Shown: in pieces, positions 1 through 33,682 of the stretch
Position numbering within the stretch: the first letter of the stretch is position 1
Layout: every line of letters begins with the position of its first letter
Origin: a virus
Strand: one strand, 5' to 3'
Length of the DNA stretch: 33,682 bases
Virus genome (UHGV): UHGV-0018978
The notes under the pieces: generated by a model
What the model was told of the DNA's origin: nothing
The model's input: only the letters and a program-made list of their open reading frames with translations
Databases searched by the model: none
Made by a program: the position numbers and the translations under genes

Positions 1-675
1 CCTGAATAGCTTAGTGTTTAGTCGCTTTTTTGCGCGCTTATTCAGGAACCTGATGTAGCGATACTGATTAAATTTGTGTACCACGGCCCGCTCCTTATTA
101 GCCCGCAAATACACGCCTCGTTGCCCTCCACGCTTAATCGCGTTCATCGTTATCTCGTGATACCACTCACCATCCAGCTCGTAGAACGTGCTTTCATGGC
201 TGCCAATAAAATCAAAATTCGACGCCTGATATACCACACCAGCGCGTCCGCAGCGTTCGTCGGCAAAAGACTGAACCCACTCCACTGACGGATACAGTAG
301 TCTGATGGTTTTTAGCGCGTAGCTGATGGCCCGTGATTCAGAGTTGCGGGGCATGTCGTCGTGTAGCCACATGCGGTTCAGTTCCATATAGCCCCGGTTA
401 TCCGTTTCAAGCACGACCCGACGCCCTGAGTTGGGGTTAAGGGCATATCCCCACTGAAGAACGCCAACCAGATCACGTCCGCTGAATACGCCCAGATGCA
501 GGTAGGAGTTATTCACAAAACGGCGGGAATAGTGTTTTGTCTGAATGATTGTGCGGGCCAGCCAGCAGGATATGGTTTCAACGCGCAGTTCCCTTGAACC
601 ATAGCCGACAATACGGCCTTCATACTCAATAACGCAGGGTTTTGTCAGAATGCGTGATTTCTTCTCTTTTCCCAC
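1..675 (-). CDS. mom: DNA modification protein Mom, C-terminus truncated by the window start; start codon uncertain (probably non-AUG, e.g. GTG at 673-675)
   Basis: Open minus-strand frame from about 675 to position 1 with no stop, beginning inside the 3' end of com as in Mu. No in-frame ATG; a GTG with GGAG 7 nt upstream is the best start candidate. Identity rests on position and overlap with com. Confidence 0.6.
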
Positions 676-811
676 AATACAACTCCGTGGGATGCTCCTG
701 GGCACTCGATATGACAATGTAACGTTTACAGCGAGGGCACTTAATTTCTATATGCTTAAAACCTCCTTTAAACAGTAATTTATTGCAGTTTTTACAGCGA
801 ACAGAGTCCAT
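626..811 (-). CDS. com: Com, zinc-finger translational activator of mom
   Basis: Translation [33 protein letters not shown]...[16 protein letters not shown] has the Cys4 pattern and closely matches my recollection of Mu Com. ATG at 811 has a GGGGG Shine-Dalgarno upstream; the listed 81-aa ORF from 871 is probably an N-terminal over-extension. Confidence 0.8.
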
Positions 812-935
812 GTTTCCCCCTGTGTTATAACCAGATATGACCGCCCGGAGGGCTGGGGGATATTTAATCATAATTGATGCAAACCGACGATCGATATAAT
901 GATATCGATCGTCATAAACTATACAAAATGATTGC
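812..935 (-). promoter_or_regulatory. com-mom regulatory region (candidate Pmom) containing a 28-bp palindrome with two GATC sites at 886-913
   Basis: Intergenic gap between the chaperone stop (936) and com start. Sequence gACGATCGATAT-AATG-ATATCGATCGTc has 12-bp arms, each with a GATC (889-892 and 907-910). In Mu the mom promoter is controlled through clustered Dam sites. Confidence 0.5.
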
Positions 936-1505
936 TTAATCGCCTGATGTGAACGCTCTTACCTCGTCCAGGGTGGACAGCAGGGAAAGCTGCGCTTTCA
1001 TCTCTCGCTGGCGCTGATAAATTTCATCATTGCGATCAGCCTGCGCCTGAACCATTGCCGTAAGTAGTTCATCCAGTTGTTGCATTGACAACTTTACCTG
1101 CTGATTTTCCGCATCACTCCATACCATGGTTTTCGGTGCCGTGACTGATTTTGCTGACATCACCATCGGGTAAAGACGGGCCATCGAATCCGGTCCCCCG
1201 TTCCAGCTATGACCGTTCCATTCGAACGTGAACGGCTGCGCCTCCTGTTCTGTACGCCATTCTTCTATTTCCTGACGTTTGGCTGCTTTTACGGCCTCCA
1301 GCAGTTCTGGTGTCACGACGAACGGGGTAATCTCACCCCATCTCCCGCTTTGCAGTTCCTGCCAGACTCGCTGCCCTGTCTCTGCTGTATCAGTGGCAGT
1401 TGCCGTATACGGAACAGGGGCATCCATGCCATCAAACAACACCTCGCAGTCAATCGCGCCATTCTCAAGATAACGCGCATTTTCAATTCGTTTTATCTGC
1501 ATCAT
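936..1505 (-). CDS. Tail fibre assembly/chaperone protein of the second fibre module
   Basis: 189-aa ORF immediately downstream of the large fibre gene, 4-bp gap. Assignment is by position and size; the sequence is not a typical Tfa/U-type chaperone. Confidence 0.5.
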   Translation of the reverse strand: MMQIKRIENARYLENGAIDCEVLFDGMDAPVPYTATATDTAETGQRVWQELQSGRWGEITPFVVTPELLEAVKAAKRQEIEEWRTEQEAQPFTFEWNGHSWNGGPDSMARLYPMVMSAKSVTAPKTMVWSDAENQQVKLSMQQLDELLTAMVQAQADRNDEIYQRQREMKAQLSLLSTLDEVRAFTSGD

Positions 1506-1509
1506 CTAC

Positions 1510-2949
1510 CTACATAATACGGACAAACAGACCTGTTATCGAAGTACCTGCACTCACTTTAGTTGTGGGTTCCCCTGACAGTGCCACAAACGTCCCTGCC
1601 ATTGGATACGCCGAAGGCGGTGCAATTACAATCTGCGGAGTTGAGGTGCTCAGGCCATTATGGCTGTACGGCGCTGTAACAGAAATGGCAGCAAGTCTGG
1701 AGCCTGACACACCGCTTCCCCTGAAAATTCTTCCGTCTTCATCCATGTCATTTATGCAGTATGCGGCAAACACGACCCCGCCAATTCCTGGATAACCGTA
1801 ATTATTGGCTCTTCCGGCGATGGAACGTAGCGTATCCGCAATCCCTGTTTCACCCAGCTTCAACCTTTCCCAGCCAGTCAGATAACCATTACCTGTTGTC
1901 CAGTAACGGTTGTAATAAATATCGCCATTAATACCGTAGAAAATAATGACCTTTGCTGTATATCGCGGTTCCGGTGGATTATTGCGTACCTCAACCCAGC
2001 GGATGCTGACCACCCCGTTAAACAACACACCTCCGGATATGATTTTACTGCCACCATCAACAAAATATTCACCCGGCGTCGCATTCCTTGCCCAGGACAG
2101 AAAATCATCCTCTGTGTTAAAACGGATACGCTCTGCGGGCAAAAAAATATGCCCAAAACCAAATGCGCCAGGTGTCGCCAGACAGCCTTCAGTCCGGTCA
2201 CGAATGTCGCTCTGTGGCGTCATCGTGGCTGCGCTTTTCAGTCCAAGATTATCACGGGATTCCTGCTGAGCCTCTTCACCTTCATCAGCCAGCTCTGACA
2301 GGCGATTCGCCGTTTTCAGTGTCGCAGATAACGCGGTGTCAATATCCTCCCTGACATGCTCTGCATCAGATGCAGCCTGTTTAGCAGCTTCAGCGTCCTT
2401 TTTTACCTCCTCGGCGGCATTCTCAACCTGTGAGACCAGATTTTCGGCCTGTTGTTTACCCTCCGCAACCGCGTCGGCGTTCTGCTGAACACCTTCCGCC
2501 AGTTTTTTTACCTCTTCTTTTGCCCGGGCGGCAGCGTCTGCATGTTGCCCTGCCTGCTGCTCGCTTTCTGCTGCGGCTTCCGCGCTCTGCTGCGCCTGCT
2601 GTGCCAGTTCCTCGTATTTCTTCAGGGATTCCGGGCGCAGGTCAATATCGGTTGCGCCCAGAAAATCATTCAGCGAACCATCCGCTGAATCTTCATAAAC
2701 GCGGATGACACCGATTTCTGAAAGGCGCTGTACACTCTGCGTCAGGCGAACGCTGTACACGCCCGGCAGAACGGGGAAGTTATATTCCCCATTCTGTGTG
2801 GTGACGTGACTGAAAACACCTTTCAGAATCCCTGCACGGTTGTGCAGGGAGGTCAGTGTAATGGTTGCGCCGCCCAGCGGTTCTCCCGTGGGCGTTTTAA
2901 TCACACCTTTAAGCTGCGGCATCGGGACGCTCCGGCCAGTTGATGGCAT
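1510..2949 (-). CDS. Tail fibre protein (second fibre) with a central Ala/Glu/Gln-rich coiled-coil region
   Basis: 479-aa ORF. N-terminal beta-rich segment, then a long A/E/Q/K-rich segment (roughly DNA 2262-2622), then a Gly/Tyr/Asn-rich C-terminal domain. This architecture is typical of phage side tail fibres. Confidence 0.7.
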   Translation of the reverse strand: MPSTGRSVPMPQLKGVIKTPTGEPLGGATITLTSLHNRAGILKGVFSHVTTQNGEYNFPVLPGVYSVRLTQSVQRLSEIGVIRVYEDSADGSLNDFLGATDIDLRPESLKKYEELAQQAQQSAEAAAESEQQAGQHADAAARAKEEVKKLAEGVQQNADAVAEGKQQAENLVSQVENAAEEVKKDAEAAKQAASDAEHVREDIDTALSATLKTANRLSELADEGEEAQQESRDNLGLKSAATMTPQSDIRDRTEGCLATPGAFGFGHIFLPAERIRFNTEDDFLSWARNATPGEYFVDGGSKIISGGVLFNGVVSIRWVEVRNNPPEPRYTAKVIIFYGINGDIYYNRYWTTGNGYLTGWERLKLGETGIADTLRSIAGRANNYGYPGIGGVVFAAYCINDMDEDGRIFRGSGVSGSRLAAISVTAPYSHNGLSTSTPQIVIAPPSAYPMAGTFVALSGEPTTKVSAGTSITGLFVRIM

Positions 2950-3475
2950 TAAAGGAGGCTTCGTCAGTAACGGTGCTTAAATCCAGCGCCTTCACCGCTT
3001 TGATATATTCCATCCACTGCGTAAGACGGACTTTGTCATCGTCGCTGATGGTGCCCAGCTCCAGCTCGGTTTTCCAGTCGGAAGTGATTTCCTTTGCTTC
3101 ATTCAGCAAGCGCTGACGTTGCTTTTCTGCCAGTTTCGAATAATCAACAGGAACTGGCAGTACTTCGCCATCCCGGTAATACCAGCTGGCTTCGATGCCA
3201 AAACCCTCCGGCAGCTCGTCCACTTCCACAATAGTGAAGCCAGCCGGATAAAGACGGGACACGTCTTCCGCCATCGAATAAATCACGCCGGTTTCCGGGT
3301 GAATACACAATTTGTATTTCTTCGTGAATTTATCCAGTGATTCATAAAAATCCTGTCCGTCTTCACTGCGGAAATACTGAATGTTTTCACCATAAGGCAT
3401 CTCTTCCGGGTAATAACGCGTGACGTTTCTGAGTTCCATTATTTTCTCCTTAATTAGCCGGATACCGTTCGCCAT
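2909..3475 (-). CDS. Tail fibre assembly protein, Mu U / lambda Tfa-like
   Basis: 188-aa ORF directly after the first fibre gene. Assignment is by position, size and a resemblance to Tfa/U chaperones judged from memory, not from an alignment. Confidence 0.75.
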   Translation of the reverse strand: MANGIRLIKEKIMELRNVTRYYPEEMPYGENIQYFRSEDGQDFYESLDKFTKKYKLCIHPETGVIYSMAEDVSRLYPAGFTIVEVDELPEGFGIEASWYYRDGEVLPVPVDYSKLAEKQRQRLLNEAKEITSDWKTELELGTISDDDKVRLTQWMEYIKAVKALDLSTVTDEASFNAINWPERPDAAA

Positions 3476-4263
3476 CCGCCATTGATATAAATCTGGGTTT
3501 GTTTGTAATACACGCCGCCGATGTTATCCGCAGAACTTCTGCCAGTATCCTGAACGTTAATACCTGACAAAATACACCCTGAAGGCGCGCGGAATACCCA
3601 GGAAATTTCGTTACCACCGGGATTGTGAAACACTTCTCTGGTGTATCTGAAATCACGTACTGCACCAGAATCGGTGCTGCTGATGGTGATATCTCTGGTG
3701 CCATCAAACAGCACATTGTTAATCCTGCGGGCCGTCTGAAGCCGGGTTGCCGTTCCGGCATTGCCGCTGATATTGCTGATGGTGATATCCGAAGACAAAG
3801 CCATACCGTTGACCCTGCGGGTATTCGGTACAGCACTATTGGCTTTATTTACCGTGTCACGTAATGAAAGTGCATCGATAATTTCACTGGCTGTGTTTTT
3901 CCCGAGAATACCGCGCACAAACGCACTGAGCGGCGTTAATGCCATTGTGTCTTCGCCCGTAAAATACGGGAATGTATTATTCTGACCGGTTAATCCGGCA
4001 ATAGCTCCGGCTGAACCACTGTTCGTAATAAACAGTTTTTTCAGCGCTGTCATAATCTGGTCGGTTGTGTTTTTATCCGGTTTGATATTTGCCTGCCGGA
4101 GAATTTCCAGCAGTTCAGACTGAATAATATTAAACCAGTCCGGCCCCGGATACGTGGGCGGAATACCGTTCCCGCCTTCGGTGAAATAAAGCGTCGCCAT
4201 GCTTGATACCGCCGCGACAGGTGGCATCACCGGCACACCCGTCGGGTTATCCACATAAAACAT
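3454..4263 (-). CDS. Tail fibre protein, Mu S-like but short (269 aa)
   Basis: Sits immediately after the gp48-like gene and before the U-like chaperone, the position of S in Mu. N-terminus MFYVDNPTGVPVMPPVAA is of the fibre N-terminal type. Confidence 0.7.
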   Translation of the reverse strand: MFYVDNPTGVPVMPPVAAVSSMATLYFTEGGNGIPPTYPGPDWFNIIQSELLEILRQANIKPDKNTTDQIMTALKKLFITNSGSAGAIAGLTGQNNTFPYFTGEDTMALTPLSAFVRGILGKNTASEIIDALSLRDTVNKANSAVPNTRRVNGMALSSDITISNISGNAGTATRLQTARRINNVLFDGTRDITISSTDSGAVRDFRYTREVFHNPGGNEISWVFRAPSGCILSGINVQDTGRSSADNIGGVYYKQTQIYINGGWRTVSG

Positions 4264-4266
4264 AAA

Positions 4267-4851
4267 TTATTCTCCGGTGTAATAATATTCATATTCCGTA
4301 CCCGCCAGCCGGTAATGCTTCAGCAGGCATTCCAGCTCTCGGGTCCGTTCGCTGATTAATGGCGTCATAACGTCATCAATACAGGTAAACCGCCCGGCAT
4401 CGTTGTCCGGGACTTCCACTTTCAGCAGCCAGCGATACCGTGCCGGATGCAGCGGGTACATGCAGTCACGCAGGCAGTGGTGCGGCAGAACGGCCGTCAC
4501 CTTAATGGTGAAGCCCAGCGCCGCCGCTGCGGCTTCAATCTGCCAGGTTGCCAGCCCGCCTTTGCGGCGGTATTTCTCCACCACGGCCCGGAGGCGGGCT
4601 TCCGTTGTGGTGGCGGCAATTCCGCATTCCGGCAGCGCCAGATATTGCTCCCACTCCGGCAGCAGCTGGAGCGTGGTTTCCGGTCGCATCTCCACATGCA
4701 GGCGCGAGGCGTCGTATTCAACGCGGGTTAAACGCTCTGCAAGCGCCCTTAAAAAACGGTTTAAATCTGCATCGTTATCACGCGGCCATGCCTTACCCCG
4801 TGGCATGATTTGTTGCAGTGCGGTCAGCCATTCCGTCACGCTGTGAGCCAT
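4267..4851 (-). CDS. Tail/baseplate protein, Mu gp48-like
   Basis: 194-aa ORF between the J-like baseplate gene and the fibre gene, matching Mu synteny. Confidence 0.6.
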   Translation of the reverse strand: MAHSVTEWLTALQQIMPRGKAWPRDNDADLNRFLRALAERLTRVEYDASRLHVEMRPETTLQLLPEWEQYLALPECGIAATTTEARLRAVVEKYRRKGGLATWQIEAAAAALGFTIKVTAVLPHHCLRDCMYPLHPARYRWLLKVEVPDNDAGRFTCIDDVMTPLISERTRELECLLKHYRLAGTEYEYYYTGE

Positions 4852-5912
4852 GTCACCTCCCCGATGGTGATAAGCTCATCCATATCACTTGTGGTGTCTT
4901 CCCCGATGTTGAGGAAGTAATCCGTGATACCGGACGTCATACCGATGGCCGTGCGCAGCGAGGACACCGGCAGCATCTGACCGGGGGCCAGCGTTTTCTG
5001 TAATGCGGTCAGGTTTGCCCGGACGGCGTTCCTGTTCGCCTGGCTGTCTGGTGTCAGACGGATGGACAGGTCGATTTTCTTCAGTCTGACCTGTACCGGC
5101 CAGACCTCAATGCCGCCCGGTTTGCCCACCATAACGCCCGTGGCAGGGTGTTTGTGACAGAACAGATACTGCTCCATTGTCTTCAGGTCGTCCCGTGTGG
5201 GGATAATGTCTTCACGGTCATCATAAAGCCATGCCAGCCCGACTGTGCCGGGGCCGTGCCACGCATCCCATGCCCACGCGCGGCTGACGCCCGGTACTTC
5301 ACGCGCCCAGATGACGTAATCATGCAGTGCACCGCCCACCGGGGGATTGCGGCGCACATACAGCAGACGGTCCAGCAGCTCTGCGATGGATTCAATATCT
5401 GCGCCGCCGGTGATGCCACTTTCAGTCACCGCGCCTGTGCTGCCCGTTCCGGGCAACGGGGACAGCAGGGTCAGAACCGAACCGGCAGCAAGATTGCCCG
5501 CCACACCGGCTTCTTCAGCCTGCACGATGACAGTGACCTCGCCGTCCTGTACCTCGCCGGATGTGAGTACCTGATACACCTGATTCGTGTCGGACTGCAT
5601 CCGGGTTTCTGCCGGAATGGGGGACTGACTGGTGAAGGTCACCGGTCCGCTGGCAAAGGTGGCCTGCTTGCGGATAACCCCTTCATACGTTGCCGTTTTG
5701 ATAATGGTTTCATCATCAGACGCGGTGGACGGAATTATCTGGTCCTTAATCCAGCTCTGATGGTCGTATAAATCCCGAACCTGACTGCTGAATGACACGT
5801 TCAGCGCCTGCTCAACACTGACAGGCGGCAGCTTTTGCAGGCCGAGTTCATACGCAATATCTTTTTCGCCGTCGGCAATCAGTTTGCCCAGCGTGGGGAT
5901 TTCATACGGCAT
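4836..5912 (-). CDS. Baseplate J-like protein (Mu gp47-like)
   Basis: 358-aa ORF in the baseplate cluster; size and position match baseplate J family. Confidence 0.65.
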   Translation of the reverse strand: MPYEIPTLGKLIADGEKDIAYELGLQKLPPVSVEQALNVSFSSQVRDLYDHQSWIKDQIIPSTASDDETIIKTATYEGVIRKQATFASGPVTFTSQSPIPAETRMQSDTNQVYQVLTSGEVQDGEVTVIVQAEEAGVAGNLAAGSVLTLLSPLPGTGSTGAVTESGITGGADIESIAELLDRLLYVRRNPPVGGALHDYVIWAREVPGVSRAWAWDAWHGPGTVGLAWLYDDREDIIPTRDDLKTMEQYLFCHKHPATGVMVGKPGGIEVWPVQVRLKKIDLSIRLTPDSQANRNAVRANLTALQKTLAPGQMLPVSSLRTAIGMTSGITDYFLNIGEDTTSDMDELITIGEVTWLTA

Positions 5913-6354
5913 TAATGGTGGCCTCCCATCGGCGGGTGATTTCGATTGTGAGCGTGGTTTTGTCCGGGCGGGTTAACACCACCTGAAAGGCAATACAGTC
6001 AGGGATGATGATGCTGGCCGTGACGGTGGCGTTACGGGCGTAACCGGCCCGCAGCAGCGGTTGCATGGACAGCCTCGCGTAATCCTCCACACGCAGGCGG
6101 ACGTCTTCCGTCAGCTTTTCGCGCTCAAGCAGCCACAGGCGGGAACCCCACGAAAAATCGCTGTACGTGTCGCCCGGCCAGCCGCGCGGGTCGCCGGAGC
6201 TGTCAGGAATGACGTCATCGTCATCAGCACGGGCATCGGTGAAAAGGCAGATAAGAACCTGAGTGACCAGCCCCTCATCCAGTGAGAGGCCGTTATGGGT
6301 GACGGTGATGTCACCCCGTGAGAGCATGTTATTCCAGCGGATTCCTGTCGTCAT
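5902..6354 (-). CDS. Baseplate protein, Mu gp46-like
   Basis: 150-aa ORF in the conserved position between the V-like and J-like genes. Confidence 0.6.
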   Translation of the reverse strand: MTTGIRWNNMLSRGDITVTHNGLSLDEGLVTQVLICLFTDARADDDDVIPDSSGDPRGWPGDTYSDFSWGSRLWLLEREKLTEDVRLRVEDYARLSMQPLLRAGYARNATVTASIIIPDCIAFQVVLTRPDKTTLTIEITRRWEATINAV

Positions 6355-6887
6355 ACGGGCGGTGATGTATTCTCATTGTCGCCGTCCTTATGAATGTGTT
6401 CGATGAATGATTTACCGTTGATTCTGACATCTTCAGTAAATTCACAGGGACCGACGAATTTCATTTGTTTACCGATAATATTCAGCAATTCGTCGGCGGT
6501 GAGATTTACCGTTTTCCCTGAAACGTTTAATTGTTCTCCTGTGATTTCAATAATTCCGCCTTTCCTTAACGTGATATGTGATTTGCCGTCCTGGTGATAC
6601 AGCCGGACGTCGCCGGTGGACAAGCCTTTAGGGCGACATCGCTTATCCTCCACCGCGATGGCAACCAGCCCGTCACGCCGTCCGCCAACGGCCAGCACAA
6701 TGGCTTCAGAACCTTCCGGCGGAACGGAAGTAAACCCGTAGTTCTGGAAGCGTTCCACGTCGTCGTCAGTGGCATCTGCCAGCGTCTGGATTTGCAGGTT
6801 CTGCCGCTCCAGACTGTCAGACACCATGCGGACAACGGCACGATCAACCAGCAGCCGCAGACGGCGGGCAATGGCGTTTAATCCCAT
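6351..6887 (-). CDS. Baseplate assembly/spike protein V-like (Mu gp45-like)
   Basis: 178-aa ORF in the synteny position of the Mu baseplate spike. Confidence 0.6.
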   Translation of the reverse strand: MGLNAIARRLRLLVDRAVVRMVSDSLERQNLQIQTLADATDDDVERFQNYGFTSVPPEGSEAIVLAVGGRRDGLVAIAVEDKRCRPKGLSTGDVRLYHQDGKSHITLRKGGIIEITGEQLNVSGKTVNLTADELLNIIGKQMKFVGPCEFTEDVRINGKSFIEHIHKDGDNENTSPPV

Positions 6888-7948
6888 GTGGCCACCGCCT
6901 TTGTTTTCTTCGTCTTCGCTTTCATTTCCGGCATATCCAGTGATTCAGGCGGAACCAGCGCCAGAACCGTCATCCGCCCCTGTGCGCCATCCGTCCAGGT
7001 CACCCCGGATATCAGCCAGGTGGTTTTCAGGTTCTGAATGCTGTCGTCGATATCGACAAGGCGGTTGGTCTGCCACAGCGGGCCGCTGTCGCCCTGTTCG
7101 CGCCAGCCTGCCACCGTGATTTCCGTCGTGCGGGATTCCCCCAGCATCCGGGCTTTGTACCATTCCCCACGAATGCTGGCCCCGCCCACGGTCAGGCTGT
7201 CTTCATTGACCAGAATGCGCGGGCGGTAACGGTTAATTTCCGGGTCTTCGGTGATGTACTGGCGACCGCCCACCATCGGGGCAGGCTGGCTGTCCCACAG
7301 TTTGCCACCGGCACTGGTGGTGCCCTTGATGATGTACTGGCTGTTACGCTCCCGCCAGCTGAAGCGCCCACGGGCTGCGAGGATATTTTTCCCCAGCACC
7401 AGTGACACACCCGCGCGAACGGAAGAGGCGCGGGTGATAATCAGGTTACCCGCCCCGTCAGACGTCAGCAGAACGCCGCGCTGTTTTGCCAGCCGGTCGA
7501 GCAGTTCAAAACCCGTTTCACCCTGTTCCAGAACGACGGACGCAAACGCCTCCCCGGTCGGGGTTTCCGTGATGACGGTTATCCCGAACGGGCGGCAGAC
7601 ATCAGCCGCCACCTGTTCAAGCCGCACGCCTTTCCATTTCCCGGACGAATGCACCACAGAGCAGTCAACCAGGTCACCGGTTTTGTCGCGCCCCATGACG
7701 CGAATCTCCACGTTATCTGCGTCATAGCTGGGGATAAAATCATCGATATACCCTGTCAGCACGGTATCCGCACCCAGCCTGACCGTGCAGGGTTGCCCCT
7801 CACGAATCACGCGCGGTGCCGCCGCTGACCAGCGGGTTGTCACACTGAGATCAAACTCACCGGCAATCGCCTTCAGGGAACGGCTGACGGACATTTCCGT
7901 CCAGCCTTCCCACAGTTTGCCGTCAACGGTAAGAATCACGGATTCCAT
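6878..7948 (-). CDS. Tail protein, Mu gpP / P2 gpD (late control D) family
   Basis: 356-aa ORF downstream of the DNA circulation gene; size and position fit Mu gpP. Confidence 0.6.
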   Translation of the reverse strand: MESVILTVDGKLWEGWTEMSVSRSLKAIAGEFDLSVTTRWSAAAPRVIREGQPCTVRLGADTVLTGYIDDFIPSYDADNVEIRVMGRDKTGDLVDCSVVHSSGKWKGVRLEQVAADVCRPFGITVITETPTGEAFASVVLEQGETGFELLDRLAKQRGVLLTSDGAGNLIITRASSVRAGVSLVLGKNILAARGRFSWRERNSQYIIKGTTSAGGKLWDSQPAPMVGGRQYITEDPEINRYRPRILVNEDSLTVGGASIRGEWYKARMLGESRTTEITVAGWREQGDSGPLWQTNRLVDIDDSIQNLKTTWLISGVTWTDGAQGRMTVLALVPPESLDMPEMKAKTKKTKAVATWD

Positions 7949-9222
7949 CAGTCGGTAATCTCCACAGGTTGCGTCGGCAGAATGAATGACGGATGGCGCA
8001 GGCGGTTACGCTTCACGATTTCATCCCGTCGGCTGGTGTCACCATGCTCGCGCCATGCCAGCAATGCGGCAGATGTGGTTGTGGTCAACGTCACCTGCCG
8101 GGTTTCCGGCAGACGGGCGGCACGCTCGCGGGCATCCGTAATCACGGCCTGCCGTAAATCGCGCAGCGTTCGCCACAATGCCCGCTGGTTATTTTCCACC
8201 GCCGCCACCGCCTGCTCATGAAGTTCAGCCGCCAGCGTGTCACCGGCAGATAACGCCGCATCACTGGTATCGAACGTCATCGAGGCCACAGCATTTGCCT
8301 GTCCCAGCAGGGTTTCCAGCACAACCACCTGGCGGAAGTCGTCAATGTTCTTCTGCAGGCTGACAGATACCGGCTGATAATCCGGTGACAGCCCGATAGC
8401 AAAGCCAATTTCGCCGTCTGCCACGCTGCCTGGCTTCACGGTGATATCTTCCGGCAGTGCGCCGGTGGCAACCTGTCGGGCGCGTTCTCCGGCCCACTGG
8501 TTGCGTAATGTCGTGTAAACCGCCAGTGCTTCGGGTGGTTCCGTCACCAGATCAACCACGCCGTCGATGAACGAGGACAGCTCACTGACCAGGCGCCCCG
8601 GCGTGGCAATAATGGTTCCGGCCATCTCCTTAAAATGGTTCAGCCTGTCCATCCACTGATTCAGTGCTGCCGGTAGCGTGGGCAGGTTAGCCACAAGGTT
8701 TTCCATATCGGCCAGAAAGCTGTCGGCCATCTCACCCAGCCCGTCGAGTGCGCCGAACCAGTCGCCATCGTCAATGGCGGCTTTCACCGCATCAATGCCC
8801 GTCAGCACTTCCTGCTGCGTGTTATCCGCCGCAGACGGGAACAGGCGCTCGCCTGCCTCAAACACTTCAAAAGTGACATACGCAATGCCGTCTTCCTCCG
8901 TGCTGAGGCGATGGGTGACCTTGCCAACCTGTACGGTCTGTATCCCGAACCACGGGTGGATAAGCTCGCCGGGGCCGGGGGTATTGAGCGCGTCTAAAAG
9001 GGCGTTTAAATCATCCCGGAAGTTTTTACCTGGCAGCTTTGCGTTAATCTGCTGTTGCCCCGGAACGGCCCCGTTATCATCCGTCCAGGCGGTTTCACTC
9101 CGGGGGTAAGCACGGGGAATAGCCCTGCGGCCACCGGTGCCTTCTGTATCCACCAGAAAGAAGGGAACGCCGCGAAACGAGGCGTCGCGCAGCCCGTCCC
9201 ATTTGCCATTGCCTGTTGTCAT
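7948..9222 (-). CDS. Mu-like DNA circulation protein
   Basis: 424-aa ORF directly downstream of the tape measure gene, as in Mu-like phages. Confidence 0.55.
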   Translation of the reverse strand: MTTGNGKWDGLRDASFRGVPFFLVDTEGTGGRRAIPRAYPRSETAWTDDNGAVPGQQQINAKLPGKNFRDDLNALLDALNTPGPGELIHPWFGIQTVQVGKVTHRLSTEEDGIAYVTFEVFEAGERLFPSAADNTQQEVLTGIDAVKAAIDDGDWFGALDGLGEMADSFLADMENLVANLPTLPAALNQWMDRLNHFKEMAGTIIATPGRLVSELSSFIDGVVDLVTEPPEALAVYTTLRNQWAGERARQVATGALPEDITVKPGSVADGEIGFAIGLSPDYQPVSVSLQKNIDDFRQVVVLETLLGQANAVASMTFDTSDAALSAGDTLAAELHEQAVAAVENNQRALWRTLRDLRQAVITDARERAARLPETRQVTLTTTTSAALLAWREHGDTSRRDEIVKRNRLRHPSFILPTQPVEITD

Positions 9223-11069
9223 TACCCTTGCTCCACGCTGGTGACGCCAGCCTGCGCACTGAGTCTGACGCCGGGTTGATCCACTCTGACACTTTTCACG
9301 CGGGCATCACCTTCCACCACCACACGGATTTCCCCCTGCAATTGCTGCGGAAGGAAAGGATAATTCTGTGTGGGTTGCATACCTGCCCACGGTCGCGGGT
9401 CGGCAATGTTCTTGTCACCCAGCGAGTTGAACCAGTCCGTTACCTTACGCCAGACGGACTCGAGCGCTTTCTGGTTATCCTGGCTTTGTTGCGCGAACTC
9501 GCGCTCCCACGGGCTGGCGCTGGCATTACCGGCAACGAATTTTGTAAGGCTGTCAACCTCACCCGGCTGGGCATATTGCGTGGTCAGAAAATCGTAAAAC
9601 TCCAGAGCACCGGCAATGATGCCAGCGCCTTTACCTGCCTTTCCTCCACGCTTACCCGACCCCCGAGGATTGCGGGGATTGCGCGATGAATCCGGTGCAT
9701 CCGGCAGACCGCCGGTATTACCATTCATCCCGCTACTGCCCATATTGACCACATACACCGGCATCACGCCGGAGCCGAAAACATCCGTGATGCCACCGGG
9801 TATCCCTTTGCCTTTCCCTTTGGGATTCATGATGTCGTGGATGGTTTTACCGAACTGATACGTCTTTCTGATGGCGATAATGCCGCCCAGCGCGATCGCC
9901 ATATATTTACCGACCTGCAACCAGTTCTGGACAGTGTTCTGGTCCACGCTGTTGAGCGCATCAGCCAGGTCCTGAACGGGCTTTGCCAGTTGCCCTTCAG
10001 CAAAACGTTGCCATTCGTTATTCAGTGACTGTATTGCGGCATTAAAGCCTTCGGCATTGGTCTGTGCGGCCTTTTGCGTGGAACCCAGCTCAATCGTGCC
10101 GTAAATCATTTGTTCCATCAGTTGCCGGTTTTCAGGGTTGAGCAGCGCCTTAATCCCCTGCATCCCGGTCTGATCAAACACATCCTGAAGTTTCAGCGGG
10201 TCGTATTTGGCCCGTTTAAGGATTTCCATCATCAGCTCATAGGGCTTTTTGATGTCTTTTGTGCCTTTGACAAAAACGTCAATGCCGTTTTTTTTCAGGA
10301 ACTCGATGTTCTTTTTGTCCGACAGGGAAGCATACATGGCCTGAATACTGGTTACCGTCTCATCAATGCTGCCTTTGTTTTTGGCGAACACCTGAGCAAA
10401 TGCCCCCATCTGGGCAATGGCTTCCGGTCCCTGATCCTGAATGATGGAAAACAGTTTCGGGGCAGCGCGGGCAACATCGGCAACGCTTACAGACCCCACT
10501 GCGAACTGCGAATACAGCCTGTCCATCATGTTATTGACCGCATCAGCACCCCGGACGTTTTTTTCCCAGAACTGGGCCATCAGCCCGGCTGCAACCTGTC
10601 CGTCAACACCGAACGCCTGCATCATCAACCCCATGTTGCGGAGGTTGTCCACCACATACTGATAATCACCGGTTTTCCCCAGAAGTTCGCTGGCCCCCTG
10701 ACCAAGCGCAGAAGCATCAATACGAATATCTTTCTGGTTCGATACATCCCTGATTTTGTCGTGAAGCGTCTTTACCTGTTCAGTGGTTAACTGGGCATCC
10801 GTACCCATCCGGCGCATCTGCGCATCAAAATCGGCAACCTGTTTGATGGTAAGACTACTGCCAAGCCCGGCTATCATTGCCGTGTAGCGGTTACCAAGCG
10901 TATCAAGGCCGCGTCCTGCGGCCTCCGTTGTGGCTTTGACAAGGCGCATGGCCTTCTGATGGTTCCGGGCGAACTGCGACATATTTGCGCCGTACTGCCG
11001 GGCTTTGGCGGTCAGGTTCCCGGCAAGGTTGATCATGATTTCCGTGCTGAGACGGTTACCTGTTGCCAT
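9222..11069 (-). CDS. Tail tape measure protein
   Basis: 615-aa ORF between the tail chaperone and baseplate genes; Gly-rich stretches (GKGKGIPGG, GSGKRGGKAGKGAG) and predicted helical regions. Confidence 0.7.
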   Translation of the reverse strand: MATGNRLSTEIMINLAGNLTAKARQYGANMSQFARNHQKAMRLVKATTEAAGRGLDTLGNRYTAMIAGLGSSLTIKQVADFDAQMRRMGTDAQLTTEQVKTLHDKIRDVSNQKDIRIDASALGQGASELLGKTGDYQYVVDNLRNMGLMMQAFGVDGQVAAGLMAQFWEKNVRGADAVNNMMDRLYSQFAVGSVSVADVARAAPKLFSIIQDQGPEAIAQMGAFAQVFAKNKGSIDETVTSIQAMYASLSDKKNIEFLKKNGIDVFVKGTKDIKKPYELMMEILKRAKYDPLKLQDVFDQTGMQGIKALLNPENRQLMEQMIYGTIELGSTQKAAQTNAEGFNAAIQSLNNEWQRFAEGQLAKPVQDLADALNSVDQNTVQNWLQVGKYMAIALGGIIAIRKTYQFGKTIHDIMNPKGKGKGIPGGITDVFGSGVMPVYVVNMGSSGMNGNTGGLPDAPDSSRNPRNPRGSGKRGGKAGKGAGIIAGALEFYDFLTTQYAQPGEVDSLTKFVAGNASASPWEREFAQQSQDNQKALESVWRKVTDWFNSLGDKNIADPRPWAGMQPTQNYPFLPQQLQGEIRVVVEGDARVKSVRVDQPGVRLSAQAGVTSVEQG

Positions 11070-11155
11070 GCTGTTTCTCCAGTTGCTTTATCAGGCGGAA
11101 CAGCTGCCGCAGGGGCAGCTGTTCCAGGTACTGAATGCTGAATCGCTGAGACAGG

Positions 11156-11551
11156 TTAACCAGCAGGTTCATCAGTGCCGCCGCCAGCGGCATCAGTTCG
11201 CCCCCGCGTTGCCACCTCCTCAAGCATTTCATCCAGCGCAGCAGCTTTGGTGCTGATAAGCTCAAGGTCTGCCGGGTGGAGCATTCGCAGCTGTTTCATG
11301 TCCAGCGGACCGGGGATATTGCCGATGGCCGCAACCTGACGGCGCATCATCTCCAGCCCCATCAGCACTTCAGAACAGTAGGCCACCGCCTTTCCGTTCC
11401 CACCCAGGACGACGCGTTCTGCGGCCAGTTGTGCATCAATCACATCACTGGCGGTCAGTTCGCGCAGCTTCACGGTTTTATGCAGGGTTTCATCTGCCGT
11501 ACCTTTGCCGGTCAGAAGCCCATGTTTCAGTTCAAATGTCATTTCAGCCAT
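11156..11551 (-). CDS. Tail assembly chaperone (Mu gp41-like)
   Basis: 131-aa acidic ORF between tail tube and tape measure, the conserved chaperone slot. An overlapping ORF at 11056-11265 in another frame might be a frameshift extension. Confidence 0.5.
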   Translation of the reverse strand: MAEMTFELKHGLLTGKGTADETLHKTVKLRELTASDVIDAQLAAERVVLGGNGKAVAYCSEVLMGLEMMRRQVAAIGNIPGPLDMKQLRMLHPADLELISTKAAALDEMLEEVATRGRTDAAGGGTDEPAG

Positions 11552-11552
11552 G

Positions 11553-11909
11553 TCACACCTTCACGCATTTTTCACCGATAAAGTTGGCACTGATGGTGCC
11601 GGAATCCTCGTCCAGCTCTGCCGGGTTATCCGTGGCGGAACCCGTCATCATGTAGTTCAGGCCATTGTCGCCGTAGAACATCACCGTGACGTCTTCCCAG
11701 CTGCTGATTTCAATCACGTCCATATCCGCAGCCGCCGCAATGGTCACCTTGATGGACGGCGAGGCCATCTTGCTGGAGATGCCCCAGACCTTGCCGCCGC
11801 CCATATGCTGGGTGCGGCTGAAGCCGCCCGGATTCAGTATGGATTTCCCCTCGGTTTTAATTTCGCGGCCATTCACGCGAATGGTCGCCATGCCAAGAAT
11901 TTTTGCCAT
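11553..11909 (-). CDS. Tail tube protein
   Basis: 118-aa ORF immediately downstream of the sheath gene. Confidence 0.7.
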   Translation of the reverse strand: MAKILGMATIRVNGREIKTEGKSILNPGGFSRTQHMGGGKVWGISSKMASPSIKVTIAAAADMDVIEISSWEDVTVMFYGDNGLNYMMTGSATDNPAELDEDSGTISANFIGEKCVKV

Positions 11910-11918
11910 GCGGCCCCC

Positions 11919-13394
11919 TTAAAGTTTGAACTGAATCAGGCCTGCCAGCACACGCAGCTGGTTCACCAGATTCGGGTGGCAGATAAAGTTCAGGCGGTTT
12001 TTATCGCTGCTGTCGCGTGTCACCTGAAGCGTGTCCTTGTAATCGCTGAAGTTCTCCACAAGGCCCGCAGGAATAAGTTCGGTCTGGCAGATATCCAGCA
12101 GCTCTGCGGTGCACAGCTTCGGCGTCATCACCGGCTGACCGGCATCCAGTGAGTCCAGCACGTCATCATCTGCCAGCTTGTGGCGCGGATAACGGTTCGT
12201 GAAACGATTTTTGATGATGTAACGGATACGGCCCAGCGTGGCTGGGGACTGCACATCAAGGTACGACACATCCGCATCACCGTACTGATTAACCCGGTAC
12301 ATGGTGATTTCACGCTCGATGCAGACGTTATCCCCGGCGTCCACCATGTGTGTGGCAATGCCGTCATGCAGCAGCAGGTTACGTTCCGGCATATCCCAGC
12401 GAACATTACGCGCAGGCGGCAGAATGCCGGTCAGGACCAGCGTCTGAAGCGGACGCGCCGGGTCAATGGCAAGGTGATACGCTGCCGTTGCGCCGTATGA
12501 CGCGGCCCACATCCACGCCGGGTGCGGTGACAGGTTGGTGCCGATACAGCTAATCAGCCAGTCATTGCGGGTTTCACCAAACGTGCCTGTCTCGCCGTGT
12601 GTGCCACGAAACGCCGTCCACAACTGCGCCTCCATCATTTTGAGCGGCCCCCAGCGGTTCAGCAGTTCATCACGCAGGGTGTTCAGGCTTTGCGTGTCGG
12701 TGAACGGGGCGATGATATCGGTAAACCACTCCGGGCCGATGGCCGCAACGGCATCCGCCATTTCCGGTGTCCCGGTGCCGCCGGTAAACGCGGTGGCAGT
12801 CACCTTCACACCTGCCGGGAAGGCCTCACCGGTGTAGTAGTTCAGGCGAACGTCGGCACCGTTGCCGGTGACACCGTGCCAGTTCACGGTCAGCTCCACG
12901 GTATCCGTGGCATCATCCTTCACCGCAGCGATCACCTGTGTGGCAGGCTTTTTCGTCACCGCATCAGCAATGGCTTTTGCAATGTTTTCCTTCGTGTCCC
13001 CGGCGCTCACGCTCACCTGAACGGAGACACCGTTAATCAGCAGCGCCACCGTTCCGGCTTCAGTCGCTGTACCCAGTACGGTCAGCGTGGCTTTTGCGGC
13101 AGCGCCTTCTGGCGCGGCAACCGGCATTGCCCAGGTTTCCGTGTACGTGTTGGCACGACGCAGCATTTTGAGCATTTCAGCCAGCATCGACCCTTTGCCA
13201 TAAAGCTGGTCTGCCTGGCTGTCACTGGTGATGCGGGTCAGTGACAGGGCGTCTGCGCTGCCGGACGATACCGCATGGCCCATGACCAGAATTTTTCGGC
13301 TTTGCGCGGATGCACCATCCAGCGCCTGTGAATTGTCGATATCGATCCAGACAAGCGGGACACGAATATCATCAGGAATTGAACCCAGCGACAT
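11919..13394 (-). CDS. Contractile tail sheath protein
   Basis: About 491 aa. Start moved to the ATG at 13394, which has an AAGAGGAAG Shine-Dalgarno 7 nt upstream; the listed ORF runs to 13463. Confidence 0.75.
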   Translation of the reverse strand: MSLGSIPDDIRVPLVWIDIDNSQALDGASAQSRKILVMGHAVSSGSADALSLTRITSDSQADQLYGKGSMLAEMLKMLRRANTYTETWAMPVAAPEGAAAKATLTVLGTATEAGTVALLINGVSVQVSVSAGDTKENIAKAIADAVTKKPATQVIAAVKDDATDTVELTVNWHGVTGNGADVRLNYYTGEAFPAGVKVTATAFTGGTGTPEMADAVAAIGPEWFTDIIAPFTDTQSLNTLRDELLNRWGPLKMMEAQLWTAFRGTHGETGTFGETRNDWLISCIGTNLSPHPAWMWAASYGATAAYHLAIDPARPLQTLVLTGILPPARNVRWDMPERNLLLHDGIATHMVDAGDNVCIEREITMYRVNQYGDADVSYLDVQSPATLGRIRYIIKNRFTNRYPRHKLADDDVLDSLDAGQPVMTPKLCTAELLDICQTELIPAGLVENFSDYKDTLQVTRDSSDKNRLNFICHPNLVNQLRVLAGLIQFKL

Positions 13395-13398
13395 AGAT

Positions 13399-13617
13399 TT
13401 ACTTCCTCTTTCGTTTCTGGTTTTTGGTTTCAGAGAGGGGTGTTTCTGCCGGAATGTCAGCAATCACCACATCCCCCTCGGCTTCACGACGTCGCCAGTA
13501 CGCCCCGACGTCGAGACGTTCCCCTTCCGGGGATAAATGCGCGCCATCCGGTTTACGGACACGGACGTTTTCCCGCGCTGGCTTAATCAGTTTCTGTTCC
13601 ATCGTCACCCCGTACAT
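13399..13617 (-). CDS. Small conserved Mu-like phage protein, basic C-terminus
   Basis: 72-aa ORF ending KRKRK, stop just upstream of the sheath start. Start may be the internal Met at 13602. Confidence 0.45.
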   Translation of the reverse strand: MYGVTMEQKLIKPARENVRVRKPDGAHLSPEGERLDVGAYWRRREAEGDVVIADIPAETPLSETKNQKRKRK

Positions 13618-14194
13618 GGATCACGTCGTTAATTTCAGTGTGTTCACCGCTACGCAGCGTTGCCCCGAGGCGCAGGAAGTCCGGGAGCGCGGCGAGGTCA
13701 ATCTCTTCATCCAGCTGAAATTCCTGCTCCCACGTCACCGCCCACATGGTGACGCCCAGCCCGTCGAGGCTGGCGGAGTAAATGTTGTCTGCCCGTACAT
13801 CAGCAGCCATGCGTTCAGCCCCCATGCCCCCGGTGGCATCCGACGACAGCAGACGTTTGATCACCTTCCCGGTCAGCACTTCACAGCGCACATCGCGGGA
13901 ATACCCCCACGAATCCGTTGCCATGATGTAAGCCACCCAGGTAACCAGACCGGACAGCCCACCGCGCGGGTTGATATCCCGGATGCGCAGGGCAGCTACC
14001 CGGATACAGCCGGTACGACCGGACAGATAGCGTTTCACTTCTTCCGGGCTGTTGAACTGGCCGATGTGACGCTCCACCACGTCGGCCCGGTCAGGGGTTT
14101 TCCCCTGAAGTGCTGTTTTCAGCCAGGCCACAATGCGCTCTGCGGCCGCAACGGTGCTCCCCGGTGTGCGCAGTTCAGGGCGTTGTTCTGTCAT
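13583..14194 (-). CDS. Mu-like phage structural/morphogenesis protein
   Basis: 203-aa ORF in the head-tail joining block between head and sheath genes. Confidence 0.5.
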   Translation of the reverse strand: MTEQRPELRTPGSTVAAAERIVAWLKTALQGKTPDRADVVERHIGQFNSPEEVKRYLSGRTGCIRVAALRIRDINPRGGLSGLVTWVAYIMATDSWGYSRDVRCEVLTGKVIKRLLSSDATGGMGAERMAADVRADNIYSASLDGLGVTMWAVTWEQEFQLDEEIDLAALPDFLRLGATLRSGEHTEINDVIHVRGDDGTETD

Positions 14195-14736
14195 GGCAGA
14201 ACCTCCTTCCAGAAATGACTGATAACCTGTTGCAGCTCCTGCTGGTTGGCAGAAGACAGCCCCAGAAATTCACGTTGCGGAATGTTCATCATGCGGTTAT
14301 GTGCGCCGACGGTCTGCCAGACCGGATATTTCAGCGCCCGCCCGAAACACTGCGAGATAAGCCGCTTGTGGGCGCTGACCGGCACACTGCCGGAAAAGCC
14401 GTTATTCATGATGCGGGCATAATCCAGCGGTGAACCGATACGCACCACGCGGTTTTCCACGATGTACTGGATACTCTCCAGCAGATGGCCTTCACCACGC
14501 AGCAGGCTCTGGTTGCCGTGGCGGGTCTTTTTGTACCCGTCAGACCAGTCCGGCCAGCGTTCGCCACCCGGACTGGTTTTCTCATCGATGATGCGGCGGC
14601 GGGTCTGTGATTCCACCACCGCACCGATGCTTTCCAGCAGCTCTGCCTGCAATGAACCATCTGCCAGCTTTTCAACGGCGCGGCGGATATCCTCCAGACG
14701 CTGGTCACCGCTGACCTGTACAGAAATCCCCATCAC
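14191..14736 (-). CDS. Virion morphogenesis (tail completion) protein-like
   Basis: 181-aa ORF, 4-bp overlap with its neighbour; position matches Mu head-tail genes. Confidence 0.5.
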   Translation of the reverse strand: MMGISVQVSGDQRLEDIRRAVEKLADGSLQAELLESIGAVVESQTRRRIIDEKTSPGGERWPDWSDGYKKTRHGNQSLLRGEGHLLESIQYIVENRVVRIGSPLDYARIMNNGFSGSVPVSAHKRLISQCFGRALKYPVWQTVGAHNRMMNIPQREFLGLSSANQQELQQVISHFWKEVLP

Positions 14737-15170
14737 AGCACCCCTTTCAGGTTGTTACGGGTGAACAGCCGGGCATTGGCACCCACCACAATGATTTTCC
14801 CGTGGTCGGTTTCTGCCGGGGTGGCATACGTCGGCAGGCCCAGATCACGGGTGCCGTTCGCCATCTCACGCAGGGTTTTAATGGCGTCGTCGTAGCGTTT
14901 CTGGATCAGCTCCGTGATTTGATTGTCACGCTCTGACAACCAGTAAAACGCCAGCGATACCGCCACGCGTTGCAGCGGGCGCGGGATTTCCGTCACTCCC
15001 AGCGGCAGCTGGTAGCGGCGGGACAGAAACGAATCAATTTCCGCTTCGGCATCACTAATGGCCTGACGGATTTTGTCTTCATCCAGTTCGTTGGTTTCCC
15101 GGTTAATCGCCATGTTCCAGACAAGATTGCCGTCCGCGCGTAACAGGTCTTCCTGCGTGATATACCCCAT
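14733..15170 (-). CDS. Head-tail connector-like protein (Mu gp36-like)
   Basis: 145-aa ORF in the conserved block after the capsid gene. Confidence 0.5.
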   Translation of the reverse strand: MGYITQEDLLRADGNLVWNMAINRETNELDEDKIRQAISDAEAEIDSFLSRRYQLPLGVTEIPRPLQRVAVSLAFYWLSERDNQITELIQKRYDDAIKTLREMANGTRDLGLPTYATPAETDHGKIIVVGANARLFTRNNLKGVL

Positions 15171-15481
15171 CAGCCTTTCTCCGCTTCCTGGACAATCAGA
15201 TTCGGTTCAGCCATCAGGCGGGTGGCAACCGCAGCGCTCACCGCCACATCCTCACCGGCATGTGACCAGAAACGGCCACAGCGCCAAAACCCGTTTTCAG
15301 ACACGGCCCTGACGTTCAGCCGGACAGGGGCGTCACCCTGTACAGCAACCGGGTCTTCAGCCGGACGTGGTTCATTCGCCTGACCGTCAGCCACAATAAC
15401 GTCTGCCAGCGGTGCCGGGTTTTCCTGTGCAGCGCTGTTCTTTGCGGCTTTCGCGCCTTTGGTTCCTGCTTTTTCACTCAT
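15170..15481 (-). CDS. Small Ala/Pro-rich protein downstream of the major capsid gene
   Basis: 103-aa ORF with a low-complexity A/K/P/E-rich N-terminus and a C-terminal FWRCGRFW motif. Confidence 0.45.
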   Translation of the reverse strand: MSEKAGTKGAKAAKNSAAQENPAPLADVIVADGQANEPRPAEDPVAVQGDAPVRLNVRAVSENGFWRCGRFWSHAGEDVAVSAAVATRLMAEPNLIVQEAEKG

Positions 15482-15485
15482 GACT

Positions 15486-15503
15486 CTGCCTTTTAAAAGG
15501 CAG
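15486..15503 (-). terminator. Perfect 18-bp palindrome CTGCCTTTTAAAAGGCAG between capsid and the next gene (hairpin, function uncertain)
   Basis: Seen directly in the sequence in the 71-bp gap after the major capsid stop. No clear T-run follows, so it may be a stabiliser or attenuator rather than a terminator. Confidence 0.35.
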
Positions 15504-15552
15504 TTAAAAGGGCATTCACAGCACCTTTTAACTGCGGTTTACGGATGACGGG

Positions 15553-16458
15553 TTATGCCGGGGTGGTGATGTACGGGCTGTCCACGATCTCCACATCCTT
15601 GTACCAGATGTTGGAATCGCCGCCGTTAACCAGCATGGCGTCAACAATGAGCTTCGCGTCCGCACGGTTTTTCGGCCCCACCACAAGGGTGGTCGGGCGG
15701 ATGCCCAGCGGCTCACCGTTGGTGCCCTTCATGCCCCGCAGCAACTCATTGGCTTTTTTGTAGTTCTCCACCGTCAGTGCTGCACGGGAACCGACGGCGG
15801 TCTGCCAGAAGCCGAAGCCCGCATTACAGCGACCGTCCACGCCGTACAGGAACTCGTGGTTCTTGAAGGTGTGCTCGCTGTTCAGATCGTCCAGGGCTTC
15901 AAACTTAAAGGCGCGTCGCGTCTGCCAGATGATGGGTTTCAGTACCTGCGACTCATCAATCAGGAACCACGGCTCACCCTTGTCTGATGCCGGGGTGCCG
16001 ACAACGTTGCTGTACGTGCCGTCACCCAGCGGGTGGTCTTCATCAAAGAAGTTCTGGCCGTCAAAGCACAAAGTTTTGAATCCGGCACACAGCAGGGCGT
16101 AACACAGCTTGTCCGGGAACACGGCTGTCATACGTCCATAGCGTTCAGCAGTAATGCTGTACTGACCAATCTGGTCATCTTCAATGTGTTCGCGCTTAAC
16201 GCGAATGGAACTTTCCCAGAGTTTGTTGGTGATGGTGTAACCATAACCGTCCAGCGTTGCCAGCTGACGCTCACCGACCCATTCTTTGATGTCCGGTAAA
16301 TCTTTCATCCAGCCGTAGGTGTTGGAGGCTGACGAACTCGGCACCTCAGAAGCAATGCGATTCCACTGCGGTTCGACACCACTCAGTCCACGGGTAAAGG
16401 CGGCGCTCAGGCAGGTGGTCAGCGCGTGAAGGATTTCAGAACTGACAGTCTGTCCCAT
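15553..16458 (-). CDS. Major head (capsid) subunit, Mu T-like
   Basis: 301-aa ORF immediately downstream of the protease/scaffold gene; size and synteny match Mu T. Confidence 0.8.
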   Translation of the reverse strand: MGQTVSSEILHALTTCLSAAFTRGLSGVEPQWNRIASEVPSSSASNTYGWMKDLPDIKEWVGERQLATLDGYGYTITNKLWESSIRVKREHIEDDQIGQYSITAERYGRMTAVFPDKLCYALLCAGFKTLCFDGQNFFDEDHPLGDGTYSNVVGTPASDKGEPWFLIDESQVLKPIIWQTRRAFKFEALDDLNSEHTFKNHEFLYGVDGRCNAGFGFWQTAVGSRAALTVENYKKANELLRGMKGTNGEPLGIRPTTLVVGPKNRADAKLIVDAMLVNGGDSNIWYKDVEIVDSPYITTPA

Positions 16459-17420
16459 TAGTTATTCTCCTGTTTTGGTTTAGCGGCGAGGAACTCTTCC
16501 CCGGTAATACCCATGCTGCGGCACATCGCCAGTTCGGCGTCGGTCAGTGTCTGCGCGGGTTTATCCTTGCCCTGGCTGGGCTTGTCGTTGTTCACCAGCG
16601 GCTGTGCACCTCTGGTGTACTCCGCAAACTGTTTGCGGCCTTCTTCCGTGCGGCAGGTGGCAAGGAACATGTCACGGTTTGCCGGGGCCACTTTTCCGGC
16701 TTCGATGGCCGCATCCACAAGCGCTTCTGCTTCCTTCTCTTCCAGTTGCTGAAGGCGTTGTTCTGCGGTTTCGGCACGGTTCAGTGCAAGATTGTGGGTT
16801 TCCACCGGTACAAACTTCGTCAGGTCAGGTGTCTGTGCGCGGTTCAGCGCCACCTGTTCGTTCTCCTGAAGTTGTTTAATGGCGGCCACGGTATCGTCCA
16901 CCGTGGCGGATTCAGCCAGCCCAAGCAGGCCAGTGATTTGCACAGGTACTGTCATCGGGTTTTTCTCCGTATTCAGTGCAGGAAAATCCAGGTTAGGTTT
17001 GTTGGTCAGTCCGACGCTGGACAGGCGTGTCACCACACCCTCCGCGTCATAGAAAAACGCCGGGCTGTAATAGCGGTAACGGCGTTCGCTCAGCATCCAC
17101 CGGGCGTACTCGCTCCAGACAACACGGCCTTCAATGGTGCCGCTGTCCGTCACGCGCAGTTCTTCCACCCAGCCATACGCCGGGGCTTCATCACCGCGTT
17201 GCCCTTTAATTTCGGTGGCGTGTTCAATGTCCACCGGAATTTTGATGTCGGACGAGCGGGTGACCACCTCATGCGGATTGCGGTTAATCCACGTCCGGCC
17301 ATCGCGCCCGGTGAACTCACCCACAGGGATGAGTTCGAGCCATTCCGGCAGTTGAGCAGGTGTCAGCTCAGGGATGGGTTCTGGCAGGGAAAAACACAGC
17401 GCCAGCAGTTCCGGTTGCAT
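16458..17420 (-). CDS. Head maturation protease/scaffold protein, Mu I-like
   Basis: 320-aa ORF with an N-terminal region followed by an Ala/Glu-rich helical scaffold-like C-terminus; sits between F and the capsid gene. Confidence 0.75.
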   Translation of the reverse strand: MQPELLALCFSLPEPIPELTPAQLPEWLELIPVGEFTGRDGRTWINRNPHEVVTRSSDIKIPVDIEHATEIKGQRGDEAPAYGWVEELRVTDSGTIEGRVVWSEYARWMLSERRYRYYSPAFFYDAEGVVTRLSSVGLTNKPNLDFPALNTEKNPMTVPVQITGLLGLAESATVDDTVAAIKQLQENEQVALNRAQTPDLTKFVPVETHNLALNRAETAEQRLQQLEEKEAEALVDAAIEAGKVAPANRDMFLATCRTEEGRKQFAEYTRGAQPLVNNDKPSQGKDKPAQTLTDAELAMCRSMGITGEEFLAAKPKQENN

Positions 17421-17469
17421 GTCAGTCTCCGTCGTTTGGGGTTACCGACGGTCAGTATGCGGAAGGCAG

Positions 17470-17492
17470 AAAAAAAAGCCGGATTTACCGGC
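17470..17492 (-). terminator. Rho-independent terminator (GCCGG-TAAAT-CCGGC plus T8) between F and I
   Basis: On the minus strand a 5-bp GC stem with 5-nt loop is followed by eight T. A near-identical copy lies at 25206-25227. Confidence 0.65.
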
Positions 17493-17634
17493 TTCACTGA
17501 ATACGGGGAAATACCCCCTTCAAAACCCCTTCAAAAACGCCACAGCATCTTCAAAAACGTCAGAATGCACATTCACGCCATCAGAATAAAAAACGCGTTT
17601 CTGATGCGTTTCAGGGGGATTTACGGCGGGAGGG

Positions 17635-18399
17635 TTACTCACTGTCAAAACGGGCCTGTTTTGTCGCCAGCTGGCGCGCCAGCTCCTGCTCACGGTTTAT
17701 ACCGGGATTGTAGTTCCAGCCCGGATCAATCCCTTCCGGCACATCTTCCTCTTCGCCCGTGCGTTTGTTCACCCAGCGGACAGTTCTGATTTCCGGCGCT
17801 TCGGTGTGAATGGTGCCCTGTGCCGCCAGTTGCGCATATTCACCACGGCTGACCTGACGGATGGTGCATTTGCAGCCCCAGCCGTTAGGGGCGAAATGCG
17901 TCTGCCAGAACGGGTGGTCTACAGGCAGACACAGACGCGCCCATTTCACATGCTCCGCCCGGTGCTCGCGGGATGGCCCCAGCTCGTAAATCAGATACGG
18001 CATGGCCCGCTTTGTCCGTTGAATGCGTTCCCACTGGCCCGCCGCGCGGGCGGTGCGCATGTTGGTATCAAAAATCGTGCGGAGGCGGCGGTCGCTGCCC
18101 AGCTGTACGGTGCGGGTTTCGCCCGTCAGCGGATCATCCATCTCCTGTACGCCCCACCATCCGCGTTTTATCAGCAGCGGTTGCAGCGCCTCCCGGAACT
18201 CGCTGAACGTCTGCCCGCTTTGCAGGGCGTCTTCCACAAGGGCTTTCACATCCGACAACAAATCCAGTTGCAGCATTTTTGCCACGGTGAAGCTGTTCCG
18301 GTGTTCTTCCCGCCATACATCCCGGTAATCAAAACCGGGGCGCAGCTTCTTCGCCTTCAGCCACGCCAGCGCCTCTTTCGGGATGAGGGTTTCACGCAT
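17635..18399 (-). CDS. Head morphogenesis protein, Mu F-like
   Basis: About 254 aa. Start taken at the ATG at 18399 (GGGAG Shine-Dalgarno upstream); the listed ORF runs to 18456 and would overlap the portal gene by 65 nt. Confidence 0.75.
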   Translation of the reverse strand: MRETLIPKEALAWLKAKKLRPGFDYRDVWREEHRNSFTVAKMLQLDLLSDVKALVEDALQSGQTFSEFREALQPLLIKRGWWGVQEMDDPLTGETRTVQLGSDRRLRTIFDTNMRTARAAGQWERIQRTKRAMPYLIYELGPSREHRAEHVKWARLCLPVDHPFWQTHFAPNGWGCKCTIRQVSRGEYAQLAAQGTIHTEAPEIRTVRWVNKRTGEEEDVPEGIDPGWNYNPGINREQELARQLATKQARFDSE

Positions 18400-19963
18400 G
18401 ACCGGTATCTCCCAGCGCACGCGCCTTAAAGCACACCTCCGCCAGTTGCAGGGCAAAGTCGTCCGCGTTCAGCGTTTCCTGAAGCTCAGGCAGGCGTTTC
18501 AGAAAGTCATCAAAACTGTCGCATTCCTGCGCCAGTGTCAGCACCGGGTTCGTGAACGCCTCGCCGGTTTTCTGCCAGTCACGCAGGGCATCATCCACCA
18601 TCAGCGCCAGTTCGTCGGAGTGTTCACGGTTCAGGGCGACGCGCTCGCGGTTCATCGCCACATCACCTGACATTCCGGCAGAAACCGGATGCAGAACATC
18701 AGCCCCTTCGTCCGGTTCAGCCAGGCCGAACCGGTCCCGCAGCTCCGATTCCTGAACCCGCATCCCCCGGTCAATCAGCGGCACCAGAGCATCTGTCAGC
18801 GCCTTCAGATCTTCGGCTTCACTGATACGCAGAACAACACGGGGGTAGTGCGCCTGTGGCCCGTAGTTGGCCTCAATGTAGGGACGCACCAGATATTCAT
18901 TCAGCGTGTTAGCCAGTTGTCGCGCGTCCCAGCGCACAATGTCCATGCGCACCTGATTGTGCACGTCCGCCTGTGAACGCGAACTGCCGTTATCTGTGGT
19001 CATGGTCTGCCCCAGCACCGCCTTACTGATTTGCGCATCGCACCATTCCGCCATTTCACGGAACAGTGCGCCGCCGTTATTCCGGCTGGCGGTTTCCTGC
19101 ATCTCCAGTTGCATGGACTGCGGAATGGCACACCCGGCATCCGAGGCAATGGACGCAATCGCATCAATCAGCACGCGGATTTGCTCCTCCGTGGCGTTGG
19201 GGCCGTATTTCCCCACAGTGACCGGGATGCCGAACTTTTCCGCGAACGCCCACCAGTCGCGCACGGTATAGGATTTCAGCATGTACATCACCGCCACCAG
19301 ACGGGCAAGACCGTTACGCAACGGCAGACCGGATTTCAGGCGCGGCTGGTGAACAATGAATTTTCCCGGTGTCAGCGGTACGCCATCCACCGGTTCGTCA
19401 TCCGTCAGCAGGCGGAACTGGCGCAGCGTGGGTTTTTCGGCTTTCAGGAAACGGGGATCAACCCACTCATAATCACGGGGCACCCAGTGGTTGTTGCGGG
19501 TGTTCCACAGAATTTCACAGACAGCAACACCTTTCCCCAGCCCGTCAAGCAAATCAAACATCAGCTCGGGGATTTGCGGCGCGGCCATCAGCTCACGGAT
19601 GGCATCCGCCAGCTGCACATCGGCATCGTCATCACTGGCGGCCACCACCACCGGTTCGATACCCGCCACCGTCAGCTTGCGGGTGCGCAGTACCGAGGCG
19701 TAATGCAAATCGCGTTCTTCCATCTCTTCAGCAAGGATAAAAAAATCACGCGTGATGCCGTCAGTAGCATTGCGCAGAATGCCTGCCAGCCTGCCGGGGT
19801 TCAGCCCGGAGGCGACGCTGATACCCGGCGAGGCCGAACGCACACCGGCATGACGCGGACGGGCCTGTGCTTCGTTGAGCGCCTCTTTTTTCAGCGTGTC
19901 TTCCTCACCGGTTGCCGGGTTCAGCAGACGGCGAACGGCCCCGGCCAGTTGTTTCAGGTTCAC
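18392..19963 (-). CDS. Portal protein, Mu gp29-like
   Basis: 523-aa ORF directly downstream of the terminase large subunit. Confidence 0.8.
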   Translation of the reverse strand: MNLKQLAGAVRRLLNPATGEEDTLKKEALNEAQARPRHAGVRSASPGISVASGLNPGRLAGILRNATDGITRDFFILAEEMEERDLHYASVLRTRKLTVAGIEPVVVAASDDDADVQLADAIRELMAAPQIPELMFDLLDGLGKGVAVCEILWNTRNNHWVPRDYEWVDPRFLKAEKPTLRQFRLLTDDEPVDGVPLTPGKFIVHQPRLKSGLPLRNGLARLVAVMYMLKSYTVRDWWAFAEKFGIPVTVGKYGPNATEEQIRVLIDAIASIASDAGCAIPQSMQLEMQETASRNNGGALFREMAEWCDAQISKAVLGQTMTTDNGSSRSQADVHNQVRMDIVRWDARQLANTLNEYLVRPYIEANYGPQAHYPRVVLRISEAEDLKALTDALVPLIDRGMRVQESELRDRFGLAEPDEGADVLHPVSAGMSGDVAMNRERVALNREHSDELALMVDDALRDWQKTGEAFTNPVLTLAQECDSFDDFLKRLPELQETLNADDFALQLAEVCFKARALGDTGHA

Positions 19964-21495
19964 AGTAAACCTCCCTCATTTTTCAGGCCGCGCGTCAGCT
20001 TCATCTGGCGGCGCGCGTTGCGTTCTTCCGGTTTCGCCGGGCGGTTCAGGCGGTGCAACTCGTAACGGTGGCAGTCATCCTTGCTGGCAAGGAAGCCCAG
20101 GAAAATGGCCACAGCGGCGTCGCCGTGACGTTTGTGACCGTCGCTGCCTTTGGTTCGTGAATCATCAATGCCTGGAACGCCACGCAGCAACTGAATGGCC
20201 CCGAGGTCATTGATCACGTCTTCATGCTTCGGAAGGATCAGCTCATCATCTTCAAATGCTGCACGGAAACGGGGCATGTTTTCGCGGTAGAACGCCACGG
20301 ACAGCATCACCTGTTCCACTTCGTCGCCGTACCGCTCCGCCGCCTGTTCTGCCAGATACTGACCATTCCCCCGCGCATCCATTTTGATACCGTCACGACG
20401 GGGCAGACGATCGCAAAGCCAGAACAGCACCTGCTCCTGCTGTTTAAACGGCACATTGCCAAGCTCAACCAGGAACGGCACCTCGCGGGTGGTGTCATCG
20501 TTCACCGTCACCGGGGCCAGTACGGTCAGGTCACCCGAACGCGCAAAGTCTTCCCCCAGACAGTGGCGCAGGTTCTTCGGGAGTTTTTCCAGCTCGGGGC
20601 GCACCACTGTTTCCAGCCATTCCCGGATATCTGCCCGGCGCTGGCTTTCCGTCAGTGCGTTAAATTCCGGTGTGCCGGTAAAGCGCAACACTTTTCCGGT
20701 GCCACGGGCCGCACGCTCACGCAGTGAGCGGGGGATATACGTGCCGCCGCCGTTTTTCGGGACGCAGTAATACTCCTCCAGCGCATCTTCGCGGGTGGCG
20801 GTATTTCGCAGCAGGCCTTCTTTCCATTCCGCCTCGGCTTCCGGTGACCACACCATGCCGCGCACCTGACAGATACGCCGGTACAGCCCGTCATTGCAGG
20901 CGTCGTCCAGCGTGATGGTGTGAATGCTGTAATCTTTTTTGCCCGCGCGGCTTTCCTGAATCAGCTGGTTAAACAGGTTGTCCACGCCGTCATGGGTGGA
21001 AATAAGGCGAATTTTGCCGCCCCATGTTTTCAGCGGCAGCACCGCCTTCAGCAGCTCGTCCAGTTTTTCATGGAACGCGGCCTCGTCGATGGTGACATTC
21101 CCCTGCATCCCGCGAATGTTGCTCGGGTTGCTGGACAGTGCCTTGACCTTAAAACCGCTGGCGAAGTACACGACGAACGTCAGAATGTCCTTGTCTTCGT
21201 CGGTGATCACTTCCTCGCAGATTTCTTCCGCTGCCGCATTAAACGCTTTCGCCCACATCGCCACGGCGTCGATAAATTCGCGGGCCATCTCCTTATTCGA
21301 ACCGATATAAAAGTGATCGCGCCCGCCGTCTTCCTTCTTCAGCGATGCCGTCAGTGCCGCATCTGCCGCCTCCGCCCAGGTTAAACCGGTACGGCGGGAT
21401 TTCTCGGCGATTTTCAGGTCGGCATCATCCGCCACCCAGCGTTTCTGATACGGCAGCAGAACATCATATTCACTGAACGTGTCCATTTGTGTCAT
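19960..21495 (-). CDS. Terminase large subunit, Mu gp28-like
   Basis: 511-aa ORF; size and position before the portal gene. Confidence 0.8.
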   Translation of the reverse strand: MTQMDTFSEYDVLLPYQKRWVADDADLKIAEKSRRTGLTWAEAADAALTASLKKEDGGRDHFYIGSNKEMAREFIDAVAMWAKAFNAAAEEICEEVITDEDKDILTFVVYFASGFKVKALSSNPSNIRGMQGNVTIDEAAFHEKLDELLKAVLPLKTWGGKIRLISTHDGVDNLFNQLIQESRAGKKDYSIHTITLDDACNDGLYRRICQVRGMVWSPEAEAEWKEGLLRNTATREDALEEYYCVPKNGGGTYIPRSLRERAARGTGKVLRFTGTPEFNALTESQRRADIREWLETVVRPELEKLPKNLRHCLGEDFARSGDLTVLAPVTVNDDTTREVPFLVELGNVPFKQQEQVLFWLCDRLPRRDGIKMDARGNGQYLAEQAAERYGDEVEQVMLSVAFYRENMPRFRAAFEDDELILPKHEDVINDLGAIQLLRGVPGIDDSRTKGSDGHKRHGDAAVAIFLGFLASKDDCHRYELHRLNRPAKPEERNARRQMKLTRGLKNEGGLL

Positions 21496-22094
21496 GCGCT
21501 AATCCCCAGAATTTCACGTTTGATGGTGTCAGCCGCACCACCTGACAGACCGCCCGTTCTGACCAGTTCTTCGGTTTTCTCTGCCATCTCCTGCGCAAAC
21601 GCATCGCGGATCGCTTTCTCGCGTTTATGGCTGGTCATGGCTGCCGCCTCCAGACGCTGGGCAACCAGCGCCAGTTGCCCCAGCGCTTTCGGTGCAACTG
21701 GCTTGTCGTCTTCTGCCATCGACATGGACGTTTCAAAGGCCAGCGTTTTTACAAACTCCATCAGCAGCTTGCCGACGTCAGACGTCGGCGCAGAACCCAG
21801 CTTTGCCGCCCAGACTTCGGCCATTTCGCGGGAGGCGCGGATTTTGGCCCCGACTTTTTCCATGCGGATGGCATAGCGGTTTAAGCCCGTCCGGCTTAAC
21901 TGCATCTCTTCCGGCAGGTTATGTTCGTCAATCAGGGCGTTGATGGCTTCGCGGATTTCTTCCTGCGTGTGCCGCTTTTCCCGCAGCATCTGATGCAACT
22001 GCTCCCGGATGCTGTCCGGGAGTAAATCCACTTTGGAAAGACGGCCACGGGTGGGGCGTTGTTCATTTTCCATGTGTGCCCTCCTGTTGCTCAC
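21492..22094 (-). CDS. Terminase small subunit-like protein, Mu gp27-like
   Basis: 200-aa ORF immediately upstream of, and overlapping by 4 bp, the large terminase gene. Confidence 0.6.
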   Translation of the reverse strand: MSNRRAHMENEQRPTRGRLSKVDLLPDSIREQLHQMLREKRHTQEEIREAINALIDEHNLPEEMQLSRTGLNRYAIRMEKVGAKIRASREMAEVWAAKLGSAPTSDVGKLLMEFVKTLAFETSMSMAEDDKPVAPKALGQLALVAQRLEAAAMTSHKREKAIRDAFAQEMAEKTEELVRTGGLSGGAADTIKREILGISA

Positions 22095-22192
22095 TACGCT
22101 GTAAACTTTCGTATGCAGATTTCAGTGCGCCGCTCTGGATTTCCCGCCATGTCAGATTGTGCGCCAGACGGCGAAGTTCATCACGGGACGCT

Positions 22193-22510
22193 CTACTTAT
22201 CGGATTCTTTTTTCGGTTCACGACGGCCCCCGTCTTCAGTACCCGGTGTTTTCAGACCGGCGTATATTTCTTCGCGAACGGACCGGATATCCTTACCCAG
22301 CAGCTTCCACAGCCGCGCACATGCCGGTGATGAACGCAGAAAACGTTTCATTGGCGCGTCCGGTGAATCCTGGTTCCAGCGCTTTCCGGTCTGTTGCTCA
22401 TATGCACTGGCAATCGCTTTTTGTTCGATATCTGCCAGCACAAGACAATGTGCCAGTTGCCGTACGACGTCCCGTTCTCCGCGACTTAACGGCTTCAGTT
22501 TTCGGGTCAT
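22193..22510 (-). CDS. Small conserved phage protein, basic C-terminus
   Basis: 105-aa ORF between the lysis cassette and the terminase genes. Confidence 0.45.
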   Translation of the reverse strand: MTRKLKPLSRGERDVVRQLAHCLVLADIEQKAIASAYEQQTGKRWNQDSPDAPMKRFLRSSPACARLWKLLGKDIRSVREEIYAGLKTPGTEDGGRREPKKESDK

Positions 22511-22512
22511 GC

Positions 22513-22806
22513 TCAGTCTCTCGCACGGGGTTTTTTAACGCCCGGCACACCGGACAGGCCGTTTGCCACATCCTCGCCGCTGCCGGTGATTTCAGCCACG
22601 TAACAGCCGCCCACATCAGACAGACGAACCAGCCCCTGCTCGCGCAGCCATGCAAGCTGGGTGCGCACTACATCACGGGATACCTTATGACCGTAGGCCT
22701 GAAGGCAGGTCTGCAACACGGATTCATTCGCGCTGTCGCCACAGTCCAGCAGGGAACGCAGCAACACAAGACGACGGTCTTCAGTGAGGATCTCTTTCAT
22801 CGCCAT
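22513..22806 (-). CDS. Small putative winged-helix DNA-binding protein
   Basis: 97-aa ORF tightly coupled to its neighbours; the segment VVRTQLAWLREQGLV looks like a winged-helix recognition region. Confidence 0.45.
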   Translation of the reverse strand: MAMKEILTEDRRLVLLRSLLDCGDSANESVLQTCLQAYGHKVSRDVVRTQLAWLREQGLVRLSDVGGCYVAEITGSGEDVANGLSGVPGVKKPRARD

Positions 22807-23111
22807 TAATTTTTTTCCTTTAACTCGTTCTCTAATAACAAATCACTGATGCGGGATACCTGGCGGATGGATGGCCCCAGTTCCCTGATTTCACCCCGCA
22901 GATTGCTGATATCCAGTTGCAGGCGGTGAAATTCATTGCGGTCAGGTAACTGATTCACCAGACCTTCCATCACCGATATGCGGGAACGCAGCGAATCAAA
23001 CTCTTCGCGTTTGACGTAGGTCTTCGCCAGAATCAACTGGAGAAAGTTGATCCCTGTCATCAGCAATGCCCACAGAATGGGCCAGTTGGCTCTGATCATT
23101 TCCCAGGACAC
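22806..23111 (-). CDS. Membrane-anchored coiled-coil protein (spanin- or releasin-like lysis accessory protein)
   Basis: 101 aa; N-terminal hydrophobic segment WPILWALLMTGINFLQLILA followed by a heptad-like coiled coil. Confidence 0.5.
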   Translation of the reverse strand: MSWEMIRANWPILWALLMTGINFLQLILAKTYVKREEFDSLRSRISVMEGLVNQLPDRNEFHRLQLDISNLRGEIRELGPSIRQVSRISDLLLENELKEKN

Positions 23112-23323
23112 GTTTTCCTCCTGCGTTCCCGCATCTGCTGACAGTCAATACAGGTCACCACATCCGGCAGCGCCGCAAGGCGCTGTGCCGGAATAGCGTT
23201 CCCGCAGTCATTGCAGAAGCCACGACTGTGGGGCGCTTCTTTTGTCCGCGTCTGCCAGGCTTTAACGACGTTCTGACGCTCGTTAAAAACCACTTCACTG
23301 ATGCGGTCGATTTCGTCGGTCAT
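23096..23323 (-). CDS. TraR/DksA-family C4 zinc-finger protein
   Basis: 75 aa with CNDCGNAIP...CIDCQ, the CxxC-(17)-CxxC spacing of the TraR/DksA zinc finger. Confidence 0.65.
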   Translation of the reverse strand: MTDEIDRISEVVFNERQNVVKAWQTRTKEAPHSRGFCNDCGNAIPAQRLAALPDVVTCIDCQQMRERRRKTCPGK

Positions 23324-23943
23324 TTCGGCCCCGCAGACATTTTGTGACGACTTGATTTGCTGTAACGGGCAAAGCCGTCAAGGGTTCTTACGCCGAGATA
23401 GCCCAGCGCCGGGGTAAGCAACATCAGCGTGATATCCCAGTCCGGTGACGGCATATGCAGCGTGATACCTCTGGCACCGGCAATGGCTCCGGCAATCTGG
23501 CCGCAGGAGAGCAACAGCACATAGGCCAGACTGCTGTAACAGGAAAGGCGGGCCAGTAGCGGGCGCGTCTGGCGCACATAGCTGTCCGTGGCGTTGTCAC
23601 CATTGCGGATGGTTTCCTGCTGTTCGTGGTGTGCGGCCTGCTGGTCAGCCAGCACCAGCTTCTGCCGTTCCACCTCCAGCTGTTGCAGCTGAACTTTCAG
23701 GGTTTCCATCTGCATCAGTTGCTCCGGTGACAGCATCACCAGTTTTTGTTCCAGAATGCGTTGCTGTTCAGCCACCGGCAGGCTTTCCCGGACACTTTCC
23801 ACCATACCGGCCACCGAGTCAGCGGCGGCAGATGTGCTGCCACCAAACCAGCGTCCGACTGAACGAATCAGCCCCGGCCCGGCTTTCAGCAGAACAGAGG
23901 CGATGCCTGAAAGGGTTAACGGATCCACGGAAAACCTCCACAC
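23320..23943 (-). CDS. Putative holin/lysis membrane protein
   Basis: 207 aa with hydrophobic segments at both ends and a central coiled-coil/Gln-rich region; lies in the lysis cassette. Confidence 0.5.
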   Translation of the reverse strand: MWRFSVDPLTLSGIASVLLKAGPGLIRSVGRWFGGSTSAAADSVAGMVESVRESLPVAEQQRILEQKLVMLSPEQLMQMETLKVQLQQLEVERQKLVLADQQAAHHEQQETIRNGDNATDSYVRQTRPLLARLSCYSSLAYVLLLSCGQIAGAIAGARGITLHMPSPDWDITLMLLTPALGYLGVRTLDGFARYSKSSRHKMSAGPK

Positions 23944-24341
23944 AGATAACGCTGAAGACAGAGCAGGCCACCGCAGCCGCTACCACACAGCCAGAATACT
24001 GGTTGAGATAATGTTCCCATCAGCAGAATGCCGCAGACACAGCAGAAATATCCCAGCGCCCAGACCACCCATGACCACACGATGATGTGGCGGCCAAAAG
24101 CCCGGTAACGGACTTCGGGCAGCAGACGATATGGCACATTTCCCAGGCTGGCGCTGTATGAAAACAGTACAACGCAGGAAAAGCCCAGCAGCATCAGCAC
24201 GAACGATCGCCAGCCACATAACATGCTTATGATGAACATGCAGAGCGTCAGCCCGGCCAGGGGCCACGGCGTTCTCATCAGTCGGGAACAAATCAGCCAG
24301 TCACACAGTTTTAAAATTTTGTTCATTACCTTTTTCCACAT
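23916..24341 (-). CDS. Putative multi-pass membrane protein (holin candidate)
   Basis: 141-aa ORF with 3-4 hydrophobic segments rich in Cys/Trp. The unusual composition means it could be a spurious frame. Confidence 0.3.
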   Translation of the reverse strand: MWKKVMNKILKLCDWLICSRLMRTPWPLAGLTLCMFIISMLCGWRSFVLMLLGFSCVVLFSYSASLGNVPYRLLPEVRYRAFGRHIIVWSWVVWALGYFCCVCGILLMGTLSQPVFWLCGSGCGGLLCLQRYLCGGFPWIR

Positions 24342-24552
24342 TGAATTTTTCCCTGTACTTCTGGCACTGCCAGAAAATGTCCCGTGTATCTACGGAGTTC
24401 CAGCCACGCATGTAGTAGCTGGCGTGTGTGCCGTCATGGCCGGTATAATCCAGCGGTTTCGGGGGCGGACCTCCGGCCATGCGGTGCAGAACCTCCTGAC
24501 GCAGGCGGTCACGTCGCCCGGCTTTCAGTGAGGCGTTCCAGCCTTTGCCCAT
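24301..24552 (-). CDS. Small hypothetical protein coupled to the endolysin gene
   Basis: 83-aa ORF whose start lies next to the endolysin stop; no recognisable motif. Confidence 0.35.
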   Translation of the reverse strand: MGKGWNASLKAGRRDRLRQEVLHRMAGGPPPKPLDYTGHDGTHASYYMRGWNSVDTRDIFWQCQKYREKFNVEKGNEQNFKTV

Positions 24553-24553
24553 A

Positions 24554-25150
24554 TCACCCCCGCGTGGCGGACATGATGCCCAGAGGGGTATCGATGATTT
24601 CCAGACAGGCGTCGGTCAGTTCTTCCATGCGGTTAAACCAGCCGTTCAGGTATTTGCCACGAGCGGGTTTTGATTTGATGAGGCCCGCATAAAAGCGGCA
24701 ACGGCGAACAATGCAGCGGGACAGCAGCCAGTCCGGGGTGGACAGGCTCACAGCCTTGCGGGTACGCGGGCCGATGATGCCATCGGCAGACACATCAGCG
24801 GCTTCCTGTAAAAACTTGACGGCTTGCTCCACGCCATGCTGAACAGCCGCATCAAACACAAAGAGCGCCACACCATCAGGCCACTGATCACACCCGGCAA
24901 GCAGCCAGTAATCGCGCCAGTAAATCTGCGCAACCTGTTCGCGGGTCAAATCCTTAATGCGGGTATCTGGTTTGCCGTCGCCGTTGACATCGGTTTTGCC
25001 GTCAATCACACCGTCGCGGCGGTCAGAAATGCCGTATTTTGTTTCGCCGCCGCTGTCAGTGGGGTCATTGACATAGCCGCCTTCGATATCAGGACGCAGA
25101 ATAAAATTCAGCGCATGTTCAAAGGCCGGGGAGAATTTTTGATTTTCCAT
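24554..25150 (-). CDS. Endolysin, GH108-type lysozyme with a peptidoglycan-binding domain
   Basis: 198 aa. The N-terminal EGGYVNDPTDSGGETKYGIS motif is characteristic of GH108 enzymes. No N-terminal transmembrane/SAR segment. Confidence 0.75.
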   Translation of the reverse strand: MENQKFSPAFEHALNFILRPDIEGGYVNDPTDSGGETKYGISDRRDGVIDGKTDVNGDGKPDTRIKDLTREQVAQIYWRDYWLLAGCDQWPDGVALFVFDAAVQHGVEQAVKFLQEAADVSADGIIGPRTRKAVSLSTPDWLLSRCIVRRCRFYAGLIKSKPARGKYLNGWFNRMEELTDACLEIIDTPLGIMSATRG

Positions 25151-25205
25151 AAAAGCACCTGTGAAGCAGATTTAAACGTGGTCTGCTTCATGGTGCCGGA
25201 GGCAT

Positions 25206-25227
25206 AAAAAAAGCCGGATTTACCGGC
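25206..25227 (-). terminator. Rho-independent terminator (GCCGG-TAAAT-CCGGC plus T7) downstream of the secreted-protein gene
   Basis: Same stem-loop as at 17470-17492, with a T-run on the minus strand, about 25 bp after the stop of the 25252-25749 gene. Confidence 0.65.
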
Positions 25228-25251
25228 TTCATTGAATATAAGGTTATTGGT

Positions 25252-25749
25252 TCAGTTAACTTTACGGGCAGAACACGTAGTCTTCATTACTGAACGTTCA
25301 ATTTTTATCTTCCAGCCATTTACTGTTTTTTCGACAGGATCATCTTCAGCTTGCTTTAAATTTTTAACTTGCATGAAATTCAGCGGGGCTGGGGTATCAT
25401 CGTCCCATGATGTCGGGCGAACATAATCAGGGACAACAAAAGGCTCAAAAACAGTTTCACATAAAGCAGACGTCATTTGAGCGAACTCGTCGCTATCGGG
25501 GCGAACCGGTCCTGTAACATACTGCATTTTTATGTTGATTTCGTTATCTCGCACAGACGTCTTTAAATCCTGATATACACCTAAGTTAAATCCTTTAAAC
25601 TCAGCAATGGCAGCGTCACCTTTACCGTACCAGTCGGTATAGTCAACGGATGTTTTTTTCTGAAAAACATCTTTGACTTTTTGCTGGAATGTATCCGCCG
25701 CTTGTACAGTAGTAACAGTTAGTAAAAGAATAAGGGGAAGATATTTCAT
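25252..25749 (-). CDS. Secreted/periplasmic protein of unknown function with an N-terminal signal peptide (candidate moron)
   Basis: 165 aa starting MKYLPLILLLTVTTVQA-ADT, a typical Sec signal. The gene is AT-rich relative to the flanking phage genes and has its own terminator. Confidence 0.6.
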   Translation of the reverse strand: MKYLPLILLLTVTTVQAADTFQQKVKDVFQKKTSVDYTDWYGKGDAAIAEFKGFNLGVYQDLKTSVRDNEINIKMQYVTGPVRPDSDEFAQMTSALCETVFEPFVVPDYVRPTSWDDDTPAPLNFMQVKNLKQAEDDPVEKTVNGWKIKIERSVMKTTCSARKVN

Positions 25750-26147
25750 TGTTCGTCCTTAAATAGTTGCATTTGATACTTTCCACGCTCCAGTCGGCGC
25801 ATTCTTTTGATGGCCTGATATACCGTTTTGTATGTCACTTTGTAACGCTGCACCAGCTCCGCTACGTTTTTCCCATCAAAATCACGCCAGATGCGCATGT
25901 CTCTGATAAGATTTTCCAGTATTTTCCCTTTCGGAACATATACCTGAATCCCACCGATATGATTGCAAATCGCCACTACCAGCTCAAGGGAGTGGGCAGG
26001 GTTAACTCCAAGCCTTATCAGCTCTTGTCGCAACAGAGCATTCAGCTCAGCCAGTAAAGATGGAAATCCCGATTTTTCCTGAACATCATCAAAATATTCA
26101 AGGATACTGTCGTCCTGATAATCACCAAATAAATCCTGCTCTTTCAT
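25746..26147 (-). CDS. mor: Mor/C-family transcriptional activator
   Basis: 133 aa with an acidic N-terminus and a C-terminal helix-turn-helix (TYKTVYQAIKRMRRL); sits directly after gemA, as mor does in Mu. Whether it is the Mor or the C orthologue cannot be settled from sequence alone. Confidence 0.7.
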   Translation of the reverse strand: MKEQDLFGDYQDDSILEYFDDVQEKSGFPSLLAELNALLRQELIRLGVNPAHSLELVVAICNHIGGIQVYVPKGKILENLIRDMRIWRDFDGKNVAELVQRYKVTYKTVYQAIKRMRRLERGKYQMQLFKDEQ

Positions 26148-26695
26148 AGAACTATTCTCCCGCTGTTTCTGGCGCGGGCATACGCACTGGTCAGTGCATC
26201 ATATCCGCGCAGTTCCCGCCCGGTTTCGCTCACAGGTAAAGGCACGCCATGTCGGGTAAAGGCTTCCCGAATGCAGCGCATATGCCACTGCTTGAGCGTT
26301 TCGAGCACAACCTGCAACGATTCCCCATGACACCAGGCCAGCGTGGAAACACCCTGACCACCATTACGTCTGGCCGTCAGGCGTGCAACGTATTTGTCCA
26401 GCGCGGCGTCGCTGCCATCAGAGACAAAACCATCAAAGGACATCTGCTGCCAGATTTTATAAATCTTCTCGCGTGGTGTGACATACCCCTTAAAGCGACG
26501 TCGGGGATGTTTTTTCTGCTTCTTAAACCCGCGCTCTTTCATGGCATCGAGCACCTGTTCCAGTTGTGCAACGGACAGCTCGCGGCAACTGGTTTTGCCC
26601 GTGCACTGCACCAGAAAGGCTCGGTAAGTGTCATCGTCGAGGTGCAACTCCCGGCGGGCAACATGAATTAATTTAATCAGGGATGTGCGACTCAT
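26144..26695 (-). CDS. gemA: GemA-like regulatory protein (Mu gp16 family)
   Basis: 183-aa ORF immediately upstream of the Mor-like gene, matching the Mu gemA-mor arrangement. Confidence 0.65.
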   Translation of the reverse strand: MSRTSLIKLIHVARRELHLDDDTYRAFLVQCTGKTSCRELSVAQLEQVLDAMKERGFKKQKKHPRRRFKGYVTPREKIYKIWQQMSFDGFVSDGSDAALDKYVARLTARRNGGQGVSTLAWCHGESLQVVLETLKQWHMRCIREAFTRHGVPLPVSETGRELRGYDALTSAYARARNSGRIVL

Positions 26696-27062
26696 TTTGC
26701 CCCATCTCCTTAATGCAGTGTTTTTCGACCCATGTCACACGAGCAGAATTCAGGTGGCATCTGTCATGTAGGCATTCATCATGGTAGTGCACGTTATCTA
26801 CATTAAATGGCAGGGATTCATCCAGCCCACTCGCGACAAAATCCGCATGTAATTGTTCTAGCGCAGCTTCGCTGTCTGCCCCGATTGATTCAAAATAGTC
26901 ATAAACATTGGCGCATAATCCGACTCCACGAATAAACCCTTCCCCTTCCGTTTCTTGCGCTCCGTTTTTTAACCACTGGTTATAGGCGACATAAAAATCA
27001 TAAAGATGTTTTCTGATGCTGGCGGATGTGGATTTAATTTCATTTTTCTCTGCGTTATTCAT
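26673..27062 (-). CDS. Hypothetical early-region protein
   Basis: 129-aa acidic ORF in the semi-essential early region; no motif recognised. Confidence 0.45.
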   Translation of the reverse strand: MNNAEKNEIKSTSASIRKHLYDFYVAYNQWLKNGAQETEGEGFIRGVGLCANVYDYFESIGADSEAALEQLHADFVASGLDESLPFNVDNVHYHDECLHDRCHLNSARVTWVEKHCIKEMGQNESHIPD

Positions 27063-27237
27063 TTCTTAATACCTCTTCGCAATAAAAGATTTCGCTTGGA
27101 TAACGTTTTTGTATGCGCTCCATCACCTGCATACATGCCTGCTCTGTGGGCCAGATTTTTTCTGTTACCGGAATGGCATCACAGGCATCATTTCCACAGG
27201 TGCCAACCAGCAGGACAAAGCCAATTAACTTAATCAT
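27055..27237 (-). CDS. Small signal-peptide/lipoprotein-like protein
   Basis: Internal start MIKLIGFVLLVGTCGND... gives a 61-aa protein with a hydrophobic leader ending near Cys; ATG at 27237 lies 2 nt after the upstream stop. The listed 92-aa ORF is probably over-extended. Confidence 0.4.
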   Translation of the reverse strand: MIKLIGFVLLVGTCGNDACDAIPVTEKIWPTEQACMQVMERIQKRYPSEIFYCEEVLRNE

Positions 27238-27772
27238 GCTCGCTGATTTCCTGTGTTGCCGCCGGAACCGGTGAATAATCAAGAATGAGATAGCGCAGGA
27301 CGTGGTCGGTGATATTCCAGCCACTGGAGCCACAAATAAAACGACCCAGCCGGATATCGATATAAGCCATCACAAAACGGGGCATTCCCTGTTTGCACAT
27401 CTCGTCATCCACTTCAGCAACGATGTGAACCGACTCGCAAGTCAGTACACCTGTCGCAAATTCTTTTGCCAGTGCCGGAATGGCATTGCCTTCCAGCCAG
27501 GGCAAAGAGCGGCGGAACGCGCACCATTGAGCATCATCAATATCGGGGTGCTCCGTTGTTGCGTTTCGTCTTACTGGCGGCGTTGGACGAGGGCGCTGAA
27601 CGTCATAAAAGCCATTACATTCAGTCAGCAATCCGGCATCAACCGCATCGCGCAGGAAATACACCATTGAGGAAGGTGGCATCTTCATTTTTTCAGCCAG
27701 AACGCCACAAGTCAGACGGCCGTAAGCGCGTAATAATGTACTGACACCGTTCAGAATTTTTGCATCAATCAC
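27230..27772 (-). CDS. Hypothetical early-region protein with a possible N-terminal HTH
   Basis: 180-aa ORF tightly packed with its neighbours. Confidence 0.45.
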   Translation of the reverse strand: MIDAKILNGVSTLLRAYGRLTCGVLAEKMKMPPSSMVYFLRDAVDAGLLTECNGFYDVQRPRPTPPVRRNATTEHPDIDDAQWCAFRRSLPWLEGNAIPALAKEFATGVLTCESVHIVAEVDDEMCKQGMPRFVMAYIDIRLGRFICGSSGWNITDHVLRYLILDYSPVPAATQEISEHD

Positions 27773-27775
27773 CGG

Positions 27776-28381
27776 TTATTCCTCCGTCAGCGCCACAAAT
27801 TCAGAATGTTTAATGCGCTGGCATTCGGCGGGAACCGGTCCCTTAACCTCACCGCCAAGAAGGCGTACTTTAAACAAAATGCCGAATCCATCACGGTCGT
27901 GGTGCATTTCCCACACTGATTTGATGTCAAACAGGTCAACTTCGGCATCTACATTAAGTTCATTACACAGCCAGCCCGGAAAATCCGGGTGTTTTTTGAG
28001 CTGATTTTCACAGTCCCGGATGAGCTTCCCGTACTCACGGCCTGCCGGTATTGTCATATCCGGCATTGCGCCCCATAACTGAATATCACCAATGAAAAGT
28101 GTCTTTGATTTAGCCTCCCATCCTTCCGGTGGTAAACGGTTAAACCAGACACGCGTAACCCTCTCAGACCCTTTGTCACCAGACAAAGACACACCGGTTG
28201 CATTCACTGATTGCTGTAATAACGCAATAACCTCACCACGCTTAACAGAAACGTCTTTCAGCCAGCGAATCGTATAAGCGTTAGCGGCTGTGTCACTCAG
28301 TTTAAAATAAGCACATGCTGTCATTTTCATTCTCTCCGGTTCTGATTCAGGCGCGAGTAGTCCCCTGACGCATCGCGCCAT
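27776..28381 (-). CDS. Hypothetical early-region protein
   Basis: 201-aa ORF (start may be the internal MKMTACAYF) directly downstream of gam. Confidence 0.45.
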   Translation of the reverse strand: MARCVRGLLAPESEPERMKMTACAYFKLSDTAANAYTIRWLKDVSVKRGEVIALLQQSVNATGVSLSGDKGSERVTRVWFNRLPPEGWEAKSKTLFIGDIQLWGAMPDMTIPAGREYGKLIRDCENQLKKHPDFPGWLCNELNVDAEVDLFDIKSVWEMHHDRDGFGILFKVRLLGGEVKGPVPAECQRIKHSEFVALTEE

Positions 28382-28421
28382 AATTAAACGAATGTGAATT
28401 AATTAAATATTAATGGTGGTA

Positions 28422-28946
28422 TTAAATACCGGCTTCCTGTTCAAACGGAATAATGGAAAAATCTTCAATGCCCGATTTAACTGTAATTCCGGCGACACCT
28501 GCGACCGCTTTCGGTTCCAGTAAAATCGCTTCCTTGTTGATTTCCTGTTTCGTGCGAATAAAACGTTGCAGGCCAAGACGCTCCAGCGTTTCCATCACCG
28601 CATCCACACCGCGAATACTTACCGATGGTGGGCGCTGACGCCATGATACATCGCCGGTTACCAGGTTTGCTGTCTTCACCTTGCCGCCGTTCGTCAGTTC
28701 GTCACGGTTCGCTTCACACCATCCCTGAACACCTTTTGAAAGGGTTTCGATACTGGTTTTAAGCGGCGCAATCTGTGAGGCGTATTTCTCCGTAATCTCA
28801 GCAATAGCGTCATTCATTTCTGTTTCAAGTCGTGCCGCTTCGCGTTGCAGGTCCCCAATCCGGCGGATATCACATACCACGGCATCGCGGGATTGCGGAA
28901 CATAAGCCGCTGCGGCGCTCTTGATTCGTTTTGCTGGTTTAGCCAT
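28422..28946 (-). CDS. gam: Host-nuclease inhibitor Gam (binds DNA ends)
   Basis: 174 aa, MAKPAKRIKSAAAAYVPQSRDAV...GIEDFSIIPFEQEAGI; length and sequence agree closely with my recollection of Mu Gam. Confidence 0.85.
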   Translation of the reverse strand: MAKPAKRIKSAAAAYVPQSRDAVVCDIRRIGDLQREAARLETEMNDAIAEITEKYASQIAPLKTSIETLSKGVQGWCEANRDELTNGGKVKTANLVTGDVSWRQRPPSVSIRGVDAVMETLERLGLQRFIRTKQEINKEAILLEPKAVAGVAGITVKSGIEDFSIIPFEQEAGI

Positions 28947-28966
28947 ATAAATAAAGCTCCTGTTAA

Positions 28967-29266
28967 TTAATATTCGCTGTATACAATGCTGGATACAGCA
29001 CGATTGCTTAATTCCATCTTTTGGGCTATCACATGAATAGCCAGCCCTTCTTTATAAAGTTCACGACACAAATATTTGTCGTGCTCACTGACCCGGTATG
29101 CACACAACGATATTCCGTGCCTTCTGGCATGTGCCTGTAGGGCGGTTGGGGCAACGTTCAGTTTTTTCGCCATTTCTTCGACGGTCATTTTCCCGACACT
29201 GGCTTCGATAAATTCCCGGTCTTCGCGTGACCAGCGCTTACGATTACACTTCATGTCAGCCACCAT
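28967..29266 (-). CDS. Small putative DNA-binding protein (HTH)
   Basis: 99 aa with HTH-like segments (TVEEMAKKLNVAPTALQAHARRHGIS). Confidence 0.45.
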   Translation of the reverse strand: MVADMKCNRKRWSREDREFIEASVGKMTVEEMAKKLNVAPTALQAHARRHGISLCAYRVSEHDKYLCRELYKEGLAIHVIAQKMELSNRAVSSIVYSEY

Positions 29267-29686
29267 TCAGTACAGCAGAGGCTCGCGCAGTGATGCCGGA
29301 ATATGCCGCAGCGATAACTGAACCGCTTTCAGGGCAAGGGAAGAATACGTCCCCTGCGTCCAGCCTTTCGCCATTTGCCGGTAATCGCGCCAGATGTTCT
29401 GCCACTGCTCCCGTGCGTCCGGGTCTGACGCGCTGATGTATTCGCGGTCCATGACGTATTCCCATAAATCCACATTGAAGGCGTTGCCAAACGTAATGGC
29501 GCGGAATACCGCCTCTCCGCAATAACGCGCACAAATGCTGTAATGGTCAAATGCAATCAGGTAAGTCTTTTCGCCATACCCCTCAACTTCGCGCGCGCAA
29601 ATAAATTCGCGCAAGTCTCCACCATTGTTATTACGCATTTTAATTCGAATTAATGCCTGGATTTCGTTTCTGATTCTGGCGTTCAT
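29267..29686 (-). CDS. Hypothetical early-region protein
   Basis: 139-aa ORF, contiguous with neighbours. Confidence 0.45.
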   Translation of the reverse strand: MNARIRNEIQALIRIKMRNNNGGDLREFICAREVEGYGEKTYLIAFDHYSICARYCGEAVFRAITFGNAFNVDLWEYVMDREYISASDPDAREQWQNIWRDYRQMAKGWTQGTYSSLALKAVQLSLRHIPASLREPLLY

Positions 29687-29700
29687 TGTCAGCGTTCCTT

Positions 29701-29964
29701 TCAGTGACGTGTTCCTTCAACTGTCGCTTCTGTGACACTGCCACCCGAAATGACGCCATCATTTTTCAGTATTTCAATGGCCTCATGGGCTGACTCGCGA
29801 ACGATATCTCGGCTTTTTTCCAGAACCAGTAACGCTATCGCACCAGCAAGCGTGTATTCATCACCATCCAGTTCTGCACTGTGGTCCACGTTAACATTGG
29901 TGCGTAAATGCTGCCCTTTAACTTCAGATGTCACATTTTTGATTTCGATAATGACTTTTGCCAT
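29701..29964 (-). CDS. Hypothetical early-region protein
   Basis: 87-aa ORF. Confidence 0.4.
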   Translation of the reverse strand: MAKVIIEIKNVTSEVKGQHLRTNVNVDHSAELDGDEYTLAGAIALLVLEKSRDIVRESAHEAIEILKNDGVISGGSVTEATVEGTRH

Positions 29965-29975
29965 TTTGTTTCTCC

Positions 29976-30230
29976 TTATTGATTCTGAATAATTGCGCTG
30001 ACCTTTACCTTCGCGCCTTCTACCTGTTTAAAGAAAACACCACTGCACCACGGACAACATGTGAAGGAGTCCCATACTTCATTTTCGGGGGAACTTTGCG
30101 TCATAAGCTGTTCACCACATCCCGGGCATTTATATGTCGTCAAAGGCACTCCGTGGCGCTGACAATGTTTAACCCACTCAATATATTTTCCAGACCTGAT
30201 ACTCATCGTTATCTCCAGATAATCTGACAA
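29976..30230 (-). CDS. Small zinc-ribbon protein
   Basis: 84 aa with CPGCG...CCPWC, a CxxC...CxxC zinc-ribbon pattern. Confidence 0.5.
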
Positions 30231-30436
30231 CCATTAAGACGGGCCGTCCATACTGAACGGGCAACCCCGGATTTATGCTCCATAATTCTGACCGCGCTTT
30301 TTACCAGTTCCACTGGTGGGTAAGTGATTTCAAGAATCGGACGCGCCACACCGAGATATGATTCATTTACATAACTCCCGCGCGCCTGTAACCAATGCTG
30401 CGCATCTTTTGCCATTTTGATATTACGAGACATCAT
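30209..30436 (-). CDS. kil: Kil-like host cell division inhibitor
   Basis: 75-aa ORF immediately downstream of B, the position and size of Mu kil. Confidence 0.55.
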
Positions 30437-31392
30437 GATTTAGTATCCTCTTTCACACCCAGCAGCATCGAAACATCAACGTCCTGGTCTAACTCTTTGT
30501 AAGCCTCTCGCAGATAATCCTCGTTAACACGTTCGCCTTTACCGAAGGCATTCATAACAGCAAGGCGCAGAGTTTGATTCATAATGCGGAGTGCACCGGG
30601 CGTTTGTGCAATCTGCTGTAATAGTTCCCGTTCATTTTTCCCGGTAATCTGCCAGGCATCCGCAATAGCGTTTACATCGTCTTCTTTGGTTTTATTAATT
30701 GCAGTGCGCTTTGCAATACGGGAAAACAGACGGGCAAACTCAATTGTTCTGTCGCCATTACTGGTCATATTTGAATAAACACGGTGATTCCCCATCAGAA
30801 CAAGACCAATACAGGCTGATTCCTGTAACAGACGGAGTTCTTCCAGCGCCTCGGTGTCGAGGTGATCAGCTTCGTCAACAATGACCAGCCCCTGTGTTCC
30901 CTTTAGGCGACGACGCAGATTGCGGGAAAGCGGCCCTTTGCGACATGGTGCATTATTCATTCCCAATTCTTCGGCAAGTTCGGTCAGACATTCCAGTGTA
31001 CTGGCACGGGATGGCGCAATGGTGATCATCCAGACATTATTATTAGTGCGACAAAATTCACGGGCCGCTTCGCTTTTACCCACGCCAGGATTACCGCAGA
31101 TAACAGCAATAGTTCCGGTCAGATTAGCAAAACGCATACTTGTCCAGATTTGACGGGCTGTTGTAGTTTCCACAAAACGCGGGGGTTCCGGCAGTTCTTC
31201 AGCGCGGTGATAGTTTTCCAGCCAGCGTTGCAGTGTGCTCCCGATTGCTTCCATGTTGCCGTTATATTTATCATTCACAAAACCACTGACTGTGCTCAGG
31301 GCTACACCTGATTCACTGGCGATGCGTGTCAGCGTGGTTTCTCCATTGTCTACAAGCGTGCGCAGTCCTGCGCGAATATCGGAAATATTCAT
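30433..31392 (-). CDS. B: Transposition ATPase / target DNA activator B (MuB)
   Basis: 319 aa, [14 protein letters not shown]... with Walker [11 protein letters not shown] and Walker [11 protein letters not shown]; closely matches my recollection of Mu B. Confidence 0.9.
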
Positions 31393-31430
31393 CTTAATAA
31401 CCTCGTAATCAAATTTTATTTAAACGTTAA

Positions 31431-33403
31431 TTAAATGGCTTTTTTGCGTCTTTTCTGTTCCAGAATATCCAGTGACTGATTCAGATATTCATCACGAGAG
31501 GGTTCGTATTTATCATCGGGGGTGCGATATTTAACCTGCACTGTGTTACCTACAGGCCGGAAAATACCAACAACCCTTGATTCTGGTGCTGCTGGTTCGG
31601 CTATCTGCGGCAGTAATTCAGCAACTTCCAGTGCGTCCATTTGTTTCTGTGCCTTAATCGCTGCTTTCGTCGCAGATTTCAGTTGTTTCTGGCGTCGGCG
31701 ATACTCACGACCTGCCGCAGCATCATTAAATGCAACTGGTGCCAGACATTCCGCTTCACAGATAAACCGACCGTCCAGGGTGTAGCAATAAACAGTGCTG
31801 TGTAGCTGCTGCGGATCAAACCTGACCACGACTTTTTTCACTCCGGCATTCATTAATGCCATGTTGTAATAAACGTTTTTCGCGCCTTTAAGAGAGCCGC
31901 CAACTTTAAGCGTAAACTCGCCTTTGCGTGAAACGTTCACCGCCTCAGCAGGCAGTAACAACATCCGTTTTTGTTCTTCGGTTGGCTTACGTACAATCGT
32001 TCTGGCGTATTCACGCTCAAAAACATCATCAAACGAAAGTTTGCCCCCGCACATTTCTGTTTCACGGCCTGTTCTGGCATTGAACATCGCCACACCTTCG
32101 GCAAGTGTTTTCAGAAACAGTTCTGCATCAATAGCCCGGTCGCCATAGTTATCAGGTTTTGCCTGCGGATTTGGCCCCGTATATGCGCCAGCCAGCGCCG
32201 GATGCTTATCAACATATTCCTCAAGTCCCCCTACACCAAAAGCGCGTTCAACTGGTTTTGCCTGCCCCCAGCCCTTACCAGCAACAACACTTGTCCAGTG
32301 CATGGTGGCCCCCATCAGTAAAAACAGTCCCTTTGGATCATCCTCTTTCACTTTAAAGCGGTAGCGATTGGGCGCGCCCCCCGTCAGCCATTTATTCGCT
32401 GCGCCACGGGTGTTATCAATAGTGATATGAAAATCCTCCGGGATGCCGTAGCGTGTCACCACATCCATGAACGAGAGGCGAATTGAATCGATGTTCTCGC
32501 TTACATCGCAACGCCAGCCCAGAATTTTTCGGGTTTTCACATCCTGCCAGAACCATGTTTTCGGGCGGATCACATCACCGTTAAACCAGCGTACAAAGAC
32601 GTTATGGAGATAACCGTCGCCGTTGATCCACTGCATAGCGTCCAGGTGTTCCACAGTTCGCTGCTGTGCCGGTATCAGATGCATCAGTGCATGTTCACCT
32701 TCACGGCAGGCAACAACCATTGCCTCGTCCAGTTGCTGAATCCGGCGAAAGGCCGTGGCACGGGAGGGAATATTCCAGCCATGCTCACGTGCAGCCAGTT
32801 CCAGACGCTCATAACATTTGCGGAAGGCGGGCTTTTCCGGTCGCAGATAATCTGCAATCAGAAACTGCCAGGCATCCTCGTCAAATTCACTTTTGTGAAC
32901 ATTGCGACGAGATGCACCACGTCCATCAACAAGTGCAGCCGCCCAGTCAGGCTTCGCAAACTTCTGTACCGCACAGTGGATGCGCTGACCTGGTAATGCC
33001 CTGCAACGGTCGCAAAAGCCGTTTTTGTTGAAATCCCCTGGTTCAGCATTTCGTCTGCGGCCTGAACTGCAGGCAACCATTTTTCAGCAAGTCTGCGCTG
33101 GGAATCGCTGGCGTTATCCCATTTGCTCCACAGTGCCTCACGATCGTAATCGTGCGCTTCCAGCGTGGGGCGGGCGATTTCAAAATACCCCTGGCTTGTT
33201 TCAATACCTCCTTGTTGCAATAAAATTTCAGCACGTAATGCAACAGGAAATGATTTGATATTGAATTCAAATGATACGCCTTTAGTACCTGTAACTTGCC
33301 TAAACACCCAGCCTTCTCTTTGTGCCTTACGTGTAATGTTAGTTGCTTGCTTTGGCAAACCAGCAAAACCAAGCAATTCTTTCGCTGTATACCACTCTTT
33401 CAT
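31431..33403 (-). pseudogene. A: DDE transposase A (MuA-like, D108-type N-terminus), split by a frameshift near 32968
   Basis: The N-terminal 181-aa ORF (32858-33403) and the 549-aa ORF (31431-33080) are in different frames. Conserved sequence runs ...[11 protein letters not shown] in frame 1, then continues [19 protein letters not shown]... in frame 2, with about 223 nt of overlap. The 549-aa part includes the catalytic core and C-terminus. Confidence 0.7.
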
Positions 33404-33410
33404 AGCGCAC

Positions 33411-33632
33411 CTAGTATCGAGATGGCCAGATATCCTGCGGTGTCATTCCCAATGCATCTGCAATGATTTTTTCCGCTTTCGGGTATCTCTTATCTAAAGC
33501 ATTTTTTAATGTTGAAGACGAAAGATGATTCGATCTTCCCAATTCGGCCAGTGACATATTGCGTTTTCGTAACTCAGCAACGATGTCAGCCCGATGCCAG
33601 TCTTGGCGGTTAGCTCTTTTATTCATATGCAT
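33411..33632 (-). CDS. ner: Ner-like DNA-binding regulator (D108-type)
   Basis: [73 protein letters not shown] belongs to the Ner/Nlp family. Start chosen at 33632 to give 73 aa; the ORF extends to 33656. Confidence 0.8.
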
Positions 33633-33660
33633 TTCATGTAATCCTTTCAGATTCACCCGT

Positions 33661-33682
33661 GAGCTACTCTACAAAGTAGCTC
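33661..33682. promoter_or_regulatory. Candidate operator: inverted repeat GAGCTACT-N6-AGTAGCTC upstream of ner
   Basis: Perfect 8-bp inverted repeat at the window edge, about 30 bp upstream of ner, where the early promoter and operators lie in Mu-type phages. May be cut off by the window end. Confidence 0.4.

Follow-up and report, generated by a model that had tools for sequence, protein, structure and literature searches.

Gene Content and Organization

The window, the whole 33,682-nt stretch of DNA analysed here, carries its genes on a single strand. All 53 chosen ORFs, together covering 97.8% of it, are encoded on the minus strand, and this bears out the inverted orientation proposed in the initial annotation. 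Read from right to left, the genes run from ner to com and mom, the last of which is cut at base 1 (Table 1). A scan of the window against Rfam at gathering thresholds returned no match.

Table 1. Genes and features of the window, in gene order from ner to mom.
Feature	Position	Strand	Remarks
ner	33411..33632	-	D108 type
A, DDE transposase pseudogene	31431..33403	-	split into ORFs 32858-33403 and 31431-33080
B, AAA+ transposition ATPase	30433..31392	-	319 aa
Semi-essential early region	26144..30436	-	kil, gp6, gp7, gp8, gp9, gam, 184/201-aa ORF, gp11, two unnamed ORFs, gemA
mor homologue	25746..26147	-	63% identical to Mu Mor
orf165	25252..25749	-	accessory secreted protein (signal peptide); 40% G+C
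Second Pm-like dyad/terminator copy	25207..25230	-	directly upstream of endolysin gene
Small late genes and lysis region	22193..25150	-	GH108 endolysin, gp18-like, 141-aa ORF, holin-like 207-aa ORF, TraR-type zinc finger, DUF2730, gp26-like
GH108 endolysin	24554-25150	-	Pfam families on relatives
Packaging module	17635..22094	-	gp27-like small terminase, large terminase (gp28-like), portal (gp29-like), short F (gp30-like)
Central non-coding gap	17421..17634	-	contains Pm-like terminator/activator dyad 17472-17495
Head and head-completion genes	13399..17420	-	I, T, 103-aa ORF, gp36-like, G-type morphogenesis, gp37-like, DUF2635
Protease/scaffold I	16458-17420	-	tblastn vs Mu
Major head T	15553-16458	-	tblastn vs Mu
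G-type morphogenesis protein	14191-14736	-	Phage_tail_S
Tail module	4267..13463	-	sheath; tube; gp41/41.5 chaperone pair; tape measure; N; baseplate P, gp45, gp46, gp47, gp48
First tail-fibre cassette	2909..4263	-	S-like fibre 3454-4263 (269 aa); U/U'-like assembly protein 2909-3475
Second tail-fibre cassette	936..2949	-	Stf-like fibre 1510-2949; DUF4376 chaperone-like gene 936-1505; Pfam phage_tail_N, DUF4376
Palindrome GACGATCGATATCATTATATCGATCGTC with two GATC sites	884..914	-	upstream of com; homologous to Dam-site region upstream of Mu com-mom
com, translational activator of mom	626..811	-	62 aa, 71% identical to Mu Com
mom, DNA modification	1..705	-	235 aa, 96% identical to Mu Mom; cut by window edge

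Early Region and Transposase

The regulatory region is of the D108 type, as represented by Ner and the N-terminal (operator/enhancer-binding) domain of the transposase A. Ner is identical to D108 Ner at 72 of 73 positions (99%) and to Mu Ner at 51%. Residues 1-145 of A are 97% identical (140/145) to D108 A versus 70% to Mu A; over residues 152-663 the identity to Mu A is 97%. The D108-like character that had been assigned to ner and to the N-terminus of A therefore stands. A c gene was searched for in the window and not found; in the relative L012, which is 99.7% identical, c shows 89% identity to that of D108.

A MuB-type AAA+ ATPase adjoins A. The initial annotation regarded both B and gam as close matches to Mu. 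B is only 77% identical to its counterpart in Mu, as in D108, and Gam is indeed close at 93%. The semi-essential early genes common to Mu have protein identities of 71-93%, with Kil also at 93%; counterparts of Mu gp12-15 were looked for in the early region and not found. At the DNA level the rest of A, B, the genes from kil to gemA, and mor are similar to Mu, D108 and SfMu (76-87% identity). Beyond mor lies orf165, a gene missing from Mu and from many relatives, whose predicted fold had no match in the PDB.

A MuA-type DDE transposase gene is present and both fragments match A, yet it is frameshifted. Alignments with RM11911, Mu and L012 place a 16-bp deletion at about 32971, in codons about 145-150. 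Because of this frameshift the copy is probably immobile, and it would be a stranded prophage unable to transpose or replicate on its own. The deletion is private to the window copy among the public sequences searched: its junction had no match in exact-match scans of public genome contigs and metagenome contigs, nor did either A fragment in exact-protein look-ups. In 25 of the 26 relatives listed A is called full-length (662, 663 or 695 aa), and the exception, L009, has no called A gene at all.

Such a gap could in principle be an assembly error. A fully functional prophage, with an assembly or sequencing artefact in A, would fit the full-length A called in nearly all listed relatives, the absence of the junction from other public sequences searched, and the intact state of all other genes when compared with L012, L014 and RM11911. 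However, assemblers and base-callers would not typically produce a clean loss of 16 bp next to a substitution where the sequence is non-repetitive. In addition, the remainder of the window is 99.7-100% identical to independent assemblies, which argues for good sequence quality. An artefact is considered unlikely.

Lysis, Head and Tail Genes

In the lysis region the gp26-like and gp18-like proteins are 59% and 71% identical to those of Mu; Mu lys and gp23 were sought there and gave no match. Pfam families for this region were seen on relatives, and the holin assignment of the 207-aa ORF comes from a weak match. The packaging proteins are 31-50% identical to Mu. For example, the large terminase (TerL) is 50% identical to that of Mu and about 70% (68-71%) identical to those of Kp4866-3, MuM16-2 and martha 12B12. 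Head genes show 26-38% identity to Mu by tblastn. The gene for the G-type morphogenesis protein is located after gp36, not after F as in Mu, and ORF 13583-14194 corresponds to phrog_490. Tail genes follow Mu order, from gp48 back to L, with protein identities of 28-47%; their Pfam families were found on the identical genes of contig L014.

The four tail-fibre and chaperone genes are all on one strand, as two pairs in tandem. In the first cassette, the S-like fibre is 33% identical to the N-terminus of Mu S and the assembly protein 29% identical to U', and Caudo_TAP was detected on the identical assembly gene of L014. The second cassette occupies the place taken in Mu by the inverted half of the G segment and gin; neither its fibre nor its chaperone matched Mu. 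The Stf-like fibre likely starts at 2922, and with this start its protein was matched in an exact-protein look-up; two fibre-region ORFs with their longest starts had no match in such look-ups. No invertible G segment with gin and gix was found. Searches of the window for the Gin and S' proteins gave no match, the gix core is absent from it, and even the closest stretch differs from the 26-nt gix at 9-10 positions.

Late Transcription and the com-mom Cassette

The mor homologue is the sole Mor/C-family gene in the window. A Mu C query matches only this gene (32%), with no separate C gene in the window, and the two-step cascade of Mor and then C has no counterpart here. A 24-nt dyad element homologous to the Mu Pm region occurs exactly twice in the window versus zero occurrences expected by chance. 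One copy lies in the central gap, which is located at 50.4-51.1% of the reconstructed element; the Mu gyrase site is 51.3% from the right end. The copy upstream of the endolysin gene is kept in place in RM11911, L025, L027, L031 and L032. The Mor site in Pm has been reported at positions -51 to -36 (PMC4287176, PMC4390567); its location within Mu Pm was worked out here from the published identity of two bases (-57 G, -54 A). No Mor-type dyad was found upstream of com-mom or the tail genes, and a looser search for further dyads gave weak intragenic matches only.

Late expression would depend on one activator instead of the Mor-then-C cascade of Mu, since a Mor orthologue is the sole member of the Mor/C family and a dyad copy stands ahead of the lysis operon as well as the head-tail operon. 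In this arrangement the single Mor orthologue would activate the two operons directly, from Pm-type promoters that may each be embedded in a terminator hairpin.

The com-mom cassette is found at the right end, with DNA identities of 88-89.5% (88% to Mu). The window holds 235 of the 241 Mu mom codons; about 7 codons including the stop are lost past base 1, and in L014, a 100%-identical contig, mom ends 21 nt beyond that base. Zn_ribbon_Com is the Pfam family on the identical com gene of L014. In an alignment with Mu 35601-35790, which is the Dam/OxyR and C-binding part of Pmom, two of the three Mu GATC sites are kept, and the Mu stretch ATTATGCCCCAATAAC that follows them is replaced. The cassette may have retained the Dam-site region of Mu and lost the C-binding site, so that mom might be expressed through read-through or some other factor.

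The combined picture is put forward tentatively and falls somewhat short of probable: a rewired cascade with Mor alone acting at two Pm-type promoters in hairpins, mom transcribed by read-through or another factor without a C site, and an orphan secreted product of orf165 without a fold match in the PDB.

Ends, Insertion Site and Relatives

The c gene and both ends had been placed outside the window, and this agrees with the absence of c and of Mu end sequences from it. The ends, length and insertion site were obtained from near-identical contigs of other samples, because the window lacks the ends, the c gene and host DNA. In L014, whose sequence is 100% identical to window 1-12922, the right end, ...CGTCGCTTCA, lies 136 bp past base 1; in L012, 99.73% identical to 15262-33682, the left end, TGTATTGATTCAC..., lies 989 bp past base 33682. 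The element reconstructed from these contigs is about 34.8 kb long. The extension suggested in the initial annotation was made in this way, and it leads through Mu-type ends into host DNA, not into further phage genes. At the right the host DNA in L014 is adiC, with TTGGT as its first bases. By its identity with this public contig, the window copy probably sits in adiC as well. The earlier description of an almost complete element with both ends missing is correct as to the ends; it overlooked the frameshifting deletion in A.

Forty-five complete E. coli genomes share the architecture of the window with 95-97% identity, and so do many draft genomes, in which it is found at many host sites. The late module, with 95-97% DNA identity, was present in 53 of the 5,426 complete genomes, a share of about 1% for E. 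coli. Relatives adjoin more than 20 different host genes; that of RM11911 is in gspE, bounded by the 5-bp duplication CGGGA. In these relatives the TG...CA ends, the 5-bp duplication and the many insertion sites show that the lineage spreads by Mu-type transposition.

A candidate for the closest named relative was Sp18 of O157 Sakai, for which an invertible host-range region has been reported (PMC2669165). It was set aside on prevalence: the O157 prophage is widespread, and a late module present in only 53 of the 5,426 genomes argues against the two being one lineage.

Mosaic Structure

Only window positions 1-801 and about 26100-33682 resemble Mu, D108 and SfMu in DNA sequence. In blastn comparison with Mu, 8,110 of the 33,682 nt align (24%, about a quarter of the window), and in the late region (802-25250) only 1,143 of 24,449 nt (4.7%). 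The early region is 76-87% identical to Mu DNA. The late 24 kb, with the lysis, head and tail genes, has virtually no DNA similarity to Mu, and its Mu-type module sequence is retained despite protein identities of 25-50%. The shifts in similarity fall near 25-26 kb and 0.8-0.9 kb, and the G+C content is 48% in the early and 57.5% in the late region.

The window, 33.7 kb in length, very probably represents the interior of a mosaic Mu-like transposable E. coli prophage of about 34.8 kb, read from right to left and with A disrupted. On sequence comparison, the element appears as a three-part mosaic, with a left part that is D108-type in ner and the A N-terminus and Mu/D108/SfMu-like from there to mor, a Mu-like com-mom cassette, and 24 kb from another Mu-like myovirus lineage.

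Misassembly, with early genes of a Mu-like element joined to late genes of an unrelated prophage, could also produce sharp changes in Mu similarity and G+C at these two places. Closed E. coli chromosomes contain these junctions too, e.g., that of RM11911 with its bounding 5-bp duplication; contig L012 runs across the one between early and late genes with 99.7% identity; and Mu itself shows such a G+C step (48% versus 55%). All of this leaves misassembly with a negligible probability.

A genuine Mu/D108 prophage of the genus Muvirus, colinear with Mu throughout, is very unlikely too. As such a prophage would have it, the identity to Mu, D108 and SfMu reaches 87-89% in the early region and com-mom, Ner is essentially that of D108, and the late modules are in Mu order. 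However, so little of the late region aligns to Mu, and its proteins are so divergent, that this similarity does not extend to the whole; gin, gix, C, Mu lys and gp23 are missing, and TerL is nearer to those of Vibrio, Shewanella and Klebsiella Mu-like phages than to that of Mu. The usual ICTV genus demarcation is about 70% nucleotide identity over the whole genome, and of the window only 24% aligns to Mu. The mosaic is an ordinary prophage of a known kind, but it is not a true Mu/D108 (Muvirus) genome. The assignment as Mu/D108-type holds for the early genes and com-mom, not for the 24-kb late region. Likewise, colinearity with Mu from ner to mom holds for the order of functional modules; at the gene level there are missing, moved and extra genes. 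Mu gp12-15, gp19, gp20, C, lys, gp23, gp24, S' and gin have no match within the window, and orf165 and the second fibre with its chaperone are extra relative to Mu.

With Mu-like flanks and a non-Mu middle, annotation of this element as Mu/D108 would import wrong gene names and wrong biology, namely G inversion, C-dependent late promoters and Mu lysis genes. Phage records in the searched collection have no DNA match to the late region beyond a 1.5-kb stretch at 72%. With the lineage in about 1% of the complete E. coli genomes, this leaves a small gap in phage records. The element also provides natural comparison material for Mu regulation, with Mor but no C and mom apparently without a C site, and a probable example of a transposable prophage stranded through a small transposase deletion.

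Comparison with Known Phages

Among E. coli prophages, those of RM11911, STEC1575, UMNF18, GCA_037979785.1 (99.73% identical over window 15262-33682) and GCA_012908805.1 have the same overall architecture as the window. The E. coli relatives differ from it in several ways: their A is called full-length, they occupy other host genes, their fibre genes are not the same, their early region is in parts 90-92% identical, and orf165 is present in some and lacking in others.

D108 is similar in Ner, A residues 1-145, early DNA (about 87%) and com-mom DNA (89.5%); gene-by-gene comparison with D108 and SfMu covered ner, A, B and c. It differs in B and throughout the lysis, head and tail genes. Features of D108 that were absent from the window and the identical contig L014 in our comparison are C, gp18-20, Mu-type lys/Rz, gin together with the G segment, and a gene of its own that follows mom.

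The similarity to Mu and SfMu includes A residues 152-663, Gam, Kil, Mom and the sequence of modules. In addition, near-identical relatives have Mu-type ends, and the central non-coding gap lies where Mu has its gyrase site. From Mu the element differs in Ner, the A N-terminus and the late proteins. From both Mu and SfMu it differs in lacking a Mor-to-C cascade and Gin/G inversion, in its short F and relocated G, and in a GH108 endolysin that replaces Mu Lys.

The nearest deposited phages for TerL (68-71% protein identity) are Klebsiella phage Kp4866-3, Shewanella phage vB_SspM_MuM16-2 and Vibrio phage martha 12B12. Kp4866-3 is in addition 72% identical in DNA to window 13654-15125. All three are Mu-like myoviruses of other hosts and are far from identical to the window.

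Gene Content and Departures from Mu Gene Order

All long open reading frames lie on the minus strand, where 53 ORFs account for 97.8% of the 33,682 bases. Read along this strand, the early genes are ner, A (the DDE transposase), B (the transposition ATPase), kil, small early genes, gam, gp11, gemA and mor. These are followed by orf165, an ORF of unknown function, the endolysin, small late genes, the small and large terminase subunits, portal and F. Beyond a 214-bp gap come protease I, the major head gene T, head-completion genes, sheath, tube, chaperone pair, tape measure, N, P, baseplate, two fibre-chaperone pairs, com and mom. The last of these is truncated at base 1, with 235 of 241 Mu codons retained; neither a c gene nor a Mu end sequence occurs within the window. 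Extent and inverted orientation are therefore as the initial annotation described them.

Its claim of colinearity with Mu is correct only in part. The window lacks counterparts of Mu gp12-15, gp19, gp20, C, lys, gp23, gp24, S' and gin, and the G-type morphogenesis gene (Phage_tail_S), which follows F in Mu, is placed after gp36. F is short (254-273 aa versus 439 in Mu), and the endolysin is a GH108 protein with a PG_binding_3 domain. Two tandem fibre-chaperone cassettes occupy the place of the invertible G segment of Mu. The first consists of an S-like fibre and a Caudo_TAP chaperone, the second of a DUF4376 protein and a fibre whose N-terminus is of the lambdoid Stf type (phage_tail_N). This second fibre (470 aa from a start at 2922) is recorded in only four blocks of the assembly collection, and the related prophage of E. 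coli RM11911 has pseudogenes at the cassette position. The gix core is absent from the window, the best match to the 26-nt gix of Mu having 9-10 mismatches. We infer that inversion-based switching is replaced here either by constitutive carriage of both fibres or by the use of one.

The tape measure gene is preceded by two overlapping ORFs (131 and 69 aa) that resemble gp41/41.5 of D108 and suggest a frameshift-expressed tail chaperone pair; the overlap contains no canonical XXXYYYZ slippery heptamer. A hairpin-rich spacer follows directly on the major head gene, at the position of a terminator annotated after T in D108; it has no Rfam match and differs from the related contig L012 by a 7-bp indel.

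Coordinates of features in the window
Feature	Position	Strand	Remarks
Region upstream of com	811-935	-	palindrome and complementarity at the ribosome-binding site
Tandem fibre-chaperone cassettes	936-4263	-	both in the same orientation
Overlapping 131- and 69-aa ORFs	11056-11551	-
Hairpin-rich spacer	15482-15552	-
Central gap	17421-17634		214 bp, non-coding
GAAGCCGGTAAATCCGGCTTTTTT, first copy	17472-17495	-	just upstream of protease/head genes
GAAGCCGGTAAATCCGGCTTTTTT, second copy	25207-25230	-	just upstream of endolysin gene (lysis operon)
orf165	25252-25749	-	165 aa, 40% G+C, Sec-type signal peptide (MKYLPLILLLTVTTVQA/AD)
A	32858-33403 and 31431-33080	-	split into two ORFs by a 16-bp deletion
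ner	33411-33632	-	complete

Similarity to Mu and D108

In a megablast search of 50,697 phage records, Mu, D108, SfMu and their relatives matched the window in two places only: the com-mom region (1-801) at 89-90% and the early region (about 26100-33682) at about 87%. These matches reach the last base for D108 and SfMu but end at 33223 for Mu. With the more sensitive blastn, 8,110 of the 33,682 nt could be aligned to the full Mu genome; for the late region (802-25250) this was 1,143 of 24,449 nt, at 70-79%. Protein identity to Mu is 97% for A residues 152-663, 96% for Mom, 93% for Gam and Kil, 84-89% for gp9, gp8 and gp11, 80% for GemA, 71% for Com, 70% for A residues 1-146, 63% for Mor and 51% for Ner. 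Late proteins range from 25 to 50% (TerL 50, gp41 47, gp27 47, sheath 42, P 39, T 38, portal 31 and I 26%). The D108 character proposed for ner and the N-terminus of A is confirmed, with 72 of 73 Ner residues and 140 of the first 145 residues of A identical to D108. To say that B matches Mu closely was an overstatement, since it is 77% identical to Mu B and D108 B alike.

Origin and Spread of the Lineage

Apart from one 72% stretch in Klebsiella phage Kp4866-3, the late region has no DNA-level match among those deposited phages. For the large terminase, identity is 68-71% with Kp4866-3, Shewanella phage MuM16-2 and Vibrio martha-type phages, compared with 53% for BcepMu and 50% for Mu. At least 80% of window 1-25000 is present in 45 complete E. 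coli genomes, at 95-96% identity, and the sheath-to-protease segment occurs in 53 of 5,426 genomes (identity up to 97.1%). Hundreds of draft assemblies also carry the lineage according to exact-protein look-ups, and in these it adjoins many different host genes. The RM11911 copy, which is annotated throughout, interrupts gspE, with the 5 bp CGGGA duplicated on either side.

Among relatives (L008-L034), the same late module is accompanied by three alternative left-hand modules: a D108-like one (c 174 aa, ner 73, A 662), a Mu-like one (c 196, ner 75, A 663) and a third (c 195 with HTH_3, ner 78, A 695). Such combinations suggest that the immunity-transposase module is often exchanged. In one relative, L033, gemA is joined to the tail genes by a large internal deletion.

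Element Ends and Insertion Site

Two near-identical contigs serve as proxies for the missing ends, and in neither do phage genes continue past the element. ENA contig L014 matches window 1-12922 at 100% identity and extends 136 bp further to ...TTTTCGTGCGTCGCTTCA, which is homologous to the Mu right end. Beyond it (L014 13059-15514) comes adiC, starting at residue 131, followed by eptA; such an insertion would inactivate the arginine/agmatine antiporter that serves arginine-dependent acid resistance. L012 adds 989 bp after base 33682: first a c gene, with 89% identity to that of D108, and then TGTATTGATTCAC..., a match to the Mu left end. From these two extensions the element is reconstructed as about 34.8 kb.

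The Broken Transposase Gene

Alignment with RM11911, Mu and L012 places the deletion in A at about window 32971 (codons about 145-150), where the intact sequence is GACAAGTATTACCAGG; a T-to-G change adjoins it. The N-terminal fragment runs through 36 out-of-frame codons before it stops. Over window 15262-33682, L012 shows 99.73% identity, its only other indels being the intergenic 7-bp one and an in-frame one of 3 bp. Full-length A was called in 25 of 26 listed relatives, the other (L009) having no A gene called. The junction was found nowhere else in scans of genome and metagenome contigs or in A-fragment protein look-ups. We infer a recent mutation, private to this prophage, that has inactivated A and left the copy stranded; an assembly artefact is less probable. 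The prophage itself has probably been inactivated by this small deletion.

Late Regulation and mom Control

The 24-nt GAAGCCGGTAAATCCGGCTTTTTT, a hairpin with a T-run, occurs exactly twice, with 0 expected by chance. It can be aligned to the Mu region between mor and gp18, GTAAAGCCGGTTAATCCGGCTTTTTTTACG (the Pm/early-terminator region), and is kept in relatives with or without orf165. The Mor dyad of Mu lies at -51 to -36 of Pm and comprises 5-bp inverted repeats with a G/C-rich hexamer between them (PMC4287176, PMC4390567). We placed the site on AGTAA-AGCCGG-TTAAT from the bases published for positions -57 (G) and -54 (A). GAAGCCGGTAAATCCGGCTTTTTT probably serves both as a terminator and as a Mor-binding site. 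The simplest reading would be that Mor directly activates the late operons, because its gene is the single Mor/C-family gene in the window.

Upstream of com, a 28-nt palindrome retains two of the three GATC sites of Mu. The Mu stretch after these sites (ATTATGCCCCAATAAC), which we take to be the C-binding site of Pmom, has been exchanged for unrelated sequence, and CCCCC...GGGGG complementarity surrounds the com ribosome-binding site.

orf165 and the Central Gap

Located between mor and the terminator/promoter element, orf165 has two invariant cysteines. Its homologues form only six clusters (E. coli, Citrobacter) among 5.8 billion proteins, and the assembly collection contains the exact sequence in 357 blocks. 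No Pfam or PHROG family matches it; its AlphaFold model, although confident (pLDDT 84), has no fold match in the PDB.

The 214-bp gap spans the 50.4-51.1% interval of the reconstructed element, at its exact centre, and contains three TTTTGAAG(G) repeats. The strong gyrase site of Mu is likewise central, at 51.3% from the right end; the two have no sequence similarity.

Comparison with Known Elements

An almost complete, inverted Mu/D108-type prophage was thus a partly accurate description, in observation as in interpretation. The element is an ordinary Mu-type transposable prophage of a known kind, belonging to a mosaic E. coli lineage that falls outside Muvirus, and is not Mu itself.

Follow-up and report, generated by a model that had tools for sequence, protein, structure and literature searches.

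The 28-bp palindrome at 886-913 of the phage genome UHGV-0018978 is probably the centre of a Dam-methylation-sensitive OxyR repressor site upstream of the com-mom promoter, a counterpart of the operators of phage Mu mom and E. coli agn43. Mom protects phage DNA from many restriction enzymes, and its mistimed expression is toxic; the multilayered control of Mu mom is a textbook example of methylation-dependent gene regulation, and its repressor OxyR is also called MomR. The window, by which we mean the whole stretch of 33,682 nucleotides that was analysed, carries the palindrome between com and a tail gene, and the genes around it (mom, com and the DUF4376 gene) all lie on the minus strand:

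1..675, minus strand: mom, with a GTG start at 675 that overlaps com and its last few codons beyond the left edge of the window (Pfam Mom PF25680, E = 1.7e-73)
626..811, minus strand: com, zinc-ribbon translational activator of mom (homology to Mu Com; Pfam Zn_ribbon_Com PF10122)
936..1505, minus strand: DUF4376 gene, upstream and co-directional, annotated as tail-fibre assembly in related prophages; its stop codon lies 22 nt before the palindrome

Over window 1-801, the com-mom DNA shares 89-90% identity with Mu, D108 and SfMu, and the megablast match ends inside com at 801. A longer com ORF starting at 871 was considered and rejected, since in most relatives of the window's type (class B, described below) a 1-nt difference (ATACCCCC vs ATATCCCCC) puts the extension out of frame. 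Among 5426 complete E. coli genomes, 56 (~1%) carry Mu-like prophages whose structural genes are 95-97% identical to those of this phage, and the control region was detected in 49 genomes. Occurrence of both the prophage and the control region in E. coli genomes identifies E. coli or a close relative as the host; E. coli STEC383 (NZ_CP091026) and SA53-3 (NZ_CP076279) are examples of lysogens. Both dam and oxyR are present in E. coli.

The phage lacks gin and the invertible G segment, both of which Mu has at the corresponding position. The region 936-4263 holds two tandem pairs on the same strand, and in both a smaller gene of the assembly type comes after a tail-fibre-like gene; the last of these smaller genes is the DUF4376 gene (from the ORF list):

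3454-4263 with 2909-3475, same strand: tail-fibre-like gene and assembly-type gene
1510-2949 with 936-1505, same strand: tail-fibre-like gene and assembly-type gene

The palindrome itself reads GACGATCGATAT-AATG-ATATCGATCGTC and includes two Dam sites, 18 bp apart from start to start:

886..913, no strand: inverted repeat, inner core of the proposed operator (repeat finder; conservation in class B)
907..910, no strand: GATC1, the com-distal Dam site, homologue of the first Mu GATC (alignment)
889..892, no strand: GATC2, 18 bp from GATC1 toward com, homologous to the second GATC of Mu (alignment)

According to the repeat finder, its arms (886-897 and 902-913) are 12 nt each and 100% complementary across a 4-nt spacer. 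The original prediction had described a near-perfect palindrome with two Dam sites; the palindrome and both sites stand, and "near-perfect" needs amending, since the arms pair at 12 of 12 positions and are perfect. It had also placed the element 75-100 bp upstream of the com start, in agreement with the 75-102 nt measured from the com ATG (811, minus strand; start placed by Mu Com homology), the centre lying 88.5 nt upstream.

The whole window has just two perfect inverted repeats in which the arms reach 12 nt or more and the loop does not exceed 10 nt. First-order Markov shuffles of the window (200 shuffles) contained a mean of 0.025 such repeats per window, and only 4 of the 200 had any. As CGATCG is self-complementary, two such sites provide 6 of the 12 arm positions for free; for the other six the chance is ~4^-6. 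GATC as such is ~2.7-fold depleted in the window (45 occurrences vs 121 +/- 10 expected from dinucleotide-preserving shuffles, none of which was as low).

We aligned the minus strand directly with the Mu mom upstream region, taking the G of the com-distal GATC on the com strand as index 0. The two align without a gap (window, TATAGTTTATGACGATCGATATCATTATATCGATCGTCGGTTTGCATCAATTATGATTAAATATCC; Mu, TATAGAAAACGACGATCGAATCAATTAAATCGATCGGTAATACAGATCGATTATGCCCCAATAACC) and share ATAG at index -12, the first GATC at 0, the second GATC at +18 and the TTATG of the activator site at +37. On this sequence evidence the palindrome is the homologue of the Dam/OxyR region of Mu, because the alignment is gap-free and the features keep the same offsets. 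The original prediction, that the element looks like the clustered Dam sites of Mu, is thereby supported: the window holds a colinear homologue at the sequence level, which runs ungapped from ATAG through GATC1 and GATC2, at identical spacing, to TTATG at the same distance. The homology was seen only by direct alignment; window 780-1000 had no match when the phage collection was searched by blastn in 'distant' mode.

In Mu, OxyR cannot bind once the three GATC sites, which lie within 43 bp, are methylated (Sun & Hattman 1996, as cited in PMC7549136); that these Dam sites block OxyR when methylated is also ascribed to Bolker & Kahmann 1989, as cited in PMC10742451. According to Toledano et al., as quoted in PMC4207228, it is in its reduced binding mode that OxyR represses mom. 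The window resembles this system in that the two regions are homologous and colinear, occupy the same place upstream of com-mom and have their variable part at the site centre. In contrast to the three GATC sites of Mu, the window has two, the third (index +31 in Mu) being replaced:

876..879, minus strand: CATC at the place of the third GATC of Mu, a lost Dam site (alignment; invariant in class B)

Furthermore, the arms extend over 11-12 bp here and over ~7 bp in Mu, so that "a compact, symmetric version" of the Mu switch, as it had been called, is an apt description. The distal half of the Mu site lies inside the gin coding sequence, whereas that of the window is non-coding and follows the tail-fibre assembly gene. 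In Mu (1045-1075 of the locus) the gin stop codon falls between the first and the second GATC (..IENDDRIN*). Location of the distal half-site and first Dam site within gin may limit the symmetry of the operator in Mu.

OxyR sites bound by the reduced form have half-site centres ~32 bp apart (PMC2909390; PMC4856963), a distance of some three turns of the helix. All loci were scored against the half-site consensus ATAGnTnnnAnCTAT at 10 positions. The layout found in the window, ATAGTTTATGACGAT-N16-ATCGTCGGTTTGCAT, is that of Mu mom (ATAGAAAACGACGAT-N16-ATCGGTAATACAGAT) and of E. coli agn43 (ATAGAATAAAACGAT-N17-ATCGTTTATATCGAT), the half-sites of the latter two being assigned by consensus matching and not from published footprints:

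877..922, minus strand: proposed 46-bp bipartite operator of the OxyR type (layout as in Mu mom and agn43)
908..922, minus strand: distal OxyR-like half-site ATAGTTTATGACGAT, 8/10 against ATAGnTnnnAnCTAT
877..891, minus strand: promoter-proximal half-site ATCGTCGGTTTGCAT, 5/10

In the whole 33.7 kb, just 3 sites score 8/10 or better, the distal half-site among them. A half-site occupies index -12 in nearly every locus (Mu 7/10, window 8/10, L030 9/10, L003 and L044 8/10), and a second one index +19 (Mu 7/10, L002 9/10, L003 and L045 7/10). The proximal half-site of the window, at 5/10, is weaker than that of Mu; its equivalents in agn43 and in locus L088 both score 8/10. The half-site centres are 31 bp apart in the window, as in Mu, and 32 bp apart in agn43, gtr and opvAB. 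The dyad axis of the palindrome is the exact midpoint of the two half-sites, and the palindrome thus corresponds to the two predicted inner OxyR contacts (CGAT and ATCG) together with the spacer between them. The functional unit is probably the entire 46-bp bipartite site at 877-922, with the palindrome just its centre. Given the 5/10 proximal half-site and the lost third GATC, the affinity for OxyR may be low. Contiguous half-sites 22 bp apart (the 'oxidised' mode) scored 4/10 each and were rejected for the extended mode.

In the agn43 operator, a validated switch, the repressor is blocked by Dam methylation of GATC sites inside the OxyR site (PMC3764049; PMC2909390). The regulatory region of E. 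coli K-12 flu (agn43) reads ATAGAATAAAACGATCAATATCTATTTTATCGATCGTTTATATCGAT; its three GATC are spaced 19 and 13 bp apart (18 and 13 in Mu), and its two half-sites, N17 apart, each score 8/10. The sites of the window, Mu and agn43 align with one 1-nt gap, and by a hand count the window and agn43 are identical at about 34 of 46 positions. The inner dyad of agn43, AACGATCaATA-N7-TATCGATCGTT, is nearly identical to that of the window, GACGATCGATA-N6-TATCGATCGTC. Both sites have ATAG...CGAT, then N16 or N17, then ATCG...xxAT, with inner arms of the form ACGATCrATA / TATCGATCGT and with GATC in the OxyR contacts. Unlike the window, agn43 has a third GATC, one extra central base and a strong proximal half-site (8/10), and it controls a bacterial adhesin known to phase-vary. 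This likeness is the strongest argument that the window element has the same mode of action.

Likewise, Salmonella gtr (P22) and opvAB carry GATC in OxyR half-sites ~32 bp apart that reduced OxyR binds. In studies of these operators, changing GATC to CATC removed methylation and kept the OxyR consensus (PMC2909390; PMC4856963), and that engineered change is the natural state at 876-879. Whereas gtr and opvAB have three or four half-sites, whose alternative occupation by OxyR yields ON and OFF states, a single pair of half-sites is evident in the window.

We examined the conservation of the element in Mom-based searches, which gave 47 loci from genome and viral collections and 80 loci from metagenomes. 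Class A, the Mu type, has gin upstream and three GATC (15 distinct sequences), and class B, the type of the window, has a tail gene upstream and two GATC (21 distinct sequences). Within class B, TATAG and the CATC at index 31-34 are invariant, the 11-bp arms are unchanged in 19 of 21 sequences, and variation is confined to the six central positions and the flanks. The two exceptions, L030 and L148, differ at the outermost position only, where a G-to-A change breaks the outermost pair and raises the OxyR half-site to 9/10. Most relatives have arms of 11 bp. The 12th, innermost pair is present in this window and L005 only, its left base being A, G, C or T opposite a fixed A in class B; this pair is fortuitous. 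The arm positions at index 3-7 and 14-18 are invariant, yet they belong to the spacer, for which the classical OxyR consensus specifies no bases; the extended symmetry goes beyond what that consensus can account for by itself. In IMG/VR the motif ACGATCGATA-N6-TATCGATCGT occurs only upstream of com-mom, in class-B loci (18 contigs).

The 18-bp GATC spacing is also found in L002, L003, L044, L045, L088 and L104. Half-site offsets are constant in Mom relatives down to 77-80% identity, with GATC sets 1+2+3, 1+2 or 2+3; class B, L002 and L104 keep the first two GATC only. More distant loci compare as follows:

L088: Mom identity 80%; three GATC, spaced 18+13; half-sites 7/10 and 8/10
L089 group: Mom identity 77-78%; GATC 2 and 3 kept, the first lost; half-sites 7/10 and 7/10
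L104: Mom identity 74%; symmetric GATC pair 18 bp apart, without OxyR-like flanks
Mom relatives of 72% identity or less: no GATC cluster; half-sites not applicable

In metagenome loci L089-L103 and L118, at ~215-250 nt upstream of mom, the two GATC that are left are the second and the third, with a spacing of 13 bp.

Taken with the homology to Mu and agn43, this conservation makes it likely that the element belongs to the Mu mom / agn43 class of Dam-sensitive OxyR operators, with two GATC, a weak proximal half-site and an unusually strong dyad. In such a switch, Dam methylation of both GATC (907-910 and 889-892) would exclude OxyR, and a late activator could then switch on com-mom. On unmethylated or under-methylated sites, an OxyR tetramer in the extended 'reduced' mode would occupy 877-922 and keep the toxic mom off, contacting ATAG and CGAT in the distal half-site and ATCG and xCAT in the proximal one. 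The DNA would read as a palindrome because the two inner contacts are mirror images of each other.

Downstream of the operator, the similarity to Mu extends into the presumed activator site and then fades. Late promoters of Mu (sequences in PMC4461284) served as reference, the criterion for a C-activated promoter being TTAT-N6-ATAA followed by a CC-rich sequence and a -10 element 28 nt after ATAA. Two elements were read in the window:

855..873, minus strand: TTATGATTAAATATCCCCC, colinear with the Mu C-activator site TTATGCCCCAATAACCACA; presumed late-activator site (alignment)
832..837, minus strand: candidate -10 element TATCTG (L031 and L035 have TATCCT, the hexamer of the Mu P promoter), suggested by reading of the sequence only

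Although TTATGATTAAATATCCCCC is colinear with the C site of Mu, no -10-like hexamer lies at the Mu distance, and the TTAT half of 855-873 is variable within class B. Colinearity with Mu ends at about index +52, and the core promoter differs beyond: the window has a GC-rich spacer, lacks the T6 run of Mu and has the com ATG 10 bp closer. A sigma-70 scan of 600-1300 found no consensus promoter, which fits an activator-dependent promoter. Mu-type late-promoter boxes (CCATAACCCC) number 39 in the window vs 28 +/- 5 by chance, which is not clearly above expectation, and none is convincingly promoter-like. A scan of 500-1300 against Rfam matched no family.

The C gene of Mu lies just upstream of lys. 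In the window, which lacks both phage ends, tblastn with Mu C found no C orthologue and matched just a Mor-like gene at 25746-26147 (63% identical to Mor, 32% to C). Since there is no C orthologue here, unlike in Mu, and the core promoter differs, the rest of the Mu regulatory scheme is not simply transferable to this phage. Between mor and a GH108 endolysin gene (24554-25150) lies an ORF of 165 aa (25252-25749) without a Pfam or PHROG match, followed by the canonical terminator GAAGCCGGTAAATCCGGCTTTTTTT. This ORF could encode the late regulator of the lineage.

The same inverted repeat might instead, or in addition, act as RNA. A hairpin on the com strand would then terminate, pause or stabilise transcripts at the 3' end of the tail operon and insulate com-mom from read-through, a role that we regard as possible but unlikely. 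The predicted hairpin has an energy of -17.1 kcal/mol (z = -4.2), which is close to the typical class-B value of -16.5; that of Mu is -8.5 (z = -1.0, not significant). The last tail gene stops 22 nt ahead of the hairpin of the window, which is the sole one in the 124-nt intergenic region; no other terminator is present there. Two of the sequence differences seen among relatives also spare the fold: the single arm mismatch of L002 and L003 is a G.U pair on the com strand, and L030, which loses the outer pair, gains an inner C-G pair and retains -16 kcal/mol. Of the 8 lineages whose upstream gene is co-directional, 6 have a hairpin, at -10.7 to -17.1 kcal/mol, and the 2 lineages with a divergent one have none (-3.1 and -4.5), but this orientation trend reaches only P ~0.09 in a rank test (n = 10, lineages not independent).

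However, the stem is not followed by a U-tract: GGTTTGCA has 3 T in 8 positions, the post-stem sequence is GGUUUGCA, and the hairpins of the other lineages likewise lack one. A clear terminator of the same phage consists of a GC-rich stem and then T7, whereas the terminator scan makes no call at the palindrome and, over 600-1300, reports only an unrelated plus-strand site at 1125-1143. The 12th pair shows no covariation in class B, with any of the four bases opposite the A. Moreover, the conserved ATAG box, the CATC and the match to agn43 are left unexplained by a hairpin. We consider it quite unlikely that both roles were combined in this gin-less lineage, the operator having been reshaped into a two-GATC OxyR/Dam switch at the DNA level and an RNA hairpin that insulates com-mom from tail-operon read-through. 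If this dual purpose were real, the fewer methylation targets and the weak half-site might give heritable ON/OFF expression of mom in lysogens, as for agn43.

It is improbable that the palindrome is the operator of some other symmetric dimer, a phage regulator or another host protein, whether modulated by Dam or not. A protein reading GACGATCGATA as its half-site would fit both the weakness of the proximal half-site and the constancy of arm positions not covered by the OxyR consensus; L104 keeps a symmetric GATC pair at 18-bp spacing without OxyR-like flanks, and the phage, which has no C, carries beside its lysis genes the 165-aa ORF of no assigned family. But the analysis found no candidate protein, the same arms stand in the operator of agn43, a gene not under the control of any phage protein, and colinearity with the OxyR-controlled site of Mu gives a simpler account. 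That the palindrome is functionless, a relic of two CGATCG sites from a Mu-like ancestor with extra matches acquired by drift, is very hard to credit: half of the arm positions are indeed complementary automatically and the 12th pair is accidental, but each arm has five more paired positions that stay the same, or almost so, throughout 21 distinct sequences with variable flanks and centre, the extended symmetry recurs in L002, L003, L104 and agn43, and the shuffles predict far fewer than one such repeat per window.

An OxyR operator of the Mu type at this position reveals no new mechanism; it indicates that this design persists in a different Mu-like prophage lineage, the one present in about one in a hundred complete E. 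coli genomes. Together the loci keep the bipartite geometry constant and vary the GATC sets, and they form a natural mutant series for asking which Dam sites exclude OxyR. The same series bears on phase variation of the agn43 type.

The class-B module (tail-fibre gene, com, mom and operator) also occurs on the 136-kb E. coli plasmid NZ_CP012497 (L148), with further plasmid matches in H56 and H57; these large plasmids are possibly phage-plasmids. A degenerate copy is found at 1480-1700 of L151 (E. coli NZ_CP182374), in which the operator and its palindrome are intact and com and most of mom are deleted directly downstream of the activator site.

The second perfect inverted repeat of the window with 12-bp arms, GGAACAGCTGCC-GCAGG-GGCAGCTGTTCC, lies at 11097-11125, between the stop of ORF 11156-11551 and the ATG (11069) of a 615-aa ORF (9222-11069). 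It is coding-like in another frame (..LEQLPLRQLFRLIK..) and may belong to a frameshifted extension of a tail-chaperone-like gene.

Follow-up and report, generated by a model that had tools for sequence, protein, structure and literature searches.

How does a Mu-type phage determine its host range if the genes of its tail fibres are not switched by inversion? The question is raised by the 33,682 nt of the virus genome UHGV-0018978, which are referred to as the window and for which an earlier note had described four fibre and chaperone genes in a single orientation, a missing gin invertase and a host range that would be fixed, or dual, instead of being switched. The gene lists with Pfam annotation, which spanned the whole phage, identify the element as a Mu-type transposable E. 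coli prophage encoding c/ner, MuA, MuB, Mor and Mu-type head and tail proteins. Its copies have eight different chromosomal flanks and one insertion interrupts eutB, as for the random insertion of a Mu-type phage. In the reading that we regard as probable, the locus encodes the tail fibres of an active prophage of this type in a fixed arrangement that does not invert, with a constant fibre (fibre 1) and an accessory fibre (fibre 2).

The cassette consists of four tightly packed genes between the baseplate gene gp48 and com/mom (Table 1). All four are encoded on the minus strand, as had been claimed, each with strong family support, and they continue the late baseplate operon, separated by 3–14 nt or overlapping. 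Fibre 1 starts 3 nt past the gp48 stop. The likely start of the assembly chaperone Tfa is the ATG at 3439, which is preceded by the ribosome-binding site AAGGAG and results in a protein of 176 aa. For fibre 2, the likely start is the ATG at 2922, giving a 14-nt overlap with the Tfa stop; the second fibre of the earlier note is thereby shortened from 479 to 470 aa, and its description as unrelated to the first agrees with its PF08400 N-terminus. The gene for the DUF4376 protein starts 4 nt past the fibre 2 stop. The genes are thus closely coupled via ribosome-binding sites and overlaps, and scans for terminators and promoters within the cassette returned nothing meaningful. The second chaperone gene had been placed 65 bp from the com-mom control region; this distance has to be corrected, since com starts at 811 and not at 871, so that the end of the gene is separated from com by 124 bp and from the GATC cluster in the mom control region by about 25 bp. 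The motif ACGATCGA..ATCGATCG in this region is similar to the GATC cluster upstream of Mu com. The final ~20 nt of mom fall outside the window edge.

Table 1. Features of the fibre cassette and of its neighbourhood (positions in the window).
Feature	Position	Strand	Evidence
mom	1..705	minus	96% identity to Mu Mom residues 1-235; 89% nucleotide identity to Mu
com (61 aa)	626..811	minus	71% identity to Mu Com; PF10122
Intergenic mom control region	812..935		GATC sites at 889 and 907
DUF4376 protein (188-189 aa)	936..1505	minus	PF14301 E 1e-17
Fibre 2, full ORF before start correction	1510..2949	minus	
Fibre 2, Stf-type (470 aa)	1510..2922	minus	PF08400 E 5e-28; phrog_2636 E 1e-146
Fibre 2 distal receptor-binding region (aa 226-470)	1513..2247	minus	25-49% identical or absent in relatives
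Fibre 2 stalk, Ala/Glu/Gln-rich (~aa 96-225)	2248..2637	minus	Aligns with XM1 gp40 helical stalk
Fibre 2 N-terminal collar/anchor domain (~aa 1-95)	2638..2922	minus	PF08400; matches lambda Stf and XM1 gp40
Tfa, full ORF before start correction	2909..3475	minus	
Tfa / Mu U family tail fibre assembly chaperone (176 aa)	2909..3439	minus	PF02413 Caudo_TAP E ~8e-22 to 9e-22
Fibre 1, short Mu-S-like baseplate fibre (269 aa)	3454..4263	minus	phrog_1833 tail fibre E 2e-106
Fibre 1 C-terminal tip (aa 152-269)	3457..3810	minus	Match to phiTE short tail fibre tip, PDB 9cuy, E 3e-13
Fibre 1 N-terminal anchor (aa 1-81)	4021..4263	minus	Match to Mu S residues 1-81, PDB 5yvq/9ki1, E 1e-21
Baseplate wedge protein gp48 / YmfQ homologue (194 aa)	4267..4851	minus	PF10076 E 5e-30; 31% identity to Mu gp48
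Baseplate wedge protein gp47 / Baseplate_J homologue (358 aa)	4836..5912	minus	PF04865 E 3e-59; 38% identity to Mu gp47

No component of an inversion system was found in the window. A tblastn search with Mu Gin resulted in a best E-value of 2.3, and the gene lists contain no Pfam match to a resolvase. The Mu gix sequence has no match with up to three mismatches, its core AAACCNNGGTTT occurs at chance level, and the inverted repeats in the window are short, imperfect matches as expected by chance. An inverted second fibre and chaperone set sharing a constant N-terminal exon is absent as well; the N-terminus of fibre 2 is its own and unrelated to that of fibre 1. Moreover, the cassette region is colinear and 99.3–100% identical in eight contigs with eight different chromosomal flanks, and the genes for fibre 2 and the DUF4376 protein differ by 1–3 nucleotides per gene in these independent insertions. 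Further contigs have the same orientation, and among all assemblies compared the opposite orientation was not found. The absence of a serine recombinase and of an invertible segment is in this way borne out, as is a host range without switching by inversion.

Fibre 1 and the adjacent chaperone gene represent a Mu S/U-type module, as had been proposed: an S-type anchor is encoded directly after gp48 and a Caudo_TAP chaperone gene follows immediately 3'. Fibre 1 is 33% identical to Mu S over residues 1–200 of the latter, its tip has 77% identity to that of Rac-SA53 tail1 and also weakly matches Mu S 437–502, and Tfa matches Mu U in PDB 5yvq_B (E 6e-15). For Mu it was shown that the S N-terminus docks on the gp48 loop 133–155 with one trimer per gp48 loop (PMC11915804), suggesting gp48 as the expected docking partner of fibre 1. 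Fibre 1 would by analogy be the constant baseplate fibre, with an N-terminus that docks on the gp48 wedge in the manner of Mu S and a tip that is folded by Tfa.

Fibre 2, for which identical 470-aa proteins occur in E. coli, has the organization of Stf and of collar spikes, i.e., an N-terminal collar domain followed by a helical stalk and an exchangeable tip. The anchor domain matches lambda Stf residues 4–92 (PDB 9e7m, E 7e-9), and the similarity to the collar spike gp40 of the Vibrio myophage XM1 (PDB 7kjk, E 9e-8) extends over residues 3–204, comprising the N-terminal domain and the helical stalk. Domains of the PF08400 type surround the tail tip of lambda as a collar (PMC12617516), and in XM1 such a collar is located on the neck (PMC10457771). 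The stalk, which is presumed to be a coiled coil, is 29–69% identical across the loci compared, phiP27 and Rac-SA53 included. The distal region also occurs joined to a P2-type PF12571 N-terminus (P0048). An AF2 model of the tip, of moderate confidence (pLDDT 67), gave no significant fold match in the PDB, the best being phage K gp144 (E 0.017).

The second chaperone of the earlier note is the DUF4376 protein, which carries a PF14301 domain, is encoded directly 3' of the fibre gene and is 69–70% identical to phiP27 L57 and Rac-SA53 tail4 (AF2 model, pLDDT 91). For this family it was shown experimentally that it is needed for fibre function in the Alteromonas phage V22 and in Campylobacter CJIE1 prophages (PMC7289586, PMC7882524), and by analogy the protein is presumed to act as chaperone of fibre 2, folding its distal receptor-binding part. 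Literature equating DUF4376 with Mu U finds no sequence-level support, as Mu U and U' are Caudo_TAP proteins in Pfam scans. A search of the literature on PF08400, myophage neck fibres and phiP27 fibres returned no functional study of the cassette; the "P27" of PMC12502783 is a different phage, not phiP27.

The comparison with relatives separates a conserved from a variable part of the cassette. In relatives, conservation amounts to 71–100% for fibre 1, Tfa, gp47, gp48 and the N-terminal domain of fibre 2, the last three of which reach 92–100%. Past approximately residue 100, fibre 2 is 25–69% identical, swapped, truncated or deleted, and in some relatives it is reduced to an N-terminal stump. 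These patterns are consistent with fibre 2 being a second, accessory side fibre on the same virion, which its Stf-type N-terminal domain would anchor at a site other than that of fibre 1. Among the two options of the earlier note, a dual host range is better supported than a fixed one, and we infer that both fibres are displayed together. Since fibre 1 would be constant and fibre 2 accessory on the same virion, the host range would be constitutive and probably dual. It would shift over evolutionary time by recombination, replacing fibre 2 past approximately residue 100 together with its chaperone, and not by phase-variable inversion.

For the anchoring of fibre 2, a ring around the neck, comparable to gp40 of XM1, is the most plausible site. 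The presumed neck proteins, a 181-aa Phage_tail_S-family protein and an adjacent 203-aa head-tail joining protein, have no detectable sequence match to any solved chain, XM1 gp4 and gp5 included, and in the PDB searches of the presumed neck proteins only the gp36 adaptor matched Mu. An argument against the neck is that phiP27 and this phage do not detectably share neck proteins, although their anchor domains are 38% identical. As the presumed neck proteins match no solved chain, the arguments for this possible location are the homology of the anchor domain and geometry. As a tentative extension, the PF08400 fibre could form a neck collar like XM1 gp40, so that receptor-binding proteins would be located at both ends of the tail, and, cut and re-joined directly behind its anchor, it could be the main exchangeable host-range element of a widespread family of E. 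coli, Shigella and Salmonella prophages.

Fibre 2 might instead be attached to fibre 1 or to a retained Tfa, so that the four genes would encode one composite, branched or serial, fibre. TfaMu was reported to remain on the fibre, the long and short fibres of phiTE are in contact, and Rac-SA53, with a tail backbone that is not detectably related, shares the fibre 1 tip (77%), Tfa (70%), fibre 2 and the DUF4376 protein (70%) as one block. However, in the two homologues of the fibre 2 N-terminal domain with a solved structure the binding partner is a ring of tail or neck proteins and not another fibre, and fibre 1 and Tfa are intact in relatives in which fibre 2 is truncated or deleted, which makes a composite fibre unlikely. 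The same operon holds both fibre genes, which would be made together, and the two fibres could then compete for the same baseplate sites, resulting in a lysate of mixed specificity and in bet-hedging without inversion. Such an alternative occupancy is quite improbable, as the N-termini are unrelated (Mu-S-like versus PF08400 collar domain) and the docking loop of Mu gp48 binds an S-type N-terminus.

We consider it similarly improbable that fibre 2 and the DUF4376 gene are passenger DNA, i.e., a lambdoid side-fibre cassette gained by recombination and unused by the virion. The distal part of fibre 2 and the DUF4376 protein are indeed ~70% identical to products of genes of unrelated prophages, and in some relatives fibre 2 is present only as an N-terminal stump. 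However, the two ORFs have remained intact and translationally coupled, with hardly any differences among the eight independent insertions, and the gene order is kept in phiP27. Moreover, the anchor domain, 92–100% conserved with the same backbone, is only 38–39% identical in the distant phiP27 and Rac-SA53, suggesting co-evolution with the backbone. Cryptic switching by a host invertase in trans, by slipped-strand phase variation or by a diversity-generating retroelement is extremely unlikely, as nothing was found in its favour beyond the general knowledge that E. coli encodes Pin-type invertases on other prophages, while gix-like sites and meaningful inverted repeats are missing, the cassette is free of tandem repeats, its homopolymers do not exceed 7 nt, the phage gene lists contain no reverse transcriptase and all copies are colinear.

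The nucleotide identity to Mu (84–90%) is limited to com/mom and a part of the early region, and because the structural proteins are only 31–40% identical to those of Mu, the phage is, judged by these comparisons, not a Mu or D108 derivative that lost gin. Among 5,426 complete E. coli genomes, ~45 contain the structural backbone; the classical gin-com junction is present in ~44 genomes. Gin is absent from every relative inspected, and a double module without gin is the usual layout in this lineage and in phiP27. A search of genome contigs with gp48 returned only two distant Raoultella loci and was unsuited to a cross-species survey. The four-gene layout is real but frequent among E. coli prophages, public records have contained it since phiP27, and all its components are members of described families; the finding overturns nothing. 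It does show the textbook G inversion by Gin as a trait of one lineage and not a general one of E. coli Mu-type prophages, next to a comparably frequent lineage with a fixed fibre pair, in which specificity appears to change via swaps of the distal part of fibre 2. As the position after the anchor domain was recognized as a clear swap point, this is of use in annotating prophages, predicting host ranges and engineering fibres.

Among known systems, the G segment of Mu and D108 with Gin, which switches between S-U and S'-U', occupies the same position between gp48 and com/mom. The S-like fibre N-terminus and the Tfa chaperone family are homologous, and com/mom are 89% identical at the nucleotide level. 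In contrast to Mu and D108, gin, gix and an inverted second gene set are absent here, fibre 1 has 269 aa compared to 504 aa of Mu S, and the second module is co-oriented and belongs to another family. Stf of Ur-lambda with its Tfa shares with fibre 2 a homologous N-terminal collar domain (E 7e-9) with a long stalk behind it, a variable tip and a chaperone gene 3', and lambda Stf is accessory and non-essential. However, the lambda tail is non-contractile and its collar encircles the gpV/gpM junction, which would be buried by the sheath in a contractile tail, and the presumed chaperone of fibre 2 is a DUF4376 protein whereas that of lambda Stf is a Caudo_TAP protein.

XM1 has a contractile tail, and its gp40, homologous to fibre 2 in the N-terminal domain and the helical stalk, is a second receptor-binding protein beside the baseplate fibres. 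Its tip is tailspike-like, unlike that of fibre 2, its neck partners gp4 and gp5 have no detectable sequence counterpart here, and an attachment of fibre 2 at the neck is putative. Similarly, the chaperones V22 gp27, gp9 of Alteromonas phage A5 and that of CJIE1 have a C-terminal PF14301 domain and are encoded immediately 3' of the fibre gene, as here; they are only distantly related in sequence, and the chaperone role was shown for V22 gp27 and CJIE1 and is assigned here by analogy. The DUF4376 protein itself was not linked to Mu U (Caudo_TAP) in Pfam scans. Finally, phiP27 L54-L57 and Rac-SA53 tail1-tail4 have the identical order of baseplate fibre, Caudo_TAP chaperone, PF08400 fibre and DUF4376 protein, with 43% identity between fibre 2 and phiP27 L56. 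In phiP27 the cassette clearly ends a Mu-type baseplate module, as here, whereas the Rac-SA53 backbone is not detectably related. Both are prophages of the integrase type that differ in their head and early genes and carry the cassette next to the attachment site, whereas here it lies next to com/mom of a transposable phage.

Four closely packed genes occupy the minus strand between the baseplate genes and com/mom (see table), and the family assignments of their products, as well as those of gp47 and gp48, are strong. An AAGGAG ribosome-binding site precedes the ATG of the tail-fibre assembly gene tfa resulting in a protein of 176 aa, the ATG of fibre 2 overlaps the tfa stop codon by 14 nt and the DUF4376 gene starts 4 nt past the stop codon of fibre 2. 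The ORFs listed for the plus strand of this region only shadow these genes. Judged from homology to Mu Com and from the gene calls, com begins at 811, and its longest possible ORF (81 aa, from 871; 626-871) extends the gene too far. The gene overlaps the beginning of mom, as it does in Mu.

Genes of the fibre cassette and its neighbours (positions in the window)
Feature	Coordinates	Strand	Location	Length and family
gp47	4836-5912		upstream of cassette	PF04865
gp48/YmfQ	4267-4851		upstream of cassette	PF10076
Fibre 1	3454-4263	minus	cassette	269 aa; phrog_1833, E 2e-106
Tfa (tail-fibre assembly protein)	2909-3439	minus	cassette	176 aa; PF02413 Caudo_TAP, E 8e-22
Fibre 2	1510-2922	minus	cassette	470 aa; PF08400, E 5e-28
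DUF4376 protein	936-1505	minus	cassette	PF14301 DUF4376, E 1e-17
com	626-811		downstream of cassette
mom	1-705		downstream of cassette; cut by window edge

At the equivalent position Mu carries S-U, the inverted U'-S', gin, com and mom. The Mu genes of that region were translated and compared with the whole window by tblastn, and the best Gin match reached only E = 2.3. Furthermore, no resolvase is present in Pfam-annotated gene lists of contigs encoding proteins identical to those of the window, which cover the whole phage genome in the order c, ner, MuA, MuB, kil, gam, GemA, Mor and lysis, followed by terminase, portal, F, protease, capsid, gp36 and Phage_tail_S, and by sheath, tube, tape measure, DNA circularisation, gp44-48, the four fibre genes, com and mom. 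A search for the Mu gix sequence tolerating three mismatches at most gave no hit, the palindromic core of gix is about as frequent as expected by chance, and the inverted repeats within 1-6000 are only short and imperfect. As to slipped-strand switching, tandem repeats are absent and no homopolymer exceeds 7 nt. The earlier note had described a region lacking gin and an invertible G segment, with two co-oriented fibre modules and no serine-recombinase ORF anywhere in the window, and this was confirmed; its interpretation that host range is fixed or dual rather than switched by inversion is supported.

The exact fibre 1 protein is encoded in at least 22 public contigs, and in the eight that were fetched (L006-L013) the chromosomal flank differs in each, the flanks being an interrupted eutB, xdhC, flagellar genes, a shufflon gene, alkA, nhaB, an alcohol dehydrogenase gene and an amino-acid permease gene. 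One of the flanks matches E. coli at 100% identity, showing that the host is E. coli and that the phage transposes; eight E. coli insertion sites with genes such as eutB interrupted indicate recent active transposition. Over 1-5912 all eight copies are colinear and gapless at 99.3-100% identity, and further contigs reached via gp48 agree with this arrangement. The assembled copies thus show a single orientation, which is the closest stand-in available for read-level evidence. Over 5.9 kb the window is matched at 100% identity by an assembly of gut-metagenome type (ERZ27287155).

Compared with seven sister copies over 5.9 kb, the window has 40-42 differences, 32 of them concentrated in the 3' half of this stretch's mom gene (16-427), where divergence is approximately 8% versus approximately 0.2% elsewhere, suggesting that an allele was replaced by recombination inside mom. 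Upstream of com (812-935) two GATC sites (889, 907) lie in the motif ACGATCGA..ATCGATCG, which is very similar to a GATC cluster that lies upstream of Mu com, at the end of gin, and constitutes the Dam/OxyR control region of mom. Elsewhere GATC is scarce, with 45 sites in the window versus approximately 131 expected.

Fibre 1 matches the N-terminus of Mu S over residues 1-81 (E 1e-21), its tip matches the short tail fibre tip of phiTE (E 3e-13) and has a weak match to that of Mu S, and the adjacent Tfa matches Mu U, suggesting that fibre 1 would be a shortened counterpart of the baseplate fibre of Mu. Mu virions carry six S trimers, each docked to the fibre-docking loop of a single gp48 (PMC11915804). 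Fibre 2 matches the N-terminal domain of the Ur-lambda side fibre Stf over residues 3-90 (E 7e-9) and the XM1 collar spike gp40 over residues 3-204 (E 9e-8). In Ur-lambda the gpV/gpM junction is ringed by a collar of twelve Stf domain copies bearing four side fibres that are accessory and non-essential (PMC12617516). XM1, a contractile phage, carries six gp40 trimers on its neck, where they bind the head-completion and tail-terminator proteins (PMC10457771). From homology and geometry, the neck would be the most plausible anchoring site for fibre 2, since sheath and wedges cover the tube-to-baseplate junction in a contractile tail. A PDB sequence search with the presumed neck proteins gave an informative match only for the gp36 adaptor. 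In Alteromonas V22 and Campylobacter CJIE1, fibres depend for their activity on a DUF4376 protein whose gene follows the fibre gene, which supports the reading of the DUF4376 protein of the cassette as a second chaperone. Pfam scans gave no link from DUF4376 to Mu U, and a high-confidence model of the protein showed a prefoldin-like helical hairpin but no more specific similarity.

In relatives sharing the window's backbone, gp47 and gp48 are 92-99%, fibre 1 71-95%, Tfa 80-99% and the first 100 residues of fibre 2 92-100% identical, and identity drops to 29-67% in the fibre 2 stalk and to 25-49% in its tip, which may also be missing. Fibre 2 variants of 605 aa (without DUF4376) and 777 aa occur. 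In E. coli STEC719 (L020, 1986-4563) a 301-aa PF08400 anchor-plus-stalk protein is followed by a small ORF and then by a 456-aa SGNH/GDSL hydrolase; these take the place of the usual fibre 2 tip and DUF4376, and the product may be an enzymatic, polysaccharide-modifying receptor-binding protein. In a sublineage (L022 and L031; RIVM strains, E300082) a fibre 2 stump of approximately 112 residues runs straight into the com region, gp48/YmfQ is enlarged to 324 aa and an extra 352-aa protein precedes fibre 1; fibre 2 appears dispensable or decayed in this sublineage. In phiP27 the anchor domain (38%) and the tail backbone (27-37%) have diverged from the window to a similar extent, and stalk and DUF4376 are 69% identical. 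Moreover, three proteins (P0048, P0104, P0113) have a distal region like that of fibre 2 (up to 86% identity) joined to the N-terminus of a P2-type PF12571 tail-collar fibre, so that one receptor-binding tip serves different virion anchors. Taken together, this argues that the fibre 2 anchor travels with the virion backbone and that the remainder of the fibre and its chaperone form a cassette open to exchange and also to loss. Some novelty lies only in the idea that fibre 2 might act as a neck-anchored, recombinationally exchangeable host-range element of Mu-type E. coli prophages.

By tblastn, Mu Mom is 96%, Com 71%, gp47 38%, gp48 31%, S (residues 1-200) 33% and U and U' 24-29% identical to the window. 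At the nucleotide level only com/mom (1-811; 89%) and an early region of approximately 3.8 kb with gam, gemA and mor (about 26100-29900; 84-86%) resemble Mu/SfMu/D108, the structural genes being too diverged for megablast. The phage thus combines Mu-type modules with another structural backbone in a mosaic genome and is not a gin-loss derivative of Mu. PhiP27 ends with L53 (gp48-like), the fibre L54, the assembly protein L55, the fibre L56 and L57, and tail1-tail4 of Rac-SA53 follow the order of the cassette. Six annotated E. coli relatives with the window's backbone encode gp48, a 269-aa-type fibre, Tfa, a PF08400 fibre of varying completeness, usually DUF4376, com and mom, and none of the six a recombinase. 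Among 5,426 complete E. coli genomes, 45 contain the structural backbone (4267-16458) at 80% coverage or more, and 20 cover the DUF4376-to-com junction completely and 46 match it in part, compared with 44 genomes for the Mu-type gin-to-com junction, so that the gin-less form is approximately as frequent as classical Mu. The cassette follows a widespread and unexceptional prophage architecture whose components belong to known families.

Follow-up and report, generated by a model that had tools for sequence, protein, structure and literature searches.

A probable Stf-class accessory fibre for receptor binding, encoded late in the tail operon of a Mu-like Escherichia coli prophage

Why should the tail operon of a Mu-like prophage end with two different fibre genes, each with a chaperone gene of its own, and what would the second fibre do on the particle? 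The question is raised by UHGV virus genome UHGV-0018978, of which a stretch of 33,682 nucleotides (the window) was analysed. The replicon is a transposable Mu-like prophage of E. coli; near-identity DNA searches of the phage collection brought up no sequenced counterpart, the sole matches being Rac-SA53 (75% over 0.5 kb) and a Klebsiella phage (72% over 1.5 kb). Read along the minus strand, the end of the tail operon comprises a baseplate wedge protein homologous to gp48 (4267..4851; Pfam, 31% identity to Mu gp48), a 269-aa fibre aligning with Mu S (fibre 1, 3454..4263), the Mu U homologue Tfa1 (2909..3439, in an ORF extending to 3475), which is of the Caudo_TAP family and would serve fibre 1 as chaperone, the fibre under study (fibre 2, most likely 1510..2922) and a DUF4376 tail-fibre chaperone of 188-189 aa (936..1505). 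The com gene (626..811, identified with Pfam) follows at a spacing of 64 nt from the chaperone gene, and after it comes mom (1-675), cut by the window edge. We propose, with a probability of roughly 80%, that fibre 2, encoded in the second of the two fibre/chaperone pairs that end this operon, is an accessory fibre for receptor binding and belongs to the lambda Stf class.

The open reading frame of fibre 2 (1510-2949, minus strand) is intact and has 479 codons, the length that the earlier note had ascribed to the protein. The frame is as described, but a product of 470 aa is likelier. The true start is most probably the ATG at 2922 (Met10 of the ORF), with a GGAG 7 nt before it and a 14-nt overlap with the stop codon of Tfa1; no Shine-Dalgarno sequence was found for the ATG at 2949. 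Four database entries from E. coli (P0001-P0004) are 470 aa long and 100% identical to the protein so delimited. Anchor, shaft and C-terminal region are numbered here on the 470-aa form, on which the helix at 98-225 corresponds to 107-234 of the ORF. The gene is a live one: the identical protein is encoded on 24 contigs, and the four loci displayed represent four distinct chromosomal sites. GCA_903974555.1 is one of the E. coli isolates with this prophage, and RefSeq already lists identical proteins with a generic name.

Fibre 1 and Tfa1 are the true counterparts of Mu S and U. The N-terminal 80 or so residues of fibre 1 align with those of Mu S and identity is 33% over residues 1-166, while the distal tips of Rac-SA53 tail1 and of an HP1-like fibre 1 share 77-78% identity with its own. 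Fibre 2 lacks the gp48-docking, Mu S-type N-terminus that fibre 1 bears. BLASTP against Mu S aligned a 31-residue junction motif of fibre 2 and nothing more, and tblastn against the whole right end of Mu, S' included, returned nothing beyond the same motif (E 0.066). No Caudo_TAP chaperone gene lies downstream of fibre 2, the gene at that place being the DUF4376 gene, and a profile comparison of DUF4376 with Tfa/U (Caudo_TAP) yielded no similarity. The earlier note was right in regarding fibre 2 as unlike Mu S, no full-length homology to S or S' having emerged, and right again in holding that the chaperone is not of the Tfa/U type.

The N-terminal part of fibre 2 relates it to a different set of phages. 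Residues 1-90 (2653..2922, minus strand) form an anchor, or "collar", domain of the PF08400 family, with a beta sandwich like that of transthyretin and carboxypeptidase regulatory domains. The Pfam profile phage_tail_N (PF08400) matched residues 13-139 with an E value of 5e-28 (98 bits; cut-off 26.6), and in the AlphaFold2 (AF2) model residues 1-75 are all-beta. Identity to lambda Stf is about 37-40% (37% to lambda orf-401). Sequence matches in the PDB were 9e7m, the N-terminal part of Ur-lambda Stf (E 7e-9), and 7kjk, gp40 of Vibrio phage XM1 (E 9e-8); Foldseek superimposed the anchor on the lambda Stf domain with a TMt of 0.78 (E 4e-6). Residues ~1-90 constitute the transthyretin-like domain by which XM1 gp40 and lambda Stf are held on their respective virions (PMC12617516, PMC10457771). 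The anchor evolves under purifying selection (dN/dS 0.19). It is joined to the rest of the protein by a linker, ATDIDLRPE (2632..2652, minus strand), delimited from the secondary structure of the AF2 model and predicted with low pLDDT.

The linker leads into an alpha-helical coiled-coil shaft spanning residues 98-225 (2248..2631, minus strand; AF2 and heptad periodicity). Its 128 residues form an unbroken helix rich in alanine (23%), glutamate (17%), glutamine (12%) and lysine (8%). Hydrophobicity along the shaft has one dominant period, of 3.5 residues, with a power of 244 against 22 for the next best, a value equalled in none of 2000 shuffles. A single heptad register runs throughout, A, L, V or I occupying 27 of the 36 a/d positions, and the shaft holds an internal repeat of 35 residues. 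The junction motif, LSATLKTANRLSEL...RDNLGLKSAA (2227..2331, minus strand), was recognized by its invariant columns in the alignment of homologues; it is the sole stretch of fibre 2 that resembles Mu S (residues 83-113).

The remainder of the protein, residues 226-470 (1513..2247, minus strand), is the putative receptor-binding region. A sub-domain at about 260-350 is well predicted by AF2; the distal ~115 residues have low confidence, and the mean pLDDT of the monomer is 57. Fold searches with Foldseek returned only insignificant matches for this region, R-pyocin fibres at E ~0.1, from a model that is poor there, and no solved or annotated homologue emerged from the searches. At the sequence level it is ~99% identical to the corresponding part of P0016 (a fibre of a phiP27-like prophage), 86% to that of P0048, 39% to that of phiP27 L56 and 34% to that of Av-05 gp076; comparison of fibre 2 past residue 135 with lambda orf-401 (the C-terminal half of Stf being encoded by orf-314) gave no similarity. 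The three-part architecture described in the earlier note is borne out for the beta N-terminus and the A/E/Q/K-rich coil of 128 residues. The enrichment in Gly, Tyr and Asn attributed to the C-terminal domain is confined to residues 330-400 (G 17%, Y 13%, N 8.5%), the C-terminal 244 residues as a whole containing 13% G, 4.9% Y and 4.9% N. We infer that the C-terminal domain binds a cell-surface receptor.

The product of 936-1505 can be assigned from its sequence to the DUF4376 chaperones, the class of Alteromonas phage V22 gp27 (PMC7289586, PMC10579305, PMC7882524), unrelated to Tfa/U. PF14301 matched residues 72-181 (E 1e-17; 64.8 bits against a Pfam cut-off of 25), the AF2 model has a pLDDT of 90, and Foldseek searches of BFVD with this model returned DUF4376 proteins. 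The gene starts some 4-8 nt past the fibre 2 stop codon, databases placing its start one codon after that of the 189-aa ORF, and has a dN/dS of 0.16. DUF4376 homologues accompany the related fibre in every context examined. A requirement of the partner for production of active fibre has been demonstrated for V22 gp27 and for the H-fibre of Campylobacter CJIE1 only. By analogy, fibre 2 would be a homotrimer whose C-terminal domain presumably depends on the DUF4376 protein for folding; the relatives from which both features are drawn share only the DUF4376 domain with this system. A published description of Mu U as a DUF4376 protein (PMC7882524) was not reproduced: Mu U matches Caudo_TAP only, and the two families have no profile similarity.

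Comparison among prophages revealed how fibre 2 is put together. N-domains fall into three clades that track the phage chassis, with 96-100% identity within Mu-like prophages and 30-48% to the other clades. P0016 is ~99% identical to fibre 2 from about residue 125 to the end and only ~38% identical in the N-domain, which places a recombination junction inside the shaft near residue 120-125 (about nt 2550-2566). The receptor-binding region and the chaperone gene together give one contiguous nucleotide match of ~89% with an HP1/P2-like prophage (L012), with a breakpoint at position 2321 of the window; the junction motif marks the 5' limit of this common segment. In P0048, a PF12571 anchor carries a receptor-binding region 86% identical to that of fibre 2. 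Recent exchange is seen only in the part from about residue 125 on together with the chaperone, and not in the module as a whole; the partners with which the distal three quarters and the chaperone were exchanged are phiP27-like and HP1/P2-like prophages.

The wider distribution agrees with this picture. A four-gene layout of S-like fibre, Tfa, PF08400 fibre and DUF4376 protein is found in phiP27 (L54-L57), in Rac-SA53 (tail1-4), in many Mu-like prophages of E. coli and Salmonella, among them ones with com-mom, and in the phiP27-like prophage. The layout is an ordinary one, since it was already present in phiP27 and many prophages, and the fibre 2 gene by itself is a routine mosaic prophage fibre. 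Full-length homologues of fibre 2 accompanied by DUF4376 directly follow J-lom in Shigella and E. coli lambdoid prophages, and a PF08400 fibre/DUF4376 cassette lies after gpD in a P2-like prophage. The suspicion that the fibre is mosaic and akin to lambdoid side fibres is therefore confirmed, with a chassis-bound N-domain on a distal part nearly identical to that of a phiP27-like prophage fibre, and with homologues standing next to J-lom. The idea that the coiled coil is the lambdoid segment has to be abandoned: homology to lambda resides in the N-domain (37-39%, TM 0.78), and no sequence similarity between the shaft and the lambda coil could be detected. As for a horizontally acquired cassette grafted onto a Mu-type baseplate, the proposal holds for the distal part and the chaperone, which have been exchanged, and fails for the module as a whole, which is a standard operon end with a chassis-specific anchor.

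How would fibre 2 be deployed beside fibre 1? With the 14-nt overlap between the Tfa1 and fibre 2 genes, fibre 2 would be translated together with fibre 1 and Tfa1, so that the virion would bear two specificities at once, where Mu alternates S/U and S'/U' by Gin inversion. Both fibre/chaperone pairs share one orientation. No gin gene lies between the fibre genes and com, and the first 5000 nt of the window (1-5000) contain no invertible segment, the inverted repeats there being at most 23 nt long and at most 87% complementary. This arrangement, lacking gin and gix-like inverted repeats, argues that the two specificities would be simultaneous rather than alternating.

Simultaneous display raises the problem of attachment. 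The Mu S fibre docks on a loop of gp48, as seen in the cryo-EM structure of Mu (PMC11915804). Since the N-terminus of fibre 1 is of this Mu S type, the six gp48 sites are expected to be occupied by fibre 1, and fibre 2 would have to dock elsewhere. On the precedent of XM1, the neck would be the likeliest site. The docking partner itself cannot be transferred from lambda or XM1, because the N-domain resembles theirs too distantly (38-40% identity with lambda Stf, 26% with XM1 gp40).

In its explicit form, placement at the neck would make fibre 2 a collar fibre like XM1 gp40, present as six trimers with their N-domains around the adaptor/terminator junction and making the first, reversible contact with the cell. 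We regard this as a serious candidate that nevertheless falls short of an even chance. The parts of fibre 2 correspond one by one to those of XM1 gp40, in which an NTD and a coiled coil, each of ~100 residues, precede a C-terminal binding domain; the sequence match to chain 7kjk_A3 (E 9e-8) extends over residues 3-204, covering NTD and coil, and Foldseek gives a probability of 1.0. Moreover, XM1 gp1 shares its fold with Mu gp36, a homologue of which is present in this phage (14733-15170), and fibre 1 is expected to fill the docks on the baseplate. Against it, the neck of Mu consists of gp36 and gp37 only, with no equivalent of XM1 gp4 reported (PMC11915804), and phmmer searches of the PDB with the two neck ORFs (181 aa, 14191-14736, and 203 aa, 13583-14194) matched no XM1 gp4 or gp5 chain. 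Furthermore, at a rise of ~0.15 nm per residue, the 128-residue coiled coil would be an estimated 19 nm long, which is short beside the tail. A Mu-type tail is several times longer than such a shaft, so a fibre at the neck would reach the cell only with the particle lying sideways.

Alternatively, and in line with the earlier note, fibre 2 could be a second baseplate fibre, placed at the periphery beside or on fibre 1, so that the baseplate itself would carry both specificities. The gene directly follows those for the baseplate and fibre 1 and is translationally coupled to Tfa1, and the gp48 proteins of this prophage and of phiP27 have an insertion of ~15 residues that is not found in Mu gp48, adjoins the docking loop and could be an extra docking feature. 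We nonetheless consider this location rather unlikely. The anchor is unrelated to the gp48-docking N-terminus of Mu S, and the two solved virions show the homologous domain attached to the outer face of hexameric tube-like rings (gpV/gpM in lambda, gp4/gp5 in XM1), which in a contractile tail are exposed at the neck only; in the P2-like prophage, the cassette lies after gpD and apart from the baseplate genes.

Two further explanations would deny fibre 2 a role in receptor binding, and both seem highly improbable. GC3 steps at the boundary between gp48 and fibre 1 (0.50-0.56 versus 0.65-0.72), so that the shift in composition spans both fibre cassettes. The composition of the fibre region is host-like, unlike that of the tail genes, and the fibre is annotated as a pseudogene in several E. 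coli relatives, as though fibre 2 and its chaperone were passenger DNA left by prophage recombination and unused by the phage. Such DNA would hardly retain intact ORFs with a good Shine-Dalgarno sequence and translational coupling, nor would an identical protein be expected in many independent prophage insertions, dN/dS values of 0.16-0.19 in chaperone and anchor, or an anchor clade that is chassis-specific and 96-100% conserved next to variable distal parts. Equally far-fetched is a whisker resembling T4 fibritin which would aid assembly or retraction of fibre 1 without binding a receptor: a coiled-coil shaft on a ring-binding N-domain does recall collar whiskers, but a large, hypervariable, horizontally exchanged C-terminal region with its own chaperone has the marks of receptor binding, and the PF08400-anchored Stf proteins of lambda and Gifsy-1 bind OmpC or O-antigen.

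Returning to fibre 2 as an accessory receptor-binding fibre, the locus offers a clear natural case of modular fibre construction, in which an anchor of ~90-120 residues that is specific to the chassis is combined with a portable unit of shaft, binding domain and chaperone that moves among lambda-like, Mu-like, phiP27-like and P2/HP1-like phages. The joints lie in the first heptads of the coiled coil or at the conserved NLGL-type motif, and these junctions are ready splice points for host-range engineering. More tentatively, the PF08400 second fibre of Mu-like and related temperate myoviruses at large might sit at the neck or collar, like XM1 gp40, and not on the baseplate. Were placement at the neck correct, such phages would have the S homologue as receptor-binding protein of the baseplate and, at the head-tail junction, another that can be swapped freely; two cassettes in tandem would then stand, as a static arrangement, in place of Gin-driven host-range switching, and the three anchor clades would mirror co-evolution with their docking ring proteins.

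Among known systems, Mu S/U and S'/U' occupy the same genomic position, between the baseplate genes and com-mom, and in both phages there are two fibre/chaperone pairs; in Mu these alternate through Gin inversion. Neither fibre 2 nor its chaperone has homology to S, S', U or U'. Alteromonas phages V22 (gp26/gp27) and A5 (gp8/gp9) have, as here, a DUF4376 gene directly downstream of the fibre gene, a pair common to phages of different morphotypes; only the DUF4376 domain is shared, the fibres being unrelated in sequence and the hosts marine. The identical gene order occurs in phiP27, in which a short fibre, a Caudo_TAP protein, a 490-aa PF08400 fibre and a DUF4376 protein follow a Mu-type baseplate. 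L56 and fibre 2 align from end to end at 43% identity (N-domain 38%, of another clade; coil 64%; receptor-binding region 39%) and L57 is 69% identical to the chaperone, but phiP27 is an integrase-type Stx2e phage and the present one is transposable and carries com-mom.

Lambda Stf (Ur-lambda; PDB 9e7m/9mgh) has the homologous collar domain followed by a flexible linker (92-101, the counterpart of ATDIDLRPE) and a trimeric coiled coil, and is an accessory fibre beside the primary receptor-binding protein, as proposed here for fibre 2. Its coil has no detectable sequence similarity to that of fibre 2, its gp37-like C-terminus is apparently unrelated, its chaperone is Tfa (Caudo_TAP), and its gene lies downstream of J and lom, whereas that of fibre 2 comes after a Mu-type gp48, fibre 1 and Tfa1. 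Lambda is also a siphovirus, in which twelve Stf N-domains ring the gpV/gpM junction, a site that a contractile tail covers with sheath and baseplate. The Vibrio myophage XM1 shares the contractile tail. Its gp40 (PDB 7kjk) is longer, with 839 aa and a tailspike-like C-terminus, and 26% identical to fibre 2; among contractile-tailed phages with this anchor, XM1 alone has been solved, and there the anchor is placed at the neck.

The 479-codon open reading frame of fibre 2 (1510-2949, minus strand) is real, and its translation is likely to begin at ATG 2922, since this codon is preceded by GGAG 7 nt upstream, overlaps the Tfa1 stop by 14 nt and yields the 470-aa length of every database copy. 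The three-part architecture proposed in the earlier note was borne out by Pfam, structure prediction and heptad analysis. PF08400 matches ORF residues 13-139, and the AlphaFold2 model of the 470-aa form comprises a beta sandwich (1-75), one helix (98-225) and a mixed C-terminal part. The helix (A 23%, E 17%, Q 12%, K 8%) shows a single dominant hydrophobicity period of exactly 3.5 residues (power 244, next peak 22; reached in 0 of 2000 shuffles), with one unbroken register over all 128 residues and Ala, Leu, Val or Ile filling 27 of the 36 core positions. A 36-nt direct repeat within the coiled coil (EEVKKDAEAAKQ and EEVKKLAEGVQQ; window 2377-2412 and 2482-2517, 105 nt apart) corresponds to an internal duplication of 35 residues; the register is preserved because this is exactly five heptads. 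As for the C-terminal domain, the description "Gly/Tyr/Asn-rich" fits the composition of residues 330-400 but not that of the domain as a whole.

The evidence that fibre 2 is a mosaic, as had been suspected, is unusually clean. The N-domains, or anchors, of fibre 2 and its homologues fall into three clades, each tracking the virion chassis: one from transposable Mu-like prophages (96-100% identity within the clade), one from phiP27, Rac-SA53, a P2-like and a Salmonella myovirus-type prophage (68-98%) and one of lambda type (~53%), with 30-48% identity between clades. Across Mu-like prophages of E. coli and Salmonella, the baseplate, fibre 1, Tfa and the fibre 2 anchor are constant; the distal parts of their second fibres differ greatly (733-803 aa, some with Phage_fiber_2 repeats). 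Conversely, P0016, a homologue from a phiP27-like prophage beside the trp operon, shares ~99% identity with fibre 2 between about residue 125 and the C-terminal end, but only ~38% over the N-domain. An HP1/P2-like prophage has a single 1.3-kb stretch of 88.7% nucleotide identity that covers the chaperone and the receptor-binding region, the latter joined to a PF12571 anchor; that fibre/chaperone pair is also the second of two. Junctions lie near window 2550-2566, where the coil begins its first heptads, and near window 2321, at the invariant motif LSATLKTANRLSEL...NLGLKSAA. With dN/dS values of 0.19 and 0.16, respectively, both anchor and chaperone are under purifying selection.

The C-terminal region recurs by sequence in phiP27 L56 and Rac-SA53 tail3, and in virulent Vequintavirinae such as Av-05, where a DUF4376 gene follows; jumbo phage Goslar has a shorter match, limited to residues 203-365. 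A fold search found no solved structural relative of this region. Five homologues of ~730 aa (P0019, P0023, P0027, P0037 and P0049) hold the C-terminal unit twice, matching fibre 2 residues ~200-370 and then ~200-478 again at 30-42% identity, an arrangement reminiscent of the duplicated knob reported in the fibre of Alteromonas phage A5. The downstream protein belongs to the DUF4376 family (Pfam), whose members include the fibre chaperone shown by experiment to be required in Alteromonas phage V22 and a partner protein on which the Campylobacter CJIE1 H-fibre depends (PMC7289586, PMC10579305, PMC7882524). BLASTP, Pfam and profile-profile comparison (probability 0.6%) found no relationship to Mu U or lambda Tfa, in agreement with the view that this chaperone is not of the Tfa/U type. 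Pfam did not bear out the claim of PMC7882524 that DUF4376 occurs in Mu U.

At least four chassis carry the fibre and DUF4376 genes as an add-on to a primary receptor-binding protein. Lambdoid prophages of Shigella and E. coli have them behind J-lom, Mu-like and phiP27-like prophages behind an S/U-like pair, an HP1-like prophage behind an H/G-like pair, and a P2-like prophage behind gpD. Given this spread, "lambdoid" is apt as a class label, and "grafted" applies to the distal part and chaperone only, neither to the whole gene nor as a peculiarity of this prophage; with this and the other corrections made here, the earlier interpretation was largely right. The P2-like E. coli prophage (L029, 6001-7996) has a PF08400 fibre of 66% overall identity, whose cluster numbers 368 member sequences; this fibre gene and its DUF4376 partner stand at the very end of the P2-type tail cluster, far away from H/G, in the manner of an added cargo cassette. 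The HP1/P2-like E. coli locus (L012, 5579-9822) carries its two fibre/chaperone pairs in tandem. Since both anchors there are of PF12571 type and 33% identical to each other, the two fibres may compete for one baseplate dock; the two anchors of the Mu-like prophage, in contrast, are unrelated.

The Mu S homologue of the prophage is fibre 1, not fibre 2. Fibre 1 and Mu S share the N-terminal ~80 residues and the extreme C-terminus (33% identity over residues 1-166), and Tfa1 is a Caudo_TAP protein 24% identical to Mu U (E 1e-20). The only stretch of fibre 2 resembling Mu S is the NLGLKSAA motif, so that its supposed unlikeness to S was confirmed. Mosaicism extends to fibre 1, whose length is modest for a Mu S homologue (269 aa versus 504): its N-terminus is of Mu S type, whereas the final 73 residues share 77-78% identity with Rac-SA53 tail1 and HP1-like first-fibre tips. 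Window 3141-3652, spanning the Tfa1 N-part and the fibre 1 tip, shows 82-83% nucleotide identity to Rac-SA53 and the HP1-like prophage.

Each wedge of the Mu virion carries one S fibre, whose N-terminus docks on a gp48 loop (PMC11915804). As the prophage has a gp48 homologue and its S homologue is fibre 1, that fibre is expected to fill the six canonical docks; fibre 2, whose anchor is unrelated to the Mu S N-terminus, would then have to attach elsewhere. The N-domain of fibre 2 shares 37% identity with lambda orf-401 (the Stf N-terminal half) and has sequence matches to two solved structures, the Ur-lambda Stf collar domain (9e7m, E 7e-9; TM 0.78 for the predicted fold) and gp40, the XM1 collar spike of a Vibrio myophage (7kjk, E 9e-8), the latter match extending through the coiled coil. 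Twelve Stf N-domains form the Ur-lambda collar at the gpV/gpM junction, from which each trimer passes via a flexible linker to a coiled coil (PMC12617516). The XM1 neck bears six gp40 trimers, bound to head-completion protein gp4 and tail terminator gp5, and gp40 has the plan of fibre 2: NTD, ~100-residue coiled coil, binding domain (PMC10457771). Because this sole contractile-phage precedent is at the neck, the gp48 docks are probably taken and a sheathed tail exposes tube-like rings only there, the neck is the better-supported guess. Fibre 2 may instead sit on the baseplate wedge: a ~15-residue insertion common to the prophage gp48 and phiP27 L53, and absent from Mu gp48, adjoins the docking loop (HHCLRDCMYPLHPAR; window 4438-4482, residues 124-138, just before the stretch aligned with that loop). 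Both phages with the insertion carry a PF08400 second fibre, a comparison of two cases versus one.

The minus strand carries every gene of the window, with products including MuA, MuB, a Mu-type portal, major head protein gpT, gp36, tail sheath and baseplate gp43 to gp48. The tail-end order is gp48 (4267-4851), fibre 1 (3454-4263), Tfa1 (2909-3439), fibre 2 (1510-2922), the DUF4376 gene (936-1505), com (626-811) and mom (1-675, cut by the window edge). The DUF4376 gene and com are 64 nt apart. This gap, from the DUF4376 stop to the com ORF, contains a perfect 12-nt inverted repeat with two GATC sites (886-913; GACGATCGATAT / CATT / ATATCGATCGTC). The Mu mom promoter is controlled by Dam-methylated GATC sites and OxyR, and the repeat may be the equivalent of that control region. 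GC content is 0.42-0.53 in the early/transposition region (window ~25000-33682) and at the fibre/com-mom end, and 0.54-0.62 in the head, tail and baseplate block (~4500-25000); the backbone is thus two-toned. GC3 is 0.50-0.56 over both fibre/chaperone pairs; of the six flanking baseplate genes for which it was measured, gp43, gp44 and gp46-48 have 0.65-0.72 and gp45 has 0.56. The step therefore spans both pairs and does not single out fibre 2.

No close match to the prophage was found among the sequenced phages of the phage collection. Window 1-7000 is 99.4% identical to one E. coli assembly, and the fibre 2 protein is identical on 24 contigs. Since the four loci shown lie in unrelated chromosomal neighbourhoods (eut, xdh, rha and flagellar genes), this is the signature of a transposable phage still circulating. 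STEC1575 (L001, 7020-8954) and RM11911 (L002, 5157-5517) are complete E. coli genomes that harbour the same Mu-like prophage; in both, the second fibre gene is a pseudogene (truncated or interrupted) according to RefSeq, and its anchor-coding part is 92-100% identical to the window.

Anchor homology, coiled coil, chaperone linkage, exchange history and selection are documented by these data; from them we infer the further steps. Fibre 2 would most likely be a homotrimer, fixed to the particle by three anchor domains and continued by a coiled-coil shaft of ~19 nm (our estimate, for 128 residues at a rise of ~0.15 nm each). Its C-terminal domain would mature with the help of the DUF4376 protein and bind a surface receptor. 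Fibre 2 is uncharacterised; public databases already list identical proteins by a generic name, and the tail-end layout has been in GenBank since phiP27. The reusable outcome is the exact location of the splice points, together with anchor clades specific to each chassis. The gp48-com interval of Mu holds S, U, inverted U' and S', and gin; here gin is absent between the fibre genes and com, and none of the inverted repeats in window 1-5000 looks like a recombination site. Whereas Mu alternates two specificities by inversion, this prophage, producing fibre 2 together with fibre 1, would display both simultaneously on each particle.

Follow-up and report, generated by a model that had tools for sequence, protein, structure and literature searches.

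A Mu-like prophage with one Mor-family activator gene and Pm-type modules before its lysis and head/tail operons

Among transposable phages, Mu serves as the reference model, and the default is commonly assumed to be its cascade from Mor via C to the late genes. The window analysed here, the whole stretch of 33,682 nucleotides of the virus genome UHGV-0018978, is a Mu-like prophage with every gene on the minus strand. A first-pass annotation recognized in it a single gene of the Mor/C family. The locus raises the question of how the late operons of such a phage are switched on, and whether one activator drives them directly or a second one has been displaced.

The Mor/C-family gene of the window

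The following genes define the region that was searched and its regulatory gene:
33411-33656, minus strand: ner, from which the window extends to mom
26144-26695, minus strand: gemA (PF06252, E = 7e-33), directly upstream of mor, as in Mu
25746-26147, minus strand: mor, 133 aa, the one Mor/C-family gene (PF08765, Mor; E = 6.6e-30, score 103.7 bits, cut-off 24.9)

The mor gene overlaps the gemA stop and ends the early operon. Its product aligns with PF08765 over residues 28-128 (profile positions 3-107 of 107). With an identity of 63% to Mu Mor versus 32% to Mu C, and with gemA adjacent, it is a Mor orthologue and not C. The recognition helix reads VTYKTVYQAIKRMRR, the corresponding sequences being VTFNTVYKAIRRMRR in Mu Mor and LSQPQIYQIIARQRK in Mu C, and residues 91-118 give weak HTH_28 and HTH_23 matches to the C-terminal HTH. 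Residues G65, G66, Y70, P72, and G74 are invariant in an alignment of 16 sequences that includes Mu Mor and C, and the GG..Y.P.G linker, a β-strand between the dimerisation and DNA-binding domains, is present. The protein aligns with the residues named for the Mor/C family, whose members are described as small proteins (about 100-150 aa) that are acidic in their N-terminal half and basic in the C-terminal one (PMC2582627). It is correspondingly short, with MKEQDLFGDYQDDSILEYFDD at the N-terminus and AIKRMRRLERGKYQ at the C-terminus. At the nucleotide level, gemA is about 80% identical to Mu and this identity ends about 46 nt inside mor; the megablast match to Mu, D108, and SfMu is limited to 26695-26101.

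Further members of the family were sought in 918 stop-to-stop segments of at least 20 aa from all six frames. With Mu Mor, Mu C, the window Mor, and a small profile as phmmer --max queries, the mor segment was the sole match among these segments and the next best had E > 0.5. A 16-sequence Mor/C HMM, which recovers both Mor (1e-64) and C (4.5e-51) from Mu as a positive control, gave one match in the window and no second paralogue downstream of the Pm-type site described below. Two small HTH-like ORFs (28967-29266 and 22513-22806) were considered as hidden Mor/C proteins and were rejected on hhalign probabilities below 1%. Because the window extends from ner to mom, the whole interval possible for a C gene is covered. 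The full-length relative RM9088 carries one Mor-family gene only in its PGAP annotation. The first-pass claim of a single activator beside gemA is therefore borne out by the Pfam match and by the profile searches of all ORFs, in which no second Mor/C ORF, diverged or short, came to light.

Candidate co-regulators encoded in the window are a TraR/DksA zinc finger protein (23096-23323) and the weakly HTH-like early protein of 99 aa at 28967-29266.

Pm-type modules before lys and I

In Mu, Mor binds the dyad of the promoter Pm and activates sigma-70 transcription via alpha-CTD and sigma region 4. In the window, a site of this type (site 1) is found upstream of lys:
25218-25233, minus strand: Mor-type dyad, AATGAAGCCGGTAAAT, with the highest PWM score of the window (28.4 of 28.4 bits)
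25206-25230, minus strand: hairpin and T-run, GAAGCCGGTAAATCCGGCTTTTTTT (terminator scan; RNA fold -13.9 kcal/mol, z = -2.65)
25190-25195, minus strand: -10-like hexamer CACCAT, 22 nt past the dyad
24554-25150, minus strand: lys, a GH108 endolysin with PG_binding_3, first gene past site 1
24301-24552, minus strand: gp18 orthologue, second gene of the Mor-box operon

The dyad corresponds to positions -51 to -36 of Mu Pm (AGTAAAGCCGGTTAAT). The Mor dyad of Mu Pm has been published as lying at -51 to -36, centred at -43.5, with -57G and -54A. Its register was rebuilt here from the positions quoted in later papers, and AGTAAAGCCGGTTAAT fits these quoted positions, placing TATCCT at -13 to -8, also 22 nt past the dyad. 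The hairpin overlaps the dyad and the promoter spacer, like the sequence downstream of mor in Mu, and as an intrinsic-terminator-like element it probably closes the early operon. Across 44 unique site-1 sequences the -10 region (CA..AT G) is conserved at fixed spacing. The lys transcript is predicted to start near 25182, the lys ATG being at 25150. The lys gene is unrelated to that of Mu, and gp18 opens Mu's middle operon. Site 1 is by position the orthologue of Mu Pm: mor lies upstream of it, and downstream comes the orthologue of gp18, which has 71% identity to its Mu counterpart.

A second module (site 2) precedes the I protease gene:
17483-17498, minus strand: Mor-type dyad, AGTGAAGCCGGTAAAT (27.6 bits; next best in the window 15.3)
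17471-17495, minus strand: second hairpin and T-run (terminator scan; -13.7 kcal/mol, z = -3.9)
17454-17459, minus strand: -10-like hexamer CATACT, 23 nt past the dyad and homologous to CAAACT of Mu PI
16458-17420, minus strand: Mu-like I protease gene (PF10123, E = 2e-44), first gene of the head/tail operon

Site 2 occupies the place of Mu PI, between a Mu F-like gene (PF04233) and I, and on the ORF map the head/tail operon is gapless from I down to 936. The hairpin probably terminates the lysis/packaging operon, and the I transcript would start near 17447, upstream of the I ATG at 17420. Both the -10 and the leader align with Mu PI, and the activator box alone differs. A C box (TTAT-N6-ATAA type centred near -43.5, for example ATTATGCCCCAATAAC at Pmom) was not found at the lys or I promoters, where a Mor-type dyad stands; as the I promoter has a Mor-type box instead of a C box, the late promoters seem to be adapted to Mor. 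In 34 unique site-2 sequences the dyad and the -10 are kept at 22-23 nt while the right arm of the hairpin and the T-run are often lost, which points to the DNA dyad, and not the RNA hairpin, as the selected unit.

Each module combines the dyad and hairpin with a T-tract and, spaced as in Pm, a -10-like hexamer. An exact 20-mer, AAGCCGGTAAATCCGGCTTT, is present twice in the window (0 expected, 100 shuffles) and matches the Mu sequence directly past mor. In AATGAAGCCGGTAAAT and AGTGAAGCCGGTAAAT, as in AGTAAAGCCGGTTAAT of Mu, a 16-bp dyad replaces the -35. The -35 positions read CCGGCT, no TGn precedes either -10 hexamer, and neither site came up as a full promoter in a sigma-70 consensus scan. 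The hexamers taken as -10 are weak (CACCAT), and TATCCT of Mu Pm is likewise weak. The dyad consensus is A[AGT][GT]GAA[AG][CG]CGGT[AT]AAT, with G4, A5, A6, C9, G10, G11, and T12 as conserved positions. Whole-window PWM scans with the 16-nt dyad and a 32-nt box found no third Mor site: the third-best match (6519-6504, 15.3 bits) lies inside the baseplate V gene. The sequence GCCGG-N5-CCGGC at 3985-3999, inside a tail-fibre gene and with no T-run, was judged to be chance. The first-pass annotation had named 17421-17469, 25151-25205, and 812-935 as putative late promoter regions to be compared for a shared activator-binding motif. A 25-nt element does lie just upstream of the first two, in the same intergenic gaps, and is absent from 812-935.

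A two-tier lytic cascade with one activator and no C relay is proposed, with a probability of about 0.8. Early transcription from Pe would yield Mor, whose gene comes last among the regulatory genes of that operon, and then an optional cargo product, and the early transcript probably stops at the hairpin and T-run 25230-25206. Mor would bind the dyad 25233-25218, which overlaps the hairpin, and recruit sigma-70 RNA polymerase to a promoter without a -35, as at Mu Pm. The site 1 promoter would directly drive lys, the gp18 orthologue, and the packaging genes. The second module (17498-17454) would end the lysis/packaging operon and start transcription anew for the genes of the I protease, the head, and the tail, and a C relay would be neither present nor needed. 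Mor binding to the two sites, the transcription starts, termination, and the mode of com-mom expression are predictions from sequence. The earlier suggestion that one activator drives both middle and late promoters is supported as regards the Mor-type sites before the lys and I operons, but there is no separate middle class. This prophage itself may never run the cascade, since its transposase A gene is frameshifted by a 16-nt deletion.

The element could also be a mere shared terminator, with the late operons expressed through read-through, antitermination, or a regulator outside the Mor/C family such as the TraR/DksA protein, and with Mor acting elsewhere or at site 1 only. Indeed, it has the form of a textbook hairpin with a U-run, and the TraR/DksA-family protein at 23096-23323 could modulate RNA polymerase. 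However, stem and loop are near-invariant in nucleotides across genera with no co-variation, and conservation reaches 5′ of the stem (CA[A/G]TGA). At site 2, the right arm and T-run have disappeared in many lineages whereas the 16-bp dyad and its spacing to the -10 persist. The register of the element is identical to that of the Mor site which experiments have defined at Mu Pm, as given by the positions quoted in later papers, and the second copy is present only where C is absent. A function in termination alone is considered unlikely.

The com-mom promoter, related phages, and the mor-lys slot

At the far end of the window, the com-mom module is arranged as follows:
812-935, minus strand: region upstream of com, which keeps the GATC palindrome of Mu Pmom (about 913-886)
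626-811, minus strand: com
1-675, minus strand: mom, cut by the left edge of the window; com and mom have about 89% nucleotide identity to Mu

The com-mom promoter lacks a canonical Mor dyad: PWM matches outside the two sites score at most 15.3 bits, and none falls within 812-935. The proposed cascade therefore does not account for at least one late function. Upstream of com, the Mu C box is reduced in the window to its left half (ATTATG). This half-box is variable among relatives (GTTGTG, ATGTGTG, and others) and its spacing to any -10 is wrong. The com promoter exists in two discrete classes, and the window belongs to class B, which is confined to single-Mor phages; in the cases that could be checked on the same contig, class A accompanied C (7/7) and class B a single Mor (8/8). 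A TAAAT half-site upstream of com lies 21-22 nt before CAT(A/G)TC, at the spacing of Mor promoters. To regard it as a Mor site is speculation, since the left half is not conserved.

It might be supposed that a highly diverged second activator, or an unrelated late activator, replaces C at the I promoter, the mom promoter, or both. The com-mom promoter without a canonical dyad, the conservation of class B and its restriction to C-less phages, and several small ORFs with no assigned function would all fit such a factor. Conversely, no extra factor is needed at the I promoter, given its full Mor dyad, the two small HTH-like ORFs score below 1% in hhalign, and the six-frame search yielded no other Mor/C match. 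An additional activator is thus very improbable.

Among 80 Mor loci from IMG/VR, one activator is found in 61 and two (Mu-type) in 19, and the single activator is present in all ten loci from other Enterobacterales genera, whatever fills the slot after mor; many of these loci are close relatives, which makes the counts phylogenetically non-independent. Site 1 is present in 60 of the 61 single-activator IMG/VR loci. Site 2 is strictly associated with the absence of C: it occurs in 50 of the 53 single-activator loci whose downstream sequence spans at least 9 kb, one more having it at 4.1 kb, and in 0/13 Mu-type loci. The two modules are conserved across genera at fixed geometry. Phage records matching Mu C do so at one place only in 40/54. 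The two-activator state, taken as the expectation in the first-pass annotation, is a minority restricted to the Mu/D108/SfMu group, and single-activator wiring is the common form among Mu-like phages and not an oddity. The absence of C from Mu-like phages has already been published (PMC4553209).

The slot between mor and the terminator/promoter is occupied in the window by one gene:
25252-25749, minus strand: optional cargo gene, 165 aa

Its start overlaps the mor stop (ATGA), its GC content is 43% versus 50-58% in the surroundings, and no family was found for it in Pfam, PHROG, or PADLOC. A Sec-type signal peptide can be read at its N-terminus (MKYLPLILLLTVTTVQA/AD), in agreement with the earlier description of the slot as holding an unrelated secreted-protein gene. 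It had further been suggested that this insertion displaced the second activator. In the E. coli relatives KFu019 and STEC388, which do not have the 165-aa ORF, the Mor-box/terminator comes directly after the stop codon of mor, and lys comes next. Displacement is refuted by these relatives, as C is absent from them too. That C once stood between mor and lys, was displaced or deleted by the insertion, and left a degenerate Mu is hardly credible even though a low-GC ORF fills this space and the frameshifted transposase gene attests some real decay, given these two relatives, the prevalence of single activators (10/10 and 61/80), the location of the ORF upstream of the terminator/Mor box whereas C of Mu is downstream, and the Mor-type instead of C box at the I promoter.

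Comparison with known systems

The window and about 90 related loci suggest that the shorter circuit is the default among Mor-bearing enterobacterial Mu-like prophages, with the Pm-type module, a Mor site doubling as terminator, used again in front of each late operon. The same core promoter at I with exchanged activator boxes provides a natural comparison for the addition or removal of a regulatory tier, and the exchange matches perfectly the set of activators present. For annotation, finding just one Mor-family gene in a Mu-like prophage should not be read as decay, and the dyad consensus marks candidate target promoters. The control of com-mom in C-less phages is testable in a near-Mu module that has kept a Dam/OxyR-type GATC palindrome and lost the C box.

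The window shares with the Mor/Pm system of Mu an orthologous activator right after gemA, the dyad register -51 to -36, the overlapping hairpin/T-tract, and a -10 that is weak and stands without a -35. Position 4 of the dyad is G in the window and A in Mu, and a further difference is the optional cargo gene between mor and the module. Pm occurs once in Mu and drives only gp18-gp20 and C, whereas the module of the window occurs twice and would head late operons directly. Compared with the late promoters of Mu (Plys, PI, PP, and Pmom), the window has promoters at equivalent places before lys and I, but neither a C gene nor a C box (ATTATG-N4-ATAAC type) there. Its tail genes contain no gap equivalent to that of PP, and its com promoter has lost the C box.

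In the Pasteurellaceae phages SuMu, phiMhaMu2, and 3927AP2, lys (GH108 + PG_binding_3) directly follows mor, and the middle genes and C are absent (PMC4553209). This is the architecture of the window and of KFu019-type relatives. These phages have no typical com-mom, whereas the early and com-mom modules of the window are Mu-like (80-89% nucleotide identity). BcepMu, phiE255, Vibrio martha 12B12, Shewanella MuM16, and Pseudoalteromonas HS6 also carry one Mor/C-family gene each; they are distant (25-40% identity to C) and are compared by the activator gene alone. The IMG/VR loci L172-L182 resemble the window in having one activator right after gemA and then lys. Their activator is instead C-like (54-67% to Mu C) and is followed by the C-box-like ACCATAATCCC and a Mu-type endolysin. 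This C-type wiring is the mirror image of the Mor-type wiring of the window.

The three-tier cascade of Mu could be a recombinant chimera of Mor-type and C-type single-activator phages, with the window close to one parental state; this origin is put at somewhat less than an even chance. It is suggested by the clean swap of the activator box at PI with -10 and leader still homologous, by the discreteness of com promoter classes A and B and their association with C and with a single Mor, respectively, and by the end of nucleotide identity to Mu just inside mor. Mu may have joined a Mor-type early region (to Pm, gp18-20) to a C-type activator and late region. If so, what was the first late promoter became a "middle" promoter mainly making C.

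Gene content and the Mor/C activator

All long ORFs in the ORF map of the window lie on the minus strand and together form a Mu-like prophage.

Features of the window
33411-33656, minus: ner (PF13693)
31431-33403, minus: transposase A, two ORFs
30433-31392, minus: B
28422-28946, minus: Gam
27230-27772, minus: gp11-like
26144-26695, minus: gemA
25746-26147, minus: mor (PF08765)
25252-25749, minus: 165-aa ORF
24554-25150, minus: GH108 endolysin (lys)
24301-24552, minus: orthologue of Mu gp18 (71% identity)
22806-23111, minus: DUF2730/gp25-like
21492-22094, minus: gp27 small terminase
19960-21495, minus: large terminase
18392-19963, minus: Mu portal
17635-18456, minus: Mu F-like
16458-17420, minus: I protease
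15553-16458, minus: major head protein T
as far as 936, minus: tail genes, uninterrupted
626-811, minus: com
1-675, minus: mom, truncated by the window edge

Only two stretches show nucleotide identity to Mu, D108 and SfMu, namely gemA with the first ~46 nt of mor (~80%) and com-mom (~89% to Mu). The mosaic boundaries are sharp: Mu identity stops ~46 nt into mor and returns only at the com start codon (~801). GC content is 47-50% in the early region, 43% in the cargo (165-aa) ORF and 55-60% in the late region, for which no close match was found among sequenced phages. Of 5426 complete E. coli genomes, 84 carry close relatives (91-95% identity).

Some genes deserve separate mention. The transposase A ORFs (181 and 549 aa) overlap, and aligned with the relative L095, the gene shows a frameshift close to codon 143, from gaps that add up to 16 nt. 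Barring an assembly error, this copy of the prophage is probably defective in transposition. Between the gp26-like and small terminase genes lie two adjacent small paralogous ORFs (22193-22510 and 22063-22221, minus; 105 and 52 aa), which both match phrog_8988 and share the motif K.P.SR..RD..R.LAH.L....I...A..SAYE. The lysis/packaging operon also encodes a 75-aa TraR/DksA C4 zinc-finger protein (23096-23323, minus; PF01258, E = 2e-12), none being annotated in the Mu region from mor to gp28. Members of this family bind the secondary channel of RNA polymerase, and at a late stage of infection the protein could modulate transcription of the host or of the phage.

The protein encoded at 25746-26147 clearly belongs to the Mor family (PF08765, 103.7 bits). 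It shares 63% identity with Mu Mor and 32% with Mu C, as compared to 37% between the two Mu proteins. It is the sole match in the window, as the first-pass annotation had correctly claimed. Indeed, phmmer --max searches with the window protein, Mu Mor and Mu C as queries, together with a three-sequence HMM, covered all 918 six-frame stop-to-stop segments that are 20 aa or longer; no second Mor/C relative was found, the next best match having E > 0.5. A 16-sequence Mor/C HMM, which recovered both Mu Mor (1e-64) and Mu C (4.5e-51) as positive controls, likewise gave a single match. Two other small ORFs with helix-turn-helix-like matches were rejected by hhalign (probability < 1%). One of the two encodes the 99-aa early-region protein at 28967-29266 (minus), which has two helix-turn-helix-like segments and sub-threshold matches to HTH_Tnp_1, Sigma70_r4_2 and GerE, and may be an additional early regulator.

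Mor-type modules before lys and I

The Mor site is a 16-bp dyad at -51 to -36 (centre -43.5) in a promoter with a -10 element and without a -35 element (PMC4390567, PMC4287176). In Mu, the sequence directly 3' of mor is AGTAAAGCCGGTTAATCCGGCTTTTTTTACGTCCTCAATATCCTG. The dyad register is sound because, with AGTAAAGCCGGTTAAT set at -51 to -36, the published -57G and -54A are reproduced and TATCCT falls at -13 to -8. On comparison with this Mu sequence, a near-identical module occurs twice in the window.

Mor-type modules of the window
Site 1, dyad 25233-25218, minus: TTCAATGAAGCCGGTAAATCCGGCTTTTTTTATGCCTCCGGCACCATG, between the 165-aa ORF and lys
Site 2, dyad 17498-17483, minus: TTCAGTGAAGCCGGTAAATCCGGCTTTTTTTTCTGCCTTCCGCATACTG, between the F-like gene and I

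The two sites share an exact 20-mer, for which shuffles expect 0 matches, and a dyad PWM scores 28.4 bits at site 1 and 27.6 bits at site 2, with everything else in the window at or below 15.3. Like the Mu sequence, both copies fold into a hairpin with a U-run behind it (-13.9 kcal/mol at site 1, -13.7 kcal/mol at site 2).

Position, conservation across genera and variation at site 2 favour a promoter rather than a terminator alone. Site 1 is flanked upstream by mor and downstream by the gp18 orthologue, gp18 being the first gene of the Mu middle operon; it is therefore the positional orthologue of the Mu middle promoter Pm. Site 2 occupies the position of the late promoter PI in Mu. It aligns with PI over the -10 element and the leader, which read CCTTCCGCATACTGAC at site 2 and CCTCCCGCAAACTGAC in Mu, each with an inverted repeat, and the sole difference is the upstream activator box. 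Across 10 loci from Pluralibacter, Raoultella, Klebsiella, Kluyvera, Serratia and Brenneria, whose Mor is 62-70% identical, the module hardly varies and its flanks are divergent. A terminator would tolerate compensatory changes in its stem and would need its T-run. Among 34 unique IMG/VR sequences of site 2, it is the right arm of the hairpin and the T-run that are often substituted (e.g., AGTGAAGCCGGTTAATCCACCTGCATCCCC), while the dyad and the -10 element (CATACT or CACACT, then G[TA]CCG) are conserved 22-23 nt apart. Judged from this pattern, the conserved unit at site 2 is a DNA sequence at a set distance from the -10 element.

Sequence comparison thus gives good support to a scheme in which Mor would act directly on reused Pm-type modules. 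This explanation at the promoter level was not found in the literature searched and may exist beyond it. The earlier suggestion that one activator drives the later promoters as well is supported for lys and I by their Mor dyads; this support does not extend to com, which no canonical Mor dyad precedes.

The com promoter and the slot after mor

The com-mom module resembles that of Mu except in its promoter. Among 38 IMG/VR loci (within L022-L065), the com promoter region falls into two discrete classes. Class A has the C box of Mu, ATTATG-N4-[AG]ATAAC, together with TAAGAT as -10 hexamer, and C is on the same contig in 7/7 checkable cases. Class B, TG[AG]TTAAATA(T)CCCCCAGCCCTCCGGGC...CAT[AG]TC...TTATTACAC, is found on single-Mor contigs (8/8 checkable cases) and includes the window. 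This class keeps the GATC palindrome of the Dam/OxyR region (~913-886 in the window). Neither a C box nor, in the PWM scan of the window, a canonical Mor dyad is present in this class; the ATTAT half of the C box that remains in the window is not conserved among relatives. In class B, TAAAT stands 21-22 nt ahead of CAT(A/G)TC, a spacing equal to that of Mor promoters. Speculatively, it may be a Mor half-site; equally possible is com-mom expression via read-through from the tail operon.

The secreted-protein gene noted at first pass between mor and lys is real, and its signal peptide is obvious. The accompanying idea that its insertion displaced C is refuted, as the E. coli prophages in KFu019 and STEC388 lack both the 165-aa ORF and C: there, TCAATGAAGCCGGTAAATCCGGCTTTTTTT comes right after the stop codon of mor, and lys is next. 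The mor-hairpin interval is a variable cargo slot, not a former C site, because the ORF lies upstream of the hairpin, within the early transcription unit, C lies downstream of it in Mu, and the slot holds unrelated cassettes or nothing in other loci (L006-L015, L092-L171). Across phages, small secreted or membrane proteins of at least three unrelated kinds occupy it.

Content of the mor-hairpin slot
165-172-aa signal-peptide family, including the ORF of the window
~170-aa family
105-109-aa multi-pass membrane protein
empty: Mu and KFu019-type prophages

The 165-aa protein has two conserved cysteines and a confident AF2 model, which gave no informative structural match.

Single activators among Mu-like phages

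In a survey of 80 IMG/VR loci with a Mor relative (flank up to 10 kb), many of them closely related and hence not independent events, one Mor/C gene is present in 61 and two, as in Mu, in 19. A dyad lies just after mor in 60/61 single-activator and 19/19 Mu-type loci. A second dyad 6.5-9.5 kb downstream occurs in 50/53 single-activator loci with at least 9 kb of flank, and in one more at 4.1 kb; it is absent from Mu-type loci without exception (0/13).

The counterpart of the Mor-type wiring of the window is given by 11 IMG/VR contigs (L172-L182) whose only Mor/C gene encodes a C-like protein, with 54-67% identity to Mu C. In ±1.5-kb loci from four of them (L088-L091), the C-like activator directly follows gemA, and a Mu-type endolysin comes after it (4/4); in L090 and L091, from contigs L172 and L173, a C-box-like ACCATAATCCC comes after the activator. 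Mor-type and C-type single-activator phages thus both exist, and Mu joins a Mor-type early end to a C-type late end, which suggests that its three-tier cascade may have arisen by recombination.

A single activator is not unusual for Mu-like phages. Of the 54 records in the GenBank phage collection with a match to Mu C, only 14 have it in two places (Mu, D108, SfMu and Yersinia vB_YpM). Niu et al. 2015 (PMC4553209) had earlier described SuMu, phiMhaMu2 and 3927AP2 with a GH108 lys directly after mor and without C; the window adds one more member to this known architecture.

What the first reader, a model, noticed from the sequence alone, without database searches (positions are those of the whole stretch)
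25252..25749. AT-rich secreted-protein gene with its own terminator between the activator gene and the lysis cassette
The 165-aa ORF has a classic signal peptide and no recognisable phage function. Its DNA is visibly more AT-rich than the flanking phage genes and it is followed by a strong intrinsic terminator. These are hallmarks of a moron. Possible roles include surface modification, superinfection exclusion or a host-interaction factor.
Basis: partly seen in the sequence, partly recalled or inferred. Interest (0 to 1): 0.6.

Follow-up and report, generated by a model that had tools for sequence, protein, structure and literature searches.

The report
Secreted accessory protein gene behind mor
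This is a real but uncharacterised gene for a small exported protein that some Mu-like prophages of E. coli carry as an optional last gene of their early operon; the "terminator of its own" belongs to the phage backbone, so it is a fairly ordinary accessory gene rather than a self-contained moron.

Summary
A 165-codon ORF lies at 25252-25749 on the minus strand. It has a Sec-type signal peptide (predicted cleavage VQA|AD) and the lowest GC of 44 genes in the window (40.4% vs 54.1%). A strong hairpin plus T-tract follows it.

The moron reading is only partly right.
- The ORF is optional. Closely related E. coli prophages carry it (9 genomes), a different 159-aa secreted protein (24), or nothing (14) between mor and the lysis genes.
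- Its start overlaps the mor stop codon (ATGA), and no promoter was found.
- The hairpin is invariant in all three configurations and stands directly after mor in phage Mu. There it overlaps the mapped Mor-binding site of the middle promoter.
- A second exact copy of the site precedes the protease gene in this window.
- So the hairpin is a backbone element: early-operon terminator plus activator site of the late lysis promoter.

The protein belongs to a rare family (17 representatives among 1.84 billion proteins; related to PHROG 28288, function unknown). It sat immediately after mor in 18 of 19 loci, was AT-rich in all 12 measured, and is under purifying selection. A confident model shows an alpha+beta fold with no solved relative.

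Function is unknown. My best guess (about 0.3) is an early periplasmic envelope or superinfection-exclusion protein.

The parts
25252..25749 (-). ORF165: gene for a 165-aa precursor of an exported, two-cysteine, about 17-kDa alpha+beta protein
25699..25749 (-). Signal-peptide coding part (residues 1-17, predicted cleavage VQA|AD). The first ~45 nt are shared at DNA level with the alternative 159-aa cargo gene.
   Evidence: AF2 pLDDT is below 50 for residues 6-15.
25756..25760 (-). Shine-Dalgarno AAGGA, 6 nt before the ATG, inside the 3' end of mor
   Evidence: read from the sequence
25746..26147 (-). mor (Mor/C-family activator, 133 aa). Its TGA stop overlaps the ORF165 ATG (ATGA at 25749-25746).
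   Evidence: PF08765, E = 6.6e-30
25218..25233 (-). AATGAAGCCGGTAAAT: counterpart of the Mu Pm Mor-binding 16-mer (AGTAAAGCCGGTTAAT), taken to be the activator site of the late lysis promoter
   Evidence: 2 exact hits in the window, 0.19 expected by chance
25206..25230 (-). Hairpin GAAGCCGGTAAATCCGGCTTT plus T-tract: intrinsic terminator ending the early operon. It is a backbone element, not specific to ORF165.
25154..25197 (-). Two-tier hairpin in the spacer before lys. The outer stem GGCACC/GGTGCT pairs the lys Shine-Dalgarno. Also here: predicted -10 CACCAT at 25195-25190 and predicted start near 25182.
   Evidence: MFE -21.2, z = -4.5; an equivalent hairpin with different inner-stem sequence in 8 other loci. 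Promoter positions are inferred from Mu spacing.
24554..25150 (-). GH108 endolysin, first gene of the lysis/late operon downstream
17483..17498 (-). Second exact copy of the activator site (plus the hairpin), about 60 nt upstream of the head protease gene (16458-17420). This corresponds to Mu P_I.

Best explanation
ORF165 is a genuine, dispensable accessory gene of a Mu-like transposable prophage of E. coli.

Shown:
- It is wedged between the stop codon of mor and the conserved Mor-site/terminator hairpin that precedes the lysis operon.
- It has a good ribosome-binding site inside mor, and its ATG overlaps the mor stop codon.
- It encodes a precursor with a Sec/SPase-I type signal peptide. The mature 148-aa acidic protein has two invariant cysteines. 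One lies in the long central helix and one in the last strand of a confidently predicted alpha+beta sandwich.
- The family is confined to Mu-like phages and is almost always in this same slot.

Inferred:
- It is transcribed from the early promoter as the last cistron of the early operon, is translationally coupled to mor, and its mRNA ends at the backbone terminator.
- It is therefore made early after induction or infection rather than in the repressed lysogen.
- It is exported to the periplasm and disulfide-bonded there.
- The invariant residues are turn glycines, tryptophans and the cysteine pair, with few charged ones (K43, D45). This is no recognisable catalytic constellation, so it more likely acts by binding than by catalysis.

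Guess at the function (about 0.3): it binds an envelope component or an incoming phage part, to close the infected cell to further infection or to protect the envelope until lysis. This is the way T4 Sp/Imm or T5 Llp act.
For: Gene reality and constraint.

Position and coupling. Of 19 loci with a family member, 18 have it directly after mor, with a gap of -1 to 21 nt wherever that gap was measured; L020 has about 750 nt of extra DNA between them, and L006, L010-L014 and L022 were not measured. Yersinia L007 has the gene between gemA and mor.

Dispensable slot: 9, 24 and 14 E. coli genomes carry this ORF, the alternative ORF, or no ORF, with identical downstream DNA.

Terminator as backbone and Mor site.

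No own promoter.

Export signal, two Cys, size and pI.

Structure: pLDDT 84, pTM 0.77.

No enzyme family or fold match.

Faster divergence than its neighbours (for example dN 0.36 vs 0.21-0.22 for mor and lys against the Citrobacter phage).
Against: - No expression data. The early-operon assignment rests on analogy with Mu and on the absence of a consensus promoter in a coarse scan.
- The functional guess has no direct support. There is no similarity to Sp, Imm, Llp, Cor, Sim or any known exclusion protein.
- A comparison with one prophage of each other slot type gave no evidence of linkage to a tail type. The window's tail-fibre tip differs from both, which carry different slot contents; whether those two share a fibre was not tested.
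- Among close relatives dN/dS is as low as in the neighbouring genes, so there is no sign of an arms race at short range.
- Signal-peptide cleavage and the disulfide bond are predictions.
Confidence: 0.55

Rival explanations
1. Classical moron or lysogenic-conversion gene. ORF165 is expressed from the repressed prophage by a promoter of its own inside mor. It benefits the lysogen, for example by surface change, stress resistance, colonisation, or exclusion of other phages in the lysogenic state.
For: - Extra DNA relative to related prophages.
- Deviant GC.
- A secreted product with no core phage function.
- The carriers include ETEC and STEC isolates from animals.
Against: - No sigma-70-like site in mor on the coding strand.
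- ATGA overlap with mor.
- The terminator is shared backbone.
- The family is confined to Mu-like phages in one slot rather than shared with bacterial chromosomes or other phage types.
Confidence: 0.15
2. Lysis accessory. The protein is a periplasmic regulator of lysis timing, or a protector against premature or external cell-wall attack. Examples would be an antiholin-like sensor or an inhibitor of the GH108 endolysin or of host autolysins.
For: - It sits directly upstream of the lysis cassette in 18 of 19 loci, including two loci where GH108 is not detected.
- The periplasm is where the endolysin acts.
- Early synthesis would precede endolysin synthesis.
Against: - It is separated from the lysis genes by a terminator, and about 14 prophages with a closely related (about 90% identical) lysis cassette lack it.
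- No match to the Ivy, MliC, PliC or PliG lysozyme-inhibitor families by sequence or fold.
- In Yersinia it lies upstream of mor.
- It shows no linkage with the variable 141-aa membrane protein of the cassette.
Confidence: 0.12
3. Host-takeover or anti-defence effector. The early periplasmic protein neutralises a host envelope function, such as a protease, a peptidoglycan enzyme, the division machinery or an envelope-based defence, to favour phage development. This would resemble the semi-essential early-region genes of Mu but act in the periplasm.
For: - Location in the accessory part of the early operon, next to other variable early genes.
- Dispensable and fast-evolving.
- Binding-protein-like conservation pattern.
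Against: - No similarity to any known anti-defence or inhibitor family.
- The single PADLOC hit (ZorB, E = 0.0024, 15 bits, residues 7-85) covers the hydrophobic signal region and is not credible.
- No target can be named.
Confidence: 0.15
4. Not a functional gene: a chance or decaying ORF in an AT-rich spacer.
For: No family annotation. The window protein itself gave no phrog_28288 match even with the E-value limit raised to 10.
Against: - Homologues of full length down to about 20% identity with invariant motifs.
- dN/dS 0.08-0.18.
- Confident fold prediction.
- Conserved signal peptide and ribosome-binding site.
Confidence: 0.01

Closest known systems
Phage morons (HK97 gene 15, lambda bor/lom type; definition in Cumby, Davidson and Maxwell 2012, PMC3594210)
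   Same: Extra gene between two genes that are adjacent in related phages. Its GC differs from its surroundings. The product is exported or acts on the envelope, and it has no role in core phage functions.
   Different: No promoter of its own was detected, and translation appears coupled to mor. The terminator is a backbone element also present where the gene is absent. The family stays in one slot of one phage lineage instead of being scattered by horizontal transfer.
PHROG 28288 (unknown function) and PHROG 38744 (unknown function)
   Same: 16 of 17 aligned family members match phrog_28288 (best E = 6.5e-41). The alternative 159-aa occupant of the same slot is phrog_38744 (E = 1e-87).
   Different: The window protein itself is too diverged to pass HMMER's filters against phrog_28288. 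Neither PHROG has a function or a Pfam or NCBIfam counterpart.
Early periplasmic/envelope superinfection-exclusion proteins: T4 Sp and Imm, T5 Llp, phi80/N15 Cor, P1 Sim (from my own knowledge of the literature)
   Same: Small, exported, non-enzymatic proteins. T4 Sp/Imm and T5 Llp are made early in infection. All are dispensable for growth in the laboratory.
   Different: No sequence or fold similarity. The window protein has no lipobox, unlike Llp and Cor. No exclusion phenotype is known for this family.
Phage Mu mor-to-lys interval: Pm, genes 18-20 and C (PMC9239132, PMC4390567, PMC4287176)
   Same: Same genomic interval. The same Mor-site/terminator hairpin follows the early operon. In Mu too the interval holds small non-essential envelope proteins (gp19 and gp20 have transmembrane domains).
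   Different: This phage has a single Mor/C-family activator and no middle operon. ORF165 lies upstream of the hairpin, on the early side, whereas Mu 18-20 lie downstream, on the middle side. There is no similarity to gp19 (hhalign probability 0.2%).

Membership tests
Moron (independent transcription unit added to a phage genome) | Extra DNA between genes that are adjacent in related phages | tested here: met
   In 14 E. coli genomes (verified in STEC388, L005) and in phage Mu, mor is followed directly by the hairpin.
Moron (independent transcription unit added to a phage genome) | Nucleotide composition different from the surrounding genes | tested here: met
   GC 40.4% vs 54.1% for the window, z = -2.9. 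The same holds in 12 other loci. The difference from mor is only 3 points.
Moron (independent transcription unit added to a phage genome) | Own terminator | tested here: not met
   The hairpin and the spacer down to lys are identical with, without, or with another insert. The hairpin is invariant in 9 divergent loci and present after mor in Mu. A second copy precedes the protease gene.
Moron (independent transcription unit added to a phage genome) | Own promoter allowing expression from the repressed prophage | tested here: inconclusive
   No sigma-70-like site on the coding strand within mor, and the start overlaps the mor stop. A consensus scan cannot exclude a weak or activator-dependent promoter, and there are no expression data.
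PHROG 28288 | Significant match to the family HMM | tested here: inconclusive
   Window protein: no hit even with the E-value limit raised to 10. P0002, its 85%-identical homologue: E = 0.0035. More distant members: down to 2e-25. The link holds by transitivity through the profile search.
Periplasmic lysozyme inhibitors (Ivy, MliC/PliC, PliG) | Match to the family domains or their folds | tested here: not met
Lipoprotein receptor-blocking exclusion proteins (T5 Llp, Cor) | Lipobox with Cys at +1 of the mature protein | tested here: not met
   The signal peptide ends VQA|AD and has no Cys. Only one very distant member (L024) has an LLAC motif.
T4 Sp / Imm-type early superinfection exclusion | Blocks entry of superinfecting phage DNA or the tail lysozyme | not testable with these tools
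   Needs plating, adsorption and DNA-entry assays. There is no sequence or fold similarity.
Mu middle-operon proteins gp18-gp20 | Homology to Mu gp19 (the gene in the same interval) | tested here: not met
   hhalign probability 0.2%. The gp18-like protein of this phage is a different gene, 24301-24552 (its counterpart in L008 carries PF26867).

The most novel reading that the evidence does not exclude
The position right behind mor would be a dedicated, exchangeable cassette site of enterobacterial Mu-like phages, holding one hypervariable superfamily of early-made periplasmic proteins. PHROG 28288-like proteins and the 159-aa PHROG 38744 proteins would be remote homologues with the same two-cysteine alpha+beta fold. 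Alleles would be swapped by recombination between the conserved mor 3' end/signal-peptide start and the Mor-site hairpin. Together they would form a so far undescribed class of envelope-acting exclusion or protection factors specific to transposable phages.
Probability: 0.2. Interest if true: 0.55.

Novelty: new member of a known kind. Interest (0 to 1): 0.33.

Why it matters
The interest is modest.
- It defines an uncharacterised, phage-restricted family of exported proteins with a fold that has no solved relative.
- It defines a recombination slot where Mu-like prophages of E. coli, including ETEC and STEC isolates, carry one of two secreted proteins or none. That is a tractable place to look for new envelope-level phage-phage or phage-host interactions.
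- It is a useful caution for genome reading. The usual hallmarks of a moron (low GC, a following terminator) can arise when a passenger gene is inserted upstream of a backbone regulatory element. Here that element is the combined early terminator and Mor-binding site.

Tried and rejected
Searches that found nothing useful:
- Pfam, NCBIfam and PADLOC gave nothing for the protein.
- The ZorB hit (15 bits) lies over the signal-peptide region and was discarded.
- tblastn against 50,697 phage records found no match.
- A profile search of PDB sequences gave only a 0.017 hit to a Gram-positive anchor-domain protein, which I discarded.

Fold searches of the confident model:
- Foldseek PDB best E = 0.16.
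- BFVD best E = 3e-3 with TM-score 0.35.
- afdb50 was not available.

Relationship to the alternative 159-aa cargo:
- BLASTP and hhalign give only an N-terminal match (probability 38-73%).
- Its AF2 model is poor (pLDDT 57), so homology stays unproven. A greedy alignment does put both cysteines and the Trp/Gly motifs in register.

Other checks:
- Mu gp19 as a counterpart: rejected.
- Linkage of slot content with tail fibre or other late genes: two whole-prophage comparisons were uninformative.
- Rfam: no RNA family in the window.
- My first assumption was that the Mor site is the hairpin palindrome itself. The published Pm positions corrected this: the site is a 5-6-5 element covering the 5' arm and loop of the hairpin.

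Full report
**Setting.** The window is an almost complete Mu-like prophage read on the minus strand. The gene order is:
- transposase A (31431-33080 and beyond) and B (30433-31392);
- gam (28422-28946), gemA (26144-26695) and mor (25746-26147);
- the ORF in question (25252-25749);
- a GH108 endolysin (24554-25150), small membrane proteins, TraR and DUF2730;
- terminase, portal, protease, capsid and tail genes.

The region is 99.7% identical to prophages in E. coli isolates such as ETEC1732.

**The observation.**
- The ORF exists at the stated coordinates, on the minus strand, and encodes 165 aa.
- Its N-terminus (MKYLPLILLLTVTTVQA|ADTF) has the three regions of a Sec signal peptide and a -3/-1 cleavage site. 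The mature protein is 148 aa, 16.9 kDa, pI 5.05, with two cysteines.
- Its GC content (40.4%, GC3 34.9%) is the lowest of 44 genes, against 54.1% for the window (z = -2.9). The early region as a whole is lower in GC than the late region, and mor itself is 43.5%.
- A strong hairpin plus T7 tract follows 21 nt after the stop codon.
- The gene is real. Full-length homologues exist. dN/dS is 0.18 and 0.08 in two close pairs, similar to mor, lys and other neighbours.

**What surrounds it.**
- The ATG overlaps the mor stop codon (ATGA), and an AAGGA ribosome-binding site lies 6 nt upstream inside mor.
- No sigma-70-like promoter is found on the coding strand within mor.
- Forty-seven records from 5,426 complete E. 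coli genomes carry this mor-lys junction, in three states:
  - this ORF, in 9;
  - a different 159-aa ORF that also has a signal peptide and two cysteines, in 24 (L002);
  - nothing, with mor ending at the hairpin, in 14 (checked in STEC388).
- An alignment of the three states shows that the hairpin and the whole spacer down to the lys start codon are identical in all of them. The divergence between the two cargo genes begins about 45 nt into the signal-peptide coding region.

**The hairpin is a backbone regulatory element.**
- In phage Mu the sequence AAGCCGGTTAATCCGGCTTTTTTT stands 6 nt after the mor stop codon.
- Table 3 of Ma and Howe 2015 (PMC4390567) gives Pm positions -57 to -52 as GTAAAC. 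That string occurs 5 times in the 4.7-kb Mu stretch examined. The occurrence spanning the mor stop codon (L004 1368-1373) is the one I used as the anchor.
- This places the Mor-binding 16-bp element (-51 to -36, a 5-6-5 dyad; PMC4287176 and PMC4390567) at AGTAAAGCCGGTTAAT. That is the 5' arm and loop of this hairpin.
- That the hairpin is also the Mu early terminator t9.2 is my recollection of the older literature, not something I could check here.
- The window has AATGAAGCCGGTAAAT at 25233-25218. A second copy, AGTGAAGCCGGTAAAT with the same hairpin, lies at 17498-17483, about 60 nt before the head protease gene, the position of Mu P_I. These are two exact matches to the degenerate site where 0.19 are expected.
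- Both copies have a -10-like hexamer with A at position 2 and T at position 6 (CACCAT, CATACT), within one base of the spacing seen in Mu.
- In 9 divergent loci the hairpin is invariant in stem and loop, with no compensatory change. That pattern fits a protein-binding site better than a purely structural terminator.
- The element therefore most likely both ends early transcription and serves the single Mor/C-family activator of this phage at its late promoters. ORF165 was inserted upstream of it.

**The family.**
- Only 6 clusters among 5.8 billion proteins and 17 representatives among 1.84 billion are related.
- Invariant positions are Y41, K43, G44, D45 (motif DWYxKGD), C97, G145, W146 (motif NGW) and C159. 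W40, K63 and W115 are nearly invariant.
- Sixteen of 17 aligned members match PHROG 28288 (function unknown). The window protein itself is below HMMER's filters. The 159-aa alternative is PHROG 38744, also of unknown function.
- In 18 of 19 loci with a family member the gene lies directly after mor and before the lysis genes. These loci are 16 IMG/VR contigs of 19.5-79 kb, Citrobacter freundii and Trabulsiella. The pattern holds even where Mor is only 38-43% identical and no GH108 endolysin is detected. In a Yersinia prophage it lies between gemA and mor.
- Each of the 12 members measured is AT-rich (GC 0.37-0.43 against 0.46-0.54 for its locus). Low GC is thus an old, stable property of the family, not a trace of recent import.
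- The gene diverges faster than mor and lys over long distances.

**Structure.**
- AlphaFold2 on a six-sequence alignment gives pLDDT 84 and pTM 0.77. The order of elements is helix 17-32, four strands, a long helix 86-105 that carries C97, a loop with a short helix, then three strands, the last of which carries C159.
- The conserved residues are mostly turn glycines, tryptophans and the cysteine pair, with few charged ones (K43, D45). That points to a binding protein rather than an enzyme. This is an inference.

**Is the alternative cargo related?**
- Profile-profile comparison gives 72-73% probability, carried by the first 51 columns. A greedy extension places W40/W41, KGD/KGG, both cysteines and NGW/LGF in register.
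- The model of the 159-aa protein is poor (pLDDT 57) but has the same order of elements in its better-predicted C-terminal half.
- Remote homology is plausible but not shown.

**Mechanism.**
- Shown: the anatomy above.
- Inferred: expression as the last early cistron, export, and a periplasmic disulfide.
- The function is a guess. Early, exported, dispensable, non-enzymatic phage proteins that have been studied mostly block superinfection or protect the envelope (T4 Sp and Imm, T5 Llp). I put about 0.3 on that.
- Smaller shares go to a prophage-expressed conversion factor, a lysis accessory, or a periplasmic host-takeover or anti-defence effector.
- Nothing here discriminates strongly among these rivals.

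**Comparison and verdict.**
- Against the definition of a moron (PMC3594210), two features are met: added DNA and deviant GC. One is not met: an own terminator. One is unresolved but unlikely: an own promoter.
- The gene is best described as an accessory passenger of the early operon in a conserved cassette site.
- It is a new, uncharacterised member of a familiar kind of phage gene. Interest is moderate to low.

Noticed in passing
window 25154-25197 (minus strand); L008, L015-L021 equivalent spacers: The spacer between the hairpin and lys folds into a two-tier stem-loop. Its outer stem (GGCACC/GGTGCT) pairs the lys Shine-Dalgarno. Its inner stem differs in sequence but is kept in every locus (z = -3.4 to -5 in 7 of 9). 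With Mu-like spacing the Mor-dependent start (about 25182) falls at the end of the 5' arm. Read-through early RNA would then have lys translation blocked, and the late RNA would not.
   Followed up: partly
window 17483-17498 and 25218-25233 (minus strand): Two exact copies of a 16-mer that matches the mapped Mu Pm Mor-binding site. Each sits inside a terminator-like hairpin and lies upstream of lys or of the head protease gene. This suggests that the single Mor/C-family activator of this phage drives the late promoters directly, with no middle operon and no C gene.
   Followed up: partly
window 27776-28381 (minus strand): A 201-aa early-region ORF has no counterpart in the two related E. coli prophages compared, and no Pfam, NCBIfam or PADLOC hit. 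The neighbouring small ORFs at 26673-27062 and 27055-27333 are also replaced or strongly diverged in the relatives. The early region thus has several variable slots, not only the one behind mor.
   Followed up: no
window 23916-24341 (minus strand): The 141-aa multi-pass membrane protein of the lysis cassette (holin-like position) is only 37-42% identical in prophages whose flanking lysis genes are 85-99% identical (L010, L012, L025). That indicates allele replacement inside the cassette. It does not co-vary with ORF165.
   Followed up: no
window 9222-11069 and 936-2949 (minus strand): The 615-aa tail protein (tape-measure position) is 60% identical in STEC388, whereas its neighbours are 95-99% identical. 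The C-terminal two thirds of the 479-aa tail fibre and the 189-aa downstream ORF have no counterpart in either relative. Both are mosaic host-range modules.
   Followed up: no
L003 (E. coli RM9088), L005/L026 (STEC388): Several related prophages are decaying. Their gemA genes are pseudogenes (an internal stop in RM9088, a frameshift in STEC388), and ISCro1 (IS66 family) is inserted in the early region or in the baseplate genes.
   Followed up: no
L020 4179-4931: In one IMG/VR Mu-like contig about 750 nt lie between mor and the family gene. They include a second, weak Mor-like segment (35% identity over 48 aa), possibly a second activator gene as in Mu.
   Followed up: no
window ORF165 residues 43-45: An invariant K-G-D tripeptide sits at the predicted turn between strands 1 and 2. 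It is most simply a structural turn. I did not examine whether it has any ligand-binding meaning.
   Followed up: no

Follow-up and report, generated by a model that had tools for sequence, protein, structure and literature searches.

Phage Mu and its relatives D108 and SfMu carry the transposase gene A in the early operon, in the order ner-A-B-kil, and encode it as a single protein of 662-663 aa with the domains PF02316, PF09039, PF02914 and PF09299 (DDE/RNase H-like). Without MuA, as in A amber mutants or mini-Mu elements lacking A, integration and replicative transposition are abolished, the prophage is stable, and the function can be supplied in trans. [quoted passage not shown] In the transpososome, I-beta-gamma is the part of each MuA subunit that contacts the L and R ends (PMC3562280).

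The DNA analysed here (the window, 33,682 nt) is a whole metagenome contig made up entirely of phage DNA; it runs from the last 21 nt of mom to a point just upstream of ner and lacks c, attL and attR. Its minus-strand early operon keeps the order ner (33632..33411), A, B (31392..30433), and the location of A between ner and B fits a MuA-type gene, with the ends of the element outside the window. The ner start, ATG 33632, is the start position of the 73-aa PF13693 gene in relatives and also of ner in D108 and SfMu. The domains of A and its position are those of the phages above; its sequence is split between two reading frames, and both ORFs and their 223-nt overlap (32858-33080) are exactly as the original prediction had described them. 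The features are as follows.

33411..33632, minus strand: ner, 73 aa, adjoining A upstream in the early operon
33403..32858, minus strand: first A ORF, 181 aa, beginning at the normal A start
33080..31431, minus strand: second A ORF, 549 aa, in the -1 frame relative to the upstream ORF
32969..33403, minus strand: native N-terminal part of A, codons 1-145, comprising I-alpha and about two thirds of I-beta and carrying L144V
32968..32974, minus strand: lesion, T>G at 32974 and the junction of a 16-nt deletion
32858..32968, minus strand: out-of-frame tail of the first ORF, 36 codons and a stop
31431..32969, minus strand: native-frame rest of A from V151 to the stop, comprising the end of I-beta, I-gamma, the DDE core and domain III
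32970..33080, minus strand: non-native leader (MVACSS...) of the 549-aa ORF, 37 codons
30433..31392, minus strand: B (MuB AAA+ ATPase), 319 aa, intact, next gene downstream (PF13401 and PF09077)

Four Mu transposase Pfam models match strongly, spread over the two ORFs: HTH_Tnp_Mu_1 on the first (residues 8-141), and HTH_Tnp_Mu_2, DDE_2 and Mu-transpos_C on the second. In an intact relative, all four lie on one protein. Residues 1-145 of the first ORF align to Mu A 1-146, and residues 38-549 of the 549-aa ORF align to Mu A 152-663 with 96.9% identity; this architecture and identity bear out the assignment of the gene to the MuA type, and the Mu A sequence with which the original prediction had compared the gene was correct. 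The catalytic triad is kept (D155, D222 and E278 of the 549-aa ORF, corresponding to D269, D336 and E392 of Mu). At the nucleotide level, the window A gene is 92.0% identical to that of D108 and 93.4% identical to that of SfMu, gap columns included. The 549-aa ORF turns native at VQKFAKPDW; its MVACSS... leader, which the original prediction had held not to be conserved, is the -1 frame of conserved A sequence. The native-frame remainder of A (31431..32969) is without a start codon of its own.

We aligned the gene with A of Mu, D108, SfMu and one E. coli prophage, and with that of ten E. coli prophages that are near-identical, and a single 16-nt gap was placed after gene nucleotide 433. The lesion can be read directly from the letters and does not depend on statistics. 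Intact relatives read CCACTTTGCGGGACAAGTATTACCAGGTACAG and the window reads CCACTGTGCGGTACAG; that is, relatives have CCACT-TTGCGGGACAAGTATTACCAG-GTACAG where the window has CCACT-GTGCG-GTACAG, so that the five bases GTGCG replace the 21 bases TTGCGGGACAAGTATTACCAG. The only microhomology flanking the deletion is GG, by which placement of the junction is ambiguous between 32971 and 32968. Three nucleotides from the deletion, at window 32974, a T>G substitution gives L144V. Within I-beta, the subdomain that binds the ends, the deletion takes out residues D146-Q150 and one base more; as 16 is not divisible by 3, the frame beyond it is -1. There is no homopolymer at the lesion, the closest A5 runs being at 33084 and 33026. 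The original prediction of a short indel, not a multiple of 3 and away from any homopolymer, thus took precise form as a 16-nt deletion at 32971/32968, and the alignment to the Mu and D108 A genes that it had proposed defines the indel as this deletion together with T>G.

The only notable repeat near the lesion is a 10-nt direct repeat, ATTACCAGGT, with copies 36 nt apart. Slippage between these copies was rejected as a source, since it would yield a 36-nt in-frame deletion and not the observed 16 nt. We also searched the window for a second copy of CCACTGTGCGGTACAGA and found none at up to three mismatches, and a templated or ectopic origin of the new sequence was rejected. By our own arithmetic, four substitutions in about 13 kb give a chance of about 0.003 that one falls within 5 nt of the junction; the two changes thus belong to one event, mutational or artefactual.

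By homology to solved structures, the subdomains of the intact relative are I-alpha (1-75), I-beta (76-173), I-gamma (173-246) and the catalytic core (247-573), which puts the frame break at residues 145/151 within I-beta. As written, A has neither a continuous ORF nor an intact I-beta, and, judged from its sequence, the window gene is a disrupted allele of the MuA family rather than a working member of it. The 16-bp deletion, with T>G 3 nt upstream, would shift the frame in the subdomain that binds the Mu ends. Translation from the A start would then give a 181-aa product consisting of I-alpha, two thirds of I-beta and 36 junk residues, and everything beyond, from the remainder of I-beta through I-gamma and the DDE core to domain III, which interacts with MuB and ClpX, would not be made. 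A function would probably be lost: without MuA no transpososome would form, and there would be no integration elsewhere, no transpositional replication and no progeny, which would leave the prophage fixed at its site. About 1.4 kb of untranslated message ahead of B may, by polarity, reduce expression of B and kil.

A split transposase could in principle be a functional one, made by -1 programmed frameshifting, by re-initiation, as in the OrfA/OrfAB arrangement of IS3 and IS1, or as two cooperating polypeptides. The -1 downstream frame and the 223-nt overlap do resemble IS3-type geometry, and the break separates two Pfam envelopes; judged by the solved structures, however, it lies inside I-beta (76-173) and not between domains. 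An X XXY YYZ slippery heptamer is absent in frame throughout the first ORF and no Shine-Dalgarno motif precedes ATG 33080, on which grounds programmed frameshifting and re-initiation were rejected. The first native in-frame start, ATG 32720, would lose I-alpha, I-beta and most of I-gamma. Taken together, the missing motif at 33080, the late ATG 32720 and the missing heptamer leave the catalytic part without a usable start. Nor do any of the relatives share the split: A is continuous across the 83 complete genomes (60 listed matches), in 10 draft loci and in 44 viral and metagenome contigs. We consider a working two-ORF transposase extremely unlikely, and the two ORFs should be annotated as a single A pseudogene rather than as two genes.

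The gene downstream gave a set of near relatives with which to compare. A protein identical to the window MuB is indexed in 47 blocks of the gene-position collection, 24 contigs of which were read. At 319 aa this MuB is longer than the product of the 939-nt (312-aa) B gene of Mu, D108 and SfMu, the difference lying at the B 3' end (window 30433-30460); the longer form is common to all ten closest relatives, and its stop overlaps the kil start by 4 nt. Ten draft-genome and Logan loci with the identical MuB (L005-L014, for example GCA_005400345.1 and GCA_037979785.1) all have a 662-aa A with the full 21-nt stretch, unlike the frameshifted allele of the window. Relatives whose A ORF is unbroken, which might have been thought to overturn the split, thus exist, yet they define the lesion and do not refute it.

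Every relative examined is intact at the site, and the lesion is private to the window contig. Among 83 complete E. coli genomes, all 60 matches listed span 367 nt for a 351-nt query, which marks these matches as intact. The intact site also has matches in 30 viral contigs and 14 metagenome contigs. The junction, searched in exact and degenerate forms, had no matches in the genome, viral or metagenome contig collections (genome_contigs, viral_contigs and metagenome_contigs). In a collection of 15 billion proteins, the 181-aa product occurs on one contig only, the window itself, and an exact look-up of the 181-aa and 549-aa ORF products in the gene-position index found neither. These observations leave virtually no room for the idea that the lesion is a natural allelic variant, from a lineage whose normal state is a shorter region here or a Val at residue 144. 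The window itself would be its sole support; the T and all 16 nt are present in 30/30 viral and 14/14 metagenome contigs (44/44), the change in length is not divisible by 3, and an intact allele carrying G at 32974 had no matches, so that T>G was rejected as a standing polymorphism.

Other E. coli assemblies likewise contain truncated or rearranged A genes. P0019, on an NCBI contig of 18,337 nt, is a 269-aa N-terminal part of A that is native up to ...RPEKPA, and its residues beyond that point match a plus-strand (antisense) ORF of the window A region (31924..32148), a sequence pattern that suggests an internal inversion of A in that assembly. P0013 is a 294-aa C-terminal part on a 1.79-Mb contig, and strain HBUT-L has an A pseudogene. 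These lesions differ in kind and position, and none of the three shares the window junction.

Two other contigs, L016 and L015, belong to the same lineage as the window. The 429-aa product that begins at the internal ATG 32720 led us to L016 (ENA ERZ28614601, scaffold_2484, 34,981 nt); when it was looked up again with a short flank, L016 was the only carrier, and the other contig on record with this product is in all likelihood the window's own. L016 has two variants in common with the window, 31616T, which is the SNP of the lineage, and 32886A, which L009-L011 carry as well. It differs from the window by three private SNPs (29221, 25570 and 25560), the last two 10 nt apart, which hints at strain-level heterogeneity of the phage between or within samples. 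The other contig, L015, is an independent MEGAHIT contig. The left flank of L016 (54 nt, L016 1-54) is E. coli adiC and the right flank of L015 (L015 21204-21848) is the adjoining adiC sequence; the two contigs show TG...CA ends and a 5-bp target duplication, TTGGT, in adiC. The placement in adiC concerns L015 21204-21848, L016 1-54 and L063, and two different ENA assemblies. These flanks and the duplication identify the lineage as an adiC::Mu-like lysogen of E. coli that is present in several samples. The gene encodes the arginine/agmatine antiporter, so that the prophage interrupts a gene of acid resistance. The L016 flank, at 54 nt, is as long as k-1 when k is 55, suggesting that the assembly graph of that sample branches there into adiC without the prophage. 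No intact-A contig of the window sublineage turned up among the 44 viral and metagenome loci, none of which has 31616T or the adiC junction.

At the site of the lesion, L016 reads ...GCATCCACT[N x71]GTACAGAAG... and its 71-N scaffold gap covers the aberrant stretch of the window exactly. The left edge of the gap is the last base common to the window and intact alleles, and the right edge is 1 nt into the shared sequence. Comparing the length of the gap with k-mer size gave nothing. Assemblers are not known to collapse a 16-nt length difference as a bulge. A sample that held both alleles could therefore have left an unresolved two-allele bubble at which the path stopped and was bridged by scaffolding, and such a bubble would give gap edges like those of L016; the deletion would then be real and polymorphic, and may have coexisted with the intact allele in the sampled population. 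The same coincidence can be turned the other way. The sole other assembly of the lineage failed at this exact spot, which fits equally well a shared problem followed by wrong gap closure: the DNA would have an intact A, GTGCG would have been misjoined in place of the true 21 bases, and the prophage would then probably be fully functional. That the aberrant 5 nt coincide with the gap marks the site as hard to assemble in this lineage, and both private differences of the window, T>G and the deletion, fall within the gap. The chance of about 0.003 for a substitution so near the junction is a point for this reading as well. We find such an assembly artefact possible, if on balance doubtful. A break in a 35-kb scaffold exactly at the variant boundaries is better explained by two coexisting alleles, and no repetitive sequence explains the break, the 10-nt direct repeat being the only one nearby.

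The state of the remaining sequence bears on this choice. With the 21-nt stretch restored, the window A protein is 100% identical to the 662-aa A of L009, L010, L011 and L013, and against the ten E. coli prophages the window A gene has 2-3 substitutions and the one gap. Over 13,250 nt (window 33682..20433), the comparison with L008, L012 and L014 gave 4 substitutions, the same gap and no other indels. Positions 1..21069 are 100.000% identical to L015. Against the E. coli prophages L066 and L067, window 15966..1 shows one length difference, which is in frame. It lies in the tape-measure gene at window 9458-9649, where the window has a net gain of 54 nt over L066 and L067, which fits 615 versus 597 aa. 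The segment 20433-15966 was compared with L015 only, a contig of the same lineage as the window. In those parts of the 33.7-kb window that were compared, we found nothing else that breaks a reading frame, in line with the original prediction that the downstream genes are intact. A generally error-prone contig is contradicted by the comparisons with L015, L008, L012, L014, L066 and L067, and, since the contig is otherwise clean against independent assemblies, random indel error is not a feature of this sequence. The ten relatives sit at ten different host chromosomal sites, which indicates that the lineage was recently mobile. Given this mobility and an A gene that is near-identical and undecayed, the lesion is either very young or not real, and both alternatives that the original prediction had offered, recent inactivation or a sequence error, are still live.

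Outside the early region, the window departs from the described phages. We found no gin invertase and no inverted G segment in window 600-4263 (L015 16807-21090). The interval holds two pairs of tail-fibre and assembly genes in one orientation, the first of 269 aa and 176 aa (Caudo_TAP) and the second of 470 aa (phage_tail_N) and 188 aa (DUF4376), followed by com and mom, unlike the S-U-U'-S'-gin arrangement of D108 and SfMu. Late-region gene sizes also differ from those of D108 (F, 254 versus 439 aa; N, 424 versus 495 aa). With a late region unlike that of D108 and an early region like those of D108 and SfMu, the phage is a mosaic. Between c and ner, the window ends (33657-33682; L016 1040-1069) within an inverted repeat of 12 bp that is perfect, CCGTGAGCTACT-TTGTAG-AGTAGCTCACGG; this intergenic region is probably the operator region, and the repeat may be the reason that assembly stopped there.

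Weighing these observations, we favour, at a probability of about 60%, a real and recent compound mutation of A (a 16-bp deletion and T>G) that would render an E. coli Mu-family prophage transposition-null. The lesion in the contig, its restriction to this contig, the domains that it hits and the intact state of the rest of A and of the compared phage sequence are seen directly. We infer that the deletion is present in the DNA rather than in the assembly alone: the loss of 16 nt where neither a homopolymer nor a long repeat is near is atypical of base-calling error, and the contig is error-free elsewhere when set against independent assemblies. The G at 32974 is found in neither true flank, and thus could not have come from overlapping them, and 0/44 other contigs carry it. 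What counts against a real deletion, and for a misassembly, is that the allele lies on one contig only, with no junction match elsewhere, and that A is not decayed any further. Errors in local consensus or gap closing, too, are marked by a substitution as close to a deletion as 3 nt.

If the mutation of A is real, the Mu-like prophage would be immobile, without transposition, replication or particles, and its insertion in adiC would be frozen. As no other gene shows damage yet, it would also be a very early snapshot of prophage decay. We consider it very unlikely that such a deletion is not only real but kept as useful, locking the prophage in adiC and removing the cost of induction; the gap in the sister scaffold would then reflect a null allele living alongside the wild type in a single gut population of E. 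coli. The stand-alone 181-aa protein, with its enhancer/operator-binding subdomain I-alpha, could in that case, by analogy with the OrfA regulators of insertion sequences, exert trans-dominant inhibition on Mu-type transposases, whether incoming or co-resident. For catalogues of viruses from metagenomes, the sole lesion in an otherwise perfect 33.7-kb contig coincides with the gap of a sister scaffold, and calls of 'defective' phages therefore need confirmation at the level of reads. The split A gene itself opens no new biological question.

The lesion can finally be set against known systems. Mu, D108, SfMu and the intact relatives make A as one protein, and the window gene differs from theirs by the 16 nt missing from I-beta and the resulting split of the frame. 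A-defective Mu phages are laboratory alleles with measured phenotypes, whereas the window allele is natural, or only apparent, and is known from sequence. Elements of the IS3 and IS1 type have an upstream DNA-binding ORF followed by an overlapping catalytic ORF in the -1 frame, as the window does; unlike them, the window has no slippery site, its split is not conserved, and the break falls inside a folded subdomain. If real, the lesion is an ordinary inactivating event of a known kind and not a new mechanism or arrangement.
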